From a virus, in IMG/VR virus record IMGVR_UViG_3300025669_000020, positions 1 through 64,000 of that record: a DNA stretch of 64,000 bases; one strand, given 5' to 3'. Positions 1 to 64,000 of the stretch are shown piece by piece. The notes beneath the pieces are model-generated. The model was given only the letters and a program-made list of their open reading frames with translations. It was not told where the DNA came from and made no database searches. The translations under genes were made by a program, and so were the position numbers. The first letter of the stretch is position 1; each line of letters starts with the position of its first letter.

Positions 1-1
1 G

Positions 2-1597
2 CAGTGTGGCCATCAGGAACAAGTAGACATCACGCCAGGGAAGCCTGGTCAGGGCGGTGTCCCCCTTCAGGTCAGTACTGTCCCCCTGGAGGGAGAGGAT
101 GAGGGCGGAGAGGGAGAGGGAGAGGGAGAGGGCGAGGGCGAGGGCGAGGGAGAGGGCGAGGGTGAGGGCGAAGGCGAAGGCGAAGGCGAGGGTGAGGGAG
201 AGGGAGACGGAGAGGGAGAGGGAGAGGGAGACGGAGAGGGCGAGGGCGAAGGCGAAGGCGAAGGAGAGGGAGAGGGAGAGGGAGACGGAGAGGGCGAAGG
301 CGAAGGCGAAGGCGAGGGAGAGGGAGACGGAGAGGGCGGAGGTGAGGGCGGAGGTGAGGGAGACGGAGACGGAAAGGGTTCAGGGGGGGACAAGGATGGG
401 GACAAGGACGGAGATGGACACAAGGACGGGGGCAAGGACGGGGGCAAGGAGGAGGGCTCGGGTGAGCAGGGGGAGGCTGCCCAGGACAATGACGGGGATG
501 CCCAGGACGCGGATGGGGGCAGTGCAGGTGGTCACCATTGGGATCCAGATGAGATGAATCCCTGGGAGTCTCTGGCTCAGGATCTTCTGAACGACTCGGA
601 GGGGCTGGGGACGCTGGATGTGACCGATGCCTTGAGCACGGGAGTAGAGGACGCCTGGGACAAGGAAGAGGAAACCTGCAAGCCTGGCGAGAACTCTTGG
701 AGACCCTACACCACTCGACATGACAAGATTCTCGTGGTGGGGCCCTCCGCAAAGGGCAAGGCAGATGATGTGGAGCGGTCCCGGCAGCTCCTGGACTCAG
801 TGCGGCGGGAGTGTGTGTTCTTCTTGGCTCGGCTTCGTTCCATCGTGCTGGCAATGGCCCAGCGGAGCACCTACCACGGGCTCCCAAGGGGGAGGGACAT
901 TTCGGAGAGGATGCTGGTGGAGTCCGTGTCTACCATGCGAGCCGGGAAGAAGCCCACACGCGCCTACTACGAGGTGGGCACCCAGGTGGACATCTCCATG
1001 TCTGCCGTCGTGCTGGTGGATGAATCCAGCTCCATGAAGGGGGATGAGACGGACACCGCCCGCAGCCTGATGACCATTGCCTCGCCTCTGGACTCCTTGG
1101 GATGCCCCACTCTGGTCTTGGGTTTCAGGGATGGCCCCAGGGCGCGTGCAGAGGGTCCTGTCCCCCCTGGCTGCCACCGCACCGAGGGTGTCTGCATCGA
1201 CGTGTTCAAGAGCTTCCATGAAAACTTCACCGCTACCCGCTGGCGCTTCGCCAACATCAGGGCCACGGGTGGCACTCCCATGTCGGATGGTATCCAGATG
1301 GGTCTCCAGGCTCTGATGGAGCGTGCAGAGGCTCACCGCGTGCTGTTCATTATCACGGACGGGGGGCCCAATTGGAGCCATCGTCCTGTTGTGCAGCGGC
1401 AGATTCGTCTGGCCAAGGAAGCGGGCATCCACGTGATCGGGGTGGGGATCGGGCCTGGCTCCACCTACGTTAAGACCCTATTCCCTGACCATGTGTGGGT
1501 TTCGACAGTGGGGGATTTGCCCTTGGCTCTGAGCAAGAAGATGAATCTGATTATGGACTGGAGAGGGCTTCCCCGCAGATCTGTACGTTTGGACTAG
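2..1597 (+). CDS. CobT-like vWA domain protein with long Gly-Glu acidic linker (5'-truncated by window)
   Basis: The frame of ORF 554..1597 is open back to base 2 (QCGHQEQVD...GEGEGE...[13 protein letters not shown]). MIDAS motifs [13 protein letters not shown] and IITDG are present, and the gene lies directly upstream of a MoxR/CobS AAA+. Confidence 0.8.
88..400 (+). repeat. GARGGN hexamer tandem repeat encoding (GE)n
   Basis: About 50 degenerate GAGGGA/GAGGGC/GAAGGC units with third-position variation, consistent with a coding GE repeat. Confidence 0.9.
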
Positions 1598-1631
1598 CTG
1601 TTCCAAGGCCCCCTGTCGGGTATAGGACATC

Positions 1632-2876
1632 ATGGAGGCCTGTATGGGCAAAGCCGTGTGCCGAATTTGCGGATACGAGGGTCACTGGCTCGGGGACCAT
1701 ATGGTGGACGAGCATGAGCTGTCCCTGGGTGCCTACCTGAAGGCATACCCTGGAGCTGCAACCGCTTCGGAACGGCTCGTGGCGTTGTGGGAAGACCGCT
1801 CCAAAGATGCCGAAAGAGCACATCCCGCCGCTACGGAGTCCTTGAAGATCACCTTCTGCGGCATCCCTGTACCCGTCAACCCTGATGTCCCTATGGATGC
1901 CTGCTTCCCTCTCCCCACCGCGTTCAGGGTGCCTGCCCATGGGGATCTCAAAGAGGATATCTGGCACGCAGTGGTGGCTATGGTTCGTGGGAGATCCCTT
2001 TACATCCATGGCCCCCCAGGGTGCGGGAAGGATGCTCTGTTCCACGGGTGGTCGTACATGACGCGGGCTCCTGCGGACATCTACAACATCGATCCCGATG
2101 CCGACCTCCGCCCCTGGTTCTTCAGCCACGAGATCACGCAAGAGGGGACTGTGTGGCAGGAAGGGAAGCTCCTGCAGCAGCTTCGGGATGGGTATGTGTC
2201 CCCCACGAGCGGACGCCGTATCCCCTATCTCATCCTCATCACGGATTTCGACCGTGCCACCAAGGCCCAGGTCGAGACCCTGCGGCTGGTTCTGGACTCC
2301 ATCCAGGGTCGTATCAAGGGGCCGAACGGAATCACCTACCGAGTCCTACCGGGCACCCAGATCGTCGTGACCGCAAACACGGCTGGTGGTGGCGATCCCA
2401 GGGGGCGGTGTATCTCCGCGAACATCATCGATGCCTCCATCATGGACCGCTTCGGGGACATGGGCGCTCGGGCTTTCGAGTTCCACCCGATGGCATGGGA
2501 GGATGAGGGTCTCATCGTCCGAGAGAAATTCCCCCTCCTGGTGGAGCGGTGTAACGATGTGTTCGAGCAGGTGGGAAAAGCAACCACAGCTCTCCGGAAA
2601 GCTGTGGCAGATGAGAGGTTGTATGCGGAGTTCACCCACCGATCCCTCTGTGCATGGCTGGGCCACACGGAGGACATCATCCGTGTGACAGGTGCCGTAC
2701 CCCAGAACATCCTCAAGGAAGCCCTGCGAGCTGTGGTGGACAAATTCGGGGATACCCACACCCGCCAGGAAGCCATGGGCATCATCGACCCCTTCATCCA
2801 GGGAGGGGTCGTAGAAGTCGGGGATACAAGCCACATCCAGAAGGAAAAGCTTTCTGAACTCATGGATGCACTGTAG
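1632..2876 (+). CDS. MoxR/CobS-like AAA+ ATPase with N-terminal C2H2-type zinc finger
   Basis: Walker A GPPGCGKD, variant Walker B LILITDFDRA, sensor VTANT, arginine finger IMDRF, N-terminal CRIC...H...H. Confidence 0.85.
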   Translation: MEACMGKAVCRICGYEGHWLGDHMVDEHELSLGAYLKAYPGAATASERLVALWEDRSKDAERAHPAATESLKITFCGIPVPVNPDVPMDACFPLPTAFRVPAHGDLKEDIWHAVVAMVRGRSLYIHGPPGCGKDALFHGWSYMTRAPADIYNIDPDADLRPWFFSHEITQEGTVWQEGKLLQQLRDGYVSPTSGRRIPYLILITDFDRATKAQVETLRLVLDSIQGRIKGPNGITYRVLPGTQIVVTANTAGGGDPRGRCISANIIDASIMDRFGDMGARAFEFHPMAWEDEGLIVREKFPLLVERCNDVFEQVGKATTALRKAVADERLYAEFTHRSLCAWLGHTEDIIRVTGAVPQNILKEALRAVVDKFGDTHTRQEAMGIIDPFIQGGVVEVGDTSHIQKEKLSELMDAL

Positions 2877-2923
2877 GCCCTCCGTTTTCCTGCCTATGGG
2901 CACCGCTAGGTGGGAGTGATCTA

Positions 2924-3079
2924 ATGGCTCATCGGCATCGCGTTCTTGGACGAATCACACGATTCAGTGCTCATTCCACCCTCATGGCTTTCCGTGCCTG
3001 CGGGTGGGTGGTTGTCATCGGCATCGTCCTCATCGCTGCCATTTGTCGAGATGGTTCTGAGGTTCGACATGAGGGGTAG
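2924..3079 (+). CDS. small predicted single-pass membrane protein (51 aa, not in ORF track)
   Basis: GGAG RBS upstream; translation MAHRHR...GWVVVIGIVLIAAICRDG...; preceded by CGTT-N7-CTAT at 2883-2897. Confidence 0.4.
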   Translation: MAHRHRVLGRITRFSAHSTLMAFRACGWVVVIGIVLIAAICRDGSEVRHEG

Positions 3080-3141
3080 GTCTAATCCCGTGTTATAGGG
3101 GTAACAGAGAGGGACACCACCCCCTCTTCCCTGGAGACAGG

Positions 3142-3510
3142 ATGCCTCGTCCTCCCGATTCTTTCCTCAAGACCCCTCAGTTCAAAGAGCGTCTCGCTGT
3201 GGCGGGTGCCTACGCCAAGTCCACTGATCAGGGAGTATGGCCCACCCGTATCTTCTGGATTGGGCTGACCGAAAACGTGATGGTGGCCCGCAGGTACGCC
3301 ATGCGCCGCCCCAACTACGAGGACAGCGAAGCCTGGGACGCCTACACCAACCTCATCGAAGCAGGCATCTTCTCCGAAGATCCTGAGGGGGTTGTGACCG
3401 CTCTGGATCACCCCTACTGGGGTCTGGACGTGAACTGCTACGTGTGGATGAACACCTGCATCAGCATCGCCGCTGGTGGCAGCATTCCCGACGAGTTCCC
3501 GCGTCGCTGA
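3142..3510 (+). CDS. hypothetical protein
   Basis: GGAG RBS, GC3-rich codons, fills the gap between neighbours. Confidence 0.6.
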   Translation: MPRPPDSFLKTPQFKERLAVAGAYAKSTDQGVWPTRIFWIGLTENVMVARRYAMRRPNYEDSEAWDAYTNLIEAGIFSEDPEGVVTALDHPYWGLDVNCYVWMNTCISIAAGGSIPDEFPRR

Positions 3511-3511
3511 A

Positions 3512-4327
3512 ATGACCCTCTACTGGGCCACACTGGATACGAACCCTCCCCACGCATCTTTGTGGGAGAGGGAGACCCCCGAAGAAGCAGATCCCGTGTG
3601 TGGGCCGTGTCCGCACCGGGATTTCTGCATGGGGAATCGATGGAATGAGCATGGTGGGCCCACGGACAAGGGAGACATAACCAGCGTCCACACCTGTTCC
3701 CTCTGTGCCGAAAAAGTGCTCTCCGCCTACACAGATGATGCCGAGGACAGGATGGTGCCTGACGAGTGCCGCAGGTGGAGACCTGACTTCGGCAGTGCAT
3801 GCGAGTGCAATGGCTGTATGCAAGAGCGGCAAGAGCTGGACAGGCTACATCCCTCATACGAAGCCCGCATGGGGGCTGTGCGCCACTTCATGCAAGCTCT
3901 CCTCGTGGAGAAAGAAGAACGGAGTGCGGACATCAGAAAGGTGGCTCGGGAGATGGCACAGGCCACAACACCCATGGCACACCTCCCCATCACGGGCAAT
4001 TTCACCCCAGCCTCCAAGGCCCTGGGTGTCATCATGGGACTCGTGCTATCCCACAAGGTGCTCCACGAGGCATGGGACGCCCTCGAAGACTGGCGGCAGG
4101 TGGAGGCAAAGTACAAGTGGCTGGAAGCCCTGCATTTGTCTCTGGGACGCCACAAGAGCGATCTGGGCAAGGTACTGCACGAGTTCCGCTTCGCTCTGAC
4201 GGATGTCGTCACTATCCGCAGGGTCTGGTATACGATCCCGCCCCAAGAGCGTAAAGCCATGATGCGGCTGTGGGAACAACGGCTCCGGGCGGGGCTCGGT
4301 AAAGAGTCCCCGCTGCCAGAGAGTTAG
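3512..4327 (+). CDS. hypothetical protein, Cys-rich N-terminal half
   Basis: ATG one base after the previous stop; CxPCxHxxxC, CSLC and CxCxxC clusters. Confidence 0.6.
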   Translation: MTLYWATLDTNPPHASLWERETPEEADPVCGPCPHRDFCMGNRWNEHGGPTDKGDITSVHTCSLCAEKVLSAYTDDAEDRMVPDECRRWRPDFGSACECNGCMQERQELDRLHPSYEARMGAVRHFMQALLVEKEERSADIRKVAREMAQATTPMAHLPITGNFTPASKALGVIMGLVLSHKVLHEAWDALEDWRQVEAKYKWLEALHLSLGRHKSDLGKVLHEFRFALTDVVTIRRVWYTIPPQERKAMMRLWEQRLRAGLGKESPLPES

Positions 4328-5025
4328 CCCTTGAGGAAGCTGTAGACCGCTGCCCTCTTGGTCGTCGTGGCTCGGAACCCCGGTGCCTTCTCGATGATCC
4401 CATCCGACTGCATCCGGCGGAAGCGGCGGTAGAAGTTCTTCACCGCGAAATCATCGCCCTTCACCACGGCATAGACAGCCCGTAGCTCGGCCACGGTGAA
4501 CGTGGGGGGGAGCAGCTCGAAGGCGATGGGGCTGTAGTCGATCTTGCCCCGGATCCTCTCCACACCCATCCGCAGAATCTCGGGGTGGTCGAAGGCCACT
4601 TCCATGGCAGGCAGTTCCTGCTGCACAGAGAACCAGCGGGCATCGGAAGCGTCATCACCAGCCTTGACCGTGAGAGCCAAGTGCGGAGGGACGAGGGCGA
4701 AGTAGGCGACCGTGATGACCCTGGTACGAGCATCACGGGATGCCTTTCCGAAGGTGTAGAGCTGCTCCAGGTAGCAGGAGCCTTCTGGGAGGCTGGTTTC
4801 CTCTGCAAGCTCCCTGTGGGCAGCCTGCTCCACGTCCTCGCCTTGTTGGTCTTGGGCATTGCCCACGTCCACAAAGCCGCCTGGGAGCGCCCAGCAGCCC
4901 TTGTAGGGGTGTCCCCGGCGCTGTACGAGCAGCACCTTCAGATCATTGTCGAGGATGGTGAAGATCACCAGGTCAACGGTCACGATCTCAGCGTCGTGGC
5001 TGAGCTTTCCGCTCTGATCTGTCAC
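4324..5025 (-). CDS. nrtR: NrtR-family Nudix/winged-helix transcriptional regulator
   Basis: VTVDLVIF, WALPGGF, AAHRELAEETSL (Nudix box with an insertion), LEQLYTFG..RD.R.RVITVAY, AFDH; C-terminal wHTH FTVAELRAVY...NFYRR. Confidence 0.85.
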   Translation of the reverse strand: MTDQSGKLSHDAEIVTVDLVIFTILDNDLKVLLVQRRGHPYKGCWALPGGFVDVGNAQDQQGEDVEQAAHRELAEETSLPEGSCYLEQLYTFGKASRDARTRVITVAYFALVPPHLALTVKAGDDASDARWFSVQQELPAMEVAFDHPEILRMGVERIRGKIDYSPIAFELLPPTFTVAELRAVYAVVKGDDFAVKNFYRRFRRMQSDGIIEKAPGFRATTTKRAAVYSFLKG

Positions 5026-5522
5026 AGCAGCTCCATGGTGAAGTCGTGGTTGTTGCTACGCAGAACCCTCCGAAAAACACGGGCCGCTGCGACACCCCTG
5101 ACATCAAGGATGGCACCCCCATCGACATTGAACCGGAACTTGGCAACACCCTTGTCACCACGAACGAGGGGCTCATGGTAGAGTGCGGTCCTGAAGTCCT
5201 GGAAGGTGGCATCAGGGATGTCCACCTGGGTCAGCTTCTGGCCGAACCTGGACTTGGGTGGAGCCTTGGGTGGAACCACCACCTTGGGCTTGGGTGGTCC
5301 CTTGTAGTAGAAGTTCAGCAGCTCGAAGGCACGCCTTGCCCTGGGGTCATGCTCACCCCGGATCAGATCATGGTAGTGGGGCTTCAGGATGTGGTGCTTC
5401 CAGTGGAGGATGTCCGCACCGGGGGCTGGTGCCTTCAGTCTCACGATTTCGAAGCACTCATCCCAGGTGTAGGTCATGGTGGGGTTGCTGGGAAGATGGC
5501 TGAAACAGGGGATTCCGGTCAT
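5022..5522 (-). CDS. hypothetical protein (possible degenerate J-domain-like helix pair)
   Basis: Co-operonic overlap with nrtR. PHYHD...ARRAFELLNFYY weakly resembles a J-domain helix II-III but lacks HPD. Confidence 0.5.
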   Translation of the reverse strand: MTGIPCFSHLPSNPTMTYTWDECFEIVRLKAPAPGADILHWKHHILKPHYHDLIRGEHDPRARRAFELLNFYYKGPPKPKVVVPPKAPPKSRFGQKLTQVDIPDATFQDFRTALYHEPLVRGDKGVAKFRFNVDGGAILDVRGVAAARVFRRVLRSNNHDFTMELL

Positions 5523-5526
5523 GGGG

Positions 5527-7224
5527 TTACCTCATTTTCATGTGGACGACAGTGTTTCCTCTCAGGAACACTACCCGTCCAGTGTGCTTGTGGAGCCGCA
5601 TGTCCGCTCCCAGCACAGGATCCTTGACCACCTTGACACCCGTAGCTCCGCGCTTCCTGGAGAACAGTTCCAAGTCCTCATCCTCGTTGATGGAGGCACA
5701 CACACCAGAGTCCAGGGACACGAAGTTCAAGCCCATGGGGGTGGTGTCGGAGATGACGCGGACATCGTAATCCTGGTAGTCATTGCTGAACCGGAACACG
5801 AGTCGGTCGTACTTGCCCTTCTTGGCTGCAACGACCATGAGCACGTTCTTGTCGGCCTTGGCGTCCGTGATGCGGTATCCGTCCAGCTCCTTCAGGTGGA
5901 CATGGTAGCTGAGGCCCAGGGAGGGGAACGTCGTGGCGTAGGTCGCTCCCATCATGTTCTGGAAACACACCCCTGGGTAGAGCGTTGTCGCATTGGGCAG
6001 GCAGGAGGCAGCCACCCGCGTCGTGGCAAGGAGCCTGCTGCCGATCTCCGTCAAGAGGATTTCCACGATCTGGTTATCCACCTTGAGGTAGATGCCACCG
6101 TCCGTGGACATCGCCTGATCTGCAAGCAGGGGCACCTCGATCTGCTTTTTGTCCACGGTGTCAAAGAGCTGGAGCCGCTGGGACTCCAACCAGCCCACCA
6201 CGGGCTTGTTCTGCTTGGGGGTGAACACTGCCCCCACGAGGTTCTGGACGGCGGGCCCCACCTTGTACTTGTCCCTGTAGATGCCATCCGCACACACAGA
6301 GACTACGGAGCCCATGTGTTCCCAGGTTCCCATGAGGGTGCTCCCCAGAGCCAGGAGATCCTTGAACACGAGGTTCTGCGTCCCCGAGAGGGTACGGATG
6401 ATGGGGGTGATGATGATGGCTCCGGAGAAGTCCGTGGGGGGAGCCATGCGCTTGCCATCCCGAAGGACAGCCTTGTACCACTCCAGGTAGATGGAGGGGA
6501 TCACATCCAGGGGGTAAACTGCCTTGGGCAGCTTGACAGCGGAGTCGAAGACAGAGATGCCTGCCTGCATCCGGTCTTCCATCTTTCGGATGCTGGGGTG
6601 CTTGCCCTTGAAGGGGTGGATGCCTGTGAAGAGCTGGAAAGAGACACAGGCGAACCCGAACCAGTCCGACCCCTCGGAGAAGCGGTTGTGCGTGACCTGT
6701 GGGTCCTTCACGGAAGCCATGATGGCTGTCGCGGGGTAGCGGCGTGTCTGGTAGGAGGCTGCATCGATGGCGAAGACATCATCGAATTTCTTGCCCACCA
6801 GGAAGTTCATCTCGTTGGGGTCTACCAGCAGGACACCCGCCCTGTGGACAGAGTCGAAAATCCCCCGCAGGTTCTTCACCAGCTTTTGGATGTGGTCAGG
6901 GGTGATCCCGTGCCTGTTGCGGAACGGGGGTGGGAACAACTGGCAGAGAACCCATACATCCTCTCCAGCCTTGCCCAGGAACTTCATCGTGTGCCCGACA
7001 GGGCGACCCCGACTGTCTAGCAGAAGCCTCTCAGGTTTGATGACGTGGGGATCATGAATGTCCCCCAGCTCTTGCATCTTCCCCAGGGGGATCATGTTGG
7101 CGGGGTCCTTGTAGACCCTGTACGCCACATTGCCTTGTGCGTACACCTCAGCCTCTCCACCGCTGGCTACGAAGTCCTGCTTGGAGAGGTTGACGGTGCC
7201 CTGGCCCTGGACTGTGAGCTTCAT
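5527..7224 (-). CDS. YegI/TerY-P-type Ser/Thr kinase-like protein with beta-rich C-terminal domain
   Basis: Gly-loop ASGGEAEVY, catalytic loop HRAGVLLVDPNEMNFLV, IDAASYQ, SDWFGF, GIHPFKG; ATGA overlap with the PP2C stop. Confidence 0.8.
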   Translation of the reverse strand: MKLTVQGQGTVNLSKQDFVASGGEAEVYAQGNVAYRVYKDPANMIPLGKMQELGDIHDPHVIKPERLLLDSRGRPVGHTMKFLGKAGEDVWVLCQLFPPPFRNRHGITPDHIQKLVKNLRGIFDSVHRAGVLLVDPNEMNFLVGKKFDDVFAIDAASYQTRRYPATAIMASVKDPQVTHNRFSEGSDWFGFACVSFQLFTGIHPFKGKHPSIRKMEDRMQAGISVFDSAVKLPKAVYPLDVIPSIYLEWYKAVLRDGKRMAPPTDFSGAIIITPIIRTLSGTQNLVFKDLLALGSTLMGTWEHMGSVVSVCADGIYRDKYKVGPAVQNLVGAVFTPKQNKPVVGWLESQRLQLFDTVDKKQIEVPLLADQAMSTDGGIYLKVDNQIVEILLTEIGSRLLATTRVAASCLPNATTLYPGVCFQNMMGATYATTFPSLGLSYHVHLKELDGYRITDAKADKNVLMVVAAKKGKYDRLVFRFSNDYQDYDVRVISDTTPMGLNFVSLDSGVCASINEDEDLELFSRKRGATGVKVVKDPVLGADMRLHKHTGRVVFLRGNTVVHMKMR

Positions 7225-8093
7225 GACTGCTCCACCGGCTCGGTGAGAGTGATGCCTGCTGCTGCCACGTCGTCGTAGTGCTGCCATTCCAGCCGGGGGA
7301 CAGCCCTCTCCAGGAAGCGCTTCATCCGCTTGGTCACGAAGGGCCCCTTCAGACTCTTCATGGCTGTCATGTGGGACATGACCTCCAGGAACGGGACAGG
7401 CTCGAAGGTGCCCGGTGCCACCTTCTTCTGGAAGGACTCCACCCCGTCAGAGCACACCATGACGAAATCGTACTCCTGGGCAGGGAAATCCACCACCCTC
7501 CAGAAGCCTTGGGGGCTCAGGGTCCCATCCTCCCCGATGCGGTAGGAGACATCTCCCGTCTCCGTGTCCTGGTGAACACCGTCCAGAGTGCGGTACATCG
7601 CCCAGCTGTTGTAGCCCTGGTCGATATACCTATCCAGACGCTCCTTCTCCAGCGTGTAGGTCAGGTAGCCAGGAGCCACGAGCCCCGATTCACCTGGGAG
7701 GAACAGCATCCTCCAGATCTCGATCTCTCCCGTGCGACGCCGGGCAGCCAAGGCACCGTCACCCACCAGGAAGGCCCGCACGTCACCATTGGCCTTCTGG
7801 AACAAGGTCATGAGGGTGGCATCCAGGCAGGTGTGCGGGAGCCGCATCCCTCGGGCAGCACTCAGAGCCTGCCACACCACACCAGAGGGCTCGAAGAAGT
7901 CTCCCGAGAGCATCATCCGCTCTTGGGCGGCGATGGTCATGAGCCGGGAGCCAAAGTCCGTGTCGGGGGATGAGGAACACCCGTCCGATACGATAGCGAA
8001 GGCTCTGCCATCGGGCAGCAAACCTGCCCTGGCGTAGTCCTCGCAGACCCTGTGAGTCTTCCCGATGCTAAAATGGGCGTCCGCAGTTGCCAC
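7221..8093 (-). CDS. PP2C-like protein phosphatase (YegK/TerY-P type)
   Basis: GKTH..CEDY, IVSDGCSS, ATL, VGDG, VCSDG, DDVA; GTG start with AAGGAG RBS. Confidence 0.85.
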   Translation of the reverse strand: MATADAHFSIGKTHRVCEDYARAGLLPDGRAFAIVSDGCSSSPDTDFGSRLMTIAAQERMMLSGDFFEPSGVVWQALSAARGMRLPHTCLDATLMTLFQKANGDVRAFLVGDGALAARRRTGEIEIWRMLFLPGESGLVAPGYLTYTLEKERLDRYIDQGYNSWAMYRTLDGVHQDTETGDVSYRIGEDGTLSPQGFWRVVDFPAQEYDFVMVCSDGVESFQKKVAPGTFEPVPFLEVMSHMTAMKSLKGPFVTKRMKRFLERAVPRLEWQHYDDVAAAGITLTEPVEQS

Positions 8094-8331
8094 CGGAGGA
8101 TGCTCCTTCGGCGTACTCAACCTCGTCTGAGGGGTACACCATGGTGAGGTGATGTTCCGAGAAGACCGCCACGTAGTCCTCCCGCAGCACCACGAAAGCG
8201 TTCTGTAGAATGAAGGTGGAGCCGTCCATGTGGTGCAGCTCCACCTCATTCCCGAACCGGGGGTCATCAGCCAGGAGCGTGAGCTTGTAGGCTATCACCC
8301 AGGTGAGAACTTCCTGGTAGGAGTCTGACAT
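8068..8331 (-). CDS. hypothetical protein within TerY-P triad
   Basis: Start overlaps the terY stop; the 87-aa ORF overlaps the PP2C start. Confidence 0.55.
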   Translation of the reverse strand: MSDSYQEVLTWVIAYKLTLLADDPRFGNEVELHHMDGSTFILQNAFVVLREDYVAVFSEHHLTMVYPSDEVEYAEGASSGGNCGRPF

Positions 8332-9101
8332 CAGATAGCCAGGGAGCTGGGATCGATGGTCTGGCTCGGGCCACCCGTCCCGAGGGACTGCGACTGGCTG
8401 GAGATGGACTGGCTGACGAAAGCGACCAGGGTGGGAATGTGGTCGAGATCCGCGTACTGGTCGAAGCCCACGTCCTTGTTGAACTTGTCCAGGTAGTCCT
8501 TGACGTACTGGTTGGGCGTGTTGACCCCGATGAGGATGGACAGGACGCTCTCCAGCCCTTCCTCCGCGTCGGGACCACCATGGACACCACGCGCCTTGTC
8601 CAGGGCATCCTTGACGGCGTGCATGGAGCAGGTGGAGTCGTTGTCCAGGCCATCCGTGATCACGAAGACGATGGCGTTGGCGGTCAGATCCTCGTCCTTG
8701 TACATCCGACGACCGTAGTCATCGGCGGAGGAGACACTGGACACGGCGGCGTCATAGAGCTTGGTGCTGTGCCCCACGATCTTGACCTGGCCGGTGTAGT
8801 CGCTGGGGTTGATGGACATCAGCTCGCGGAAGCCGTGGATCTCGCCCAGGCGGGAGTCGAAGGTGATGACCCGCAGGAGGAGGTTGTCGGCGCGGGGGAG
8901 CTTCCGGCACTTCTCCACGATCTCCTTCAGGCCATCTTCGATCTGCTGGCGGAAGGGGGACACGGAGGGGGAGGTGTCGAGAGCGATCACGACGATGGTG
9001 TACTCCAGGGACTCCAACTCATCGACGCCGACGCCGGAGTAGCCGAAGGTGGTGCCACCGATGGTAGCGGAGGACTGCTGCATGGACTGTGAAGGGCTCA
9101 T
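8331..9101 (-). CDS. TerY/YegL-like vWA domain protein
   Basis: MIDAS IALDTSPSV, TKLYDA, VITDG; adjacent to PP2C and kinase; GGAG RBS. Confidence 0.8.
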   Translation of the reverse strand: MSPSQSMQQSSATIGGTTFGYSGVGVDELESLEYTIVVIALDTSPSVSPFRQQIEDGLKEIVEKCRKLPRADNLLLRVITFDSRLGEIHGFRELMSINPSDYTGQVKIVGHSTKLYDAAVSSVSSADDYGRRMYKDEDLTANAIVFVITDGLDNDSTCSMHAVKDALDKARGVHGGPDAEEGLESVLSILIGVNTPNQYVKDYLDKFNKDVGFDQYADLDHIPTLVAFVSQSISSQSQSLGTGGPSQTIDPSSLAI

Positions 9102-9160
9102 TTAGAGACTCCGGTGATGCTCCTATATCTCGCCTTGTGTTAGAGAGACAGGAGGTGGTT

Positions 9161-10100
9161 GTGAGAGGTCGGAAATGGACACATGAAGAAGTCACGCAGT
9201 TTTTCAGGGAACAGGGGTGTGAGCTTTTGTCCCCAGAGTACAAAAACTCCAAACAAAAAACTGCTCTACCGCTGTGATTGTGGATCTGAAGCCCGTGTAG
9301 AGTTCCGAAACTTCAAACATAAGGTTCTCAAGGGTGTGAATCGGGGCTGCCCAGCGTGCACGGTTCGGAAGATGTTGGAGACAACACAAAATCGGAATGG
9401 GGGACTCCACCATTTCCAGACTTCGGAATTCAAAGAGTCCCGCAAAAAGACTTTCTTGGCACGTTATGGTGTTGAGAACCCTCTTCAAAACGCTGGTGTC
9501 CGTGAAGATCGTCGTCAGACCTGCATGACAAGATACGGGGTACCCTCTGTCTCCCAAGTCCCTGAAATCCAAGCACGGCAGCGACAAGGGTTTCAAGACA
9601 AGTACGGGGTTTCGCATTTCATGCACGTGCCAGAGAGCAGAGAGAAATGGAAGCAAACACTTCTCCGGCGATATGGAGTTCCTTCCCTGGCCTATCTGAG
9701 CCGGTGTGCTTCCAAGGAGAGTCAGACTCTTTTTTGGGAGATATGGAACAACCTCCCCCTTGAGCTTCAGGCTAAATCCTACTTTGCGGAGCACGGGGGT
9801 GAATTCAACGTCTCTTTCCAGGGACAGTTTTTCAAGTTTGACTTTGTCCAGAGCCGCATCCACAAAGCCATTGAATACAATGGATGGAATTTCCATCCCA
9901 AGCCTCATCAAGATCCCCAGGAGGCGGGGTGGTGTGCTTTCCACCCCACCCTGACTGTGAAGGCCGCCCGTGCCCGGGAGGCTCTGAAGTACGAAGCCCT
10001 GGAGCGTCGGGGCTTTCAGATTCTCACCGTATGGGATAGAGACAGACATGGGGATCCTGAGGGGGTGGTTCAACAGTGCCTGGACTTCTTACTCACTTGA
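9161..10100 (+). pseudogene. free-standing homing-endonuclease-like gene (Zn-ribbon + RYG/KYG repeats + Vsr-like nuclease), +1 frameshift at A6 run 9255-9260
   Basis: AGGAGG + GTG at 9161 gives RKWTHEEV..EYKNSKQK, which continues as LLYRCDCG only after skipping one A. Four RYG/KYG repeats; C-terminal KFDF..AIEYNGWNFH..ILTVWD. Lower GC and antisense to the host operon. Confidence 0.7.
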
Positions 10101-11007
10101 GAAGAGCCCGAGCCTCCTGCGTCGTCATCAGAGCAGCCCCACGATCCTTCATCCACTGGAGAAACTCCGTACCCTGATCCTCGAAGGTGGAGACAGAGGA
10201 AGCACAATCCGTAAGAACGGTAATCTTCTTGACGTGTTCCGGGCTGGAAAAAGCTGAAACCGTATCCTTGCCTGTGTGGCACAGGCAGTGGGACAGAGCC
10301 TGGCCCGCCAGGAACACCTTGTCCATCTTCTCCAGGGTAGCGACCCACCCCGCGTTCAGCTGGGTGCCGGGATCGTTGGGGAGCTGCACCTCGGCCTGCA
10401 CGGCGCTGAAGTGCTCCGTGAAGGGGTTGGAGCCCTTGGCGACGAAGTTGAGGGTGCGGGCACGGTTGCGGGCCCAGTTCTGGGCTGCCTCCATGAAGGC
10501 GGGGTACACGTTGGCACCGGCGGTTCCGATCAGGCAGTGTTCCGGCCAGATCACGTGGGCGTAGCGGTTCTTGGCGGTGAGCTGCTGGATGTACCAGGCG
10601 GTGTAGCCGTGGAAGGTGAGGGCCTTGCCGCCAGTCAGGGCTGCCGTCCAGGGGATCTTGCCCATCTTGCGGGTGCGGAACTTCCGGCTGTTCTGGTAGT
10701 CAGGGAACAGGAGACCGACGAAGGTGTCATCCGTCTCGTTGTAGGTCATCACCGTGAGGGGGGGCGCGGCATCACCGTTCTCATCCGCGAACCACAGGCC
10801 ATGGGCGATGTCCAGGTCGTGGTGCTGGTCGAGGGTGATGTGGATGTCATCCAGGTGACCGCTGATGTCGTTGGTGAAGCCAGCCAGGCGTTCCATGTCC
10901 TCCTGGGCACCGGGTACGCAGAGGGAGCCCTGGGGGAGCCCGTAGGGGTTGGTGTCAGAGGCACAGAAATCGTTCTGTGGGTCGATAGCGACGAGGGCGA
11001 CGCGCAT
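10093..11007 (-). CDS. pncA: nicotinamidase / isochorismatase-family cysteine hydrolase
   Basis: IDPQNDF, LDQH..H, WPEHCLIGT, KG, GQALSHC catalytic motifs; ATG at 11007 with GGAG RBS; NAD gene context. Confidence 0.8.
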   Translation of the reverse strand: MRVALVAIDPQNDFCASDTNPYGLPQGSLCVPGAQEDMERLAGFTNDISGHLDDIHITLDQHHDLDIAHGLWFADENGDAAPPLTVMTYNETDDTFVGLLFPDYQNSRKFRTRKMGKIPWTAALTGGKALTFHGYTAWYIQQLTAKNRYAHVIWPEHCLIGTAGANVYPAFMEAAQNWARNRARTLNFVAKGSNPFTEHFSAVQAEVQLPNDPGTQLNAGWVATLEKMDKVFLAGQALSHCLCHTGKDTVSAFSSPEHVKKITVLTDCASSVSTFEDQGTEFLQWMKDRGAALMTTQEARALLK

Positions 11008-11020
11008 TGGGGAACTCCAG

Positions 11021-11080
11021 GTGTGCCTCTCAGGGAGAAGCGGGTGGGGGGTGTGCCTCTCAGGGAGAAGCGGGTGAGGG
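11021..11080. repeat. 30-bp tandem duplication in intergenic leader of pncA
   Basis: GTGTGCCTCTCAGGGAGAAGCGGGTG(G/A)GGG twice, one mismatch. Confidence 0.95.
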
Positions 11081-11299
11081 TTACTTGAAGCAGGTGCCCC
11101 GACAAATGAGGCGACCGCAGAAGGCACAGTGGCCTCGGGAGCTTTCGTAGAGGGGGAAGGCAGCGTTGGGGTCTTCGATGTCGGCAGGCCCTGGGATTCT
11201 CTCACCGCGGTCATCTCGGACGATGGTGCCGTTTGCATCGGTGAGCCAGGTGTTGCCATCTCTGTCAAAGGTGTGGCGGATGTCTCGGCCGTCTTTCAT
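11081..11299 (-). CDS. small protein with C-terminal CxxC-x4-CxxxC motif
   Basis: MKDGRDIRH...GHCAFCGRLICRGTCFK; lies between nadE and pncA. Confidence 0.55.
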   Translation of the reverse strand: MKDGRDIRHTFDRDGNTWLTDANGTIVRDDRGERIPGPADIEDPNAAFPLYESSRGHCAFCGRLICRGTCFK

Positions 11300-11303
11300 G
11301 GGT

Positions 11304-12362
11304 TCACCCCAGGGAGATGGGGAGGTAATTGGTGAGGATGCCCCGTGCCACGAAGTCCTCACGACTCCCGTACATGGGGCAGTTGGGGTTGATCTTGTGG
11401 CGGGTGCGGCGTTCCGCCCGCCGTGCGGCACGAAGGATGTCTCCGACGCTCTGGCTCGGAATGCCCGCGAAGAGGGGGCTGTCCTGGGCAACGCGGGTCA
11501 GGTAAGCGATGGCGGTGGTGTTCAGCTGCTCACCGAACAGGAGTGCCTCGTGGGGGATACCCCAAGCCAACGTGTAGTCCAGGAAGCGGCTGACCCGCTC
11601 GATGGTGCCCACCGTGAGGTACTCACCCGTAGCAGGACTCACCGTGGAGTAGGTGAAGTTGGCACCCGTCCAGGTCTTCAACTCGCTCTCATCGCGGGTG
11701 TCACCACCCGCCCAAAGGTCGTGCTGGGGGGCCACTTCGATGATGGGTCGCATGGCGCGGGCCACATCCGGTCCCATCTTGTCCCCGAGACCCACAGCGA
11801 GCTGGTAGACCTCGCCCTTGGAGAGCATGGCCATGGGGTTGCAGTCCACTTCACCGTCCCCACCCTTCTGATAAAAGCGGAGGTAGCGGTCTTCGCATTC
11901 GTTCCCGGTACCCAGGCGGATACCGTTGCCCGTCATGCGGTTCAGACCGCGACCGATGGGAGCACGGATGCAGGAGCGCATGGAGCCCAGAACAGTGGGG
12001 TCCTTCGCGATCCGCGCCTTGACCTGTTCCAGGGTTTCCTCGTCGTAAGCGTCCCCGATCCCACGGAGCATCTCGGCTACCACGCAGGAGAACACTTCGG
12101 TCAGATCGAGGCTGATCAGGGGGACTTCCAGAGCGTCCGCGAGATCCTGAGCCTGCTTCTGCATGGCATCCTGGGAGGAGATGCTGGAGAAGCAAGCCGT
12201 GATGTTGTCGGGACCGACCGCGAGGACGGCGAGGGCCAGCATGACGGCGGAGTCGATCCCACCGGACACGTCCAGCTCAATACGACTACCACAGCAGGCA
12301 GCGGCATCCCTGATGGCGGAAACGCGGTCTTCGATCAGGCCACTGACATTGGTGACAGGCAT
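11304..12362 (-). CDS. nadE: NH3-dependent NAD+ synthetase
   Basis: PP-loop VSGGIDSAV, GTGNECE, YQKGGDG, PMAMLSKGEVYQLA, terminal RHK; no glutaminase domain. Confidence 0.85.
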   Translation of the reverse strand: MPVTNVSGLIEDRVSAIRDAAACCGSRIELDVSGGIDSAVMLALAVLAVGPDNITACFSSISSQDAMQKQAQDLADALEVPLISLDLTEVFSCVVAEMLRGIGDAYDEETLEQVKARIAKDPTVLGSMRSCIRAPIGRGLNRMTGNGIRLGTGNECEDRYLRFYQKGGDGEVDCNPMAMLSKGEVYQLAVGLGDKMGPDVARAMRPIIEVAPQHDLWAGGDTRDESELKTWTGANFTYSTVSPATGEYLTVGTIERVSRFLDYTLAWGIPHEALLFGEQLNTTAIAYLTRVAQDSPLFAGIPSQSVGDILRAARRAERRTRHKINPNCPMYGSREDFVARGILTNYLPISLG

Positions 12363-12367
12363 GTGAA

Positions 12368-13909
12368 TTAACCCTGGGTGGTCAGGAGGGAGAGGGTGCG
12401 GGTGGCAGACCCAGCGCGGATGCCGTTGCGCTCATGGGTGAGCACGCTGATGAGGTGCTTGGTCGCGGGGCTGTGTTCGGAAGGCCCCTCCAGCCCCTCG
12501 GGGATGCCCTGGTAGAAGGAACCCTCTCTGCCACCCGACAGGACTTCGTAGCCGCCACCGGGGGGGAGCTTCTCACCGTGCTGGGCGATGTAGGAGTGGG
12601 GGCCTTCGACGGAGGGATCGACCTTGCGGAACAGGCGGGAGAGTCCTGGAAGGCTGGACTTGGGGCCCGCCACCTTGGGATCCACCTTGTTGTCCGAGAA
12701 CTTCATGGTGTCGCGGGAGCCGGTCCTGCAGAGCTTCCACACAGCGCTGGCCTCACTCCGAGTGGGGAGCGGGAAGGGGGGCTCTACGGCATACTGCCCG
12801 TACATGTAGGACTGCCGGTTCTCGGGCCACAGCAGGGCACGCCGCATCTGCTCGAACTTCTGGGTGGTCTTGAGGTTGAACCCACCACCCAGGTTCAACA
12901 CGGGGCTCAGGCGGAAGCCCATGAACATGAGGATCGCGGCGGCGTAGTCCTCTACCATGGTGTCTTCGGAGTCGAACCGCACCGCGCACAGACGGTCACG
13001 GGCCTCGGCCATCGCCTTCGTGGCTGCGGGGATGCCGCTGTCCTGCGTGGAGATGGTGTCCAGCAGGAAGGTTGGGACGCCTGCAGCGCGGTCACGGGCG
13101 GTGGTGAAGGCTTCATAGTCGGGGTCCTCCCCGATGCCGCACCGCTGGTGGTGTTCGTGGCCGGTGGTGCCACGGGGCGTCATGCCCAGGCGCATGGCAC
13201 CGTAGACATTGCTGGTAGCCTCGAACCCTGCGGCCTGGCAGGCGCTGAGAGCGATCAGGTGCTGCTCCATGCAGGAGGCTGCTCGGAGCCCCGCTTCCAG
13301 GACCTTGCCAGAGCCCACGGCATCAACCAGCTCCTTGGCGCGGGCGTAGATGTGGTCGTAGTAGCCCTGTCGGTCGACCTTGATCTTGAACTCGATCTCG
13401 ACGTTCACCGTATCCAGGGTCTCCAGCACGATCTCCCGCTCGCGGTCACAGGTGACGGTGCTGAAGTGGTACTGAAGGGTTTCGGGTTCGATCAAGGCGA
13501 TGGTGGCGGTCTGGATGCGGAAGCGGAGCATGGTCAGCTTGGCTTCCAGGTAGCTGACGAGGGCACTGGGGCCGGTCACGGTCAGCACAGGGTCATTGGC
13601 GGAGAACCACCGACCCTTGGGGACACCGATGACCTTCACGGAGCCCTTCATCGCCTGGACGTAGGCGGGGCCCATGGGGAACCCCTGTTCCTCGATGTAG
13701 GACAGGTCAGACTGCCTCACGGTGGGGAGCAGGCTGTTGACGTATTCCACGGGGTCGACCGGCATGACGTAGGGGCCACCGCGCCGCATCTGGAACACGA
13801 AGGTCTCTTCCCGGAGGGGGTAGCCTACCCAGGCCATGAACATCTTGTACCAGTCGGTTTCCAGGATGGATGGCTTGCGGGGAACGACGGGATCGCGGTC
13901 GAGGTTCAA
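12368..13909 (-). CDS. pncB: nicotinate phosphoribosyltransferase-like (type II PRTase)
   Basis: ILETDWYK, EAGLRA, ATSNV, GTTGHE, LLDT, VRFDS, VWKL; probable TTG start at 13909 with AAGGA RBS. Confidence 0.75.
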   Translation of the reverse strand: MNLDRDPVVPRKPSILETDWYKMFMAWVGYPLREETFVFQMRRGGPYVMPVDPVEYVNSLLPTVRQSDLSYIEEQGFPMGPAYVQAMKGSVKVIGVPKGRWFSANDPVLTVTGPSALVSYLEAKLTMLRFRIQTATIALIEPETLQYHFSTVTCDREREIVLETLDTVNVEIEFKIKVDRQGYYDHIYARAKELVDAVGSGKVLEAGLRAASCMEQHLIALSACQAAGFEATSNVYGAMRLGMTPRGTTGHEHHQRCGIGEDPDYEAFTTARDRAAGVPTFLLDTISTQDSGIPAATKAMAEARDRLCAVRFDSEDTMVEDYAAAILMFMGFRLSPVLNLGGGFNLKTTQKFEQMRRALLWPENRQSYMYGQYAVEPPFPLPTRSEASAVWKLCRTGSRDTMKFSDNKVDPKVAGPKSSLPGLSRLFRKVDPSVEGPHSYIAQHGEKLPPGGGYEVLSGGREGSFYQGIPEGLEGPSEHSPATKHLISVLTHERNGIRAGSATRTLSLLTTQG

Positions 13910-13933
13910 AATGAATCCTTGCGGGCTGTGTGG

Positions 13934-13956
13934 AATACTTCCGACATGGAAAGATT
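13934..13956. promoter_or_regulatory. candidate NrtR operator (imperfect palindrome)
   Basis: AATACTTCC-GACAT-GGAAAGATT (7/9 arm symmetry) between the promoter motif and the pncB RBS. Confidence 0.4.
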
Positions 13957-14011
13957 TACTCCAACCACGGAGGGGTGTCAAGGGGCCGGAGAGAATTTCT
14001 TTTCAGTGTTC

Positions 14012-14037
14012 CTACGCAGAAGCCGGTCTTTCTAAAC
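14012..14037 (-). promoter_or_regulatory. class A promoter motif GTTTAG-N14-GCGTAG driving NAD/TerY operon
   Basis: Same bipartite motif and spacing as 21048-21073 and 21374-21399. Confidence 0.55.
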
Positions 14038-14115
14038 GCTTTTCTCTGGGATCCTCGGATCAAGGCCCCTCAATACGGGTAGAATAAAGAAACCAAAATG
14101 ACCTGTGGAGTGGGT

Positions 14116-14706
14116 ATGCGAATCGCTATCGAAGGTGCTCCTGGCGTAGGAAAATCCACTCTCTGCAACCAGCTGGCTGAGCTGTTCCCGTGCCAACTGG
14201 TGACCGAGCCAGTGGACGACAACTACTACCTGGAGGACTACTACAAGGATCCCTCCAGGTGGGCGCTGGCGATGCAGATCGAACTGCTGACCCGCCGCGT
14301 GATGGATGCTGCTAGGACATGTCACCTGGGAGGGATCACCCTCCATGACCGCAGCCTGTGGGGAGACCGCATCTTCGGAAAAGCTGTTCACCAGATGGGC
14401 CTGATGGATGACCGTGAGTTCAAGACCTACGACCGCGTGTTCCGAGCCCTGCTGGAGAAAGCCTATCTCCCGGACATCATCCTGTACCTCCGAGCGGATC
14501 CCCAAGTTGTGTGGGAGCGTGTGCAGGCCCGGAACAGGGGTGCCGAAGACGGGATGCAGCAGAGCTACCTGAACAAGGTCATCACGGAGTATGAGCGGTT
14601 CTTCGATGAGCCTCCCATCGGAGCCGTTGTGACTGCGGTGGACTGGAACGAATACCGCACCCCTGAGGATGTCCTGGGTGTCCTCATGAACCACATCAAG
14701 AAATGA
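14116..14706 (+). CDS. deoxynucleoside kinase
   Basis: IAIEGAPGVGKST, EPV, DRSLWGD, PDIILYLRA, RNRGAE. Confidence 0.85.
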   Translation: MRIAIEGAPGVGKSTLCNQLAELFPCQLVTEPVDDNYYLEDYYKDPSRWALAMQIELLTRRVMDAARTCHLGGITLHDRSLWGDRIFGKAVHQMGLMDDREFKTYDRVFRALLEKAYLPDIILYLRADPQVVWERVQARNRGAEDGMQQSYLNKVITEYERFFDEPPIGAVVTAVDWNEYRTPEDVLGVLMNHIKK

Positions 14707-15116
14707 GCCTCCCCATCAAACCATGGGCAAAGGGTTCCTTCCCAGAGGGGGAGGGTGTGATCCTCGAAGTGTGGCTGTGCCGAGCCCCCACAGGGCAGAT
14801 GTTCGCCATGCACCGACCACAGAGCAAGGAAGACCACGAGATGCTCATGTCGTGGCCTTCTGGGGGTCTGGAGCAGGCTGCGGTAGGGCTCCTGACCGAA
14901 GCAGTCAGGCGTGAGGCGATCCTCGACATTCTCATCAAGGAGACAAAAGAACCCGGCTTCATCCAGGAGTTGACCGAGATGGAGCCGGGAGATCGGGATG
15001 CTTGGGCTCAGGAAATGGCAGAGCAGCTGCAAGCACTACTGGGCAAGACCGTGAAAGACCTGGCCCCTGGTGCTTTCAAGGACGCTTTGGAGATGATGCT
15101 TCCCCGCGACGGGTAG
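14703..15116 (+). CDS. hypothetical protein
   Basis: ATGA overlap with the kinase gene. Confidence 0.6.
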   Translation: MSLPIKPWAKGSFPEGEGVILEVWLCRAPTGQMFAMHRPQSKEDHEMLMSWPSGGLEQAAVGLLTEAVRREAILDILIKETKEPGFIQELTEMEPGDRDAWAQEMAEQLQALLGKTVKDLAPGAFKDALEMMLPRDG

Positions 15117-16416
15117 CAGCCTGCTTGTAGGCCATCTGCCGGAACACATCGGGGTTGGCCTTCAGCCACAGCTGGTGATGTGCCCTGTTGCAGAAGAACT
15201 GCTGGGTCTTGCTCCGTGCCACCTCCCCTGCAGTCTTGGACACGGGGGCACCACAGTGGTCACAGGTCACAGTGACCCTGCCCTTGGGGGCTGAGGGCTT
15301 GGCGATGAGTTGGGGCTCTTCCCTGACCAGAGTGATGGCAACGGCATCCCGCTGCTTCCTGCGCCACAGTGTGAAGTGCTCGGGGCAGCAGTAGAAGTGT
15401 CCGCTCTTGTTCTTCTTGGCATCACCGGGGAGCTTGTAGAAGGGGTCGTCGCAATAGGAGCACACCACCATGATACGCGGAAGTGGGTTTCCAGCCCGAA
15501 GGGCTGCCATCTGCCTCGCTGATTCGAGACGGATCATGGGAAGTTCTGTCGTCTTGAGGAGGGCCTGGAGGGACTGTATCGTGGCCAAGCCATCCACCCG
15601 TTCCTGTTGAAGTTCCAGGATTTGGGTGTCGATAGCTACCATGCGTTCCTGGGCAATCTGGATGTCAGTCTTGGCAGCCTGGATGGTAGCCATCACCCGC
15701 CGCCCTTCTACCCTCTGGAGTTCCCGCTGCCGTTCAGCCTCTGCTGCCTGACGAAGTTCCTCATCCTTGCGGCGCTGTTCTGCCTCGGCTTGGAGGCGGG
15801 CTTCCTCAGCCTCCTTCTCTAGCAGAAGCCGAGCCTTTTCTTCCAGAAGCCGAGCCTTTTCTACCAGGAGGCTGCCATCTTCGTCCTTTTGCTTCCGCCG
15901 AAGCTCGATCTCCTGCATATGGCGCTGTGTCTCCAACACCTTGCGGGCGATCTCCTGCTTACGGCGCTGGATCTCCTGCCCAATGCCCTCCGCCCCTGTC
16001 TGCTGGTTCTCTGCCTTTTCAGTTGCGATCCGCCTCTTCCGATCCGCCTCTTCCTTCTGCATCCTGAAAGCCTCCGTCTTCTTCTTGTCCTTCTCATCCC
16101 GCTGCAACCTGACCTTCTCCGCGAGATGTACCCTGTCTGCGGCTTCCCTGGCTCCCCTGGCTTCGATTGCTGCCTTCTTGCGAGCAACAGCGGCGGCATC
16201 GAAACCCTGTGCCATCTTGTCCTTCAGGGGCTGGGCGACCTTCCACTCCTTCAACTGCTTTTTGTATTCCGCCTCGATGTTCTGCTCCCCATAGATCCTC
16301 TTGCCACACATGTAGCACTTGACCATCATGGCCCCCCCTCGCACATAGGAGCCGTAATCCCGCTCCGCGTTGAGGTTCTCACTCCCACATTTGGGGCAGG
16401 CCATCTTGAAGTTCAT
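15076..16416 (-). CDS. Zn-ribbon / coiled-coil / tandem treble-clef (TRASH-like) protein
   Basis: CPKC..CYMC N-terminus, long E/K/R/Q coil, two C-terminal repeats CSYC..FYCCPEH and CDHC..FFCNRAH. Confidence 0.6.
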   Translation of the reverse strand: MNFKMACPKCGSENLNAERDYGSYVRGGAMMVKCYMCGKRIYGEQNIEAEYKKQLKEWKVAQPLKDKMAQGFDAAAVARKKAAIEARGAREAADRVHLAEKVRLQRDEKDKKKTEAFRMQKEEADRKRRIATEKAENQQTGAEGIGQEIQRRKQEIARKVLETQRHMQEIELRRKQKDEDGSLLVEKARLLEEKARLLLEKEAEEARLQAEAEQRRKDEELRQAAEAERQRELQRVEGRRVMATIQAAKTDIQIAQERMVAIDTQILELQQERVDGLATIQSLQALLKTTELPMIRLESARQMAALRAGNPLPRIMVVCSYCDDPFYKLPGDAKKNKSGHFYCCPEHFTLWRRKQRDAVAITLVREEPQLIAKPSAPKGRVTVTCDHCGAPVSKTAGEVARSKTQQFFCNRAHHQLWLKANPDVFRQMAYKQAATRRGEASSPKRP

Positions 16417-16560
16417 GAATTTCCCTGTGTGCAGCCCACACCACCCCGGAGATGGAGTGTTGTATAGGTTGAAAGCCTGCAAAGGCTCAACCAGCTGCAT
16501 TTGCCCCTGCATCTTATCCACTTTGGAGGCTTCAGGTCAAGGGGCGTTCCTGATCGGTAT

Positions 16561-16575
16561 CGGTGATCTCTCTAT
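16561..16575 (+). promoter_or_regulatory. class B (putative late) motif CGGT-N7-CTAT
   Basis: One of six exact intergenic copies (9112, 16561, 23116, 49402, 55824, 62872), each upstream of a + strand gene. Confidence 0.6.
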
Positions 16576-16621
16576 CGCCTGGGAGTGGACAGGAGATATT
16601 GCCCTGAGAGAGTGAGAGCCC

Positions 16622-17290
16622 ATGCAGAACCGTAAAGCCAAAGCCGATGTGACCCCCGTGCGACAGCGCACTCAGTTCACGTGCATGAGCACTTCTCTCA
16701 TGCTCTGCCTCCAAGCCAACGGCGTGAAGTGCGACGAGGAAGAGGTGAACAAGGTCATGGGAGCAGCTCCTATGAAGGGGGCAGCGTGGGAGCACGCGCT
16801 CGCCGCAGCCCAGCACTATGGGATGCGGGCGACGTTGACCGTCCCCGCCACGATCCGCCAGCTCAAGGCCTGGACAGACCAGAAGATCCCTATCATGATC
16901 GCCTGGAACCCAGAGGGTCGGGACTGGAGCCATGCCTCAGTGGTCTATGACGTGACTGAGGGGCTCCCCAAGACACTGCCCGCTGCCTGCACGGTCAAGG
17001 GAGAGGGGGATGGTCTGTATGTGTGGGTCGCGGATCCGAACATCCCGAACCCGGACAAGACCACCAGGATCGTCCACGAGGACGCTTTCTATGCAGGGTG
17101 GTACGAGAAGTGGCCAAACTATCTCGTTCGAAGACCAGCGTGTGCTATCGAACCCGAGATCACCAAGGACGGGAGACAGGTCGTAGCTTCACAGAAGCTG
17201 AATGTGGCCCAGCACTCACGCCAGACAGTTACCAGAGACATTCAGCGGGAAGCTATCCGCAAGGTCATGCAGGAGATGCATCATGAGTAG
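16622..17290 (+). CDS. C39-like papain-fold cysteine peptidase
   Basis: Q-x5-C (RQRTQFTCMSTSL), HASVV, VADP: the Gln/Cys/His/Asp set. Confidence 0.75.
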   Translation: MQNRKAKADVTPVRQRTQFTCMSTSLMLCLQANGVKCDEEEVNKVMGAAPMKGAAWEHALAAAQHYGMRATLTVPATIRQLKAWTDQKIPIMIAWNPEGRDWSHASVVYDVTEGLPKTLPAACTVKGEGDGLYVWVADPNIPNPDKTTRIVHEDAFYAGWYEKWPNYLVRRPACAIEPEITKDGRQVVASQKLNVAQHSRQTVTRDIQREAIRKVMQEMHHE

Positions 17291-17513
17291 GCGCAACAGA
17301 ATCGTCGATACCATCAGGATCAAGGACAAGGATAAGCCGAAGCGGCGTGAAGGCCCCGAGGCTGTCACCATGAATCGTCGGCGTTCTGGTCCTCATCACA
17401 ACCGGGATCGGGATGTGGCTACAGGTCGTAATCGCAAGCCCAAGCACAAGAACCGCGACAGGCACATGGCCACCCGGGTAGCGGATCGCTACCTCGACAC
17501 GGACAAGGAGTAA
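17283..17513 (+). CDS. small basic protein with C-terminal RVADRYL tag
   Basis: Overlaps the peptidase stop; Arg/Lys-rich with an RKPKHK segment. Confidence 0.6.
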   Translation: MSRRNRIVDTIRIKDKDKPKRREGPEAVTMNRRRSGPHHNRDRDVATGRNRKPKHKNRDRHMATRVADRYLDTDKE

Positions 17514-17517
17514 CGAA

Positions 17518-19197
17518 ATGCCCTACACCATTCCCCAGATGGAAGCCGAGCTGGCCCAGTACCGGGACGCCAAGTTCCAGAAGGGCATCAAGATGACCGT
17601 GGAACAGGTATCCGCAGTCGTCGGCCCCGAATTCAAGGAGATGAATGAGAACCCTCCCCCCTCCGTGGTCAAGGTACGCGAGGAGATGGAAGGGAAGACC
17701 ACGAAGACTGCATATTTCACCGTCATCATCCCCCCGGTCAAGGGCAAGGACAAGCCCACTAAGTGGCATGGCACCAAGACCCTGCAACGGGGTGCCTTCG
17801 ACACAAAGAGGGAAGCCGATGCGTGGGCAGAGGAACACATCCCCGGTTCCAAATACTCCTTGAAGAAGTTCCCAGGCAAGGTCAATCCTGGCAAGACCGC
17901 TGGGCGTGGGTTCGTCAAGACCAAGAAGTCCAAGCTGCCCAACGTGAACGGCGTCTGGTCCTCTGTAGACCTGGGCTTCCACCCGGACGGCACGACCGAG
18001 ATCACCTTGCACACCCGCAAGAAGACCGACTTCTCGATGAGCACCCACATCAGCCATGACCACGGGCCCGCCGATTTCGACTCCATCATCGCGGACTTGA
18101 AGAAGGGCAAGATGCCCAAGGGCTTCAAGCACAACGAGGGTGCCAAATTCAAGCCTGGCAAGACCGGCTCCGAAGAGGAAGCACGCTTCGAGGAGGGTGT
18201 CCCTGCTGACCCCACCGAGAACATGTCGGAAGAGGAAGCCAAGAAGTGGCGTCTGGAGAACCTCCAGAACCGTGACAACTTCAAGGAATCCTCCGAGTCC
18301 GGGGATGCAGAACAGGAAGCTGAAGGCGCTGAGGACAGGGCTGAGGCTGATGAAGACAAGGCCCAGGCCGAACGTGAAGAGGCTGATGCCGCTCGCACCA
18401 AGGAGTCCGCCATGAGCACGCGCCAGCGTCTGACCTGGAAGGTCGCAGAATCGCAGGTTCCCGTAGGTGACGAGCCCAAGCCCGACGACCCCGAGATCAA
18501 GGGCTTCCAGCCTGGCCACACCACCCCAGAGGGCTTCGAGCCTGGTCACAAGACCGCTGACTCCCAGGTTCCCGTAGGGGATGAGGGTCGTGATGAGACG
18601 GACGTGACCACGGGCTACGAGCCTGGCTCCGATGACCCCGACTGTGACTGCCAGAAGAAGGAAGCAGCCCAGGCTGCTGCTGGCCTCTATGGCTACACCA
18701 AGGCTGTCCAGCGTGACTGTGAAGCCTCCGTCCGCAAGCTCCAGCGTAGGGCCTCAGCCATCGCCAGGAAGGCTTGGCAGAAGGATGAGAAGGTTGCGGC
18801 TTTCCTGACCACCCATGCCAAGCGTGGAAAGTCCCGCTCCGCTCGCATCCTCCTGACAGCCCTCAAGAACATGGGTCCCAAGGTATCCTCCGACAAGACC
18901 GTGACCAAGGAAGCTGCAGTCACCAGCTATGGCATGTACGGGTTCCCTTCCAAGACAGCACGCCTGGGCCTCGCTGCCTGTATGGACGTGAGGGACTTCG
19001 CGGGCACCGTGAGTGCGGATCTGCATCGGCGCAAGGCTTCCCTCTACGAACCCCTCACGGGATTCCTGGGACAGCACACCAAGGCTGCTCGCTGCAACTA
19101 CTCCCGCATGATTCTGGGCACCTACCCGGATGCCAGCATCCGGATCGCCTCCGCTGCCCCGAAGGGAGTGGCAGGATGGATCAGCTGGGAAGACTAG
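17518..19197 (+). CDS. modular putative virion (internal head) protein
   Basis: AAGGAG RBS; internal repeats (SQVPVGDE x2, G(F/Y)xPG x3, duplicated GxYG(Y/F) domain) separated by KTA/KEA/KVA. Confidence 0.6.
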   Translation: MPYTIPQMEAELAQYRDAKFQKGIKMTVEQVSAVVGPEFKEMNENPPPSVVKVREEMEGKTTKTAYFTVIIPPVKGKDKPTKWHGTKTLQRGAFDTKREADAWAEEHIPGSKYSLKKFPGKVNPGKTAGRGFVKTKKSKLPNVNGVWSSVDLGFHPDGTTEITLHTRKKTDFSMSTHISHDHGPADFDSIIADLKKGKMPKGFKHNEGAKFKPGKTGSEEEARFEEGVPADPTENMSEEEAKKWRLENLQNRDNFKESSESGDAEQEAEGAEDRAEADEDKAQAEREEADAARTKESAMSTRQRLTWKVAESQVPVGDEPKPDDPEIKGFQPGHTTPEGFEPGHKTADSQVPVGDEGRDETDVTTGYEPGSDDPDCDCQKKEAAQAAAGLYGYTKAVQRDCEASVRKLQRRASAIARKAWQKDEKVAAFLTTHAKRGKSRSARILLTALKNMGPKVSSDKTVTKEAAVTSYGMYGFPSKTARLGLAACMDVRDFAGTVSADLHRRKASLYEPLTGFLGQHTKAARCNYSRMILGTYPDASIRIASAAPKGVAGWISWED

Positions 19198-19394
19198 GCG
19201 TCACCCTGCTGCCCAGCCCAGGCCCACAAAGACAGCACCCGCAAGGCGGGTAGCTGCCGGTACATCCGTTCGCCCAGCTCCTCCCCGTAGATGAGGTGCA
19301 TGACGCATCTTGCCCACGCGGAGGCTGCCTGGAGTTCTTGAACCCTCCCGGTGAAGACTGCTTGCTCTTGGCTGTTGGTGTGGTGTCGGATCAT
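19194..19394 (-). CDS. hypothetical protein
   Basis: Fills the gap after 19405..20238; G-rich RBS. Confidence 0.35.
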   Translation of the reverse strand: MIRHHTNSQEQAVFTGRVQELQAASAWARCVMHLIYGEELGERMYRQLPALRVLSLWAWAGQQGDA

Positions 19395-19404
19395 CCCCTG
19401 CCCC

Positions 19405-20238
19405 CTAGGTTGGAGTACAGTCTTTGTGCCGGAGGCCAGCCGTACTCCAGTAGGCCTCCACGCCTGCTGGGATTTTCTCCCCGCAGACAAAACACACACC
19501 CTCATTCTGAACCACGAAGAGCATCTCGCCGGATCCCTTGAGGGTACCAGGATCCGCGTCCTCCATCATAGTCACCAGGTGATCAAGTTCCGGGTCGTTG
19601 ATGGCTGCATCGGGCTCATCATCTGGGTCGCCCACGGGGTCTATGGCTTCCAGATCTTGCGGGTCTACATCCACCATCTCAGCATTGATTTTGTCCTGTT
19701 CATCGAGCAGGACAGCGAGTTGGGCAAGGTAGAAATGAGTCTGATCCCTGCAGGTAGCCCCCAGGGTGCATTCCCAGCAGACATCCTTGTCGGAGTAGTG
19801 CCCCATGCAGCCGTGGCTCTCTATGGCCAGGGCTCGGAGATAGCGATCCTTGTTGTACGTGTCTGCGGCTCCCTGCAAGTGGAAGCAGACCCCTGATTCA
19901 TTTACGGGGGTGGTTGTCTCGGGCTTTTCGAGCAGGGCTTTTGCAGCCATGACACCCTCCGTGGTGAGATACCACCTGCCTCGGGTCTTGGGCACCAATT
20001 CCAGGAGCCCCTCTTCCCGTAGGATTCGGGTAGCAGCCCATCCGATCCAGACATGGAGCCAGGGACGACCTGAGCCCTTCTGGATGCCGTACTGATCCTC
20101 CGTCAACCCCTCCGTCTCCAGGACCACCCTGCACACATCCTTGTAGGACACATCCTTCTCGGGGGTCAGATCACAAAGGTTTCCGAGAGCCCGCAGCGCA
20201 GGCTCCCGGAATGTCTTAGCGGTAGGGCGTTCAACCAT
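19405..20238 (-). CDS. Mrr N-terminal-like winged-helix protein with Cys clusters
   Basis: FREPALRAL...WIGWAATRILREEGLL..RGRWYLTTEG matches the Mrr_N pattern; CWEC and CFVC..H..C; no nuclease motif. Confidence 0.65.
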   Translation of the reverse strand: MVERPTAKTFREPALRALGNLCDLTPEKDVSYKDVCRVVLETEGLTEDQYGIQKGSGRPWLHVWIGWAATRILREEGLLELVPKTRGRWYLTTEGVMAAKALLEKPETTTPVNESGVCFHLQGAADTYNKDRYLRALAIESHGCMGHYSDKDVCWECTLGATCRDQTHFYLAQLAVLLDEQDKINAEMVDVDPQDLEAIDPVGDPDDEPDAAINDPELDHLVTMMEDADPGTLKGSGEMLFVVQNEGVCFVCGEKIPAGVEAYWSTAGLRHKDCTPT

Positions 20239-20278
20239 ACTCCCCCTTACCCCTTGGGGGCAGGAAAAGCACAGGGGA

Positions 20279-21004
20279 CTACGCGACCTGGCTCATGTCC
20301 ACCGGCACGTCGCTGGCGTTGTCCAGGGCATCCTGACCCAGCCAAGTGCTCGTGGCACCTTCGGCGCGGAGCAGGAACTCACCGTCCCGCTTCAGGATGA
20401 ACTGGCGGAGCTTGCCGATGGGGAGCTGGCTGCGGAGCCAGTTCTTGACCACCACGTCGCCACGGCTGTTGGCGGCGGGGATGGGACCGTTGGGGGCGGG
20501 CTCCAGGCACTTGCGGCCGATGACGAGGCCCTGCAGGTAGATGGTGCCCTTCTCTTCGGCCTTGTCACCGATGTAGACGCGGCAGTTGGGAACACGCTCA
20601 CCGTCCACCACGAGGGGTTCGAACACGTCCGCGGTGGTAGCGCGGCTGGTGCCGGCGGCGGTGCTGTCGAAGCTGTCCTTGAGGTCAGCGAGGGCGATCA
20701 CAACATCGTCCATGGTGAGGTCGGCACCGCTCTTGCCGGTGAGGCCCGCACCGCGCACCTCTTCCAGCACGGTTTCGGGGTCCATCCCCTCCAGCTGGGC
20801 GCGGGAGCGCATGACCAGGGAGCCGTAGTTGAAGCCGAAGTAGAGGACGTAGTGCATGGTGGCGTCGCCGTACAGCTTCTTGGCGGCACCGCGACCCTTG
20901 TTCTTGCCCTTCAGGGTGGTGATGAGGCCGATGAAGCGGCCCTTGGTCATTCCCTGCATGTTGGCGGCGAGGACGGGGGTGGGGGAGGCGTTGGTGGCGG
21001 GCAT
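20279..21004 (-). CDS. hypothetical protein (strongly GC3-biased, likely highly expressed)
   Basis: Own class A promoter motif and AGAGGA RBS. Confidence 0.7.
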   Translation of the reverse strand: MPATNASPTPVLAANMQGMTKGRFIGLITTLKGKNKGRGAAKKLYGDATMHYVLYFGFNYGSLVMRSRAQLEGMDPETVLEEVRGAGLTGKSGADLTMDDVVIALADLKDSFDSTAAGTSRATTADVFEPLVVDGERVPNCRVYIGDKAEEKGTIYLQGLVIGRKCLEPAPNGPIPAANSRGDVVVKNWLRSQLPIGKLRQFILKRDGEFLLRAEGATSTWLGQDALDNASDVPVDMSQVA

Positions 21005-21047
21005 GGTCTGGTTCCTCTTGGGGAGTGGGGGTCTTCGGTCATTTCTA

Positions 21048-21073
21048 CTACGCAGGAGTCCTCGGGACTGAAC
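21048..21073 (-). promoter_or_regulatory. class A promoter motif GTTCAG-N14-GCGTAG
   Basis: Same motif and spacing as the 21374-21399 copy. Confidence 0.6.
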
Positions 21074-21075
21074 CT

Positions 21076-21345
21076 CTAATCATCGATGCGGACGCCGATT
21101 TCTGCCATCAGGGTTTCGAACCAGGAGCCGAACATGACATCCTTGGGCCAGCCGGTCATGTCGATGCTGGCGTACTGACCCTTGGTCTCGAAAGACCTGT
21201 TGGCCTCATGGACATCGAGTGTCATGCCAACCTGTTCCCCAGCCTTGATCGCGAAAGCGTGGGCAGCCTTTTCGGCGTCGGGGCCCTCGAAGACGCGGAG
21301 GTCAAAGAAGTGGCCGGTGAAGGTTTCGTTGTTGGGGCGGGGCAT
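21076..21345 (-). CDS. hypothetical protein (89 aa)
   Basis: ATG at 21345 with a leader nearly identical to that of the 21004 gene. Confidence 0.7.
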   Translation of the reverse strand: MPRPNNETFTGHFFDLRVFEGPDAEKAAHAFAIKAGEQVGMTLDVHEANRSFETKGQYASIDMTGWPKDVMFGSWFETLMAEIGVRIDD

Positions 21346-21373
21346 GCTCTGGTTCCTCTTGGGGTCATCCCTA

Positions 21374-21399
21374 CTACGCAGAGACCCCCAGAACTGAAC
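21374..21399 (-). promoter_or_regulatory. class A promoter motif GTTCAG-N14-GCGTAG
   Basis: Second copy, upstream of the 21345 start. Confidence 0.6.
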
Positions 21400-21514
21400 A
21401 TGATTTCGCATCTTCTTCGAGCACAGAAGCTTTGGCGCTGCCCGCCAGGCCCTTGCGGGTCTAGGAGGCAGCGTGGGGTTGCCGGTAAGGGCAGCTTCAG
21501 TCTGTGAGGGCCTG

Positions 21515-22906
21515 CTACTCGAAAAAGATTGCCGGGATTTCTTTGAGTTCGCCTTCCTGCTGTGCTTTCTGTAGAACGCCACGGATGGTTGCGACCAGGG
21601 ACGCTGCCCTGTTCCGGCTGACACCCTCGATACGAGCGATGTCGTTGATGTCGGAGCCTTCCAGCATGTAGGCGCGGGCCAGCCGCACATACCGCTCGGG
21701 GGCTCCCTGCTTGTGCCGCCTGATGACCTTCTCGATGACGCTGAACCCGTAGCTCCGGGAAAGCCTCTCGCTGATCTCATCTTCGAGATCGCCACCGCAG
21801 ACATCCATCAGGGGTGCCTTCTGCCCAATACCCGAAACGATGGTGCTCTCACGCCCTTCGCTGTTCGTCTGCAGGAAGATGGGGTCCAGATCGCTTGAGT
21901 GCATGGTGTCGGCCAGCAGATCCTGGGGCCCACCCTCAGACATGCTCTGGAGGTGCCGACGATCACGTTCGGTGAGAGCACCCTTGAAGGAGCGGGTGTG
22001 GGCATCTCTGCCCTCGTTGCGGAACTGGGAGCATGCCTGGCGGGCTGCCCAGCGGCAGAGCTGGCTCACACAGGGGTGCTTCCCAGCCTTGATGCGAGGA
22101 CGCAGGCCATCTCGGCTCATCAGGCTGGTCAGGTAGTTGTTGACCAGATCCAGAATCTCGTTGAAGTCCCGGCTGCGGGGGAACTTGGCAGACAGGTGCC
22201 GCTCCATCTTCGGGTAGAATTCGGGGAGCACACTATTGAGCCAGAACGTCGTGACGTTCCACTCGGAATAGTCCGCACGGATGCCCAGGGCCTTCTCCAC
22301 ACCAGAGGGGGTCAGAACCCACAGGCCCTTCTTCTGCTGCACGAGCCCAGCACTCACCAGGACAGGCAGCGCCTTCTCCACCAGAGCCAGAGCGTCCTTC
22401 CTGTGGATGCTGTTATCCATCAGGGGCACGATGCGGTATCCCCACATCTTCAGGGGGACACCCTTGGTCTTGTACAGGTTGGCTTCAGCCAGGGCGTGCA
22501 GGATGGGGTTCGTGAGGGTTCCCATGTCGAGGTCTGCCTGACGGAGAGACAGGGCAGATTCGACCCCCGCTTCTGTGAGAGTCCAGAACCCCCTGCTCGT
22601 TCCGGGTGCTCCCTTGATGCGAGCAGCCATTCCCTTTGCCTGCAGGTGGATGAAGGCGCGGCGGATACGGTGGTAGACACCAGCCTTGTACACCTTCTTT
22701 CCAGCGGCATTGAATTTGAAGCCCTCCATCTCCCAGGGGCAGTTGTCAGGGTCGATGCCTGATGCCATCAGTGTGGGGTGGTACTGTGACCGAGGGGTCA
22801 GCGGAACACCAGCGGTGTGCTTTGTGCTTTCTCCGAGGGTACGAAGAAGGGGGTTGTAGAATACCTGGGGCGCAGGGCCCTTGTAGGAAGCGTCTTTCCG
22901 GGGCAT
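21515..22906 (-). CDS. sigma70-like factor (regions 2 and 4) fused to two N-terminal Mrr_N-like wHTH repeats
   Basis: GFWTLTEAGV and GLWVLTPSGV repeats; region-2-like ILDLVNNYL..LCRWAARQACSQFR; HTH EGSDINDIARIEGVSRNRA. Confidence 0.6.
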   Translation of the reverse strand: MPRKDASYKGPAPQVFYNPLLRTLGESTKHTAGVPLTPRSQYHPTLMASGIDPDNCPWEMEGFKFNAAGKKVYKAGVYHRIRRAFIHLQAKGMAARIKGAPGTSRGFWTLTEAGVESALSLRQADLDMGTLTNPILHALAEANLYKTKGVPLKMWGYRIVPLMDNSIHRKDALALVEKALPVLVSAGLVQQKKGLWVLTPSGVEKALGIRADYSEWNVTTFWLNSVLPEFYPKMERHLSAKFPRSRDFNEILDLVNNYLTSLMSRDGLRPRIKAGKHPCVSQLCRWAARQACSQFRNEGRDAHTRSFKGALTERDRRHLQSMSEGGPQDLLADTMHSSDLDPIFLQTNSEGRESTIVSGIGQKAPLMDVCGGDLEDEISERLSRSYGFSVIEKVIRRHKQGAPERYVRLARAYMLEGSDINDIARIEGVSRNRAASLVATIRGVLQKAQQEGELKEIPAIFFE

Positions 22907-23115
22907 TCAGTCTCCGTCGCATGGCAGGAAACCAGGCGTTGGGGTCAGGGGAGGGTGAATCACGACAGGGACAAGTAAGGTCAGGACGTGACTTCCCAGC
23001 CAGAGTATAGGAGGGGGGCGTACCTGTCAAGAGCCCATTCGGGACTTTCTACAACTTCCCGAAAAAGGGCGTTAACGGCACACAACAGAGAGCCCCCAGG
23101 GGTGCCTCGCGGTTT

Positions 23116-23130
23116 CGGTTATCCTTCTAT
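23116..23130 (+). promoter_or_regulatory. class B motif CGGT-N7-CTAT
   Basis: CGGTTATCCTTCTAT, an identical 15-mer to the copy at 49402. Confidence 0.6.
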
Positions 23131-23170
23131 CTCTTCGGGGGGGTGTACCCACCAGGGATAGAGGAAGATC

Positions 23171-24100
23171 ATGCTTCACCGTGTAGCCACCCGTTGGATT
23201 CTGAAGACCGGCTCTATGGAAACGATGTTCGATGCTGTCATCAGGGCACGCATCTTGGAGCTTGTAGCAGGCGTTACGAAGAACACCTGGACAAGGAACC
23301 CCAAGTATGGGCTCCCTGCAGCTGCGAAGTATTTCCGAGAGAACTACGAGGTCGAGCTGGACGATTCCTGGCTGGAGACCAACAGCCAGAATCTCTACAA
23401 GGCCATGTGGCACAAGGCCCGTTCCATTACGGGTAACGACATCGATGCTGAAGATGTCATCCAGAATGTGATCGGAGAGATCTCCACCAAGACAGGGGCT
23501 TTCCACTATCTGGCTGGCAGGTTCGGAGATACGGTCCGGGAAACAGGGAAGGGTCTGGGAGCCTTTCGATCTCACCTCATCAATCATGTTCGCCAGAAGG
23601 CTATTGATGTGAAGAGGTTGAGCACCCGTGAAGATGCGTACCGGCAGAGGGTGGCTCCCATCAAGACCAACGTGACCCCAGGACAGGTCACCGAAGGTGT
23701 CCCCCATGATGTCACCTCTCTTCGGATGGATGACTCGGGAACCAGCCTCCACATGACCCTCACCCGCTCTCCCAACGGCAGGAAATTCTGGAACCGGCTT
23801 CTGGACAAGCTGAAGACAAAGTTCAGGCAGCCTCACTATGTGGAAATCTTCCAGAAGCGGATCGAACTGGGCAAGAGGGGCATCTCCAACAAGCAGCTCG
23901 CACAGGAGTACAACATCTCAGGAACTGCTGTAGGTGCCATCCTTCGTAAGGTCGGGGTAGCAGCCACCGAGATCGTTGAGAAGGATCCTGTACTGAGGGC
24001 CTTCGCTGACAAGCTCCTGATCGGAGAGACCCTAGGACTCGGTGGTTCCCATACCCGACTGTCCTCCGAGAGGGTGGCTACCAAGTTCCTCTCCCAGTGA
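23171..24100 (+). CDS. ECF/sigma70-like factor
   Basis: Region 2 DAEDVIQNV..FRSHLINHVRQKAIDVKR; region 4 GISNKQLAQEYNISGTAVGAIL; RVATRW and RVATKF tags at the termini. Confidence 0.7.
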   Translation: MLHRVATRWILKTGSMETMFDAVIRARILELVAGVTKNTWTRNPKYGLPAAAKYFRENYEVELDDSWLETNSQNLYKAMWHKARSITGNDIDAEDVIQNVIGEISTKTGAFHYLAGRFGDTVRETGKGLGAFRSHLINHVRQKAIDVKRLSTREDAYRQRVAPIKTNVTPGQVTEGVPHDVTSLRMDDSGTSLHMTLTRSPNGRKFWNRLLDKLKTKFRQPHYVEIFQKRIELGKRGISNKQLAQEYNISGTAVGAILRKVGVAATEIVEKDPVLRAFADKLLIGETLGLGGSHTRLSSERVATKFLSQ

Positions 24101-24337
24101 TCCCTCTAAGGGATCACCCAGGTATAGAGGCTCCGTGATCCCTCTAAGGGATCACCGGGCTTCCCCTGCAGGGATGTGGATTCTGAAGAGGGACTCAGAT
24201 CAAGATTCCTGTTCCTGCTATAGCAGACAGGGGAGTCCCGTGATCCCTCTGAGGGATCAGAGGCCATATTCCCAACCTTCTAAGTCCCCTTTCAAGGGGG
24301 GGGTCACTTTCTCTCCGTGATCCCTTAGAGGGATCAC
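24097..24337. repeat. four copies of 21-bp palindrome GTGATCCC-N5-GGGATCA(C/G)
   Basis: Copies at 24097, 24135, 24240 and 24317 with irregular spacing; extra palindrome CTGCTATAGCAG near 24215. Confidence 0.9.
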
Positions 24338-24398
24338 CGGGAACGGGGATCGGTTGACTAGGGTATCCTCTCGGAGTAGAACACGGCAGAGGGTCTGA

Positions 24399-25265
24399 AT
24401 GGTCAATGATGCTAGCGGATACCTGTCTCTTCCTGTAGGAATCCTCCAATTCGGAGGAGAGGGGAGCAGCTTGCTCTCCAGGAAGGCACGGATCTGGTTG
24501 TACTACCTCTCCAGGACCCACACTCCCTGTTTGGTGTCCCTGGAGGAATTGGGATTGATCTTGGGGATAGAGAGCCCTGGGGCTATTCGGAAACTGAGGT
24601 CAGAGCTGGTGTCGGAGAGGAAACTGCAGAAGACCTACATCGGCGGAAAGGGATGGGGATATGAGGCATCCTGTCGGAGGATGGATGGGAAGGGGTGGGA
24701 GGCACTCCTGTCAGAGCAGGAACCTGTAGAGGAAAAAAAGAAAGTACAGATCGATGCCTGTTGGCCTGCTGTGTTCCTTCCGACTCCTCAACACCTGAAT
24801 GTTCATCTGAGTGTGGATGACCTGACTCTGAACGAGTGGTGGGGAGCATTGGGGAACCTGATAGGTCACCGGAGCTTCTCCTGGATCATGGACTTACAGA
24901 AACCCAAGACCCAGGAATTCTGGATGAAAGAGATCCGTGCCAGCCTCCTGAAACGGGATGCTCCCAGCCATCGTCATGTTCGGAAGCTGACAGGTGATCC
25001 TGACACCCAGGTTCAGACAGTCCTGCTGGGACTGGCTAGGCACATCGTCTCCAAGGGGGAGACTTGGTGCCCAAGGAGTCCTGTGGCCTATATGCGTGGG
25101 ATGATCCCTCTCTTGGGTGCTCCAAGAGAAAATCTTCCTCTTCCTGACGAGGAGGACGTGGAAGACGATATGATGGTCCTACACGAACAGGGTCTTCATA
25201 CCCTGGTTGCTTTGTCTCAAGAGGGCTGTCATGAATCAGGGTCCGGCACGCACGATTTCTGCTGA
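24399..25265 (+). CDS. hypothetical protein with N-terminal wHTH (candidate replication initiator)
   Basis: VSLEELGLILGIESPGAIRKLRSELV is HTH-like; directly follows the palindrome array and heads the replication block. Confidence 0.45.
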   Translation: MVNDASGYLSLPVGILQFGGEGSSLLSRKARIWLYYLSRTHTPCLVSLEELGLILGIESPGAIRKLRSELVSERKLQKTYIGGKGWGYEASCRRMDGKGWEALLSEQEPVEEKKKVQIDACWPAVFLPTPQHLNVHLSVDDLTLNEWWGALGNLIGHRSFSWIMDLQKPKTQEFWMKEIRASLLKRDAPSHRHVRKLTGDPDTQVQTVLLGLARHIVSKGETWCPRSPVAYMRGMIPLLGAPRENLPLPDEEDVEDDMMVLHEQGLHTLVALSQEGCHESGSGTHDFC

Positions 25266-25608
25266 GGAAGCCAAGACCACTCTGGCGTATCCTTGCTTCT
25301 ACATCCTGATGGGGTTGGCGGAGCCTGTGTTCCCTGGAGCTTCCAGGGCGAAGCCTAGTGTTTTTGTCAGGATCATTCAGACTCATGGTGGTCGTCCCTA
25401 CGATCTCTTGTCTGGGCTCCCTGTGGATGTGCAGTGGAAGCAATGGCAGGAGGAGGTGCTTCCTGTGCTGGAGGATGACCGCTGGAAAGTGAACACCCCC
25501 ATGATGCGGGATGCGTTCAAGCGTGGGGCTGAGCGGGAGTGGGTGGAGAACATTGGGAAGGCTCTCTATGATTCTTTTGAGGATGCGGGGTACGCCCTGA
25601 ACAGCTAG
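25231..25608 (+). CDS. hypothetical protein
   Basis: ATG at 25231 after GAGGG; overlaps the previous gene. Confidence 0.55.
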   Translation: MNQGPARTISAEEAKTTLAYPCFYILMGLAEPVFPGASRAKPSVFVRIIQTHGGRPYDLLSGLPVDVQWKQWQEEVLPVLEDDRWKVNTPMMRDAFKRGAEREWVENIGKALYDSFEDAGYALNS

Positions 25609-25663
25609 GGGGTACTACGGGAGAGGGTTCAGAGTAGAACCCCCTCACCCGCAGGAGCACACC

Positions 25664-25825
25664 ATGGCCAAAGAACCCGAAGTCGTTTGGATCAAGTGCC
25701 GGGGACATCAGAATTGTGAGGGGAACCAGTCTGAGATCGTGTTCAAGAAGCGGCGTCCTGGTGGTGGCTGGTGGGTGCGGTACAAGTGCAAGACTTGTGG
25801 GAGGACATTCCATGTCCAGGTCTAG
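25664..25825 (+). CDS. 53-aa zinc-ribbon protein (not in ORF track)
   Basis: AGGAG RBS; MAKEPEVVWIKCRGHQNCEG...VRYKCKTCGRTFHVQV. Confidence 0.7.
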   Translation: MAKEPEVVWIKCRGHQNCEGNQSEIVFKKRRPGGGWWVRYKCKTCGRTFHVQV

Positions 25826-26450
25826 TGGGAATTGCTGGCTCTACCATGGGCCAGGGGCAAGGGACTTGGTTCTGGCGGATGCCAGCGCCAAGGGTCGGCT
25901 CATGGGTTCTTACGGGGAGGACAAATTCAACATCGAGGTGGCCCGCAGGGTGGTTGCCATCATGAGTTCCACGCCTGTGGGGGATCGTTTGGCCACCCTG
26001 GTAGCAGGCCCTTTGGACAAGGCGCAGATCGGCTCCCTGGATCCTCTGCTAAAAAGCATCGAGGAGTTCAACGGTGAGCTTCTTCAGCCCTATCTGTGGG
26101 CCGAAGACCTTGGCGGCGTCAGCGGAACCATCCGTTCACGTTGTTTTGTGCGCTGGTGTCCTGGGGAGTATGCCACTGATCCCGAGGTGGCAGCCATCAT
26201 CGGGCGTGTCTGCCAAGCTGCTGTGGACAAGGAGTACGATGTGGTCATTGACCGCATCTCCGGGTTGAAGGGGATCAAGGACTATGTGTTCGATGGGACC
26301 CAGGTGTTCCGGGCAGCCGCCCACCATCTGTCTAAACAGGCAGGGACAGGGCACCTTGTTTTGTGGGAGTCCCTTCGCACGAAGCTGGGTGCTAACCGCG
26401 CCCTTTCCCCCAACGAGGTCATCGAAGCCTTTCTACTTTCGGAGACATGA
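25812..26450 (+). CDS. degenerate clamp-loader delta-prime (HolB)-like subunit
   Basis: WLYHGPG, LDPLLKSIEE, TIRSRC (SRC motif); adjacent to the HolA-like gene. Confidence 0.65.
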   Translation: MSRSSGNCWLYHGPGARDLVLADASAKGRLMGSYGEDKFNIEVARRVVAIMSSTPVGDRLATLVAGPLDKAQIGSLDPLLKSIEEFNGELLQPYLWAEDLGGVSGTIRSRCFVRWCPGEYATDPEVAAIIGRVCQAAVDKEYDVVIDRISGLKGIKDYVFDGTQVFRAAAHHLSKQAGTGHLVLWESLRTKLGANRALSPNEVIEAFLLSET

Positions 26451-27451
26451 TGAGCACAGCGTGGGTGAACCCGCCTCCGGTCATTGCCGTCACAGGCACA
26501 GACAAATTCCTTGCCGGTCGTTTTGTGCGTGAAGGCATCGCAGTGGCTGAGAAGCAGGGCCGGCGCGTATCGACCTTGGATGGGGAAGAGCACGAGGCGC
26601 TGCAGGGATGCTTGTCTGGTGGGTTCATGTTTTCGGATGAGCAGCTCGTGATCTTGACCAACCCCATCAAAGCCGACATGGACATGTTGTGGCGGCACCA
26701 TGAGGCCAAGGACAATGGGGTGGTCGTGGTGGTGTACCACGAGGGTGCCCTTGCGAAGAGCACCCGGCTCTGGAAGCACTTTGTGTCCAAGATCCCGAAG
26801 CCCTACCACCGCCAGATCGATGCGCCCCCGTTCTACGAGATGGATGAGTATGCTGCCAACTTCGTGGTGAAGGAGGCTAAGCGCCACGGGAAGGGCATCT
26901 CCAAGGATTCAGCCACTGCCCTTGTCAGGGCGGTGGGGACCGACCTGGGGGTGCTCTCCTTCGAGGTGTTCAAGGTAGGTTGCCTGCTGGACTCTCTTGG
27001 GTTGGAAACCATCGGGAAAGATCACCTGGCCAAGGTCGTGGCAAACCTGGGTGGTTCGGACGTGAACGCCCTGGTGGATGCTGTGGCTATGATGCAGCCT
27101 GTGGCCATCATGAGGAAGCTGGCCCAAATCCAAAAGGGGGCCTCCGGTGATCCCACCATCATGGTCTGCCGGAGGCTTGGCTCCCAAGCTTTGAAGTGGT
27201 TGCAGTCTGCTGCTCTGGTAGAGCGAGGTATACCTGTGACGGAGGCAGCACGGGCGATGGGGGTCAACAGGTTCTATTACGAGAAGAACATTCTTCCTGT
27301 GGCCCGTGCTTGGAGCAAGGATGTGTTTTTGAGACTTTTCCGAAACACTGTGGAAGTGGAAAAAGGTGTCAAAAAGGGGCATCTACACCCCTGGGCAGAA
27401 CTAGAAACTCTTCTGGTGGTGACAGCGTACATGGCCCGCCGCGGTCGGTAG
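26447..27451 (+). CDS. holA: DNA polymerase III delta (HolA)-like subunit
   Basis: VTGTDKFL, GFMFSDEQLVIL, ALVRAVGTDLGVLSFEVFKV, KGVKKG..PWAELE. Confidence 0.75.
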   Translation: MMSTAWVNPPPVIAVTGTDKFLAGRFVREGIAVAEKQGRRVSTLDGEEHEALQGCLSGGFMFSDEQLVILTNPIKADMDMLWRHHEAKDNGVVVVVYHEGALAKSTRLWKHFVSKIPKPYHRQIDAPPFYEMDEYAANFVVKEAKRHGKGISKDSATALVRAVGTDLGVLSFEVFKVGCLLDSLGLETIGKDHLAKVVANLGGSDVNALVDAVAMMQPVAIMRKLAQIQKGASGDPTIMVCRRLGSQALKWLQSAALVERGIPVTEAARAMGVNRFYYEKNILPVARAWSKDVFLRLFRNTVEVEKGVKKGHLHPWAELETLLVVTAYMARRGR

Positions 27452-27565
27452 AGTCATTGACCGGAAAAGCTCGTTAGCTGGTTTATACCGGATCCCTATC
27501 TGAGACTCAGCCCGCAGCATCAGCCCCATCACGGGGACAGATTTAGACACACTGGGAGACCCCGG

Positions 27566-29554
27566 ATGACCGACATTTCTGCTACAGGTACGACTTGGAC
27601 CCTTCCCCGCATCAACTTGGAGAGAGAGGCCGAACCTCAAGAGGTCTTTCCAAACCTGTTGAGCGAATTCATCTACAAGCGCACCTATAGTCGCTGGGTC
27701 ACCGAGAAGGGGCGTCGGGAAACCTGGCCAGAGACCGTTCAGCGGTACATGGACTTCGTGACAGAGGAGCGGGACATTCCCCGTCATGTCAGCAAAGAGA
27801 TCCAGGCAGCGATCCTCCAGATGGAAGTGCTCCCCTCCATGCGGGCCCTGTGGGCAGCTGGGGAGGCAGCCAAGCGGGATAACACCTGCATGTACAACTG
27901 CAGCTTCCTGCCCATGGACTCCCTCAAGTCCTTTTCGGAACTGCTCTACATCCTCATGCAGGGTACCGGAGTGGGCTTCTCGGTCGAGTCCCGCTTCGTA
28001 GAGGCACTCCCCGTTGTTGGGGAAACCTCCAACACCACCATCCACCACACCATCGCGGATTCCACCGAAGGCTGGGCTGATGCCCTGTGGTTCGGCGTGC
28101 AGCAGTGGTGGAAGGGCTACAAGGTCGAGTTCGACTACAGCGGCATCCGTCCTGCGGGCTCACCTTTGAAGATCAAGGGGGGTCGCGCCTCGGGTCCTGA
28201 GCCTCTGCGGAAGCTCATGGACTTTGCGGAAACAACCGTGCTGGCTGGTGGTGGCAGGAAACTCCGTCCCCTCGAAGTACATGACATCTGCTGCCAGATT
28301 GCAGAGATCGTCATGGTGGGGGGTTTCCGTCGTGCAGCCCTCATTTCTTTCTCGGATCCAGAGAACGAGGAGATCCGTCACGCCAAGGACTGGACGCGGG
28401 GCGACTTCCCCGCCATCCGCTACATGTCGAACAACACCGCCGTGTACGAGGGCAAGCCCTCCGAGGCGCTGTTCGAGGCTGAGTGGCGGTCCCTGGTCAA
28501 CTCCAAGTCGGGCGAGCGTGGCTTCTTCTCCTACCCGCAGTGGCGTCGTGAACAGCGCGGTGGTGAGTGTAGGGCCAATCCCTGTGGGGAGATCCTCCTC
28601 CGGTTCAACACTGCCAATGACGCAATTACGGGTGAGGGTGGTTCCGGAAGCTTCTGCAACCTGACCTCTGCTGTCATGCGTTCCCATGACACCCGCGAGA
28701 CCATGGCCAAAAAGGTGCGCCTGGCCACGTGGGTGGGTGCTCTCCAGTCCACGTTTACCTACGTCCCTTATCTGCGTCCTGGTTGGGCTCAGGTGTGTGA
28801 GCAAGACCGGCTTTTGGGTGTGGATATTACGGGTCAGTGTGACAACCCGAAGCTGTCCACCGATCCCGAAGTGATGCTCTACCTCAACAGTGTGGCTCGT
28901 GACACCGCCGCTGAGGCCACCGCATACCTGGGCATCAACATGCCCGTAGCCATCACCTGTGGGAAGCCCTCCGGGAACTCCAGCCAGCTGGTGGATTGTG
29001 CCAGTGGTTTCCACCCCCGGTTCTCCCCCTACTACTTCCGGCATGTCCGCATCGCAGCCTCTGACCCTCTGTTCCGCATGGTGCGGGATGCGGGCGTCCC
29101 CGCCTTCCCCGAGAATGGTCAAGAGCACATGGCCAAGGAAGATGTGAATGTCTGGGTCGTGCGGTTCCCCGTCAAGGCCCCAGAGAACGCCATTTTCCGC
29201 CACCACGAGACTGCCATCGAGCAGTGTGATCGCTACCTGCACATCATGGAGACATGGTGTGGTGAGCGTGGGCACAACCAGTCTGCCACCATCTACGTTC
29301 GTGAGCATGAGTGGGAAGAGATTGGGCAGTGGGTCTGGGAGAACTTCGACCGGATCACCGGCCTGACTTTCCTGCCCTTCGATGGTGGGAAATACCGCCT
29401 TCCTCCCTACCAGGAGATCGATCAGGCTGAGTATGAGAAGGCCCAGGCGTTGATGCCCAAGGTGGACTTCTCCTACCTGTCCACATACGAGCGGGAAGAT
29501 CGTGGAGAGGGTGCCCAGGAGTTGGCTTGCCGCGGTGGAAGCTGTGAGCTGTAG
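27566..29554 (+). CDS. nrdJ: class II (adenosylcobalamin) ribonucleotide reductase, monomeric RTPR type
   Basis: RTYSRW, PSMRALW, YNCSF, GGRASGP, NPCGEI, FCNL, KPSGNSS, C-terminal ACRGGSCEL. Confidence 0.92.
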   Translation: MTDISATGTTWTLPRINLEREAEPQEVFPNLLSEFIYKRTYSRWVTEKGRRETWPETVQRYMDFVTEERDIPRHVSKEIQAAILQMEVLPSMRALWAAGEAAKRDNTCMYNCSFLPMDSLKSFSELLYILMQGTGVGFSVESRFVEALPVVGETSNTTIHHTIADSTEGWADALWFGVQQWWKGYKVEFDYSGIRPAGSPLKIKGGRASGPEPLRKLMDFAETTVLAGGGRKLRPLEVHDICCQIAEIVMVGGFRRAALISFSDPENEEIRHAKDWTRGDFPAIRYMSNNTAVYEGKPSEALFEAEWRSLVNSKSGERGFFSYPQWRREQRGGECRANPCGEILLRFNTANDAITGEGGSGSFCNLTSAVMRSHDTRETMAKKVRLATWVGALQSTFTYVPYLRPGWAQVCEQDRLLGVDITGQCDNPKLSTDPEVMLYLNSVARDTAAEATAYLGINMPVAITCGKPSGNSSQLVDCASGFHPRFSPYYFRHVRIAASDPLFRMVRDAGVPAFPENGQEHMAKEDVNVWVVRFPVKAPENAIFRHHETAIEQCDRYLHIMETWCGERGHNQSATIYVREHEWEEIGQWVWENFDRITGLTFLPFDGGKYRLPPYQEIDQAEYEKAQALMPKVDFSYLSTYEREDRGEGAQELACRGGSCEL

Positions 29555-29822
29555 GCCAGATACCCAGCAGGCAATCAAGGATGAGTGTGACTCCATCCTG
29601 AACCTGCTCTTGCAGAAAAACTCCGAGTACGGAGATTCTGTGTTCTTCCCCAAGCGCATCTTCTCCCGCTCAGACGCGGAGGAGCAGCTGCGGGTCAGGA
29701 TCGATGACAAGCTCTCACGGCTGATGAACCAGGACCCGAAGTTGATCCCCGAGGACACGGAACAAGACCTGATTGGCTACCTGATCCTGCTCCGTGTGGC
29801 CCGAAAGCTGCAAGTGGTCTAG
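29544..29822 (+). CDS. DUF1599 / nucleotide-modification-associated MazG-like protein
   Basis: KNSEYGDS, VRIDDKLSRL, DTEQDLIGY. Confidence 0.7.
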   Translation: MSCRPDTQQAIKDECDSILNLLLQKNSEYGDSVFFPKRIFSRSDAEEQLRVRIDDKLSRLMNQDPKLIPEDTEQDLIGYLILLRVARKLQVV

Positions 29823-30100
29823 GTGGGGCAGCCCTCAGCGGTGAATGCCCGCAGCTCTCGGATGGTCGGGTATGGCATCTTGCAGCCGTTTCCGATGTAG
29901 CACTCCAGCAGCACCTTGGCATGGGCTCGCTCGGTGCGGTAGCGGGTGAGGGTGTTGATGTTGCTCAGGAAATACCGGCGTTCTCTGAGGTCTCTCAGGT
30001 GCAATTGGTAGTCCGCGTCCTGTGGAATTCGGCGGTCTTCCTGGGAGACCCCTGAGAACAGCGGGGGGAGGCACTCCGCGTCCCGCAGGTAGTCTGCCAC
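29819..30100 (-). CDS. hypothetical protein (reading frame extends upstream to about 30330)
   Basis: Protein-like open frame upstream of the GTG but no canonical start; contains an 18-bp duplication at 30113-30148. Confidence 0.45.
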   Translation of the reverse strand: MADYLRDAECLPPLFSGVSQEDRRIPQDADYQLHLRDLRERRYFLSNINTLTRYRTERAHAKVLLECYIGNGCKMPYPTIRELRAFTAEGCPT

Positions 30101-30369
30101 CCTGTTGAGCCAGTAGATGTGGACGCGCTGGTAGATGTGGACGCGCTGGTAGAGGGGGAGGTCCTTACCGCAGTCCGAGGTGGAGTCGATCAGGGCGCGG
30201 AGTTGGGCTCGGAGGGTCTTGGTGACTTCTGGGTCAGGGCGGAAACCCTCACGCCAGCGGGAGAGCAGGATGTCGAAGTACTCGTCGGGGAGGCCCTCGG
30301 GAAGGTCATGCCATTTGCGATGGGTTAGATCACCTCTGATACAGGGTACTACGGGATACGAGGTGAACC

Positions 30370-30861
30370 ATGAACCCGTTCCAAGCGTTGTTGTTGGAGG
30401 GCGTCTTCCCCAAGGAAGGGCAACAGTCCGTTGCTGAGGCCCTTCAACCGTATGAGGGTCAGGATGTCATCCTGACGGCACACCATGTGCCCAATTTCCC
30501 CATCGTGTCACATCATTGGGGCGGTGGGTCTTGTGGTTGGCAACCCCATGCCTGTCCTGCTGGACATCACCTACCGGAGCGGCATCAGACACTCTATGCT
30601 GTGCATCTGGAAGGTGTTTTGGTGCGGGAGGGAGGGGATTGGGTGGTAGAGCAGTTCGATGGTTCCCGTGTTCCAGCCCAGCTGACCACGATGCTCCCTG
30701 GGCACCAGGCCCGTGTGCTCTGTGTGACGAAGTTCTCCGCTGAAAAGATGCGTGAGACCTTGGCACAGAGTGGCCATCTCGATGCTGTTGAGTCTCTTGG
30801 TACCAAGCTCTCCGATATCCAGTCGGTGTTGGGCAAACTGCAGGGCAAAGCCGATGACTGA
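30370..30861 (+). CDS. hypothetical protein
   Basis: GAGGTG RBS; C/H cluster GSCGW..HACPAGHH. Confidence 0.65.
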   Translation: MNPFQALLLEGVFPKEGQQSVAEALQPYEGQDVILTAHHVPNFPIVSHHWGGGSCGWQPHACPAGHHLPERHQTLYAVHLEGVLVREGGDWVVEQFDGSRVPAQLTTMLPGHQARVLCVTKFSAEKMRETLAQSGHLDAVESLGTKLSDIQSVLGKLQGKADD

Positions 30862-33256
30862 TTTCTTCAGTGGCAGAGTTCAAGCTGTCGTTTTCGAGAA
30901 CGCCTCCCAGGATTTCTACATCCTGCGGATGGTTCTGGACGCTGACGAGGAGGAAGAGGAGAAAAAGGGTGATGGGTTCGAAGAGGGCCCTGTCATCTCC
31001 AACCGCATCCGCACCTATGATGTGACCCCCCAGGCAGTCCCCGTGCGGGGGAACGTCCCAGGGCTCGCCGTGAAGGTGGGCACGTGGTTCGGCTTCAAGG
31101 CCAAGTGGACGGTGCATGAGAAGTACGGCAAACAGCTGCTCATCACCGAGGCACCCGTAATCCGCAAATGGAACGCAGAGATCGTATCTGCATTGCTCCA
31201 GTCCCATGGTGTAGGGGAACGCATCTTGTGGGTTCTCCGGGAGCGCCTTGGGGAGTCTCTGGCAAAGACCTTGGATGCCAGGGATGTGGAGGCACTTGCT
31301 GCCTGTGTAGGACAAGGCACCGCTGAATATGTGCTGGAACGCTGGGCTGTGGGGAAGACCTACTACAAGACTCTGGAATTCCTGAACAAAGCCGGCATCC
31401 CCAGGGGGAAGATCAGTCAGGTGTGGTCAAAGTTCGGAGGGGAGGCAGAGGAGGTGTTGTCCACCGACCCCTGGGCTCTGGTTCGGATCGATGGGATATC
31501 ATTCCAGCAGGCAGATGAAGTGGCTCGAAGGCTGGGGTTGGACCCCGAGTCCGAGGAACGGCTCCGGGGAGCCATTTTGCACATCATCAAGTCCCAGAAG
31601 GGGATGGGGCATCTCTACATGTCTTCCGGTCAGGTAGCGGGGGAGGTTCCGAAGATGATCCCTGATGCCACCCTGGAGGCCATTGGGCGGTGTCTGGGCG
31701 TGTTGCACAAACAGGGTGCCCTGGTCATCGACCGGGAGACCAAGGAGGGTCTGACAGCCATATATGACCCCTGGCAGCATGAAATGGAGAGGCAGGGTGC
31801 CACCCTGTTGAGGGACCGCGTGAAGGCAGCGAGTTTCGACAAGCGCTCCAAGAGGTACAAGGAGTACATCAAGGGTCTGCGGGGAGTGGGGAACCGTGCA
31901 GCGGATATGCCCAAGAAGGCGACCCTTCACGAGATTGCGGATGCCGCTCTACAGGATTGGAGTGCAGGTAGTCATATGGAGCTGACGAAGGATCAATTGC
32001 AGGGTGCTCTGAATGCCCTGACTGAGCCTGTGTCCATCTTGACGGGGCTTCCCGGTACAGGCAAGAGCACCTCTCTACGGTCTGTGGTTCAGGTTCTCCG
32101 TGATGCGGAGGTTCCTTTCCTGCTGGTGGCTCCGACAGGCATTGCAGCCAAGAGGATCACGTCTCTGACAGGAGCGCCCGCCTCTACTATCCATCGGGCC
32201 TTCGGTGCTCGGGGATGGGATGTCGGTGGTGAACGAGAATCCACCTATGCAGGCATCGTGGGTGAGTCCGCTACCTTGGAGAGTTCAGACGGCTCGGGGG
32301 AACAATGGCGGTGCAGTAAGGACCCCCATCCCGCCGATGTGATTGTCATGGATGAGTCGTCCATGACAGATCAGCACCTGCTCTACAGGATCCTCTCTTG
32401 CACGAAGCCCGACGCTCGGATCGTGTTTGTCGGTGACGCTGCCCAGCTCCCCTCTGTGGGTCCCGGCAATGTCCTCCGTGATCTCATCAACTCGGATCTG
32501 TTCCCCATGGTGAACCTGATCGATATCTTCCGGCAGGAAGAGACCAGTGACATCGTGTTGGCGGCTCATGCAGTGTTCTCTGGCGGGATCCCCGAGACGG
32601 GGCGCGATTCGTCCTCGGACTTCATCCTGGTGGAGACCTCGGATGAGGATCGGGCCTTGGAGATTGTGCTCAAATTGGCACAGAAGCTCTACACCAACCG
32701 CAAATTCTTCCAGGTCATGTCGCCTCGTCATGCAGGCACCTTGGGAGTCACCAACCTGAACTCCCGGTTGCGGGAACTGTTGAACCCGAAGCAGCCTGGT
32801 GTTCAGGAGATGCGGTTGGGGTCAGAGGTTGTGAGGGAAGACGACCGCGTGATGGTGGTCAAGAACAACTACTCCCTGGGTGTCTACAACGGTGACTTCG
32901 GCAAGGTGGCTCGTTTGGATCGTCATGCTCGTGAAGTGGGGATCAAGATTCACGGGGTCCCACCCGTACAAGTCCCCTTCAAGTTGAAGGATGCCTCCGC
33001 TTGTCTTCGGTTGGCATATGCGGTGACCGTACACAAGATGCAGGGGCAGGAGTCGGACACCGTGATCATGCCCCTGGTGAAGGGATTCCAGCACCAGCTT
33101 CAGAGAAACCTGCTCTACACCGCCATCACACGGGCCCGTGTGCGGGTGATTCTGGTAGGGGAGCGGGAGGCTCTCGTGAGAGCTGTGCAGAACAACCGGC
33201 CTGATATTCGGAACACTTTGTTTCTCGAAAGGTTGGAGGCAGCCTTTGCTGTATAG
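30854..33256 (+). CDS. recD2: RecD2-like SF1B helicase
   Basis: TGLPGTGKST, APTGIAA, DESSM, GDAAQLPSVGPG, AYAVTVHKMQGQE, LYTAITRA; N-terminal OB/HhH region. Confidence 0.92.
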   Translation: MTDFFSGRVQAVVFENASQDFYILRMVLDADEEEEEKKGDGFEEGPVISNRIRTYDVTPQAVPVRGNVPGLAVKVGTWFGFKAKWTVHEKYGKQLLITEAPVIRKWNAEIVSALLQSHGVGERILWVLRERLGESLAKTLDARDVEALAACVGQGTAEYVLERWAVGKTYYKTLEFLNKAGIPRGKISQVWSKFGGEAEEVLSTDPWALVRIDGISFQQADEVARRLGLDPESEERLRGAILHIIKSQKGMGHLYMSSGQVAGEVPKMIPDATLEAIGRCLGVLHKQGALVIDRETKEGLTAIYDPWQHEMERQGATLLRDRVKAASFDKRSKRYKEYIKGLRGVGNRAADMPKKATLHEIADAALQDWSAGSHMELTKDQLQGALNALTEPVSILTGLPGTGKSTSLRSVVQVLRDAEVPFLLVAPTGIAAKRITSLTGAPASTIHRAFGARGWDVGGERESTYAGIVGESATLESSDGSGEQWRCSKDPHPADVIVMDESSMTDQHLLYRILSCTKPDARIVFVGDAAQLPSVGPGNVLRDLINSDLFPMVNLIDIFRQEETSDIVLAAHAVFSGGIPETGRDSSSDFILVETSDEDRALEIVLKLAQKLYTNRKFFQVMSPRHAGTLGVTNLNSRLRELLNPKQPGVQEMRLGSEVVREDDRVMVVKNNYSLGVYNGDFGKVARLDRHAREVGIKIHGVPPVQVPFKLKDASACLRLAYAVTVHKMQGQESDTVIMPLVKGFQHQLQRNLLYTAITRARVRVILVGEREALVRAVQNNRPDIRNTLFLERLEAAFAV

Positions 33257-33318
33257 GGGGTTCTCTTCCAGGGTGGATCGCGTATATACACAGACACCGC
33301 CACTAGGAGGCTGGACAA

Positions 33319-33705
33319 ATGGACGCCGCTGAAATCGAGGGCACGCTCCGCAAGATCAAGAACGGTATTCGCATCACCAAGGTGGTAGCTACCCGCTCCG
33401 TCAAGGGCTCAAGGGGAGATTCCTTTGCGGGGTTCTCTGCTGCTTGGGACACTCTGCAGGAGGATGGCGGGCATGGTCTCGTGCATGTGGGTGAAGAGGC
33501 TGATGCAGCCTCCCAGGGGATGTCTCTGAAAGAAGCCCGTATCGCACACTACATGGTGGCAATGCAGGCAGACATTGGAGCATATGAAGCGGCCATGGCT
33601 GGTGGGAATCTCCCCATCCGCACCTGCCAGGATGCCATCAAGGCAGTGAAGGCCAACTACAGCAAGTTGATCCAGAGGGCTTTGGGTCAGGACGATAATG
33701 GGTAG
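33319..33705 (+). CDS. hypothetical protein
   Basis: AGGAGG RBS. Confidence 0.7.
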   Translation: MDAAEIEGTLRKIKNGIRITKVVATRSVKGSRGDSFAGFSAAWDTLQEDGGHGLVHVGEEADAASQGMSLKEARIAHYMVAMQADIGAYEAAMAGGNLPIRTCQDAIKAVKANYSKLIQRALGQDDNG

Positions 33706-33734
33706 GGTGTGGAGCCCGACCCCAAGGAGCGCTT

Positions 33735-34946
33735 GTGAGTGATCCTCAGATTGATGAGCAGTATGTTCAGCGCATTTTCCAAGAGCTGACCTCCATGGAG
33801 GTGCACCTGGATAGTGACCCCCTCAAGTATGGGCCCAAACGGCTCAACCGCAAGGTTGCCCAGTGCAGGGGTTTCCTGAGCAGATGTGAGCAGATTTTCC
33901 TGGATGTCAGCCACAAGCTGCATTTCTTCAGGCGTGCTCTGCGGCAGCAACAGACAGATTTTGACCTCCAGATCACAGACATGCTGGCCAACGACCCCAT
34001 CGTGATGGCAGGCCGCAACGTCCGTGACAGGGAAGCCTTCGCCAAGACCCGTCTACAGGATGAGGCTCGTGCTATCCGGGATCAGGAGAGCCTGGTGCAG
34101 GATATGGAATCCGTGATGTCCGTGATCAAAGCCAAGCGGGCTGATCTCAAGGACATGCAGGGACGTATCCGTGACCAGACGAAGCTCTGTCAGGAAGAGG
34201 TGGGCCTGGGTTCCCGGTGGGGGTCCGCACGGGCTCCCGAAGAGCCCGTGGTGGATCTGTCTTTCGCGGGCTACATCCCCGAAGCTGTGCGGCAAGCACG
34301 GGAATTGGGTGTGAAGTCCGAGGGGGAGATCCATGTGGGTGCAGCCCCCGACCTCCCCGAGATTGTGGAAGAGCCCGCCTTGGAGGGTCTCCTAGCCGAA
34401 GCAGTTGTGGAGCCGGAGCCCACCCCGGAGCCCACCCCGGAACCCACTCCGGAACCCACTCCAGAACCCACTCCAGAGCCCACTCCAGAGCCCGAGCCCA
34501 CTCCCGAAGTGGAGGCAGCACCGGAACCCACCCCAGCACCAGAATTGGACATCTTGGATGACATCCTGGTGCCAGATGAGCCCGTGGTGGAAGAGCTGGT
34601 CATGGATGACATCTTGGAGGACACGGAAGCTGCTCCTGCAGAGGAAGCCAAGCCCAAGGTAGCCCCTCTGGTGGTCCCCCCTTCCGTGGAGATCCAGCAA
34701 GAGGATGTAGCTCTCTTGGATGATATTTTGGAGGAGGACACTACGGGTGAGCCCGAAGAGGTGGAGCCCGAAGTAGAACCCGATCCCAAGCCTGTGTATG
34801 AGACCTCAGCCACTGATCAGGAGATCGATGATTTCCTGGTGGAGTTGGATGACAAGGGCCCCCCAGCGACCCCTCCGCAAGCCACATCGACAGAGACTCC
34901 CGTTGTTGAAATGGACTTCGATTCTCTGGTTGATCTTTTTGGCTGA
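33735..34946 (+). CDS. helical (UvsY-like?) protein with PEPT repeat and acidic tail
   Basis: AAGGAG + GTG start; N-terminal coiled region; upstream of SSB/RuvC/RecA. Confidence 0.55.
   Translation: MSDPQIDEQYVQRIFQELTSMEVHLDSDPLKYGPKRLNRKVAQCRGFLSRCEQIFLDVSHKLHFFRRALRQQQTDFDLQITDMLANDPIVMAGRNVRDREAFAKTRLQDEARAIRDQESLVQDMESVMSVIKAKRADLKDMQGRIRDQTKLCQEEVGLGSRWGSARAPEEPVVDLSFAGYIPEAVRQARELGVKSEGEIHVGAAPDLPEIVEEPALEGLLAEAVVEPEPTPEPTPEPTPEPTPEPTPEPTPEPEPTPEVEAAPEPTPAPELDILDDILVPDEPVVEELVMDDILEDTEAAPAEEAKPKVAPLVVPPSVEIQQEDVALLDDILEEDTTGEPEEVEPEVEPDPKPVYETSATDQEIDDFLVELDDKGPPATPPQATSTETPVVEMDFDSLVDLFG
34411..34540 (+). repeat. 12-bp coding repeat (PEPT)n
   Basis: CCGGAGCCCACC / CCAGAACCCACT units. 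Confidence 0.9.
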
Positions 34947-35046
34947 TCTTGTACTACGGGGGGTCACAGAAAAAGTGAACCGTGTATAGACAGATGCGGC
35001 ACCTGTCCTAACCAAACCAATGACCATTGTGCCGCAAGGAGTAGAC

Positions 35047-35823
35047 ATGAGCGACTTCGTAGAATTCTCGTTCGGAATGGACGATGATAAGATCGGTGGG
35101 AAGCGGTTCGACCGCTACAAGGGCAAGGAAGGGGAGACCGAGCGTCTCAGCTTCGTATGGTGGTACCTGGATGAGGGTGGCAAGCCCATCTTCAATTGGG
35201 ATGGCCTCCCCAAGGAAGTTCTGGCCAAGGTGACCCCTGCTATCCGTGCAGCCAGTGAAGAGCCCCCTCCCCGCTTCACCGGAGCCAAGCGCTTCTACAT
35301 CCCTGGTGTTGGCTACGTCTTGGATAAGGGCCCCGAGATGGCAAAGTTGGCTGGCCAGGCATCCAAGCCTACCATCGCTACCATCGTGGTGGTGTGGCCC
35401 ACTGACCGCAACGGTCAGGTGAATGCTACGCGGTTGGAGGCAGGCGAGTTCGATGTCAAGCCCTGGGTGTTCTCCCGTGACAAGTACGACATGCTCTCCG
35501 CTCGTCACAACGAGTTCCCCCTGGGACAGCATGACATCCAGGCCAAGTGCACGGACACGCAGTACCAGAAGATGGACATCGTGCCCTGCAAGGAGAACCT
35601 GTTCCGCAAGGTGCTCGGCAGCGAGAAGCTGGCTCACATCGCCCAGAAGATCATGGATCAGGTGATCGAGTGTGAGGCCAACATCCGTGACCGGATCGCC
35701 ACTGACATGTCCGTAGCGCAGGTGCGTGAGAAGTTGGGCGGCGGTGGCGGCACCAGCGCCACTTTCAACCCCGACACCACCGCGGCCGTGGATGCCATCC
35801 TGGACGACGTGCTGGCCGAGTAG
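35047..35823 (+). CDS. single-stranded DNA-binding protein (gp32-like)
   Basis: Aromatic-rich core, HDIQAKCTDTQYQKM, acidic tail ILDDVLAE, recombination context; AAGGAG RBS. Confidence 0.55.
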   Translation: MSDFVEFSFGMDDDKIGGKRFDRYKGKEGETERLSFVWWYLDEGGKPIFNWDGLPKEVLAKVTPAIRAASEEPPPRFTGAKRFYIPGVGYVLDKGPEMAKLAGQASKPTIATIVVVWPTDRNGQVNATRLEAGEFDVKPWVFSRDKYDMLSARHNEFPLGQHDIQAKCTDTQYQKMDIVPCKENLFRKVLGSEKLAHIAQKIMDQVIECEANIRDRIATDMSVAQVREKLGGGGGTSATFNPDTTAAVDAILDDVLAE

Positions 35824-35843
35824 CAGGAAAGGAGGGTCATCCC

Positions 35844-36500
35844 ATGCTAGTGCTAGGGTTGGACCCTTCCCTTACCAACTACGGTTGGGCAGTGCATGAC
35901 ACTTTGGCTGTGGGTCTGGATCGTTGCCCCTCACGGGGGCGGTTCCAGACTCCAGCCAAAATGTTGTTTATAGACCGCTACGTTTACATGCGGGAGCATC
36001 TCCGAGCCAAGGTTCGGGAAGTGAAGCCCGACAAGATAGGGATCGAGTTCCCCATCTTCAACGACATGTGGTCAGAGGGCATGTATGGGCTCTTCCTGTA
36101 CTCCTGTGAAGCCCTCCGCATCGAAAAGCAGGATGTGGTGTTCTGGTCCCCCATGCAGGCGAAAGCCCATGCCCGAGAGTCCCTGGATCGACCTCCCAAG
36201 TGGAAGATGGGCAAGATGGACATGGTGGATGCAGCCAAGGCAGACGCGGGTGGAAAGGGGCGCTGGAACCACAACGAAGCAGACGCCTACTTGGTAGGTC
36301 GCTTGGGAGCACGGTTCTGGTCTCTGCAGACGGGGGAAATCACTGAGGAGGACCTCTCCAAGGTGGAACAGAAATACTTTTTGGAAGTGAAGACGTGGAT
36401 ACGCGGCAAAAAAGCCGGCAAAACTCAACATCGTGGGGTCATGTACCGGGAAGATGAGCGTTTCTTCCTGTGGTCCCAGAAGGACACCAACAATGGCTAA
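35844..36500 (+). CDS. ruvC: RuvC-like Holliday junction resolvase
   Basis: VLGLDPSLTNYGWA, IGIEFP, K..MV, HNEADA. Confidence 0.8.
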   Translation: MLVLGLDPSLTNYGWAVHDTLAVGLDRCPSRGRFQTPAKMLFIDRYVYMREHLRAKVREVKPDKIGIEFPIFNDMWSEGMYGLFLYSCEALRIEKQDVVFWSPMQAKAHARESLDRPPKWKMGKMDMVDAAKADAGGKGRWNHNEADAYLVGRLGARFWSLQTGEITEEDLSKVEQKYFLEVKTWIRGKKAGKTQHRGVMYREDERFFLWSQKDTNNG

Positions 36501-37686
36501 GAAGAAGGCTGCGAAAACAGGTGTGTTGGCACTGGCACGGGCTGCCGCAACCAAGATGCTCAAGAACGACAACTGGCGTGTGTCCCTTGACCCCGACCAG
36601 CTCAAGGAGCCCCTCGAACATCTCCCCACGGGTTCCCTGGTCATCGACTACCTCATCGGTGGAGAGCCCAACGCCTTTGGTATCTCCCCATGCCCTGGCC
36701 TCCCCCGCCGGCGTATCACACAGCTTTGGGGTCATGAGTCCAGTGGTAAGACCACCCTGGCTCTGACGGCTGCTGCAACTACCTGTGCTGCTGGTGGTAC
36801 CGTCCTCTATGTGGACTGGGAGAACGACATCGTTCCCGACTACGCCGCCGCTCTCGGTGTCCCCATCGCCAATCCCGAGAAGTTCGAGCTGGTGCAGCCC
36901 GAATCCCTGGAAGAGGGGATCAAGCTCATCCGTGCCTACGTCGTGGCAGGCGTAGACCTGGTGATCATCGACTCTGTGGGCGCAGCCGCTCCCCAGGTCA
37001 TGGTTGACCGCAAGATGGAAGAGACCGGCAACGTCATCCGTGTTGGCCTCGTGGCCAAAACATGGTCGGAGTTCCTCCCCCTCTTGAAGTCCGACATCAA
37101 CAAGACCGGCACCGCTGTCCTGGGCATCTCCCAGACCCGCGCCAACATCAACACCTCAGGGTACGGCGGCGGTCCTACCACATCTCCCCAGGGCGGCAAT
37201 GCCTGGAAGTTCTACTCTTCTCTCCGCATCGAGCTTCGCCGGATCAAGAACGAGAAGGGCAAGCGGCACAATGCCCTGACCCACAAGAGCGAGGACCGCA
37301 TCTACGGTGGTGTGATTCGCGCCAAGATGGTCAAGTGCAAGCTGTCCAAGAGCCAGGGCCGCGAAGAGCTGTTCTACATCCGTTGGGGTGAGGGCATCGA
37401 TGACATCCGCTCCATCATGGAGATTGCCATCGGGCACGGGGTCGTCAAGAAGGGCGGAGCATGGCTGACTTGGGAGCCGCCCGAGGGAGAGACGGTCAAG
37501 GTGCAGGGCACCGAGAGGCTGCGGGCCCACCTCCTCAAGAACCCCGATCAGTTCCAGGGTCTGTATGGACAGGTTCGCCCGTACCTGACAGGTACCCAGT
37601 ACGATGTTGACGGTGACGATTCCGAGGCAGTGGACCCCATGTCCACGGCTATCGATGACATCATCGAGGAAGTGGACTTCACATAG
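36493..37686 (+). CDS. recA: RecA/UvsX recombinase
   Basis: PTGSLVIDYLIG, GHESSGKTTLAL, IIDSVGA, ISQTR, GGNAWKFYSSLRIEL, KKGGAW. Confidence 0.93.
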   Translation: MAKKKAAKTGVLALARAAATKMLKNDNWRVSLDPDQLKEPLEHLPTGSLVIDYLIGGEPNAFGISPCPGLPRRRITQLWGHESSGKTTLALTAAATTCAAGGTVLYVDWENDIVPDYAAALGVPIANPEKFELVQPESLEEGIKLIRAYVVAGVDLVIIDSVGAAAPQVMVDRKMEETGNVIRVGLVAKTWSEFLPLLKSDINKTGTAVLGISQTRANINTSGYGGGPTTSPQGGNAWKFYSSLRIELRRIKNEKGKRHNALTHKSEDRIYGGVIRAKMVKCKLSKSQGREELFYIRWGEGIDDIRSIMEIAIGHGVVKKGGAWLTWEPPEGETVKVQGTERLRAHLLKNPDQFQGLYGQVRPYLTGTQYDVDGDDSEAVDPMSTAIDDIIEEVDFT

Positions 37687-37701
37687 GGGTAGGGTAGCCC
37701 C

Positions 37702-38925
37702 ATGGCTGTTCAAGTACGAGTTCAGAATTTCCAGTCCATCAAAGACTCGACCGTTGATATCGACGGGTTCACGGTAGTTGCTGGGCAGAACAATGCAGGC
37801 AAGACTGCCCTGATCCGCGCTGTCTCGGGGGTGTTCTCCAACACTCCCGGACACTACTATGTGCGGGATGGGGAGGATTTCTGCAGTGTGGAAATCATCT
37901 TGGATGAGAACACCTCCGTCAAGTGGGAGAAGGGGCCCAAGATTCGGCCCCGGTATTCTGTCAACGGTGGTCCCCTCATCTACCCTGGAAAGGAAGTCCC
38001 CCAGGAAGTGCTCGACCTGGGCATCATGCCCATCACAGCCGTCAACCAGACCCTCTGGCCCCAGATTGCTCAGCAGTTTGTGGGCCAGGTGTTCCTGTTG
38101 GATCAGCCTGGCTCTGTCGTGGCTGAGACCGTCGCGGATGTGGAGAGGGTGGGGAAGCTCTCCAAGGCTCTGAAGCTGGCAGAATCGGATCGCCGTTCCT
38201 TGTCCAGTGACCTGAAGGTGCGCCGACGTGATTTCCGCGATCTCCAACTGGAGCTGGAGGGCTATGCAGGGGTGGACGCCATCACGGATGAGGTGGATTC
38301 CATCGAGACACAATGGAGGGAGGCCAAGCAGGTAGGGGGCAGCATCCTGAAGGTGAGGGAACTGAGGGATGGGTTGCAGCAGGCACAGGGGTTGATCGAT
38401 GCCTTGGCAGGGGTGGAGGATGTGACCGTTCCAGGTCCCCAGGCAGCCCAGGAGGCTTCAGAAACCCGTACCAGTGTGAGCACCCTCCGTGATGTGAAGG
38501 GCCGTTACGATGCCGCCCAGGCTCTCTGCGGGAGTCTCGCGGGAGCCTCGGAACTCACCATTCCAGAGAAGCAGGATGCCTCCAAGCTGCAAGAGGACAT
38601 CCGTTCCTACACCCGCCTCAGTGGCAGGCTGCAAGCGGCCCAGCAGGCACAGGACTCCTTGCAGGGTCTCCCTGCTGTCCTGGGGGAAATCTCCGTTGAG
38701 GGGATGGTGGATGAAACCGCAAAGTGTCCCAAGATCCAAGCTGCTCTCACCACCCTCAAGGGGATCCAAGAGCGTTATGCCCGTGCCCTCACTGAGATGC
38801 AGGAGTCCGAGCGGCTGTTGCGGGAGTCCCAGGAATCCCAGGTAGGCGCTGAGGAAGAGGTGCGGGTTATCCTTGGGGACAGGGGCGAGTGCCCTGTGTG
38901 TAGGACAGTGGTGGAGAAGACATGA
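37702..38925 (+). CDS. SbcC/Rad50-like ATPase, N-terminal half ending in zinc hook
   Basis: VQNFQSI, Walker A GQNNAGKT, Q-loop, coiled coil, terminal CPVC; no Walker B. Confidence 0.8.
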   Translation: MAVQVRVQNFQSIKDSTVDIDGFTVVAGQNNAGKTALIRAVSGVFSNTPGHYYVRDGEDFCSVEIILDENTSVKWEKGPKIRPRYSVNGGPLIYPGKEVPQEVLDLGIMPITAVNQTLWPQIAQQFVGQVFLLDQPGSVVAETVADVERVGKLSKALKLAESDRRSLSSDLKVRRRDFRDLQLELEGYAGVDAITDEVDSIETQWREAKQVGGSILKVRELRDGLQQAQGLIDALAGVEDVTVPGPQAAQEASETRTSVSTLRDVKGRYDAAQALCGSLAGASELTIPEKQDASKLQEDIRSYTRLSGRLQAAQQAQDSLQGLPAVLGEISVEGMVDETAKCPKIQAALTTLKGIQERYARALTEMQESERLLRESQESQVGAEEEVRVILGDRGECPVCRTVVEKT

Positions 38926-39896
38926 TCAAGCTGGTTTGGCGTAGCGATGTGCATCTCTCTGACAGGGCCCCTGCCTCCCGCAAGGATGACTGGACAGAGA
39001 CCGTCTTCAACAAGCTCATGCAGACCCGCATCGTGGCGGAGAAGCTTGGAGCACACGGTGTGCTGGACGGCGGGGACTTCTTCCATGTGAAGAGCCCCAG
39101 CCGAAACTCCCATGCCCTGCTACGGCGTGTGGCTGAGCTGCACAAGACATTCCCCTGCCCCATCTACTGCACACCGGGCAATCACGACAGCGTATATGGG
39201 GACTACAACTACCTGCACCAGCAGCCGTTGGGCGTCCTCTACGCCTCGGGGGTGTTCCGCCCTCTGTATGACCAGCACGAGGCAGTGTTCGTGGATCCCG
39301 AGTCCGGGGTGAAGGTGCGTGTCATTGGTGTGCCCTACCACGGCACCCAGTACGACATGAGCCGCTTCTTCAACATCACCAGGGGGGATGAGGACTACCT
39401 CGTCGTGGTGGCCCATGTCCTGGCCAGCCTCAAGGGTGGCACGATGTTCGAGGGTGAGGACATCGTGTCCTACAACGATCTGATGGGTGTGCCTGCGGAC
39501 GCCTTCCTGTTCGGGCACTGGCACAAGGATCAGGGTGCGGTGGAGATAGGCGGCAAGTGGTTCGTGAATATTGGGAGTCTGACCCGAGGCTCCATCGCCC
39601 AGGATGATCTGATTCGGCAGCCCGCGTGTGCAGTGCTCTCCTTTGTGAAGGAGAAGATGTCTATCCAGGTAGTACGCCTTCGGGTGCAGCCCTCGTCGGA
39701 AGTGTTTGACGTTGAGGGACGTGCCAAAGCCAAGGATCGGGCCACGAAGATGGATTCCTTTGTGGAGAACATCCGTGGGACATTGGCCAAGGTGGCAGGC
39801 AGAGACCTGAAGGATGCCGTAGAGGGCATGGAGGGCATCCCGGAGGCAGTGAGGGAGAGATCCATGTTGTACCTGGAGAGAGCCGATGCCGAATGA
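38922..39896 (+). CDS. SbcD/Mre11-like nuclease
   Basis: SDVH, GGDFFH, PGNHD, AH, GHWH, NIGSLTR. Confidence 0.88.
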   Translation: MIKLVWRSDVHLSDRAPASRKDDWTETVFNKLMQTRIVAEKLGAHGVLDGGDFFHVKSPSRNSHALLRRVAELHKTFPCPIYCTPGNHDSVYGDYNYLHQQPLGVLYASGVFRPLYDQHEAVFVDPESGVKVRVIGVPYHGTQYDMSRFFNITRGDEDYLVVVAHVLASLKGGTMFEGEDIVSYNDLMGVPADAFLFGHWHKDQGAVEIGGKWFVNIGSLTRGSIAQDDLIRQPACAVLSFVKEKMSIQVVRLRVQPSSEVFDVEGRAKAKDRATKMDSFVENIRGTLAKVAGRDLKDAVEGMEGIPEAVRERSMLYLERADAE

Positions 39897-39993
39897 GCCC
39901 TTTTGTCATTGGGAAGCCCCGGTTCCTCTACGCCACCATGGTGCCCGCCCCCAAGTGTGACCTCGTGAACCCCGATCTGTTCAAGGACTGAGA

Positions 39994-40935
39994 ATGTCTG
40001 TCGCGGAGCTGTACCAGAGAAGCTACCAGGAGACCCTCTCCATCGTGGAGACGGGGGGTGGTGTGGATCTGGTATTCACGTCTCCGCCTTATTGCGATGC
40101 CCGCACCTATGGTGAGGACATCTCCTGGGAATTCAAGGACTACCAGGATCTGGGGGATTGTATCTTCCGGGCTCTGAAACCAGGTGGGCATTGCCTGTTC
40201 AACGTGGATGCTCCTGTGAGAGCATGGCGTTCAGGGATGGGGACTGAACGAGGGTTGATGCCCTGGCGCATCTTGCTGGACTGGGCAGATAGGGTGGGGT
40301 TCCGCGTTGTGGATCGGTTGGCTTTCGCACGCATGGGACTCCCCGGTGCCTACACAGGGAGGTTTCGTAATGACTGGGAGCCTCTATTCTGGTTCCAGCG
40401 CCCTGGTGAGGGGTACTTCGACAAAATCCCATTAGCTGGAGAGGCTGGTGCGAGGAATCCTGGTATTACATCCAGTAGGCGGAGTGATGGCACCCTTGCT
40501 CTGAGGATTGCCTCAGGGTGGGCTGTGGAGGAGAACAAGAAGCATCGGGGGACGTTGTGGGACTACGGGGCTGTAGGGAAGGGGCAAAGTGGTGCTCCTG
40601 ACATCGAGAATCTCAACCACCCCGCACGGTTCCCTCTCCGCTTGGCTATGGATGTAGTAGCGTGCTTCAGTCCTCCTGGTGGTACCGTCTGTGACCCCTT
40701 CCTTGGCGGTGGCACTACAATGGTGGCTGCTCTGTGCCAGGAGAGGAACTTCACAGGTGGGGATCTGTATGGGAACGATGAGGGGAAGTCTTGGGTCGAG
40801 TGTGCGGCCGAGGTGGGGGTGGAGAGATTTGGCAGCGGCAACCTTGCCCTGTTCGGGATGGAGGACCAGCATAGGTTGCGGGTACATTTCCCTGACAGGG
40901 AGGTTTGCTATCTAGGGGATTCCGAAGATGGGTAG
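39994..40935 (+). CDS. DNA amino-methyltransferase, beta class (probably m4C)
   Basis: Motif IV TSPPY precedes HPARFP and motif I DPFLGGGTT. Confidence 0.85.
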   Translation: MSVAELYQRSYQETLSIVETGGGVDLVFTSPPYCDARTYGEDISWEFKDYQDLGDCIFRALKPGGHCLFNVDAPVRAWRSGMGTERGLMPWRILLDWADRVGFRVVDRLAFARMGLPGAYTGRFRNDWEPLFWFQRPGEGYFDKIPLAGEAGARNPGITSSRRSDGTLALRIASGWAVEENKKHRGTLWDYGAVGKGQSGAPDIENLNHPARFPLRLAMDVVACFSPPGGTVCDPFLGGGTTMVAALCQERNFTGGDLYGNDEGKSWVECAAEVGVERFGSGNLALFGMEDQHRLRVHFPDREVCYLGDSEDG

Positions 40936-40968
40936 AGTGTGCCACCCATCTCTGTGCTAGAGGACGAC

Positions 40969-41883
40969 ATGGCTAATTTCACCTTGTACTGGACGAATCT
41001 CGGTCGCTATGAAAACTGCCCGCAGCAGTTCTTGTGGTACAAGGGTTGGGGCACGATTGATCTTGGAAGGGGGCCTGGTCGCGGCAAGCCAAAGCCCGTG
41101 AAAAGCTCCTGGCACCATGCTCTCATGGGTGTGGTCATTCAGGCAGCCATCGAGGACATGTACAACGATGAGCTGTGGAGGCATCCCGCATCCTTGCAGC
41201 GTGAGTTGCTGGAGCGGGTGGAGCGTGAGTTCAAGCGTCAGCTGGCAAAGCCCCGCAACTACGTTGATTGGCGGTTGTCTCCCAGCAGGGAAGAGCTGCT
41301 CAAGGTCTGCCGAGAGGGTGTCATCGGGTATCTCCGCACCATGAAGCACAACAAGCTTCTGGGTCCCTATGCCAAGGCTGAAGAGGACTTGGTTGGGTAT
41401 GTGGACAAGTTCACGCCCATTGGCGGCAGGGTCGACATGGTCATCCAGCGTGAGGACACGGGCATCACCCTCCTGGATGGGAAGAACAGCACCCACAAGG
41501 GGAAGTACACGGATCCCGACCAGCTCCGTTGGTATGCCCTGTGTTTCCAGCTCGCTTACAGCCGTGTGCCCGACCGTCTGGGATTCGTCTACTACCGCTA
41601 CCCTCACGGGAAGCCCATCGAGGGTACGGATGAGGTGGAGAGTGGTGTGGAGTGGGTGGACTGCACCCGTGAGGACATCCAGGGTCTTGCCCAGCGTGCG
41701 GTAAAGGTTCGGAAGGGTCTCTACAGGCAAAAATTCGAGCCGACCCCTACCCCGAGCGGATGCCGGTTCTGCGATTACGAGACCGTGTGCGAAGCTCGCA
41801 TTGCCCAGAAGGCTGCCAATTCCAAGGGACGCCGGAAAAAGTCTGTGGAACTTCCCGCAGATGGTCTGTTGGAGATTTTCTAG
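40969..41883 (+). CDS. PD-(D/E)xK exonuclease (AddB/Cas4-like, Fe-S staple)
   Basis: N-terminal CP, GRVD, LDGK, QLRWY, CRFCDYETVC. Confidence 0.85.
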   Translation: MANFTLYWTNLGRYENCPQQFLWYKGWGTIDLGRGPGRGKPKPVKSSWHHALMGVVIQAAIEDMYNDELWRHPASLQRELLERVEREFKRQLAKPRNYVDWRLSPSREELLKVCREGVIGYLRTMKHNKLLGPYAKAEEDLVGYVDKFTPIGGRVDMVIQREDTGITLLDGKNSTHKGKYTDPDQLRWYALCFQLAYSRVPDRLGFVYYRYPHGKPIEGTDEVESGVEWVDCTREDIQGLAQRAVKVRKGLYRQKFEPTPTPSGCRFCDYETVCEARIAQKAANSKGRRKKSVELPADGLLEIF

Positions 41884-41936
41884 GGGGGTTCCGAACTACG
41901 GGAACCGGGTAGAAAGGAAAACGGAAAGGAGTCCTC

Positions 41937-42206
41937 ATGTCAGATCTTGATGCACGGTTGACGCAGGCGGTTAGCCGTCGTGACCAGGTAGCCAAAGATG
42001 TCCAGCGGCTTCAGGGCAAGCAGGAAGCTGCCAAGGCCAACTTGACAGCCGTTGAGGATGAGTGCCGTAGCAAGGGTGTAGAGCCCGAAAACATCGCTGT
42101 GACCATCACGACTCTGGAAGACAGATACCGTGAGAAGGTCGAAAACCTGGAGCGGGACGTGGCGGCTGCTGAAGCCGCCCTGGCCCCATTCACCAAGGAG
42201 TCATAA
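41937..42206 (+). CDS. small coiled-coil protein
   Basis: AAAGGAG RBS; helix-turn-helix coiled-coil heptads. Confidence 0.7.
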   Translation: MSDLDARLTQAVSRRDQVAKDVQRLQGKQEAAKANLTAVEDECRSKGVEPENIAVTITTLEDRYREKVENLERDVAAAEAALAPFTKES

Positions 42207-42210
42207 CCCC

Positions 42211-43338
42211 ATGCAGATCACCGTTGACAGAGAGATCCTGCAGAGTGCCATCGATAGCGTCAATGCCGCCGTCGAGGATTCTGCGGAAGACATCCACTCC
42301 CATTTCCTGTTCAGGGTTCGGGAGGGTAAGGGTGACATCCTTGCCAGTAACGGAACCCGTGTCTTTGCGGGTGTTCTCGTAAATGACGGTTTCGAGTGCG
42401 ACACCGACAGTGGGATGTTCAGCGTCAAGGCATGGCGTATCCGCCAGCTTCTGAAGTCCATGAAGAGCGAGAAGGTCACCTTCAAGGTGGATGGGTTCAA
42501 CATCACGGTGCCTGACAGCAGGGGCGAGGTCACCTACTCTTCCCTGGATCCCTCCAGCTTCCCCTTCTGGGATCAGCAGTTCGAGGATGCCAAGCTGGTC
42601 GCCAAGATCACCGCGTCTCGGCTCCATGCTGCTTTCGGGTACACCAAGAACTTCATCTCTGACCGTGAGAACCAGACCCCTGCTCTGGCTGCCATGGAGG
42701 CCCGTGAGGGTGCTCTGTGGGCTACGGATCAGGTTGCTGTGTCCATGGTCTCTGTCAAGGGCATGGAGGAATCGGGCCTGTCCATCCATCGGAACGATGT
42801 GGGCAAGGTCATGAATTTCCTCCAGGCCAATGCCTCCGATGAGGTAGAGGTGCGTGAGCATGACCGCTGCACCCTTTTCGTGCGGGCTGATGGTGGTGTC
42901 CTGGGTGTGACTCGGTGGCAGTATGCGTTCCCAGCTCTGAAGCTCCAGAAGGACGGCCCCGTGAAGTGCTCCTTCACCGTGGATGCCGAAGAATTGAAGC
43001 GCCAGATCAACTTCCTGACATCTGCTGCCAAGAAGAACGATCCCCGCATCACTTTCAAGTACAAGCAGGGCGAGGACGCCCTCATCCTGGAAGTGGCCTC
43101 AGCCTTTGCGGGCAAGGTTGGTCGTACCACCCTGGACATCACTGCCCAGGACGGGATGGGAGAATTCCCAGAGGCGGGCTTCATCCTGAACCATGGCTAC
43201 ATCTCCAAGATCATGACCCACTTCGGGGAAGAGTCCCTGAACATGGGCATCAACTGGACAAACAAGAATGGTTGGGTGGTCTTCCGCCACAAGCAGGAAG
43301 AGGATGACTACCTCACGGTCGTGGTGTGGCTGAAGTAG
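42211..43338 (+). CDS. dnaN: DNA sliding clamp beta subunit
   Basis: 375 aa; MQITVDREIL, ASNG, LDPSSFP, WATD, YAFP, LNHGYI: three-domain clamp pattern. Confidence 0.75.
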   Translation: MQITVDREILQSAIDSVNAAVEDSAEDIHSHFLFRVREGKGDILASNGTRVFAGVLVNDGFECDTDSGMFSVKAWRIRQLLKSMKSEKVTFKVDGFNITVPDSRGEVTYSSLDPSSFPFWDQQFEDAKLVAKITASRLHAAFGYTKNFISDRENQTPALAAMEAREGALWATDQVAVSMVSVKGMEESGLSIHRNDVGKVMNFLQANASDEVEVREHDRCTLFVRADGGVLGVTRWQYAFPALKLQKDGPVKCSFTVDAEELKRQINFLTSAAKKNDPRITFKYKQGEDALILEVASAFAGKVGRTTLDITAQDGMGEFPEAGFILNHGYISKIMTHFGEESLNMGINWTNKNGWVVFRHKQEEDDYLTVVVWLK

Positions 43339-43964
43339 CCGCCAGAATCCCGGCTCTCCGGTCACGGCTGGATCGCGTTCTCGGTGTTCGGGATGGGGTA
43401 GCAACCCGTCTGCAGAGCACCGAGACTGAGATCGCACGTCTGGAAAAGGAAGAGCAGCTGCTGGACATGGTATCCAACCTGTTCCGCACCCTCATTGACA
43501 CTGAAGTCACCGAGGGGGTCAAGGCTGTAGAGCAGCTCCTGACGGAAGGGCTTCAAGCTGTTTTCGATGACCAAGACCTCAGTGTGCGTTCCGAGGTCAG
43601 CATCAAGAAGGGCAAGGTCAGTGTGGATTTCATCACTGTGCAGCGGCATCCTGATGGGTCTGTCACAGAAGGGCTCAGCAGGGAGGCTTTCGGCGGTGCT
43701 GTGACCACGGTGCAATCCGTGCTCCTTCGGATCCTGGTGGTTCTCCGCCGTGGTATGCGTCCTTTGCTGCTACTGGATGAGAGCCTTCCCGCTTTCGACC
43801 CCAACTATGTTCACAACATGGGTAGATTCATACAGCTTCTCTGCAAGCGGCTTCAGGTAGATCTTCTCTTGGTCACCCATAATCCCGCTCTAGTGGAAGC
43901 CTCCAACGTCGGGTATGAGATACAGAAGCGGGGCGGTGCTGCTCAGTTTCGCAAGACCCGATAG
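43326..43964 (+). CDS. SbcC/Rad50-like ATPase, C-terminal half
   Basis: Signature AFGGA, Walker B/D-loop LLLLDESLPAFD, H-loop LVTH. Confidence 0.8.
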   Translation: MAEVAARIPALRSRLDRVLGVRDGVATRLQSTETEIARLEKEEQLLDMVSNLFRTLIDTEVTEGVKAVEQLLTEGLQAVFDDQDLSVRSEVSIKKGKVSVDFITVQRHPDGSVTEGLSREAFGGAVTTVQSVLLRILVVLRRGMRPLLLLDESLPAFDPNYVHNMGRFIQLLCKRLQVDLLLVTHNPALVEASNVGYEIQKRGGAAQFRKTR

Positions 43965-43973
43965 AGGTGCTGT

Positions 43974-44534
43974 ATGAAGAACTCTGGTGAGATCAGGCAG
44001 AAGGTCAAGCAAGTCCGCTACCGCTATCTGAAGAAGGCGTTGGATCGGAAGCTCCGCACATCCCCCGATACATGCCGCTTCAATGGGCAGCATGAGGACT
44101 GCGGGTATCAGTGTTGCCAGCACCGGATGGCAGATGAGGGGTGGAATGGCATCGTCTGTGATGAGAAGTTGGATGGTAGGGAGCGCTCTTTGCTGTGCCT
44201 CCACTTTGAGTTGAAGCACAGCAAAGAAGCCATCAAGGAGGCTTTGGACAGTTTCCTCAAGACAGCTCCTATTCAGGAGATCGCTTTCCATTTCCCCGAC
44301 CTTGCGGCCCTTCTCTGGGTGCTGGATGGGGAGAGTGGTTTGCGGAATACTGAGGTAGAGCTGGACTTCCAGGACTCCGAGCCCAATCCCAAGCCCGACA
44401 TGGAACCTGAAAACGAGCAAACCCCCGCACTTCTCCCCGTAGATGACACCTCTATCCTGCATGTGCAGGATGTGGTGGAGCCCGTGTCAGGGTGGAAGGG
44501 GTGGTTCCGCCAAATCTTTGGAGGTGGCTCATGA
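43974..44534 (+). CDS. Cys-rich hypothetical protein
   Basis: GAGG RBS; CRFN..H..C...CC...VC...C.HF. Confidence 0.65.
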   Translation: MKNSGEIRQKVKQVRYRYLKKALDRKLRTSPDTCRFNGQHEDCGYQCCQHRMADEGWNGIVCDEKLDGRERSLLCLHFELKHSKEAIKEALDSFLKTAPIQEIAFHFPDLAALLWVLDGESGLRNTEVELDFQDSEPNPKPDMEPENEQTPALLPVDDTSILHVQDVVEPVSGWKGWFRQIFGGGS

Positions 44535-45094
44535 AGGGTCCATCCGGTCTGCTGTCTGTGGCCAATTTCGACCAAGAGAACTTGAAAGAGCACACGCTTC
44601 TCCTGATGGAATTCCAGGTGAACCCGGAGACAGCTCCCTACCTTGTGTCCTCATCCGCATCCGTGATGTGGCTTCGCAGGGCTCATGGGGGTCGTGTGCG
44701 TGCCGCTGTCCGTGAGGTGTCTGTCTCTGATTACTACCGGGAGGTAGTGACAGAGGTGTACACCATGGGCACAGAGGCAGAGTGGGGCAACACTGCACCG
44801 CTGACCTTGGAAGGGGTGGAGACCTGTGTACAGCACTTGCACTCCTATGACCTGGCGAAGGTCACTGTGCTCTCCCACGAGGATGTCCCGTGGGAGTCCT
44901 GGGGAGTGCCTGTGGATGAGCCCTGGAACGGGGCCGAGATCGTGCTGACCTCTTGGATGCCACCTGGGATGGTGGTAGTCGTGCCAGAGGATCGCGGTTT
45001 TGTGGGGACCATCTGGAAGGTTGGGACACACAAGATCCTCTCTGTCATCCACAACGCCAGTCGTGGCATGGCCGTGGCTTGGGATGGGAAATGA
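44531..45094 (+). CDS. hypothetical protein
   Basis: ATGA overlaps at both ends. Confidence 0.65.
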   Translation: MKGPSGLLSVANFDQENLKEHTLLLMEFQVNPETAPYLVSSSASVMWLRRAHGGRVRAAVREVSVSDYYREVVTEVYTMGTEAEWGNTAPLTLEGVETCVQHLHSYDLAKVTVLSHEDVPWESWGVPVDEPWNGAEIVLTSWMPPGMVVVVPEDRGFVGTIWKVGTHKILSVIHNASRGMAVAWDGK

Positions 45095-45819
45095 AAAAGT
45101 GGCTCCAGGAGAGAACCCGAGAGGCATTGGAACTCTCGGATGCCCTGGAGGGTCATCTCATGGGTCGGGGGATCAAGTACAAGACCATCAAGGACTTGTT
45201 CTTGGGAGAGTGGGGCAGGGACAGGGATGACGCTGAGACGGCACCTGACCCCGTGTTCCGTGAGCGGTACGGGCGGAAGGGTAAACCTCTTGCGGGCTCT
45301 CTGGTGTGCCCTCTGTTCAGCCCCAGGGGTTACCTGATAGGGGCGGAATTCCGTGCATGGCAGGGGCCAAAGGCTCTTTCCCGCTACCTCCTTCCTGAAG
45401 CGGCTTGGAACCCTATCCTGGTGGGGTTCCCGAAGGCGATGTCCAAGATATGGGATGGTGGGGATGTGTGGGTTGGAGAGGGCATCTTCGACATGTGTGC
45501 CTTGGAGCATGTCGTACCCCCACAGGATGCCCTGGTGGCTACGGTCAGAGCCAAGCTGACCAACAAGCACGTCGAGTTTCTGCGTCGGCATGTACGGGGG
45601 ACGGTGTATATGGTCTATGATCGGGACGAAACAGGCAGGAGGGCGACAAAGGGGTGGGTAGATGACACGGGGAAGCGTCGTTGGGGGGCTCTGGATGTGC
45701 TGAACCGGGTAGGGGTCTCATGTAGGGATGTCCCCTACATCGGTGGAAAGGATCCCGGTGAAATCTGGGAGCGCTCTGGCACAGAGGGTCTCAGAGATGC
45801 TTTCGGCGGGATTTTCTAA
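45091..45819 (+). CDS. DnaG-like primase catalytic (TOPRIM) core without zinc-binding domain
   Basis: LVCPL..PRG.LIG..FR, VGEGIFD, YDRDETG, KDPGE. Confidence 0.8.
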   Translation: MKKWLQERTREALELSDALEGHLMGRGIKYKTIKDLFLGEWGRDRDDAETAPDPVFRERYGRKGKPLAGSLVCPLFSPRGYLIGAEFRAWQGPKALSRYLLPEAAWNPILVGFPKAMSKIWDGGDVWVGEGIFDMCALEHVVPPQDALVATVRAKLTNKHVEFLRRHVRGTVYMVYDRDETGRRATKGWVDDTGKRRWGALDVLNRVGVSCRDVPYIGGKDPGEIWERSGTEGLRDAFGGIF

Positions 45820-45834
45820 TTACGGGAGTCTGTT

Positions 45835-46338
45835 ATGGAAATGTGGAAGGCCAGCAAGGAAGTCGTGGATCGTGTTCAGGAGATGATCCGGGAATACCAC
45901 CCTGACCTGGTGATCGTCATGGACGAGATCGCCATCGTGTTCAAGGAGAAGGCTGCCAAGCGTGGTGGCAAGGTCATCCTGGGCAAGGCCAGCAAGGCGA
46001 ACCCTTTGTTCTCCAGTGGTGTCCTCTCGGAGCAGCCCTGGAAGTTCATCATCGAGCTGCCCGCCGATGAGTGGGAGACCCTGGGCAACCGGAAGCAGTC
46101 GGCCCTCCTGGACCGTCATCTGTGCGCGTGCCGCACCGAAGAGAACGCCGAAACGGGCGAGCTGAAGTGCAGCATCGCGCCTCCCGACGTGGCCTACTAC
46201 TGGGATGAGCTGGATCGCTGGGGCGACTGGCACCCCCGTGAGGAAGGCGACGAGGACAAGCCCAACATCATCAACGTGCTCTCGGGAGCCACCGATGGTG
46301 CAGCTGCCGTGGTCGTTGCTGAAGAGGCAGAGGAGTAG
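45835..46338 (+). CDS. phage metallopeptidase-like protein, degenerate active site
   Basis: VILGKA, FIIEL..DEW..L...Q.ALLDRHLCAC, PPDV..Y.DE..RWG; HELxH replaced by RHLCA. Confidence 0.65.
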   Translation: MEMWKASKEVVDRVQEMIREYHPDLVIVMDEIAIVFKEKAAKRGGKVILGKASKANPLFSSGVLSEQPWKFIIELPADEWETLGNRKQSALLDRHLCACRTEENAETGELKCSIAPPDVAYYWDELDRWGDWHPREEGDEDKPNIINVLSGATDGAAAVVVAEEAEE

Positions 46339-46583
46339 ACGATGCCCGCCGCTGTCAAGCCCGGCTGGAAGCTGCCTCCGCCCCCTGTGGCGGGGCACTG
46401 CCCTCCTACTATTTCGATAATGGGGACTGTCAGCTCTGGTGGGTGATCCCTACTGTGGATGCCTACGATCTTGTCCAGCAGGATGGGGAGATCGAGTGGC
46501 CTTTCACGGATGACTATGCACACAAGTGCGATCTTGACCCGCTCGGGTTCTACGATCTGGAAGACCTCCCCGAGGTTGTGTGA

Positions 46584-46829
46584 ATGATGCTCCCCACGAC
46601 TGCCGCGCAACTTCTACGAGAACAAGCCCGGCTGAGTGCGGCGGAGACGAAACAACGTGCTGAGGGAAAGGCCAAGAAGTGTCTTTTCCTCGCACAGTTG
46701 CTCCTTCCTCATGTCGAACTCCCTCTGGTCGAAGACCAGGCAGTGGATTTGATGGATGTCCCCGATGATGTGATGGAGAGGACCCTTCACAGAATAGCCG
46801 CTCAAAGGTGCGTTATAGAGGAAACATAG
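46584..46829 (+). CDS. hypothetical protein
   Basis: Stop abuts the dnaX start. Confidence 0.5.
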   Translation: MMLPTTAAQLLREQARLSAAETKQRAEGKAKKCLFLAQLLLPHVELPLVEDQAVDLMDVPDDVMERTLHRIAAQRCVIEET

Positions 46830-48305
46830 ATGGCATTGGATACTAAATATCGCCCCCTGACGTTCTCCGAGGTTGTGGGGCAAGAGTCCCACGTCCGAGT
46901 GCTGAGGCAGATTGTCCTCCAGGGGACAGGGTTTCATCAGAGCTATGTGTTCTGTGGTGGACATGGGTCAGGCAAGACCACGTTGGGTCGTATCCTAGCC
47001 CGTGCCCTTCTGTGTGAGAGCCCCGTAGAGGGCAACCCCTGTGACGAGTGTGCCTCTTGCCTGGAGATCCTGGAGACGGGTTCCAGTGAGTGCTTCACCG
47101 AGTTCGATGCCGCAACGAACTCCGGTAAGGACGACATCAAGCAGTTGGTGGAGGCCGTCCAGTACGACACCCTCTCGGGCAAACAGCGGCTGTACCTCAT
47201 TGATGAGTCTCACCGGCTCTCCAAGCAGGCATTGGATGCCCTCCTCAAGCCCATGGAGGACACGGTTGCAAAGAGTGGGAACAAGAGGCTGGTCTGCATC
47301 TTCTGCACCACCGAGCCTGAGAGGATGGTCGGCACCATTTTCTCCCGTTGTGCCCCTGCCTTCGTGATCCGTAATGTTGACCCGCAGAGCATTGCGAAGC
47401 GGTTGGAGTACATCTGTGAGCATGAGGGGATCACCTATGATCCTGCTTCTTTGGTGCTCATCGCGGAGATCACGGAGTCCCATATCCGCGATGCCATCAA
47501 GACCATGGCGGGTGTGGCAACGCTGGGGTCGGTGAATGTCGAAAACACCAAGGTGTACCTGAGACTGGATACCCATGGGACATATCTCCAGATCCTGGCT
47601 GCCATCGGCAAAGACCTGCCCCAAGTTCTTAGGTTGGCAGACACCTTGAGTGAGGCAGTGTCTCCCTCCACCTGTTACAAAAAGCTGGCCGAGTTTTCTA
47701 TGCTGGCCTACAAGGTTTCATTGGGTGCGGTGGCACCCCCGACGTACATCAAGGCTGAGCATCTGAAGAAGATTGGGCAGTACCATGGTGAGAAGCTCCT
47801 GTGGTTCTGCAAGGTGTTCTCTTCCAAGATGGGGCACCCTACTCCGTATGTGCTGGCCTGTGATCTGGCCATGCTCCACCACCAGCGGTGCGGCTCTTGG
47901 GCATCGGCTACAGCGGTGCAATTGCCAACGGCGGGAAGTCGTGCCAAAGTGACTACAAGCACGATCCCCTCTACTACTGAAGAGAATTCTGGGACGGAAC
48001 CCGATCCGGTCGAAGAATCCACTGCAGTTTTGGAAAATTCCGGTAAGGTAGAGGAACCAGTTTTCCCTAACCCTACTGGGAGTTCTGCCCGCACCACCAA
48101 GGGTGGTGTTTTTCTGGAGCAGAAAGCCGTTAAGAGGAAGAATGCCCCTGAAACAACCCCGGAAGGTTCTTTGCCTCCTTTGGGCGTTCCCGTTTTTCGG
48201 GATCTCCTGCAACGTCGTGTGAACGAGCTTCGTAAGAATGCCCAGCAATACAGATCAGCGGGACGAACAGACATGGGTGGTCCTGGAACTGACCCGAACG
48301 GGTGA
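46830..48305 (+). CDS. dnaX: DNA polymerase III gamma/tau clamp-loader ATPase
   Basis: LDTKYRPLTFSEVVGQ, GGHGSGKTT, CDECASC, EFDAATNSG, IDESH, DALLKPME, TIFSRC, IRDA. Confidence 0.93.
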   Translation: MALDTKYRPLTFSEVVGQESHVRVLRQIVLQGTGFHQSYVFCGGHGSGKTTLGRILARALLCESPVEGNPCDECASCLEILETGSSECFTEFDAATNSGKDDIKQLVEAVQYDTLSGKQRLYLIDESHRLSKQALDALLKPMEDTVAKSGNKRLVCIFCTTEPERMVGTIFSRCAPAFVIRNVDPQSIAKRLEYICEHEGITYDPASLVLIAEITESHIRDAIKTMAGVATLGSVNVENTKVYLRLDTHGTYLQILAAIGKDLPQVLRLADTLSEAVSPSTCYKKLAEFSMLAYKVSLGAVAPPTYIKAEHLKKIGQYHGEKLLWFCKVFSSKMGHPTPYVLACDLAMLHHQRCGSWASATAVQLPTAGSRAKVTTSTIPSTTEENSGTEPDPVEESTAVLENSGKVEEPVFPNPTGSSARTTKGGVFLEQKAVKRKNAPETTPEGSLPPLGVPVFRDLLQRRVNELRKNAQQYRSAGRTDMGGPGTDPNG

Positions 48306-48789
48306 GGCTCGTGTAGAAGAGGGGGACCTGGGCGGGGTCTTGCAGGATGCACTCAAGGTGGGGAAGAACCACCCTGTTTTCATTCCTGCAATGGTCTATG
48401 CACGGGGGAACCGTAGAGTGGTCATTCACTTGATGGAGGGGTACGCATTTATAGCCAGTGGCCTCCCAGATGTGGAGTATTTCAAGCTGGAGCATCATTG
48501 CCCCCATGTGCGGCAAGTCCTCACTGTAGAAGACCCTCACAAGATGCGTGTCCTCAGTGTGGTTCCCAACTCCAGCATTCAGGATATGCGACGCAGCCTG
48601 CACGAGCAGATCGCGTCCGACATCAAGAGGGGGATGCACGTGAACATCACAGAGGGGCTCTACTCAGCTCTGGACGGCGAGGTTTTGGAGGTGGGCGAGC
48701 AAAACGCCCATGTCCGTATCACCCTTCGATCCTTGGATTTGATAGTGCGGATCCCAAGGGTGTTCTTGTCTCCGGAGGATCCAGAATGA
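48238..48789 (+). CDS. NusG-family antitermination factor
   Basis: NGN-like WVVL..VFIPA..LMEGYAFI and KOW GMHVNITEGLYSALDGEV. Confidence 0.8.
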   Translation: MPSNTDQRDEQTWVVLELTRTGEARVEEGDLGGVLQDALKVGKNHPVFIPAMVYARGNRRVVIHLMEGYAFIASGLPDVEYFKLEHHCPHVRQVLTVEDPHKMRVLSVVPNSSIQDMRRSLHEQIASDIKRGMHVNITEGLYSALDGEVLEVGEQNAHVRITLRSLDLIVRIPRVFLSPEDPE

Positions 48790-49400
48790 GTCGTAATTGG
48801 TGGTCAGGCCACAAAGTTATCGATCCCGCCGAAATGGAGGCACGCTTTGCCAACGAAGACGGGATGGCTTTTCTGGATGCCGTGGTCAATGAGGAGTTGT
48901 CCAAAGAAGGCCAGGAGATGCTGGATAGGGTGAAGGGTGTCCTGGACTCCCTCCCCGCACGAGAAGCAGACTTCATTGACCTCTACTACTTCAAGCGTCT
49001 CAAACAGACAGACATCGCTACCATCTTCAAGGTATCCCAACCCACTGTCTGCTACAGGCTCCAACGAGCAGCCCACCGCATCCGCTTCCTGTTGTCGCTC
49101 CCAGAGATTGAAGAGCAAGCCCTGGTCGATGCTGTGCAGGAAAACCTGGAAGACCCCCTGGACTCGAACATCATGGTGCTCATGTACCACACCACCTGCC
49201 AGTCCGAGGTGGCAAAACGACTCGGTGTCAGCCAGGGCCTGGTACGCCACCGCTTCATTCGTTCTATCGGGAGGCTCTCCAAGATCGAGGGCTTGGAGGA
49301 CTATGTGGAGCTGTTCCAAGCCATCTCCACCAACCTGAACATCCTCCGCGAAGTTCAGCGCCCCACCTGGGGTGCCCAGGTCACGCATATCCTGGGGTAG
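48786..49400 (+). CDS. protein with two tandem sigma70 region-4 HTH domains
   Basis: LPAREADFIDLYYF..LKQTDIATIFKVSQPTV and CQSEVAKRLGVSQGLV; no region 2. Confidence 0.75.
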   Translation: MSRNWWSGHKVIDPAEMEARFANEDGMAFLDAVVNEELSKEGQEMLDRVKGVLDSLPAREADFIDLYYFKRLKQTDIATIFKVSQPTVCYRLQRAAHRIRFLLSLPEIEEQALVDAVQENLEDPLDSNIMVLMYHTTCQSEVAKRLGVSQGLVRHRFIRSIGRLSKIEGLEDYVELFQAISTNLNILREVQRPTWGAQVTHILG

Positions 49401-49401
49401 T

Positions 49402-49416
49402 CGGTTATCCTTCTAT
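49402..49416 (+). promoter_or_regulatory. class B motif CGGT-N7-CTAT heading structural gene block
   Basis: Immediately after the regulator stop codon and upstream of virion-type genes. Confidence 0.6.
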
Positions 49417-49446
49417 GTCCTCGCAGGGGTAGTACCTTGTGAGGAA

Positions 49447-49767
49447 ATGATGTCTGAACAGAACCTAGCACCAGAGAGCAGAATCGTGATGGCCAAGGAT
49501 TTGGCCACGCGATGGTTGCAAGCCCGAACACGCCCTGAGTACCGCATGCAGGTGTACTACGGGGCGCGTGAGGTGAAGGGCATCCCCAACCTTCTGAAGA
49601 GCTTCCGCGATGGGAAGATTCGCATGGGGTCTGTGGAACCCCTGGGAGATCTCGGAATCGATGAGCACTTCGACTCGATCACCGTGTGGTCGTCCAACCG
49701 TGTAGCCCTGATGGGCCTCAAGGACTGGTTCGAGACACGGGGGTTCGAGACAACAGGGGTGTGGTAG
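49447..49767 (+). CDS. hypothetical (putative virion) protein
   Basis: GAGGA RBS; DLATRWL tag. Confidence 0.65.
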   Translation: MMSEQNLAPESRIVMAKDLATRWLQARTRPEYRMQVYYGAREVKGIPNLLKSFRDGKIRMGSVEPLGDLGIDEHFDSITVWSSNRVALMGLKDWFETRGFETTGVW

Positions 49768-50199
49768 ATGGCAGCCACCAGGCTCGGACTCGAATCCACC
49801 TACCGTTCCCCCTCCACGGGGTCGGTCTACTACACCTTCATTATCACCTCCGACGTGTCGGGGAACGTGTCGGTACGGGACATCCAAGGCCCCTATGGGC
49901 TCATTGTGGACACCCTGACCGATGTTCCCTCCTCCGTCATTGCGGACATCACAACCGCTATCAACGCAGTGGAGGCCATTTTGGCTGGCATCTCTTCCAC
50001 CAGTGGCAGCGTGACGTTCGCAGCCGAGACTTCCCAGGCAGTGGTGTTCAGCACCGCTCTGGCTGACGCCACCTACCGCGTCTACACCAATACGGCGGAG
50101 TTCGTGCCTGTGAAGATCACGAGCAAGGCTACCACTGGGTTCACCATCGAAATCGGTGTGACCTTCACCGGAACCGTCTACTACGACGTGCTCGTGTAG
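49768..50199 (+). CDS. putative virion protein, Thr/Ser/Val-rich beta domain
   Basis: C-terminal V.F.....DA.Y.V....ITSKATTGFTI module, also present at the end of the next gene. Confidence 0.65.
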   Translation: MAATRLGLESTYRSPSTGSVYYTFIITSDVSGNVSVRDIQGPYGLIVDTLTDVPSSVIADITTAINAVEAILAGISSTSGSVTFAAETSQAVVFSTALADATYRVYTNTAEFVPVKITSKATTGFTIEIGVTFTGTVYYDVLV

Positions 50200-50209
50200 A
50201 GAGGGCCTG

Positions 50210-51412
50210 ATGGCACAAACCCCATTCCAAGTAGATGCACTCCAGATCGAGCCGGGCTCTGGTGATACCCTGACAATCAGTCGGGATGCCACTGCAGGAG
50301 CGATGAAGCTCCTCGATGCGGTCCTCACCTCGGGGATCCTACTCCCCGATCTTTCGGGACTGCGGAACATCACGGGTGTTCATATCGTCGGTTCAGCTGG
50401 GACAGGAGCCAAGTACACCGCAATCCAAGACGGTGTCGACGCCGTGGCTGTTACGGCGGACGTGGATGCCCCTGAGCTGGTCCTGGTCCTCACCGGGGTC
50501 TACACCGAGAACCTGCTCATCCAGAAGGATGGGGTCGTCATCATGGGCCAGGGCCTGGTCCGGGTCACCCCCGACAACACCGCCAGTCCTACTGTGACCA
50601 TCTCGACAGCGGTCGGCACGACACCGAACTACACGATGTTGAAGAACCTCACCGTGGAGCATCCCACCGCCGGCGAGGTTTGTGTCTCTATCGCGGGGGG
50701 AGCCGCCTCCGTTGTGGGCTCCACAGGCATCTACATCGATGGCTGCAACATCGTGGCCTCAGGGGTAGGCACCTATCAGGTGGATGCAGACACCGTGAAC
50801 AACGTCTACATCCGGGGTGGCACCTGGGCAGGTTCCAGTTCCAGTGCTGTCTGTCAGGCTGCCAACTGTGCCCTCTTCTATGTGTCCAACGTGGAAGAGA
50901 CACAGAACTTCCAGGTCAGCTACGACACCGCTGCTGCCCGCCCGCTGACCACCACGTCGGCTTACCGGCTGTGGAACCTGGGGTCTGCAACAGACCTCCT
51001 CTCCAGCCTCTCCGGTGCAGGTAGCCTGACCATCAGTGGCTGCCCCTCCATGGGGAATGTGGCCCAGGCAGGGGACAGAGCCCTGACCCTCAACTACAGC
51101 CGCGTTGGAACCCTCACCCTGGACGACACTACCGCAGGAACCTTGTTGGGTTCGACACGGGGTGTGGCTGCTGGAAACGGCACCCTCCAAGAGGACTCCC
51201 TGACCAGCACCTCGGTGTTTGCGGCAGAGGGGGTGGCAGGCAAGACCATCACCTTCGCAGTGGATCAGCCTGACACGGACTACGCTGTGTTCCTGGACTG
51301 GACGGGCACAGAATCCGTGCGTGTGTCCAGCAAGACAGCTGCCAACTTCGTCATCACCACATCTGGCAACATCACCGGGTCGTTGTTCTACACCGTCAAC
51401 CGGGAGATCTGA
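50210..51412 (+). CDS. tail-fibre/spike-like protein with pectin-lyase-like beta-helix
   Basis: AKYTAIQDGVDA..VLVLTGVYTENL beta-helix cap motif; G/S/T/A-rich. Confidence 0.65.
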   Translation: MAQTPFQVDALQIEPGSGDTLTISRDATAGAMKLLDAVLTSGILLPDLSGLRNITGVHIVGSAGTGAKYTAIQDGVDAVAVTADVDAPELVLVLTGVYTENLLIQKDGVVIMGQGLVRVTPDNTASPTVTISTAVGTTPNYTMLKNLTVEHPTAGEVCVSIAGGAASVVGSTGIYIDGCNIVASGVGTYQVDADTVNNVYIRGGTWAGSSSSAVCQAANCALFYVSNVEETQNFQVSYDTAAARPLTTTSAYRLWNLGSATDLLSSLSGAGSLTISGCPSMGNVAQAGDRALTLNYSRVGTLTLDDTTAGTLLGSTRGVAAGNGTLQEDSLTSTSVFAAEGVAGKTITFAVDQPDTDYAVFLDWTGTESVRVSSKTAANFVITTSGNITGSLFYTVNREI

Positions 51413-51414
51413 TC

Positions 51415-51705
51415 ATGAGCCTTCGCAAGAACCTCATTCGCCTCGCACACACCAACCCTGAGTTGCGCCCCCAGCTGCTCCCCATTCTGAAGGGCTCCGC
51501 CTATGATGGGAACGCTGACGGCAAGCCTATCTATGACCACGATATCGATCATGGGTACGGGCAGCCTTTGGCTGGTGGCACCGACGTGATGCGTCGTCTG
51601 CAGAACCAGTACCGGAAGGAGCAGGGTCGCCCCGAGCGCCCTGCAAACCCCGAAATCCCCAAGATGGCTTCCCGTGTTGCTCTGCGGCATCTCGACAGGA
51701 AGTAG
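51415..51705 (+). CDS. small putative virion protein
   Basis: LRKNLIRLAHTNPELRPQLLPIL N-terminus; C-terminal MASRVALRHL tag. Confidence 0.65.
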   Translation: MSLRKNLIRLAHTNPELRPQLLPILKGSAYDGNADGKPIYDHDIDHGYGQPLAGGTDVMRRLQNQYRKEQGRPERPANPEIPKMASRVALRHLDRK

Positions 51706-51714
51706 GAGAACACC

Positions 51715-52296
51715 ATGTCCAACAACGATGAATTCTGGGACGGTCTGATTATGGCTAGTTCCGATGTGGGGATTGGGGATGTGCACCTCCCCAATCTCAG
51801 TGAGACCACCATGAAGGGGAAGGAGATGGGGAAGGGGTTCTTCGAATCCGTCCAGAGCCTAACTCAGGCGGGAGCCGCTAAGAACGCACTCCAGCTGCCC
51901 ATCGCAGCTGGTAGTCGTGTGCGGTTCAAGGCCAACACGGGTTCCCTGTTGACCTACGAGAACCCCCCCGAGCCGAACGCCGAGGGTGATGTGGTGACTG
52001 TGCGTTCTGCCTCTGGCAACATCACTTCCCATGACGGGTTGGTGTTTGTCCAGTGGAAGGACAGGTTCATGCCTATTCACGCGGAGCACCTGGAGAAGGT
52101 GGCCAACCAGATGCGGCAGGGTAGCCCCCACCGTGTCCGCGTCGCCTGTCTCGGGGACCTCCAGGACTTCCTGAAGGTCAGCCAGGACACCCTGGTGCAC
52201 AAGGCCACCAAGGATCTGTGGTCGCTCCGTGCAGACGGAGAAGGCTTCGTTATCGAGCGGCTCTTCGACACGGAAGGGAACGCTCTACAGGTGTGA
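51715..52296 (+). CDS. hypothetical protein (SH3-like middle)
   Basis: AGGAG RBS; LVHKATKDLW..IERLFD C-terminal module. Confidence 0.65.
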   Translation: MSNNDEFWDGLIMASSDVGIGDVHLPNLSETTMKGKEMGKGFFESVQSLTQAGAAKNALQLPIAAGSRVRFKANTGSLLTYENPPEPNAEGDVVTVRSASGNITSHDGLVFVQWKDRFMPIHAEHLEKVANQMRQGSPHRVRVACLGDLQDFLKVSQDTLVHKATKDLWSLRADGEGFVIERLFDTEGNALQV

Positions 52297-52362
52297 GACA
52301 CACGGACTGTGCGCGTCATTTATATGGCTATAGGCTGGCCTGGGTAGAACAGGGAGTCGCCC

Positions 52363-52974
52363 ATGGTTGAGAAGCCCCTTGCAGCCCGTGTTGCTTCCAG
52401 GCACCTGGAAGGACACCACAATCCGCAGACGCGGACGGCGGGTGAAGTACGCTTCATCAAGGACCGTGGTTCTGATCACAACGAGTGGGGCTGGGGAACT
52501 CCGGGCCCTTCGGAACGTGAGATCAACCATGAGTTTGTCTTCAACGCCAAGTACCTGAAGCCCCTCGCTCAGTCCCTCCGCGCTGCCCTCATGGCTCTTG
52601 GCCACACCACCAGTGCCCACACCCAGTTCGTGAAGCTCAAGAGCCGCAACGTGTCCCCTGATGGGAACCTGGGTGGCAAGGGCTACATCCAGAAGATTGC
52701 TGACATGCGCCGCCAGTTGATGAACTGCATCGAGGCGTTGTCCTCTTTCACGGATACCGTGTACGATGAGCTGGCTGCCCCTCACTGGGATCCCGCCGAA
52801 GATGTGCTCTCTCCCCGTGATCGTGATGAGGTCAAGGAAATCATCGATGATGCCGAGGAGATCAAGCTGGATCCCAAGGAATGGGCAGAGGATGAAGAGG
52901 CGGAGATGGACAGTGCCAAGGGGAACGGCGTCGGCAAAGTCGCAGCCCTCTACATGGCTCGGAGGAACGCATGA
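52363..52974 (+). CDS. putative virion protein
   Basis: GGGAG RBS; ARVASRHL and KVAALYM tags. Confidence 0.7.
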   Translation: MVEKPLAARVASRHLEGHHNPQTRTAGEVRFIKDRGSDHNEWGWGTPGPSEREINHEFVFNAKYLKPLAQSLRAALMALGHTTSAHTQFVKLKSRNVSPDGNLGGKGYIQKIADMRRQLMNCIEALSSFTDTVYDELAAPHWDPAEDVLSPRDRDEVKEIIDDAEEIKLDPKEWAEDEEAEMDSAKGNGVGKVAALYMARRNA

Positions 52975-55751
52975 GCAATGACAAGCACCTCGATGTGCTG
53001 GGCGAATCCCATCTCCCGGATGACATCTGGACCCCTACAGAGGGTGAGAACTATGGGCTCGATGGATACCCTGACATGGACTACGGTTCAGGGGTACTCC
53101 ACGGGAATCCCAACGTCTCCGAGACAGTCCCCCGTATGGACGAGGGTGTTCTTGCAGACATCGTAGACGGTGCTCCTGATGGGCAGGTGTTTGGCCCCTT
53201 GGGTGACATCGCGGATATGATGAAGCAATCCTCTCTCCCAGACCTGACTTGGCTGGAAGTAGATGAGCAGGATGCCACCAGGCTCCCCGTCAATCCCGTT
53301 GACCAGAGCATCCCCGAGCTGGAAGAGGCTTGGGGTGTAGACCGCCGTTCTGATGGTGTCCACCTGATCCCCAATGTGGATCTGGAGAAGGCAGCCTATG
53401 AAAAGGCTCTCAAGGATGGCGATGTACGCCCTGTCCGCACCAGAGCCGCACTCCTGAACATTGTGCGGAAGGCCATGCGACGCTCCGCCGCCGGCGTCCC
53501 CTTCGAGGACATCGAGGCAGAGGTTCAGGAGACCCTGGGAGACGATCTCCCCCTGGTGCAGAAGCACCTCCAGCTCATCCGTGATGGGCATGACCTCTCA
53601 GGGCGTGTCTTCATCCATGCAGACGCCTACCCGGGTTGTGCCAATGGGGACTGGACAGAGGCAGTCAAGAAGGTGGCTTCGGGCTCCCGCTATGTGGTAG
53701 CCGGTTCCTCCTGTGCCAACTGCGTTCAGAACCTCAGTGGTTCCTGCTCTGTGTTCAAGAAGAAGCTCGTAGCTTCTGTCCCCTGGGACGATGCCTTGGA
53801 GCATTACAGTCCTGAGCTGGAAGCAGCAGGCCGCAAGGTCGCTTCCGGCAACCCCAAGGCAGCCTTGAGGGCAGCCTTCGCCCAGGCCCCCGAGGGCATG
53901 GGATTCATCCAGAGGCACAAGCCTGTACACGTCACCCCCTCCGAGCGTATCTCCGCAGAGGAGGCTCACCGTGAGGTGCAGGCTGCCAAGACTGAGCGCC
54001 GGGTCTACACCCCCGCTGACAAGCAAGAAGCTCGGAAACTCCATGCTGCCCGTATCCGGGTAGCTCGCTGGGTTCAGCAGGGCCTCTTGGACAAGACGGC
54101 AGCTACCCGGATCGTGGCCCAGGCCAACCCCAAGGTCATGCTGGAGCAGGCAGTTTCCCGCATGGTGGCTTCCAACGGTTCCGCTGCGTACTCGGGCCTG
54201 GTGAATGACACCCGTGCTCCTGACATGGCGGGAGACGAGGCGTGGGAGCGTCTTGGTTCCGTGGCACCTCTCCCAGCGGTCAAGCTGTCCCGTGCTCAGG
54301 TGCACAAGCAGATCGCAAGGTGGGCTCGCACTGGACTCCTGGACAAGGGCTCTGTGCAGAAGCTGGCCCGCTCCCTGGCAGAACCCCGTGATGTCCTGCG
54401 GACAGCGGCGATCCTGGCCTCCGCAACTACCACAGGTGAATACTCGGGTGCGGTCAACAACATGCACGGCACCGAGGTCTCACAGGACCATGCGTGGAAG
54501 CTTCTCCGTGAAGCAGAGGACCATGCAGCCAAGGCAACAGCAGCCATCGTGGCTGAAGTTGAGCGCCGCGAGTTCCAGGCGTCCCGCGCTGGGAAGCACA
54601 TGGCCCGTGTGCAGGTGAAGGTGGCGAAGATCGAGGAAGCCATCAACCGTGGTGTGGTGGGAAGAAATCTCCTGAATCTCATTCAGGAGACCATCCGTCC
54701 CGACGATCACGACATGGCAATCCCTCTCCTGGATCCCATCCTTCAGCGGACTGGTGCTCTGGAGAAGGAGATCCAGACCGTCCATGACTACTCCGGTGTG
54801 GATAACAAGCGGGCATCCGAGGATGTCACCTCCGCGGATGCCTGGAAGCATTTGTTCACGACTGCCGATGTGGCTCAGCAGAAGGCAGCCAGGATTCAGG
54901 AGTCCCGTACCGCGAGGGTTTCTCTCACCATCGAACGCAAGGTCGTCCAGGTCAAGGAGGCTATCGAGCGTGGTGCAAGAGGGCAGGCCCTCCGTAAGAT
55001 CATCGCCCGCACCTTCCTGAAGGATGAGATTCCCCAGGCAGCCACTTTGCTGAACCCTCTCCTTGAGAAGACGGGGGCTCTGTCGGAGTCCTCTACTCAG
55101 GAATACCAGGGTGCCAAGTTCGAGCGGGCTGTGGGTCGTAAGGCCGAAGCTGTCCCACTCCCGAAGGAAGTGCGCGGTGTGCTTCGCTGGGCCCGGCAGA
55201 AGATGTCGGAAGGCAACGTCGGAAACCAGCTGGATGAGCTGTTGTCGATGCGGTTCTCTCCCCGTGTGCTCACAGCCGCGCAGGGAGCCCTCCAGGATGC
55301 CCGTGGGCGTCACGAAGGGCTCGCAGGCATACTCTATGTGGATGCGTCCGCCTATGCCTCAGAGAGGGGCACAAAGGGTTGTGAGCACGGTGCCGTCAAG
55401 CACCGCGCCAATACCCTGAAGGCTGTTCTGCAGATGGACAGGTGTGCTTCCTGCTCCCTGCGGAATGTAGGCTCCGATGGCACACCCCGTTGCCAGACCT
55501 ACAAGAAGGCTCTGATCTCCGAGCTTACACCAGAGGAAGCCTCGGGTCTCCAGGCGGAGAACATCCGCATGGCCAATGCCCCTGACCAGGAAGTCACAGC
55601 CTCTCTGTTCACTCCCATGGGCAACCTGTTCAACCAGGCGGAGTTCAGCTTGAGCAGCGGTGAGTATGACGACATTTCGGTCGAAGATGCTCCTGACATC
55701 AAGAAGCTGGGTGACGTGCTCTTTGGTGGTTTGCACCTGTCAGAGGACTGA
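52971..55751 (+). CDS. 926-aa protein with nested internal duplications and two Cys-rich domains
   Basis: Repeats YSG..N...AW (x3), RW..GLLDK (x2), EAI.RG..G..L..P.L..TGAL (x2), CxxC..C..KK.L (x2). Confidence 0.7.
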   Translation: MSNDKHLDVLGESHLPDDIWTPTEGENYGLDGYPDMDYGSGVLHGNPNVSETVPRMDEGVLADIVDGAPDGQVFGPLGDIADMMKQSSLPDLTWLEVDEQDATRLPVNPVDQSIPELEEAWGVDRRSDGVHLIPNVDLEKAAYEKALKDGDVRPVRTRAALLNIVRKAMRRSAAGVPFEDIEAEVQETLGDDLPLVQKHLQLIRDGHDLSGRVFIHADAYPGCANGDWTEAVKKVASGSRYVVAGSSCANCVQNLSGSCSVFKKKLVASVPWDDALEHYSPELEAAGRKVASGNPKAALRAAFAQAPEGMGFIQRHKPVHVTPSERISAEEAHREVQAAKTERRVYTPADKQEARKLHAARIRVARWVQQGLLDKTAATRIVAQANPKVMLEQAVSRMVASNGSAAYSGLVNDTRAPDMAGDEAWERLGSVAPLPAVKLSRAQVHKQIARWARTGLLDKGSVQKLARSLAEPRDVLRTAAILASATTTGEYSGAVNNMHGTEVSQDHAWKLLREAEDHAAKATAAIVAEVERREFQASRAGKHMARVQVKVAKIEEAINRGVVGRNLLNLIQETIRPDDHDMAIPLLDPILQRTGALEKEIQTVHDYSGVDNKRASEDVTSADAWKHLFTTADVAQQKAARIQESRTARVSLTIERKVVQVKEAIERGARGQALRKIIARTFLKDEIPQAATLLNPLLEKTGALSESSTQEYQGAKFERAVGRKAEAVPLPKEVRGVLRWARQKMSEGNVGNQLDELLSMRFSPRVLTAAQGALQDARGRHEGLAGILYVDASAYASERGTKGCEHGAVKHRANTLKAVLQMDRCASCSLRNVGSDGTPRCQTYKKALISELTPEEASGLQAENIRMANAPDQEVTASLFTPMGNLFNQAEFSLSSGEYDDISVEDAPDIKKLGDVLFGGLHLSED

Positions 55752-55823
55752 GTTCCCCAAGGGCTCCCAGTTTCCTTTCAAACGCCTTGAAATTACGGGT
55801 AATTGCAGGTTTGTAAGGTTTCG

Positions 55824-55838
55824 CGGTAGAATCTCTAT
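55824..55838 (+). promoter_or_regulatory. class B motif CGGT-N7-CTAT heading packaging operon
   Basis: CGGTAGAATCTCTAT; palindromes TTTCAA-N5-TTGAAA and AATTAC-GG-GTAATT just upstream. Confidence 0.55.
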
Positions 55839-55865
55839 CTACAAAGGTAGGTGGAGGCTTCCATC

Positions 55866-56750
55866 ATGGCCAAGCAGATTTCAGCACAGCCCGAGTTCAA
55901 CATCCTGGTAGCAAACCTTGAGGGTGGGGGTGATCCCAGCCAGGGTACTACGGGAAACCCCGTAAAGATTCGGACGGGGTTCACACGGCAGCTGTTCCCC
56001 GAGCGGGGAGCAGGCAGCCAGGAGCCTCGTGCTCTGAGTCTCAAGACTCCGGGTTTGGGGACGAAGCAGGGTCTTGTGGAGTACACCACCGCGGGCATCC
56101 CCGTTCCCTGCTCCGCCACGGTCACGGTTTCCAGCTCAGTGTTCACGGACCCCGCGATTCTCTATGTAGGGGACTACACCGTCACCTCCGGTGAGGACTT
56201 CGCTGTTGCGGGGACTGCATATGTAGGTGAGGACATCACCAACACGCCTCCTAATGGTGCCTTGGTGGTCTTCTCAACAGCGGGGCCCAACCTCATCAAC
56301 GTCCCCGCCAACCTTCCCATCACACCAGGTTCCGTAACTATCCGCTGGACTTCAGGTGCGGGCAGGACTCAGCTCGATGATGGTGCAGGTGGGTTCACGG
56401 GTGATGGAGTTCCTGGTAGCTCTACCATTGACTACGTCACAGGAGCAATTACCGTGGACACCACGGGTCTTCCTCCTGCCGGCGGTACATTCATCCTCGT
56501 CAACTACACCGCTCTGACAGCAGGCGACACCGCTCTTTTGTTGGCAGCCGCCATCACCGCTCTTCCCAGTTTCACAGCCACGGCTCTTGCTGCTGTCGTC
56601 ACTGTGGTGGGCCCCGCTGGACCCTCCGGGAACAACCTCCTGTTGGAGGGGTACTACACAGGGGTGGTGACCAACTACACATTCAATCCCACCAACGGCT
56701 TCTTTGGGTCGGCGGAGCCCACGATTGGGCCCCCCACCATTCTGACGTAG
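55866..56750 (+). CDS. virion structural protein with tail-sheath/baseplate-type beta insert domains
   Basis: PITPGSVTI..DDGAG..TIDYVTGAITV..PP.G module nested in ATVTV..GEDF..TA..LAAAI..GPSGN module. Confidence 0.6.
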   Translation: MAKQISAQPEFNILVANLEGGGDPSQGTTGNPVKIRTGFTRQLFPERGAGSQEPRALSLKTPGLGTKQGLVEYTTAGIPVPCSATVTVSSSVFTDPAILYVGDYTVTSGEDFAVAGTAYVGEDITNTPPNGALVVFSTAGPNLINVPANLPITPGSVTIRWTSGAGRTQLDDGAGGFTGDGVPGSSTIDYVTGAITVDTTGLPPAGGTFILVNYTALTAGDTALLLAAAITALPSFTATALAAVVTVVGPAGPSGNNLLLEGYYTGVVTNYTFNPTNGFFGSAEPTIGPPTILT

Positions 56751-56758
56751 GAGGTTTC

Positions 56759-57412
56759 ATGCCTACCACTCAGCAGATTCTTGCTACGCTCCCCTCGGAC
56801 ACTACTCGTGTCCAGGTGCAGAACACTATGGGCAAGACCAAGTACAAGGCCCCTTCCGAGGTGCTGCCTTCTGATACGATCCAGTTCAACAGTGCTGGTG
56901 ACCCCATTGTGATGACTAGCCTCCCTGGTCGCCGCCCGCAGGCTGCCCCGCAGGCTATCAATACTGCCACCGCAGCGGTAGTGCAGCACAAGGAAGACAG
57001 CATGAAGAAGGACCCCCTTCTTCGGTCTGTCACGGACGACCCACACAGTCTAGAAGTGCTGGACGGCATCATCACGGGCATCTCCGAGGAAGCTGCCTCC
57101 TTGCACTTCGAGCGTCAGGAAGCAGACCGTCGCGGGAATGAAACCAGCAAGATTTCCTTGCGGCGTGTCAATGCCCTGAAGGCAGCAGCCGACGTGTACC
57201 TGAAGCGTCGTGAACAGCTGTCCTCCGGGGTGGTGGATCTGGATGGGCCCGCTTTCGAGAAGGTCTTCCTGTTCATCATCGAGACCATCCGTAACAGCAT
57301 GACTGAGTCAGGAGTGCCCTACGAGCAGGTGGATGCTCTGTTCTCCAAGGTTGCCAAGCAGTTCGATGCAGGGTGGCAGGCGGAGGCCCGAGTCCGCATG
57401 GCTCAGAAGTAG
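56759..57412 (+). CDS. candidate terminase small subunit
   Basis: Helical 217-aa protein immediately upstream of TerL (position only). Confidence 0.4.
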   Translation: MPTTQQILATLPSDTTRVQVQNTMGKTKYKAPSEVLPSDTIQFNSAGDPIVMTSLPGRRPQAAPQAINTATAAVVQHKEDSMKKDPLLRSVTDDPHSLEVLDGIITGISEEAASLHFERQEADRRGNETSKISLRRVNALKAAADVYLKRREQLSSGVVDLDGPAFEKVFLFIIETIRNSMTESGVPYEQVDALFSKVAKQFDAGWQAEARVRMAQK

Positions 57413-57420
57413 GCTACACC

Positions 57421-59772
57421 ATGGCACTTTCTGATCTGGTTCTAGGCGCAGGGCGCATGAAAACCGGGGAGTCCCGTACTCCCACGGACATCATCACGTT
57501 TATCGAGGCCCCTTGGGGCCTCGATATGAAGCTGTACCCTGTGCAGAGGGTCATCCTCAAAGCCCACTACGGCATGGGTTTGGATGACAACCCTTTGGGG
57601 TTCCCTCTTGACGATCCGATCCCCGAGGATCACCCGCACTACGACCCCAAGTGGTTTGACATCAATCCCCGTGCGGCACAGAACACCATCGAGATCACGA
57701 ACCCGTTGACGATCCCTGACGGGGCAGACATCACCCTGGTAGACCACACAGGTGCTGCCATCTTTTTCAGGGAGGGTGTCCACTGGTCCCGCCAGGGGTC
57801 TGTTGCTGATGTGACAGCATCCATCATACAGACGCTGAGGGACAATGTCCCGGACACATTCACGGTAGATGATACGGATTACGGGCGTATCAAGGTGCTA
57901 AGCAAGGGGTATAGCATCGAAGGGAATGCTGCGGATATGCAGCTGACGCCTTGTGCTGGTTGGAGGGTGGGGCTCCCCGCCTTGGAGACGGATCAGGAGG
58001 GGTATGAGCAGCACCACCACCGCTTCTTTGCGGGTGAGGGCGGCTTCTACAAGTACCGCATCCCCATCTCTGACTGGCGTCGTGAGAACGCTCGTGTGTA
58101 CACGGAGGCAGGGTATCTCAAGTACCTGCATAGTGAGAATCGCTGCAACGTAGCAGAGATCATCCCGGGGCAGGAACGTCGTGAGATGGTTCTTTCCATT
58201 GGGCGTCGTTCTGGCAAGACGCTCCTGACTTCCTGCATCCTGGCCTATGAGACATACAAGCTGTTGCTCAAGGGCAACCCGCAGAAGCATTACGGCTCCA
58301 GCCAGTCCAACGTCATCCAGCTCATCAGTGTTGCTACTGACAAGGATCAGGCAGGGCTTCTCTACCAGGAGGCCGCCGGACATTTTGGAAAATGCGATTT
58401 CTTTGCAGCCTATATGGCGAACGCCACCCAGAGCTTCGCTACGTTCCAGACCCCTTTCGACATTGAACGCTACGGCTCCTACGCGGAGAACCAGAAGGCC
58501 CGCTACTCGGTCAAGGTCACCTTCAAGAGCTGTGTGGCCAAGGGGCTTCGCGGTGGTGCCAACATCCTGGTTGCCTTGGATGAGGTTGCTCACTTCACAG
58601 ACAAGGGTCAGTCCTCCGCAGAATCTGTCTACCAGGCAGTAGAGCCCTCTACCCGAACCTTCTCTCCGAAGGACCCCAACAACGCCACCCGTTCCGTGGG
58701 CCAGAACGAGGGTCGGATCATCATGATCTCGTCCCCTCTGGGCAAGCAGGGGCTCTTCTACAAGAGCTACCAGATCGGCTACACCAGTGGTCGTGCTGCC
58801 AAGAACATGCTCTGTATCCAGGCACCAACATGGGAGGTCAACCCCACGGTGCCCGCAGGGACGTTTGAGTCTTCCTACCTCAAGGATGCCCGTGTGTTCG
58901 ACACGGAGTTCGGGGCGAAGTTCACGGACAGGTCTTCAGGCTGGATCGAGGACAAGAGAGATCTCCTTGACTGTGTGACCCCATCGCTGAGACCCAAGCA
59001 GAAGGCCCGTCCTCGTGAGCCTCACTTCCTGGGACTCGATGTGGGTCTTGTAGGGGATGGTTCCGCTGTGGCTATCGGGCATGTGGATGATAATAAGAAT
59101 GTCGTCCTGGATTTCATTGAACAGATCAAGGCTGGGGAAGGGCGGTTCGAGCACTTGGAGCGGTTGGAGTTCACGGATGTTGCGGACTGGGTTTATGACC
59201 TCTCCCGGAGGTTCTACATCTCGGAGGGGATCTTTGACCAGTGGGCAGGTATTCCCATGGAGCAGGCACTGGCTGCCCGCGGTCTCAAGCAGCTGAAGTC
59301 TGTGTTTTTCACGAAGCCCAAGAGCAGTGAGATATTCCAGAACTTCAAGAACATGATGTACGACAAACGGCTTTCACTGTTCAACTACCCTCTCAAAGAG
59401 GGGGAGGAACATTGTGACTACCTCAAGGAACTGCTGACCCTCCAGGCTGAATACCAGTCCAAGTACATCACGGTGGTGGCTGCTCCCAACACTCAAGGCA
59501 TGCACGATGATATGTCCGATGCCCTTGTTCGTATGGTGTGGGTTGGTTCCCAGCACATGGGCAAGATGTTGGCGGTTGGCAATTACATCGGTGGGCAAAT
59601 GGGTGGGAAGGGTCCGAGGCGTAGTTCACTCACGGATCGGATGGCCACCCGGCAGAAAGCTCTTTTGGGTGGGAGCCATCCAGATCGTCAGGTGCGTCGT
59701 AGCAAGAAAAACATCATGGGCATGCCCGTGGGTGCGACACGGGGTGTGAACCCCAGAACACGTCGGGGATAA
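57421..59772 (+). CDS. terL: terminase large subunit
   Basis: LYPVQ adenine motif, Walker A GRRSGKT, Walker B VALDEVAH, coupling motif ISSP, nuclease GLDVGLVGDGSA, FDQW, HDDMSDA. Confidence 0.92.
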   Translation: MALSDLVLGAGRMKTGESRTPTDIITFIEAPWGLDMKLYPVQRVILKAHYGMGLDDNPLGFPLDDPIPEDHPHYDPKWFDINPRAAQNTIEITNPLTIPDGADITLVDHTGAAIFFREGVHWSRQGSVADVTASIIQTLRDNVPDTFTVDDTDYGRIKVLSKGYSIEGNAADMQLTPCAGWRVGLPALETDQEGYEQHHHRFFAGEGGFYKYRIPISDWRRENARVYTEAGYLKYLHSENRCNVAEIIPGQERREMVLSIGRRSGKTLLTSCILAYETYKLLLKGNPQKHYGSSQSNVIQLISVATDKDQAGLLYQEAAGHFGKCDFFAAYMANATQSFATFQTPFDIERYGSYAENQKARYSVKVTFKSCVAKGLRGGANILVALDEVAHFTDKGQSSAESVYQAVEPSTRTFSPKDPNNATRSVGQNEGRIIMISSPLGKQGLFYKSYQIGYTSGRAAKNMLCIQAPTWEVNPTVPAGTFESSYLKDARVFDTEFGAKFTDRSSGWIEDKRDLLDCVTPSLRPKQKARPREPHFLGLDVGLVGDGSAVAIGHVDDNKNVVLDFIEQIKAGEGRFEHLERLEFTDVADWVYDLSRRFYISEGIFDQWAGIPMEQALAARGLKQLKSVFFTKPKSSEIFQNFKNMMYDKRLSLFNYPLKEGEEHCDYLKELLTLQAEYQSKYITVVAAPNTQGMHDDMSDALVRMVWVGSQHMGKMLAVGNYIGGQMGGKGPRRSSLTDRMATRQKALLGGSHPDRQVRRSKKNIMGMPVGATRGVNPRTRRG

Positions 59773-59778
59773 TAGACA

Positions 59779-60024
59779 ATGCGGCAGTCACCCACCTCTC
59801 CAGTCAACGCACATCATCGGATGATGCTCTCTCTGCTCAAGGGCACAGTTTTCGCGCCTACCCCGGAGGAGTTGGAGAAGGTTTCCAGGGTGTTTGTGCG
59901 TGCTGGGGGCTCCTGGGAGCATTTGTTCAAGGGTGCTGTGAAGGACACGACACTCCTACGTAAGGTTTTGAAGATTGCCCGTAAGAAGGGTCTCCTAAGC
60001 AAAACGTCCAATTGGGCTGAGTGA
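59779..60024 (+). CDS. hypothetical protein
   Basis: Follows terL. Confidence 0.55.
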   Translation: MRQSPTSPVNAHHRMMLSLLKGTVFAPTPEELEKVSRVFVRAGGSWEHLFKGAVKDTTLLRKVLKIARKKGLLSKTSNWAE

Positions 60025-60061
60025 TGGGTATGGTCTTGGATACGTCTGAGAGGTTTCATAC

Positions 60062-60445
60062 ATGGCACGACTTCGCAAAGGCTCCTTGGCATCTCCCGCT
60101 GATAGGGAGATTCTGGGCCATGTGGCAGCAGCGGAGAGGGCCCTTCGCAAGGCTTTGGATGCTTGTGTCCTAGCTAAGAGGCAATCTCGGTCCCCAGGCA
60201 GCAATCTCCGTATGGCCCGCGTGATCAGAACACAGCGGGATCTACATCGGGTGATGGCGGCTCTGTCAAATGTGCATCGCATCGTACCCCTTCATGACAT
60301 GGGCGAGCAGGATCCGGGTGAGCTGGATCGTGATCTCATGTCCCCAGAAGAGCGTGCAGCCTTTGATGCTGTGGAAGACCAGCGAGAGGACTTGTTGGCA
60401 GCAGTAGCAGAGAAGTTGACGGCAGCCTGGGAGAGTGCTGAATGA
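60062..60445 (+). CDS. hypothetical protein
   Basis: GAGG RBS; ATGA overlap with portal. Confidence 0.6.
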   Translation: MARLRKGSLASPADREILGHVAAAERALRKALDACVLAKRQSRSPGSNLRMARVIRTQRDLHRVMAALSNVHRIVPLHDMGEQDPGELDRDLMSPEERAAFDAVEDQREDLLAAVAEKLTAAWESAE

Positions 60446-62214
60446 CCAAGAACACACTTGAGAAACCTCCGTTCCCGGAGAAGGCCCCCACTTCACAGAA
60501 GCGATTGGCCTCTACCTCCATGTCAGAACCCCAGGAAGGTCGTGTAGTGGCCAAGGTGCGCCCGCGCCCCAAGGTCAAGACAGGAAAGCCCAAGCGGCTG
60601 GACAAGGTCGCTGCAATGCGGGTGGCCTCCTGTGGTGGCGGCGGTCTTTCAACCTCTGGCTCGGAAAGTGCCTCCTTCGGCAACTTCTACAGCCCAGAGC
60701 TGTCCACGGACTTCTTGGAGCTGGCACAGTCCAAGACTGAGCAGTGGGCCTACTACCGCTTCTTCTACAACGCCGATCCCTTTGTGGGACAAGCCATCGA
60801 TCTCCATACGGAGCTGCCCCTCTCCCGTGTACGCTTGGACATCCCCGAGGCCAAGAGCCGTGAATTGGCGATGAAGTCCACCCGGTTCTGTAAGCACTGG
60901 GCGAAGGACATTCAGCTCTTGCGGAAGCTGTGGGGTGTGCTCCATGAGTATCACCTCATTGGGGTCGTCAACATCTACATCGAGGACAACAACCCGGAGA
61001 TGCCGGAAGAGGTCCGAATCGAAAGGGTGCGGGAACTCCAGGAGGACGGCACCCTGGTAGAAGAGGAGCAGGAGCTGGAGGACGCTGACGAAAGGTCCGT
61101 GGCATGGCTCAAGAAGAACTACAAGGGTTGGACAGGGTTCCGTGTCATCCCCCCAGAGCAGGTGCATGTTGAGGGGTTCCCCTCCACAGATCTGAAGCTG
61201 GTGGAGATGATCCCCGATGCCAAGACCCGCAAGCTCGTCATGGCAGCAGACAGCGGGGACGCTCGTTCCGCATCCATCGTCAACACGATGGCTCCTGAGA
61301 TCGTAGAAGCCGCACGCACAGGTCAGAATGTTCCCCTGAACACCGACCCAGATGCAGGCAGCTTCGTCCATGTCCTCGAAAACAAGAAGTGCCCCTACCA
61401 GGATGGTGGGCAGTCCATCTTGGAGCGGTGTATCCGCACCCTGGTGTTCTGGGACAAGCTCCGCCAGGCCAACACCTCCATCGCTTCCCGGCACATGACC
61501 CCTATTCGGGTTGTGTACGCAGAGGACATGGACATGGCCGACGTGGAGAACCTGCGTGACCAGGTGGACATGGCCCTGCAGGATCCCGATTTCTCCATCA
61601 TCGCCAACTTCCAGATCACCTGGGACGAGATGGGGTCGGATCAGCGTCTGCTAGACCTGTCCAGTGAATACGAGTTCGTGCGGCAACAGCTGTTCGCGGG
61701 TTTGGGAGTCACGGAAGGTCTGCTCACAGGTGAGTCCAGCTACTCCGGTGACCGCATCCATCTGGATGTGATCAACACTCGGTACATGCTGCTCCGTGAG
61801 GTCATTCAGGAGTTCGTGGAAGAGCAGCTCCTGAAGCCGATGTGCAGGCGCATGGGCTTTATCGAGGAGGATGAGGACGGCCGTGATGTCGTCATCTACC
61901 CGAAGTTCAGCTTCACACGGTTGGCTCTGCGGGACAACGCGGACACTTTCGATGCCATGCTCAACCTCTACCAGAAGGGGAGCCTGGACATTGATGCCAT
62001 CCTGGAACTGCTGAATATCGATCCGGTGGCCACGAAGGAGAAGCTGGACAGGGACAAGTTCACCCTGAACGATGCTGCCTTCAGCGAGGTGCTTCGAGGC
62101 ATCTACGGTGAGGCAGGACGTGCATTGGCGGCAGATTCCGACGTGTTGGAGATCATTGCCAAGAACCTGGGGCTGAAATATGAGAAGCCCAAGGAAGAAG
62201 GCGGAAGGTACTAG
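60442..62214 (+). CDS. portal protein
   Basis: 590 aa downstream of terL; FFYNADPFVGQAIDLHTELPLS, GQSILERC, GLGVTEGLLTGE, P.FSF..L.L portal-like pattern. Confidence 0.8.
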   Translation: MTKNTLEKPPFPEKAPTSQKRLASTSMSEPQEGRVVAKVRPRPKVKTGKPKRLDKVAAMRVASCGGGGLSTSGSESASFGNFYSPELSTDFLELAQSKTEQWAYYRFFYNADPFVGQAIDLHTELPLSRVRLDIPEAKSRELAMKSTRFCKHWAKDIQLLRKLWGVLHEYHLIGVVNIYIEDNNPEMPEEVRIERVRELQEDGTLVEEEQELEDADERSVAWLKKNYKGWTGFRVIPPEQVHVEGFPSTDLKLVEMIPDAKTRKLVMAADSGDARSASIVNTMAPEIVEAARTGQNVPLNTDPDAGSFVHVLENKKCPYQDGGQSILERCIRTLVFWDKLRQANTSIASRHMTPIRVVYAEDMDMADVENLRDQVDMALQDPDFSIIANFQITWDEMGSDQRLLDLSSEYEFVRQQLFAGLGVTEGLLTGESSYSGDRIHLDVINTRYMLLREVIQEFVEEQLLKPMCRRMGFIEEDEDGRDVVIYPKFSFTRLALRDNADTFDAMLNLYQKGSLDIDAILELLNIDPVATKEKLDRDKFTLNDAAFSEVLRGIYGEAGRALAADSDVLEIIAKNLGLKYEKPKEEGGRY

Positions 62215-62223
62215 GAGTAGACC

Positions 62224-62409
62224 ATGACCGACAACCGTGAGACATTTGATGCCCTGTACGACCTGTACCAGAAAGGAGCACTGGACAGCGATCAAGTCCT
62301 GCAGGCGCTCGACATCGACCCCGAAGCCGTCAGGGGAAAGATGGTTCGGGGTGGGGATATTGATGCTCTGGCAGCGATAGACAAGTACATCGCGTCGTTG
62401 GAGAGCTAA
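62224..62409 (+). CDS. 61-aa paralog of portal C-terminal segment
   Basis: DNRETFDALYDLYQKGALDSDQVLQALDIDP versus portal DNADTFDAMLNLYQKGSLDIDAILELLNIDP; AGGAG RBS. Confidence 0.75.
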   Translation: MTDNRETFDALYDLYQKGALDSDQVLQALDIDPEAVRGKMVRGGDIDALAAIDKYIASLES

Positions 62410-62774
62410 GCCGCTCCCCCGTAGCTGCCGCTCATCAACCGTGCATGGTACTCCTGTGTGTACAGGTGGTAGGCTGCTTCATAGCCTGCGTTTTTGATCA
62501 TCCGGAGCCCTTCCTCATCGGCTTCCCGTTCGTTGTTGGTACGGGCAATGATGTGGCCTGTCTCGTGGGCCAAGATCACCAACAGGTGTTCCTCTGTGAA
62601 CCAGTCCTCTGACAGAATACGGCCGTCCACAACGATGATCGGGGTTTTGATATCCTCACCAAACAAGGCGCAGGCATAGGTGTGGTCAAAGCGGCTGGGC
62701 TCATCCCCTGGATCAATGACCAGGACAGGGATGCTCTTATCGAAGGGGCTCCACGGGGGGCATGTAATTGACAC
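62406..62774 (-). CDS. small zincin-like metallopeptidase (HExxH)
   Basis: ILAHETGH and EREAD; AAGGAGG RBS. Confidence 0.7.
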   Translation of the reverse strand: MSITCPPWSPFDKSIPVLVIDPGDEPSRFDHTYACALFGEDIKTPIIVVDGRILSEDWFTEEHLLVILAHETGHIIARTNNEREADEEGLRMIKNAGYEAAYHLYTQEYHARLMSGSYGGAA

Positions 62775-62871
62775 AGGGCCTCCTTTTTTACTAAGCGTGC
62801 CTCTACCTAATTGACTCAGGTATCAACCCATTCCCTGAGTTTCCGCCCAAAGAGCAGGGGCCACCGTGGGT

Positions 62872-62886
62872 CGGTATTTCCTCTAT
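62872..62886 (+). promoter_or_regulatory. class B motif CGGT-N7-CTAT
   Basis: CGGTATTTCCTCTAT upstream of the 62914 ATG. Confidence 0.6.
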
Positions 62887-62913
62887 GGCTATGGGGGGTC
62901 AGAGGTTTAGAAG

Positions 62914-64000
62914 ATGCCAAAGCCACTGCCAGCACAGACGGGTTCTCTAAAAACCGCTGCCGATGTAGGGACAGACACGGCGGAGATTTATGCAATCTCC
63001 CCGGAAATGCTCTACAGGGTTCTCCAACGCAAGACGTGGGAAGAGACTGCCCGTGGGGTGTGGGGTGACAGCGATCACGGGAACATGCCCGGCCAGTGGG
63101 AGAAGATGCAGAGGATCATCCGGGAACATGGCGGGGCAGTGTTCCAGACAGGCAGGGATGGCTATTTCGATGTGAAGGTGCATGGGGGGGTTTCCGAGGG
63201 AGGGGCTATGGCTCCCTATGGGACTCTCAGTACGGAACGTGTGGCCTCGATGCACAGGGAGGCACTACGGGCCCAGGAGATGCTCAAGTGGGTGGTGCAG
63301 CCCCTCTCCTTCCTCTCCAAGCACCACAAGGACTTCATCAACGGTCCTGTAGACGACGTGATGGATCAGGCGTTCCGCGAGATCGCCCCCCATGTGGTCA
63401 AGGCTGTGGGGGAGGCAGAGATCGATGCCGACGTGGATGAATTCCACGATGGGGCCATTCGGGGGAAGTGGGACTATGATCGTGAGCTTCTGTCAGACCC
63501 CCCTCGCAGAGAGACCGAGGACTTCATCGAGGGGTACACTTGGGGGTTCCAGCACCCTGACATGGTGGGCACCAGGGAGCTGCCTGCTCGGGTCAAGAAG
63601 CAGGTGGTCGAGGATGCCATCCAAGAATTCCGCCACAAGGTGACGGAGAAGGTTGTCCTGAAGGCACTCCGCTCTGTCTGGGGCAGAGTCAATCCCCTGG
63701 AGACATTCAGGACCATCATCCGCATGACCAAGAAGCACGGGTGGAAGCTCGGCCTGTTCATCGCCAGTGTGGAGATCCTGGAAACCTTCGTGATGCCCGC
63801 CGTGCTCATTCACATCACGGGTAATGCAGCTCTGGCGGTTACGGGTCAACTCCCCTTGAGCGAGATCCTGTACGCCATCATTTTCCCCATCATGTTCCGA
63901 GGGAAGGCCGTGGACACGTTCACACCTGACGGCCACCTGGACTGGTATGAAGCCTTGTATGGAATGGTGCGGGTGGCAGAGCGGACACCGCAGTCAAACA
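62914..64000 (+). CDS. putative virion/membrane protein (3'-truncated, not in ORF track)
   Basis: Open from ATG 62914 to the window end: MPKPLPAQTGSLKTAADV...STERVASMH...hydrophobic GWKLGLFIASVEILETFVMPAVLI. Confidence 0.7.
   Translation, partial: MPKPLPAQTGSLKTAADVGTDTAEIYAISPEMLYRVLQRKTWEETARGVWGDSDHGNMPGQWEKMQRIIREHGGAVFQTGRDGYFDVKVHGGVSEGGAMAPYGTLSTERVASMHREALRAQEMLKWVVQPLSFLSKHHKDFINGPVDDVMDQAFREIAPHVVKAVGEAEIDADVDEFHDGAIRGKWDYDRELLSDPPRRETEDFIEGYTWGFQHPDMVGTRELPARVKKQVVEDAIQEFRHKVTEKVVLKALRSVWGRVNPLETFRTIIRMTKKHGWKLGLFIASVEILETFVMPAVLIHITGNAALAVTGQLPLSEILYAIIFPIMFRGKAVDTFTPDGHLDWYEALYGMVRVAERTPQSN

Follow-up and report, generated by a model that had tools for sequence, protein, structure and literature searches.

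A short peptide shared by otherwise unrelated late proteins of an uncultured phage clade is a candidate capsid-targeting tag

The window, i.e. the whole stretch of DNA that was analysed, comprises 64,000 nucleotides (positions 1 to 64,000 of the IMG/VR virus record IMGVR_UViG_3300025669_000020) and belongs to a phage genome of 105 kb. Several of its late genes encode proteins that contain the same short peptide, here called the tag, with a consensus core of approximately Arg-Val-Ala-x-Arg-aromatic-Leu and a full form close to S-A-x-[RK]-V-A-x-R-[YWFH]-[LMA]-x-[KA]. The tagged genes, the CGGT-N7-CTAT sites and the untagged genes referred to below are the following.

16561..16575, + strand: CGGT-N7-CTAT site, upstream of the operon containing the 17283 gene
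17283..17513, + strand: very basic protein of 76 aa (pI about 11), C-terminal tag RVADRYL at 17475-17495 (16.5 bits)
23116..23130, + strand: CGGT-N7-CTAT site, 41 nt ahead of the 23171 gene
23171..24100, + strand: probable divergent sigma-70-family factor of 309 aa (g23171), two tags
48786..49400, + strand: phage sigma factor (region 4), untagged, directly upstream of the 49402 site
49402..49416, + strand: CGGT-N7-CTAT site, upstream of the operon 49450-55751 with three tagged genes
49450..49767, + strand: protein of 105 aa (g49450), degenerate N-terminal tag DLATRWL at 49498-49518 (14.6 bits)
51415..51705, + strand: protein of 96 aa, C-terminal tag RVALRHL at 51673-51693, then 3 residues (22.7 bits)
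52363..52974, + strand: conserved helical protein of 203 aa (g52363), N-terminal tag RVASRHL at 52387-52407
55824..55838, + strand: CGGT-N7-CTAT site, upstream of the terminase-portal operon
57457..59772, + strand: large terminase, untagged
60442..62214, + strand: portal protein, untagged, which served to find relatives
62872..62886, + strand: CGGT-N7-CTAT site, upstream of the block of putative cargo polyproteins
62914..64000, + strand: start of a multidomain protein of 1011 aa (g62914), weak internal tag RVASMHR at 63238-63258

All eight peptides named in the sequence-only reading were found again, each at its position and in its frame. MATRVADRYL (17466), which had been taken for a protein start, represents the last 15 residues of the 76-aa ORF 17283-17513, and 5 residues remain after RVADRYL. 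RVADYL of the 29819 ORF (near 30086), mentioned there as a partial copy, is not a copy; it has no Arg at the fifth position and lies outside the gene call. The g23171 protein is tagged at both ends, with RVATRWI (23180-23200) near the N-terminus and RVATKFL (24071-24091) near the C-terminus, after which 2 residues remain. In g52363 the N-terminal tag is accompanied by a degenerate C-terminal one, KVAALYM at 52936-52956, and a cut-like RTAG (52432-52443) is located between the N-terminal tag and the conserved core. Both DLATRWL (49498) and KVAALYM (52936) are degenerate copies with clearer ones at the same places in orthologues; in those of g49450 the position of DLATRWL is occupied by RLARRWV, KLASRWL or AIAQRWL. 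The 96-aa protein (51415..51705) additionally has a second motif, LIRLAH..LLPIL, at its N-terminus. The 1011-aa protein, which contains DUF5661 and a 2H phosphoesterase further on, ends at genome position 65949, past the window end. Further copies were found beyond the window in the genes at 65953, 69636, 71999, 74528, 94568 and 94942 of the same genome, where they sit at N-termini, C-termini and domain junctions.

Motif statistics were computed on our own gene call (123 genes, 32,675 aa). A scan of the whole proteome gave 13 matches to the pattern [RK]V[AG]x[RKLM][YWHF][LIMVA] as against 0.37 in shuffles, and the narrower RVAxR[YWHF][LIM] was observed 5 times as against 0.01 per shuffle. Nine of the 13 broad-pattern matches were within 20 aa of a protein terminus, and such zones make up 15% of the residues. 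RVASMHR (63232) lies inside its protein, at residue 109. With a weight matrix for which only relatives served as training set, 15 matches above 11 bits were obtained in the 105-kb genome as against 0.33 in shuffles; there are fewer independent events than these motif counts suggest, because the training instances were picked with a pattern taken from this genome and because orthologues are not independent. Chance and composition were ruled out by shuffles, reversed sequences and an opposite-strand control. The copies of the tag are encoded by differing codons, thus conservation is at the level of the protein and a DNA-level repeat was ruled out. No common domains were detectable among the tag-bearing proteins, which are otherwise non-homologous late proteins with this one short peptide in common, and the small tagged proteins had no match in Pfam or PHROGs.

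The CGGT-N7-CTAT motif has 6 matches in the window versus 0.65 expected, and 10 in the genome. All ten sites are on the + strand and nine are intergenic, 27-57 nt ahead of a start codon. Tagged operons and head operons all lie downstream of this same promoter-like motif, and the site at 55824 provides the link between head genes and tagged operons. The proposal that tagged genes all follow such a site holds, with the exception of one weak match of 11.5 bits in the DNA-methylase gene g39994. It had also been stated that replication genes are free of the tag, and indeed no replication or NAD gene of this genome scored above 11.5 bits with the weight matrix.

The relatives of this genome are uncultured phages with a portal identity of 50-69% and a GC content of 32-67%, and were sampled within 10 kb of the portal. 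Among them 126 strong tag matches were detected on the coding strand versus 5 on the opposite strand. The tag was present in g49450 (3/3), g52363 (11/19), g79820 (11/21) and most polyprotein families, and absent from TerL (0/42), the portal (0/43), the capsid protein (0/15), the protease (0/20) and g52971 (0/27), for which a search of the ESM Atlas returned nothing. A fixed subset is tagged in the relatives, namely the enzyme polyproteins adjoining the head genes, the conserved 200-aa protein, the small basic protein and the probable sigma factor. Capsid proteins of the clade share 67-92% identity; in the present genome the capsid protein is encoded at 84087-84962, the scaffold-like protein at 82008-83186 and the protease at 80401-82008. 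A megablast search against isolated phages gave no match, and no cultured member of the clade was found. In the first 32 kb of Tunturi_5 there were zero tag matches and in the first 34 kb of phage G one weak match, therefore the tag seems to be limited to the closer clade.

It is unlikely that the tag docks late or injected effectors on a hub outside the capsid, such as the host RNA polymerase, the ribosome, the sliding clamp or a cytoplasmic complex of the phage. Placement at either end would agree with this, as many proteins bind the clamp through a motif at one terminus or the other. The tagged set also includes a topoisomerase IB and a probable sigma factor, and the phage encodes a likely clamp and clamp-loader subunits. 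However, the replication proteins have at most the one weak methylase match of 11.5 bits, and the tags are concentrated in late-type operons and in the block of head genes. Moreover, the tag is kept in phages of 32-67% GC and therefore in very different hosts, which fits a phage-encoded receptor better. Binding to the clamp was rejected, since the delta and tau/gamma clamp-loader subunits, primase, helicase, RecA and SbcCD-like proteins have no tag; the tag is presumably also unlike the clamp-binding consensus.

The 103 distinct tags comprise 25 C-terminal, about 25 N-terminal and 53 internal ones. After the C-terminal tags 2-8 residues remain, and the N-terminal tags lie a few residues from the start, while the internal tags are mostly found in ORFs of 600-3091 aa, at domain joints. 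An alignment of g52363 orthologues revealed that the tag is N-terminal, C-terminal or both, never in the conserved core and only in the variable extensions; in some orthologues there is a single tag or no tag at all. Within the g79820 family it forms an insert between two domains, and in some relatives the ORF ends directly after the tag; in g79820 of the low-GC clade the inter-domain tag is absent. The 2H phosphoesterase, a polyprotein domain in this genome, is in the relative L052 a free protein of 197 aa, whose C-terminus bears a strong tag and whose N-terminus resembles one. The tagged polyproteins combine DUF5661 with 2H, or GNAT, Ntn hydrolase and GNAT, or contain topoisomerase IB in a protein of 1467 aa, and all are encoded between the portal and the protease.

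The hydrophobic moment of the tag peaks at the helical angle, and AF2 models place the tags in isolated helices that are set off by low-confidence linkers, with a low pLDDT of 39-58 for the tag helices. The g52363 model has helices at residues 6-15 and 192-202, both outside the core. The tag is thus predicted to be an isolated amphipathic helix. With the g52363 model Foldseek gave no match, and a PDB sequence search with g23171 and g52363 returned nothing useful. Two tags occur on one protein in g23171, g52363 and the N-fragment of g72053, which would suit a model where tags associate among themselves, or with the acidic region of g52363, so that the cargo condenses into an internal body and is enclosed whole. 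The conserved acidic, Trp-containing stretch of the g52363 family could pair with a basic amphipathic tag. We consider such condensation very unlikely, given the g52363 orthologues with a single tag or no tag. It is a variant of the address-label explanation given below, not an alternative destination.

The product of the 23171 gene is probably a divergent factor of the sigma-70 family, judging from its predicted structure. The AF2 model has a pLDDT of 83, and nearly all top Foldseek rows were sigma factors, with a best E of 0.01. The sigma-4 region gave a Z of 7.3-7.9 and an rmsd of 1.9-3.4 over 63-73 residues, which is below the safe level for helical proteins. Pfam gave only sub-threshold matches to Sigma70_r2 (E 0.026) and HTH, and a BLASTP comparison with the annotated sigma factor of Tunturi_5 gave no real similarity. 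A word-indexed homologue search retrieved only the protein itself; among the remote homologues from a full HMMER search 21/51, the query included, were tagged, mostly near the N- or C-terminus.

In the head-core proteins of this genome the motif [KR]xA[SG] occurs 18 times versus 3.9 expected, and the early proteins are not enriched in it. The enrichment in the relatives is 6.9-fold for scaffold-like orthologues and 4.4-fold for those of the protease; the capsid protein and portal are depleted in the motif. We suggest that [KR]-x-A-[SG] may be a cut site. It overlaps 37/103 tags, about one third, namely those with Ser or Gly at position 4. A fixed [KR]TA[SG] site beside every tag was also considered and dropped; proximity was mostly due to the g52363 family, and no constant spacing is claimed. 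The scaffold-like and protease proteins of the clade have other conserved ends, LSKLWxxAPDVxKFF and L[IV]RLAKLISL.

These data raise the question whether the motif is just an extended site of the head-maturation protease (R-V-A|S with R-Y-L on the P' side) without any addressing function, in substrates that reach the head otherwise. RVAS and RVAG fit [KR]xA[SG], in which scaffold-like and protease proteins are enriched. Near the N-terminus of the protease orthologues W-x-K-V-R-V-A-S is conserved, and in one scaffold the conserved site reads SRVAS. Also, the sole [KR]xA[SG] sites of g62914, g69636 and g72053 are the RVAS or RVAG of tags or tag-like copies, so that these polyproteins have cut-like sites only inside tags. 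We nevertheless hold this explanation to be improbable. Position 4 is Ser in no more than 37/103 tags and is free in the others, where D, L, R and Q occur, and the conserved positions show helical and not extended periodicity. The likely substrates, the scaffold-like and protease proteins, have many [KR]xA[SG] sites but no full tag, except for three low-GC scaffolds. Cutting 6-12 residues from a C-terminus would be pointless unless the peptide acts beforehand, and the tag switches ends among orthologues.

On balance we lean towards the explanation that the tag is an address label like the capsid-targeting sequence of T4, partly with a built-in cut site. A portable amphipathic tag on diverse late proteins, as first proposed, fits because the tag is conserved clade-wide, restricted to a cargo-like subset, encoded in operons with head genes, placed at either end and predicted to be helical; the likeness to T4 does not extend to sequence or position. 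The tag would be a portable docking helix of 10-12 residues on proteins bound for the assembling head, and the proposed cargo would consist of enzyme polyproteins of the polyvalent kind, the conserved 200-aa helical protein, small basic proteins and the probable sigma factor. The tagged genes would be co-expressed with the head genes from putative CGGT-N7-CTAT promoters. Through its hydrophobic side (V2, A3, aromatic 6 and L7), which two arginines (R1 and R5) flank, the helix would then bind one phage-encoded prohead component; the portal, the inner surface of the capsid, and the scaffold or core are candidates. After assembly the head protease would free or trim the cargo at [KR]-x-A-[SG], the putative cut sites being located between tag and body in some proteins and embedded as R-V-A-S/G in about one third of the tags. 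We infer encapsidation, receptor binding, cleavage and later ejection into the host. A cytoplasmic role would be just as plausible for the probable sigma factor and for several of the enzymes, which speaks against an address label; against a built-in cut site, two thirds of the tags have no Ser or Gly at position 4. A wider proposal is more doubtful and is put forward tentatively: a two-part code, used throughout this clade of large and huge uncultured phages and formed by an address helix at either end and a [KR]-x-A-[SG] cut site, might determine which proteins enter the capsid and are injected, here including a virion sigma factor that would redirect the RNA polymerase of the host as the next infection begins.

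If the tag is a true address label, the set of injected proteins could be predicted directly from metagenomic sequence, whereas finding such proteins at present needs virion proteomics of cultured phages. The predicted set would include RNA-repair enzymes, acetyltransferases, a topoisomerase and the probable sigma factor, and head assembly would offer a concrete peptide-receptor pair to seek.

A literature search for the motif strings found no paper, and one for capsid-targeting and cargo peptides found only work on T4, P22 and encapsulins. Polyvalent proteins of phages are predicted to be packaged in the capsid, injected and proteolytically processed (Iyer et al. 2017, PMC5512222). The polyproteins of the clade resemble them as large late proteins with at least two unrelated enzyme domains strung together, encoded beside portal and head genes (PMC5512222); a term search of PMC5512222 found no shared linker or tag motif. 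The clade differs in that the tag is also found on small single-domain proteins elsewhere in the genome and that the tagged proteins showed no MuF domain. The C-terminal tails of herpesvirus or HK97-type scaffolds or proteases and the coat-binding helix of the P22 scaffold are comparable: a protein is attached to the inside of the shell through a short helix at its end, amphipathic or basic, and is set free when the chain is cut close by, at Ala|Ser in herpesviruses. In these systems the tail is known from the scaffold or protease only, whereas the RVAxRYL tag of the clade is on the cargo. In encapsulins a terminal cargo-loading peptide directs diverse cargo into a shell of the HK97 fold; the cargo is usually one enzyme, and neither DNA nor a protease is known to take part. 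The consensus of these peptides differs from the clade tag.

A close parallel in principle is the T4 capsid-targeting sequence, present on IPI-III and Alt, whose function has been proven by experiment (PMC3012670). Both are short peptides that form the sole shared part of diverse proteins made with the head genes, with entry into the prohead core as the proposed role and a protease cut motif, in the clade a putative one, beside or inside the signal (PMC3012670). The two differ in sequence, and the T4 signal is N-terminal only, while the clade tag is N-terminal, C-terminal or internal and swaps ends. The T4 cleavage site ends in Glu, whereas the candidate of the clade is [KR]-x-A-[SG]. The clade is unrelated to T4, with a Mu-type portal and head genes like those of phage G, and the function of its tag is deduced from sequence, unlike the experimental T4 case. 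If true, the capsid-targeting principle of T4 would be extended to an unrelated lineage, with the signal at either end and inside polyproteins.

All eight peptides of the form (R/K)VA-x-R-(Y/W/H/F)-L that the sequence-only reading had listed as a tag shared by otherwise unrelated late proteins were found at the positions claimed, and their codons vary from copy to copy. MATRVADRYL is no protein start but lies at the C-terminus of a 76-aa protein. The placement of nearly all copies at protein termini held for most of them, one copy being internal (62914 gene). The contig comprises 105,613 bp in total, the window being its first 64 kb; genome coordinates refer to the full contig.

Genes carrying the tag, named by start coordinate
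Window, gene 17283: 76 aa, very basic, tag C-terminal
Window, gene 23171: 309 aa, tag at both ends
Window, gene 49450: 105 aa, tag N-terminal
Window, gene 51415: 96 aa, tag C-terminal
Window, gene 52363: 203 aa, tag at both ends
Window, gene 62914: 1011 aa, tag internal at residue 109
Genome 65953: nucleotidyltransferase gene, N-terminal tag
Genome 71999 (true start): GNAT-Ntn-GNAT protein, N-terminal tag
Genome 74528: topoisomerase-IB protein, 1467 aa, N-terminal tag
Genome, genes 69636, 71999 and 74528: tags at internal junctions
Genome, genes 94568 and 94942: C-terminal tags

Genes were called with our own heuristic, based on codon bias, which gave 123 genes in all. With this gene call the strict pattern RVAxR[YWHF][LIM] was observed 5 times vs 0.01 in shuffles, and the broader pattern [RK]V[AG]x[RKLM][YWHF][LIMVA] 13 times vs 0.37. 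Nine of these 13 matches lie at most 20 residues from a terminus, in zones that make up 15% of residues. The CCA/poly(A)-type nucleotidyltransferase gene (genome 65953-68596; L001:3953-6596 in a locus of the same genome) opens with the tag RVAQMHL and is split by an intein bearing a LAGLIDADG domain. Its N-terminal part is out of frame with the rest, indicating a frameshift near L001:4350-4400, which may be genuine or an assembly error.

The GC content of the genome is ~59%. An in-frame ORF, encoding a vWA protein that contains an extended Gly-Glu repeat, crosses the contig end into the contig start (genome 105486-105613 joins window 1-1597), and the genome is therefore probably complete and circularly permuted. 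Comparison of the portal with public sequences revealed no close isolated phage; the best match was an uncultured phage of 485 kb that lacks annotation (63% identity), ahead of Tunturiibacter phage Tunturi_5 with 38% and Bacillus phage G with 26%.

Other genes recognised
Replication and repair: RecD-like helicase, RecA, SbcCD-like nuclease pair, primase
Clamp loader: tau/gamma and delta subunits
Ribonucleotide reductase
Window 48786: sigma factor
Window 57457: large terminase
Window 60442: Mu-type portal
Genome 80401, past the window: head-maturation protease
Genome 84087, past the window: HK97-type major capsid protein

Tagged genes had further been said to lie downstream of a CGGT-N7-CTAT motif, and such a site was indeed present ahead of every tagged operon. 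Ten copies occur in the genome, all on the plus strand, nine of them intergenic and 27-57 nt 5' of a start codon.

CGGT-N7-CTAT sites
Window 9112, 16561, 23116, 49402, 55824 and 62872, plus strand
Genome 74487, 94513, 97403 and 98293, plus strand

The motif also precedes the terminase-portal operon and an operon extending to the capsid gene, and the sigma-factor gene 48786 stops just 5' of one copy. It is a strong candidate for a phage-specific promoter. The gene block on the minus strand at window 4324-13909 contains neither a late-type promoter motif nor tags.

The same peptide was present in relatives, 58 IMG/VR loci obtained by a portal search (portal identity 50-69%, GC 32-67%) and covered within 10 kb of the portal only. 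A weight matrix was built from these relatives alone, the seed pattern having come from this genome. In this genome it returned 15 sites that score more than 11 bits, vs 0.33 in shuffles, and in the relatives 126 sites on the portal-coding strand vs 5 on the opposite strand. The extended consensus is approximately S-A-x-[RK]-V-A-x-R-[YWFH]-[LMA]-x-[KA]. The 103 distinct tags comprise 25 at C-termini, with just 2-8 residues beyond the motif, ~25 at N-termini and 53 internal ones, the last mostly from ORFs of 600-3091 aa. In Bacillus phage G, gp13 (L064:11937-12203), a small gene immediately 5' of the portal, starts with the tag-like KTAARYA (14.6 bits); this sole match across 34 kb could be fortuitous or a remote vestige of the tag.

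The tag moves between positions within protein families. Alignment A1 of the g52363 family shows a conserved core between variable extensions, and the tag is N-terminal, C-terminal or, in several orthologues, at both ends, never in the core. In the g79820 family it forms an insert that separates the N-terminal domain from a zinc ribbon; several relatives have a frame that stops directly after it, leaving the tag as the C-terminus of a 977-1347-aa polyprotein, and a low-GC subclade is without the tag at this joint. The 2H phosphoesterase, a polyprotein domain here, is a stand-alone 197-aa protein in the relative L052, with a strong tag at its C-terminus and a tag-like N-terminus. At genome 72707-72742 (L001:10707-10742), within the 71999 protein, only the four residues SKHA separate the internal tag RVASRFI from the Cys that opens an Ntn-hydrolase (AAT family) domain. 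Self-cleavage is typical of the Ntn-hydrolase fold, and would here give the GNAT fragment upstream of it a tag at its C-terminus.

Among orthologues from the relatives, 3/3 of the g49450 family, 11/19 of the g52363 family (above 13 bits) and 11/21 of the g79820 family were tagged, and polyprotein families carry tags as well. No tag was found in orthologues of TerL (0/42), portal (0/43), capsid protein (0/15), protease (0/20), decoration-like protein (0/17) or the 926-aa g52971 (0/27). As had been claimed, replication genes lack the tag: no replication or NAD-metabolism protein of this genome scored above one weak methylase match of 11.5 bits. The tag might alternatively dock its carriers onto a hub other than the capsid. 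This is less likely, because replication proteins are without it and because it is kept across phages of widely different GC, which points to a receptor encoded by the phage.

The conserved residues V2, A3, aromatic 6 and L7 share one helical face, flanked by R1 and R5, and position 4, which is free, faces the other way; averaged over the tags, the hydrophobic moment peaks at 100 degrees. In AlphaFold2 models of g52363 and g23171 the tags are short helices, themselves of low confidence, outside well-predicted cores and joined to them by low-confidence linkers. The model of the 23171 protein has two helical domains (mean pLDDT 83), and the best Foldseek rows were almost all sigma factors; its C-terminal domain matched sigma-4 domains with Z 7.3-7.9 and rmsd 1.9-3.4 over 63-73 residues. 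Sequence-profile matches were sub-threshold, and the protein is probably a divergent sigma-70-family factor, though not established as one. A full HMMER search gave 50 remote homologues; of the 51 sequences, query counted, 21 contain a tag scoring more than 10 bits, which in most cases sits close to one of the two termini.

A second motif, [KR]-x-A-[SG], was observed 18 times vs 3.9 expected in the head-core proteins of this genome (the scaffold-like protein has six copies and g79121 four, while the protease has five, two of these near the N-terminus); no enrichment was found among its early proteins. In the relatives it is enriched in the scaffold-like protein (6.9-fold), protease (4.4-fold) and g52971 (4.4-fold) and depleted in the capsid protein, portal and decoration-like protein, ratios that are indicative only as orthologues are non-independent. 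Scaffold-like proteins keep one site ~20 residues ahead of a strongly conserved C-terminal peptide, and in the g52363 family such sites separate each tag from the core. Neither the scaffold-like protein nor the protease closes with the tag in this clade; other conserved peptides form their C-termini. The polyproteins g62914, g69636 and g72053 of this genome have no such site other than the RVAS/RVAG within tags or tag-like copies, and position 4 is Ser in 37 of the 103 tags. These patterns suggest a candidate protease cut motif that in part overlaps the tag; a fixed tag-to-cut-site spacing was unsupported by the data. That the tag is purely a protease site is less likely, because residues vary at position 4, conservation along the tag has a helical pattern, and the scaffold-like protein and protease, as probable substrates, are rich in cut-like sites without the full tag.

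Two further observations concern neighbouring proteins. The conserved 926-aa g52971 (window 52971-55751), whose translation is coupled to that of the 52363 gene with its two tags, gave no family or fold match; it could be a protein of the head interior that undergoes processing, or a partner of the tag. A second common peptide, LIRLA(H/Y)xxPExRxxLLP(I/L)L, opens the 51415 protein, which has the RVA tag at its end, and the 92376 protein (window 51433-51489; genome 92403; also L044:3637 and L044:6273 in a compared locus). It is similar to L[IV]RLAKLISL, a conserved C-terminal helix of protease orthologues in relatives; the protease of this genome has FIRLGKILSH 17 residues ahead of its C-terminus. 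The peptide may represent a second docking-peptide class.

The large tagged proteins, encoded between portal and protease, carry DUF5661, 2H phosphoesterase, GNAT, Ntn-hydrolase and topoisomerase-IB domains. In architecture and genomic context they correspond to the phage polyvalent proteins, for which capsid packaging has been predicted (PMC5512222). Taken together, the data fit a tag that would act as a portable helical address for incorporating proteins into the prohead, like the T4 capsid-targeting sequence (PMC3012670). The tag differs from the latter in its sequence and lineage, and it occurs at either end of proteins and at domain joints.
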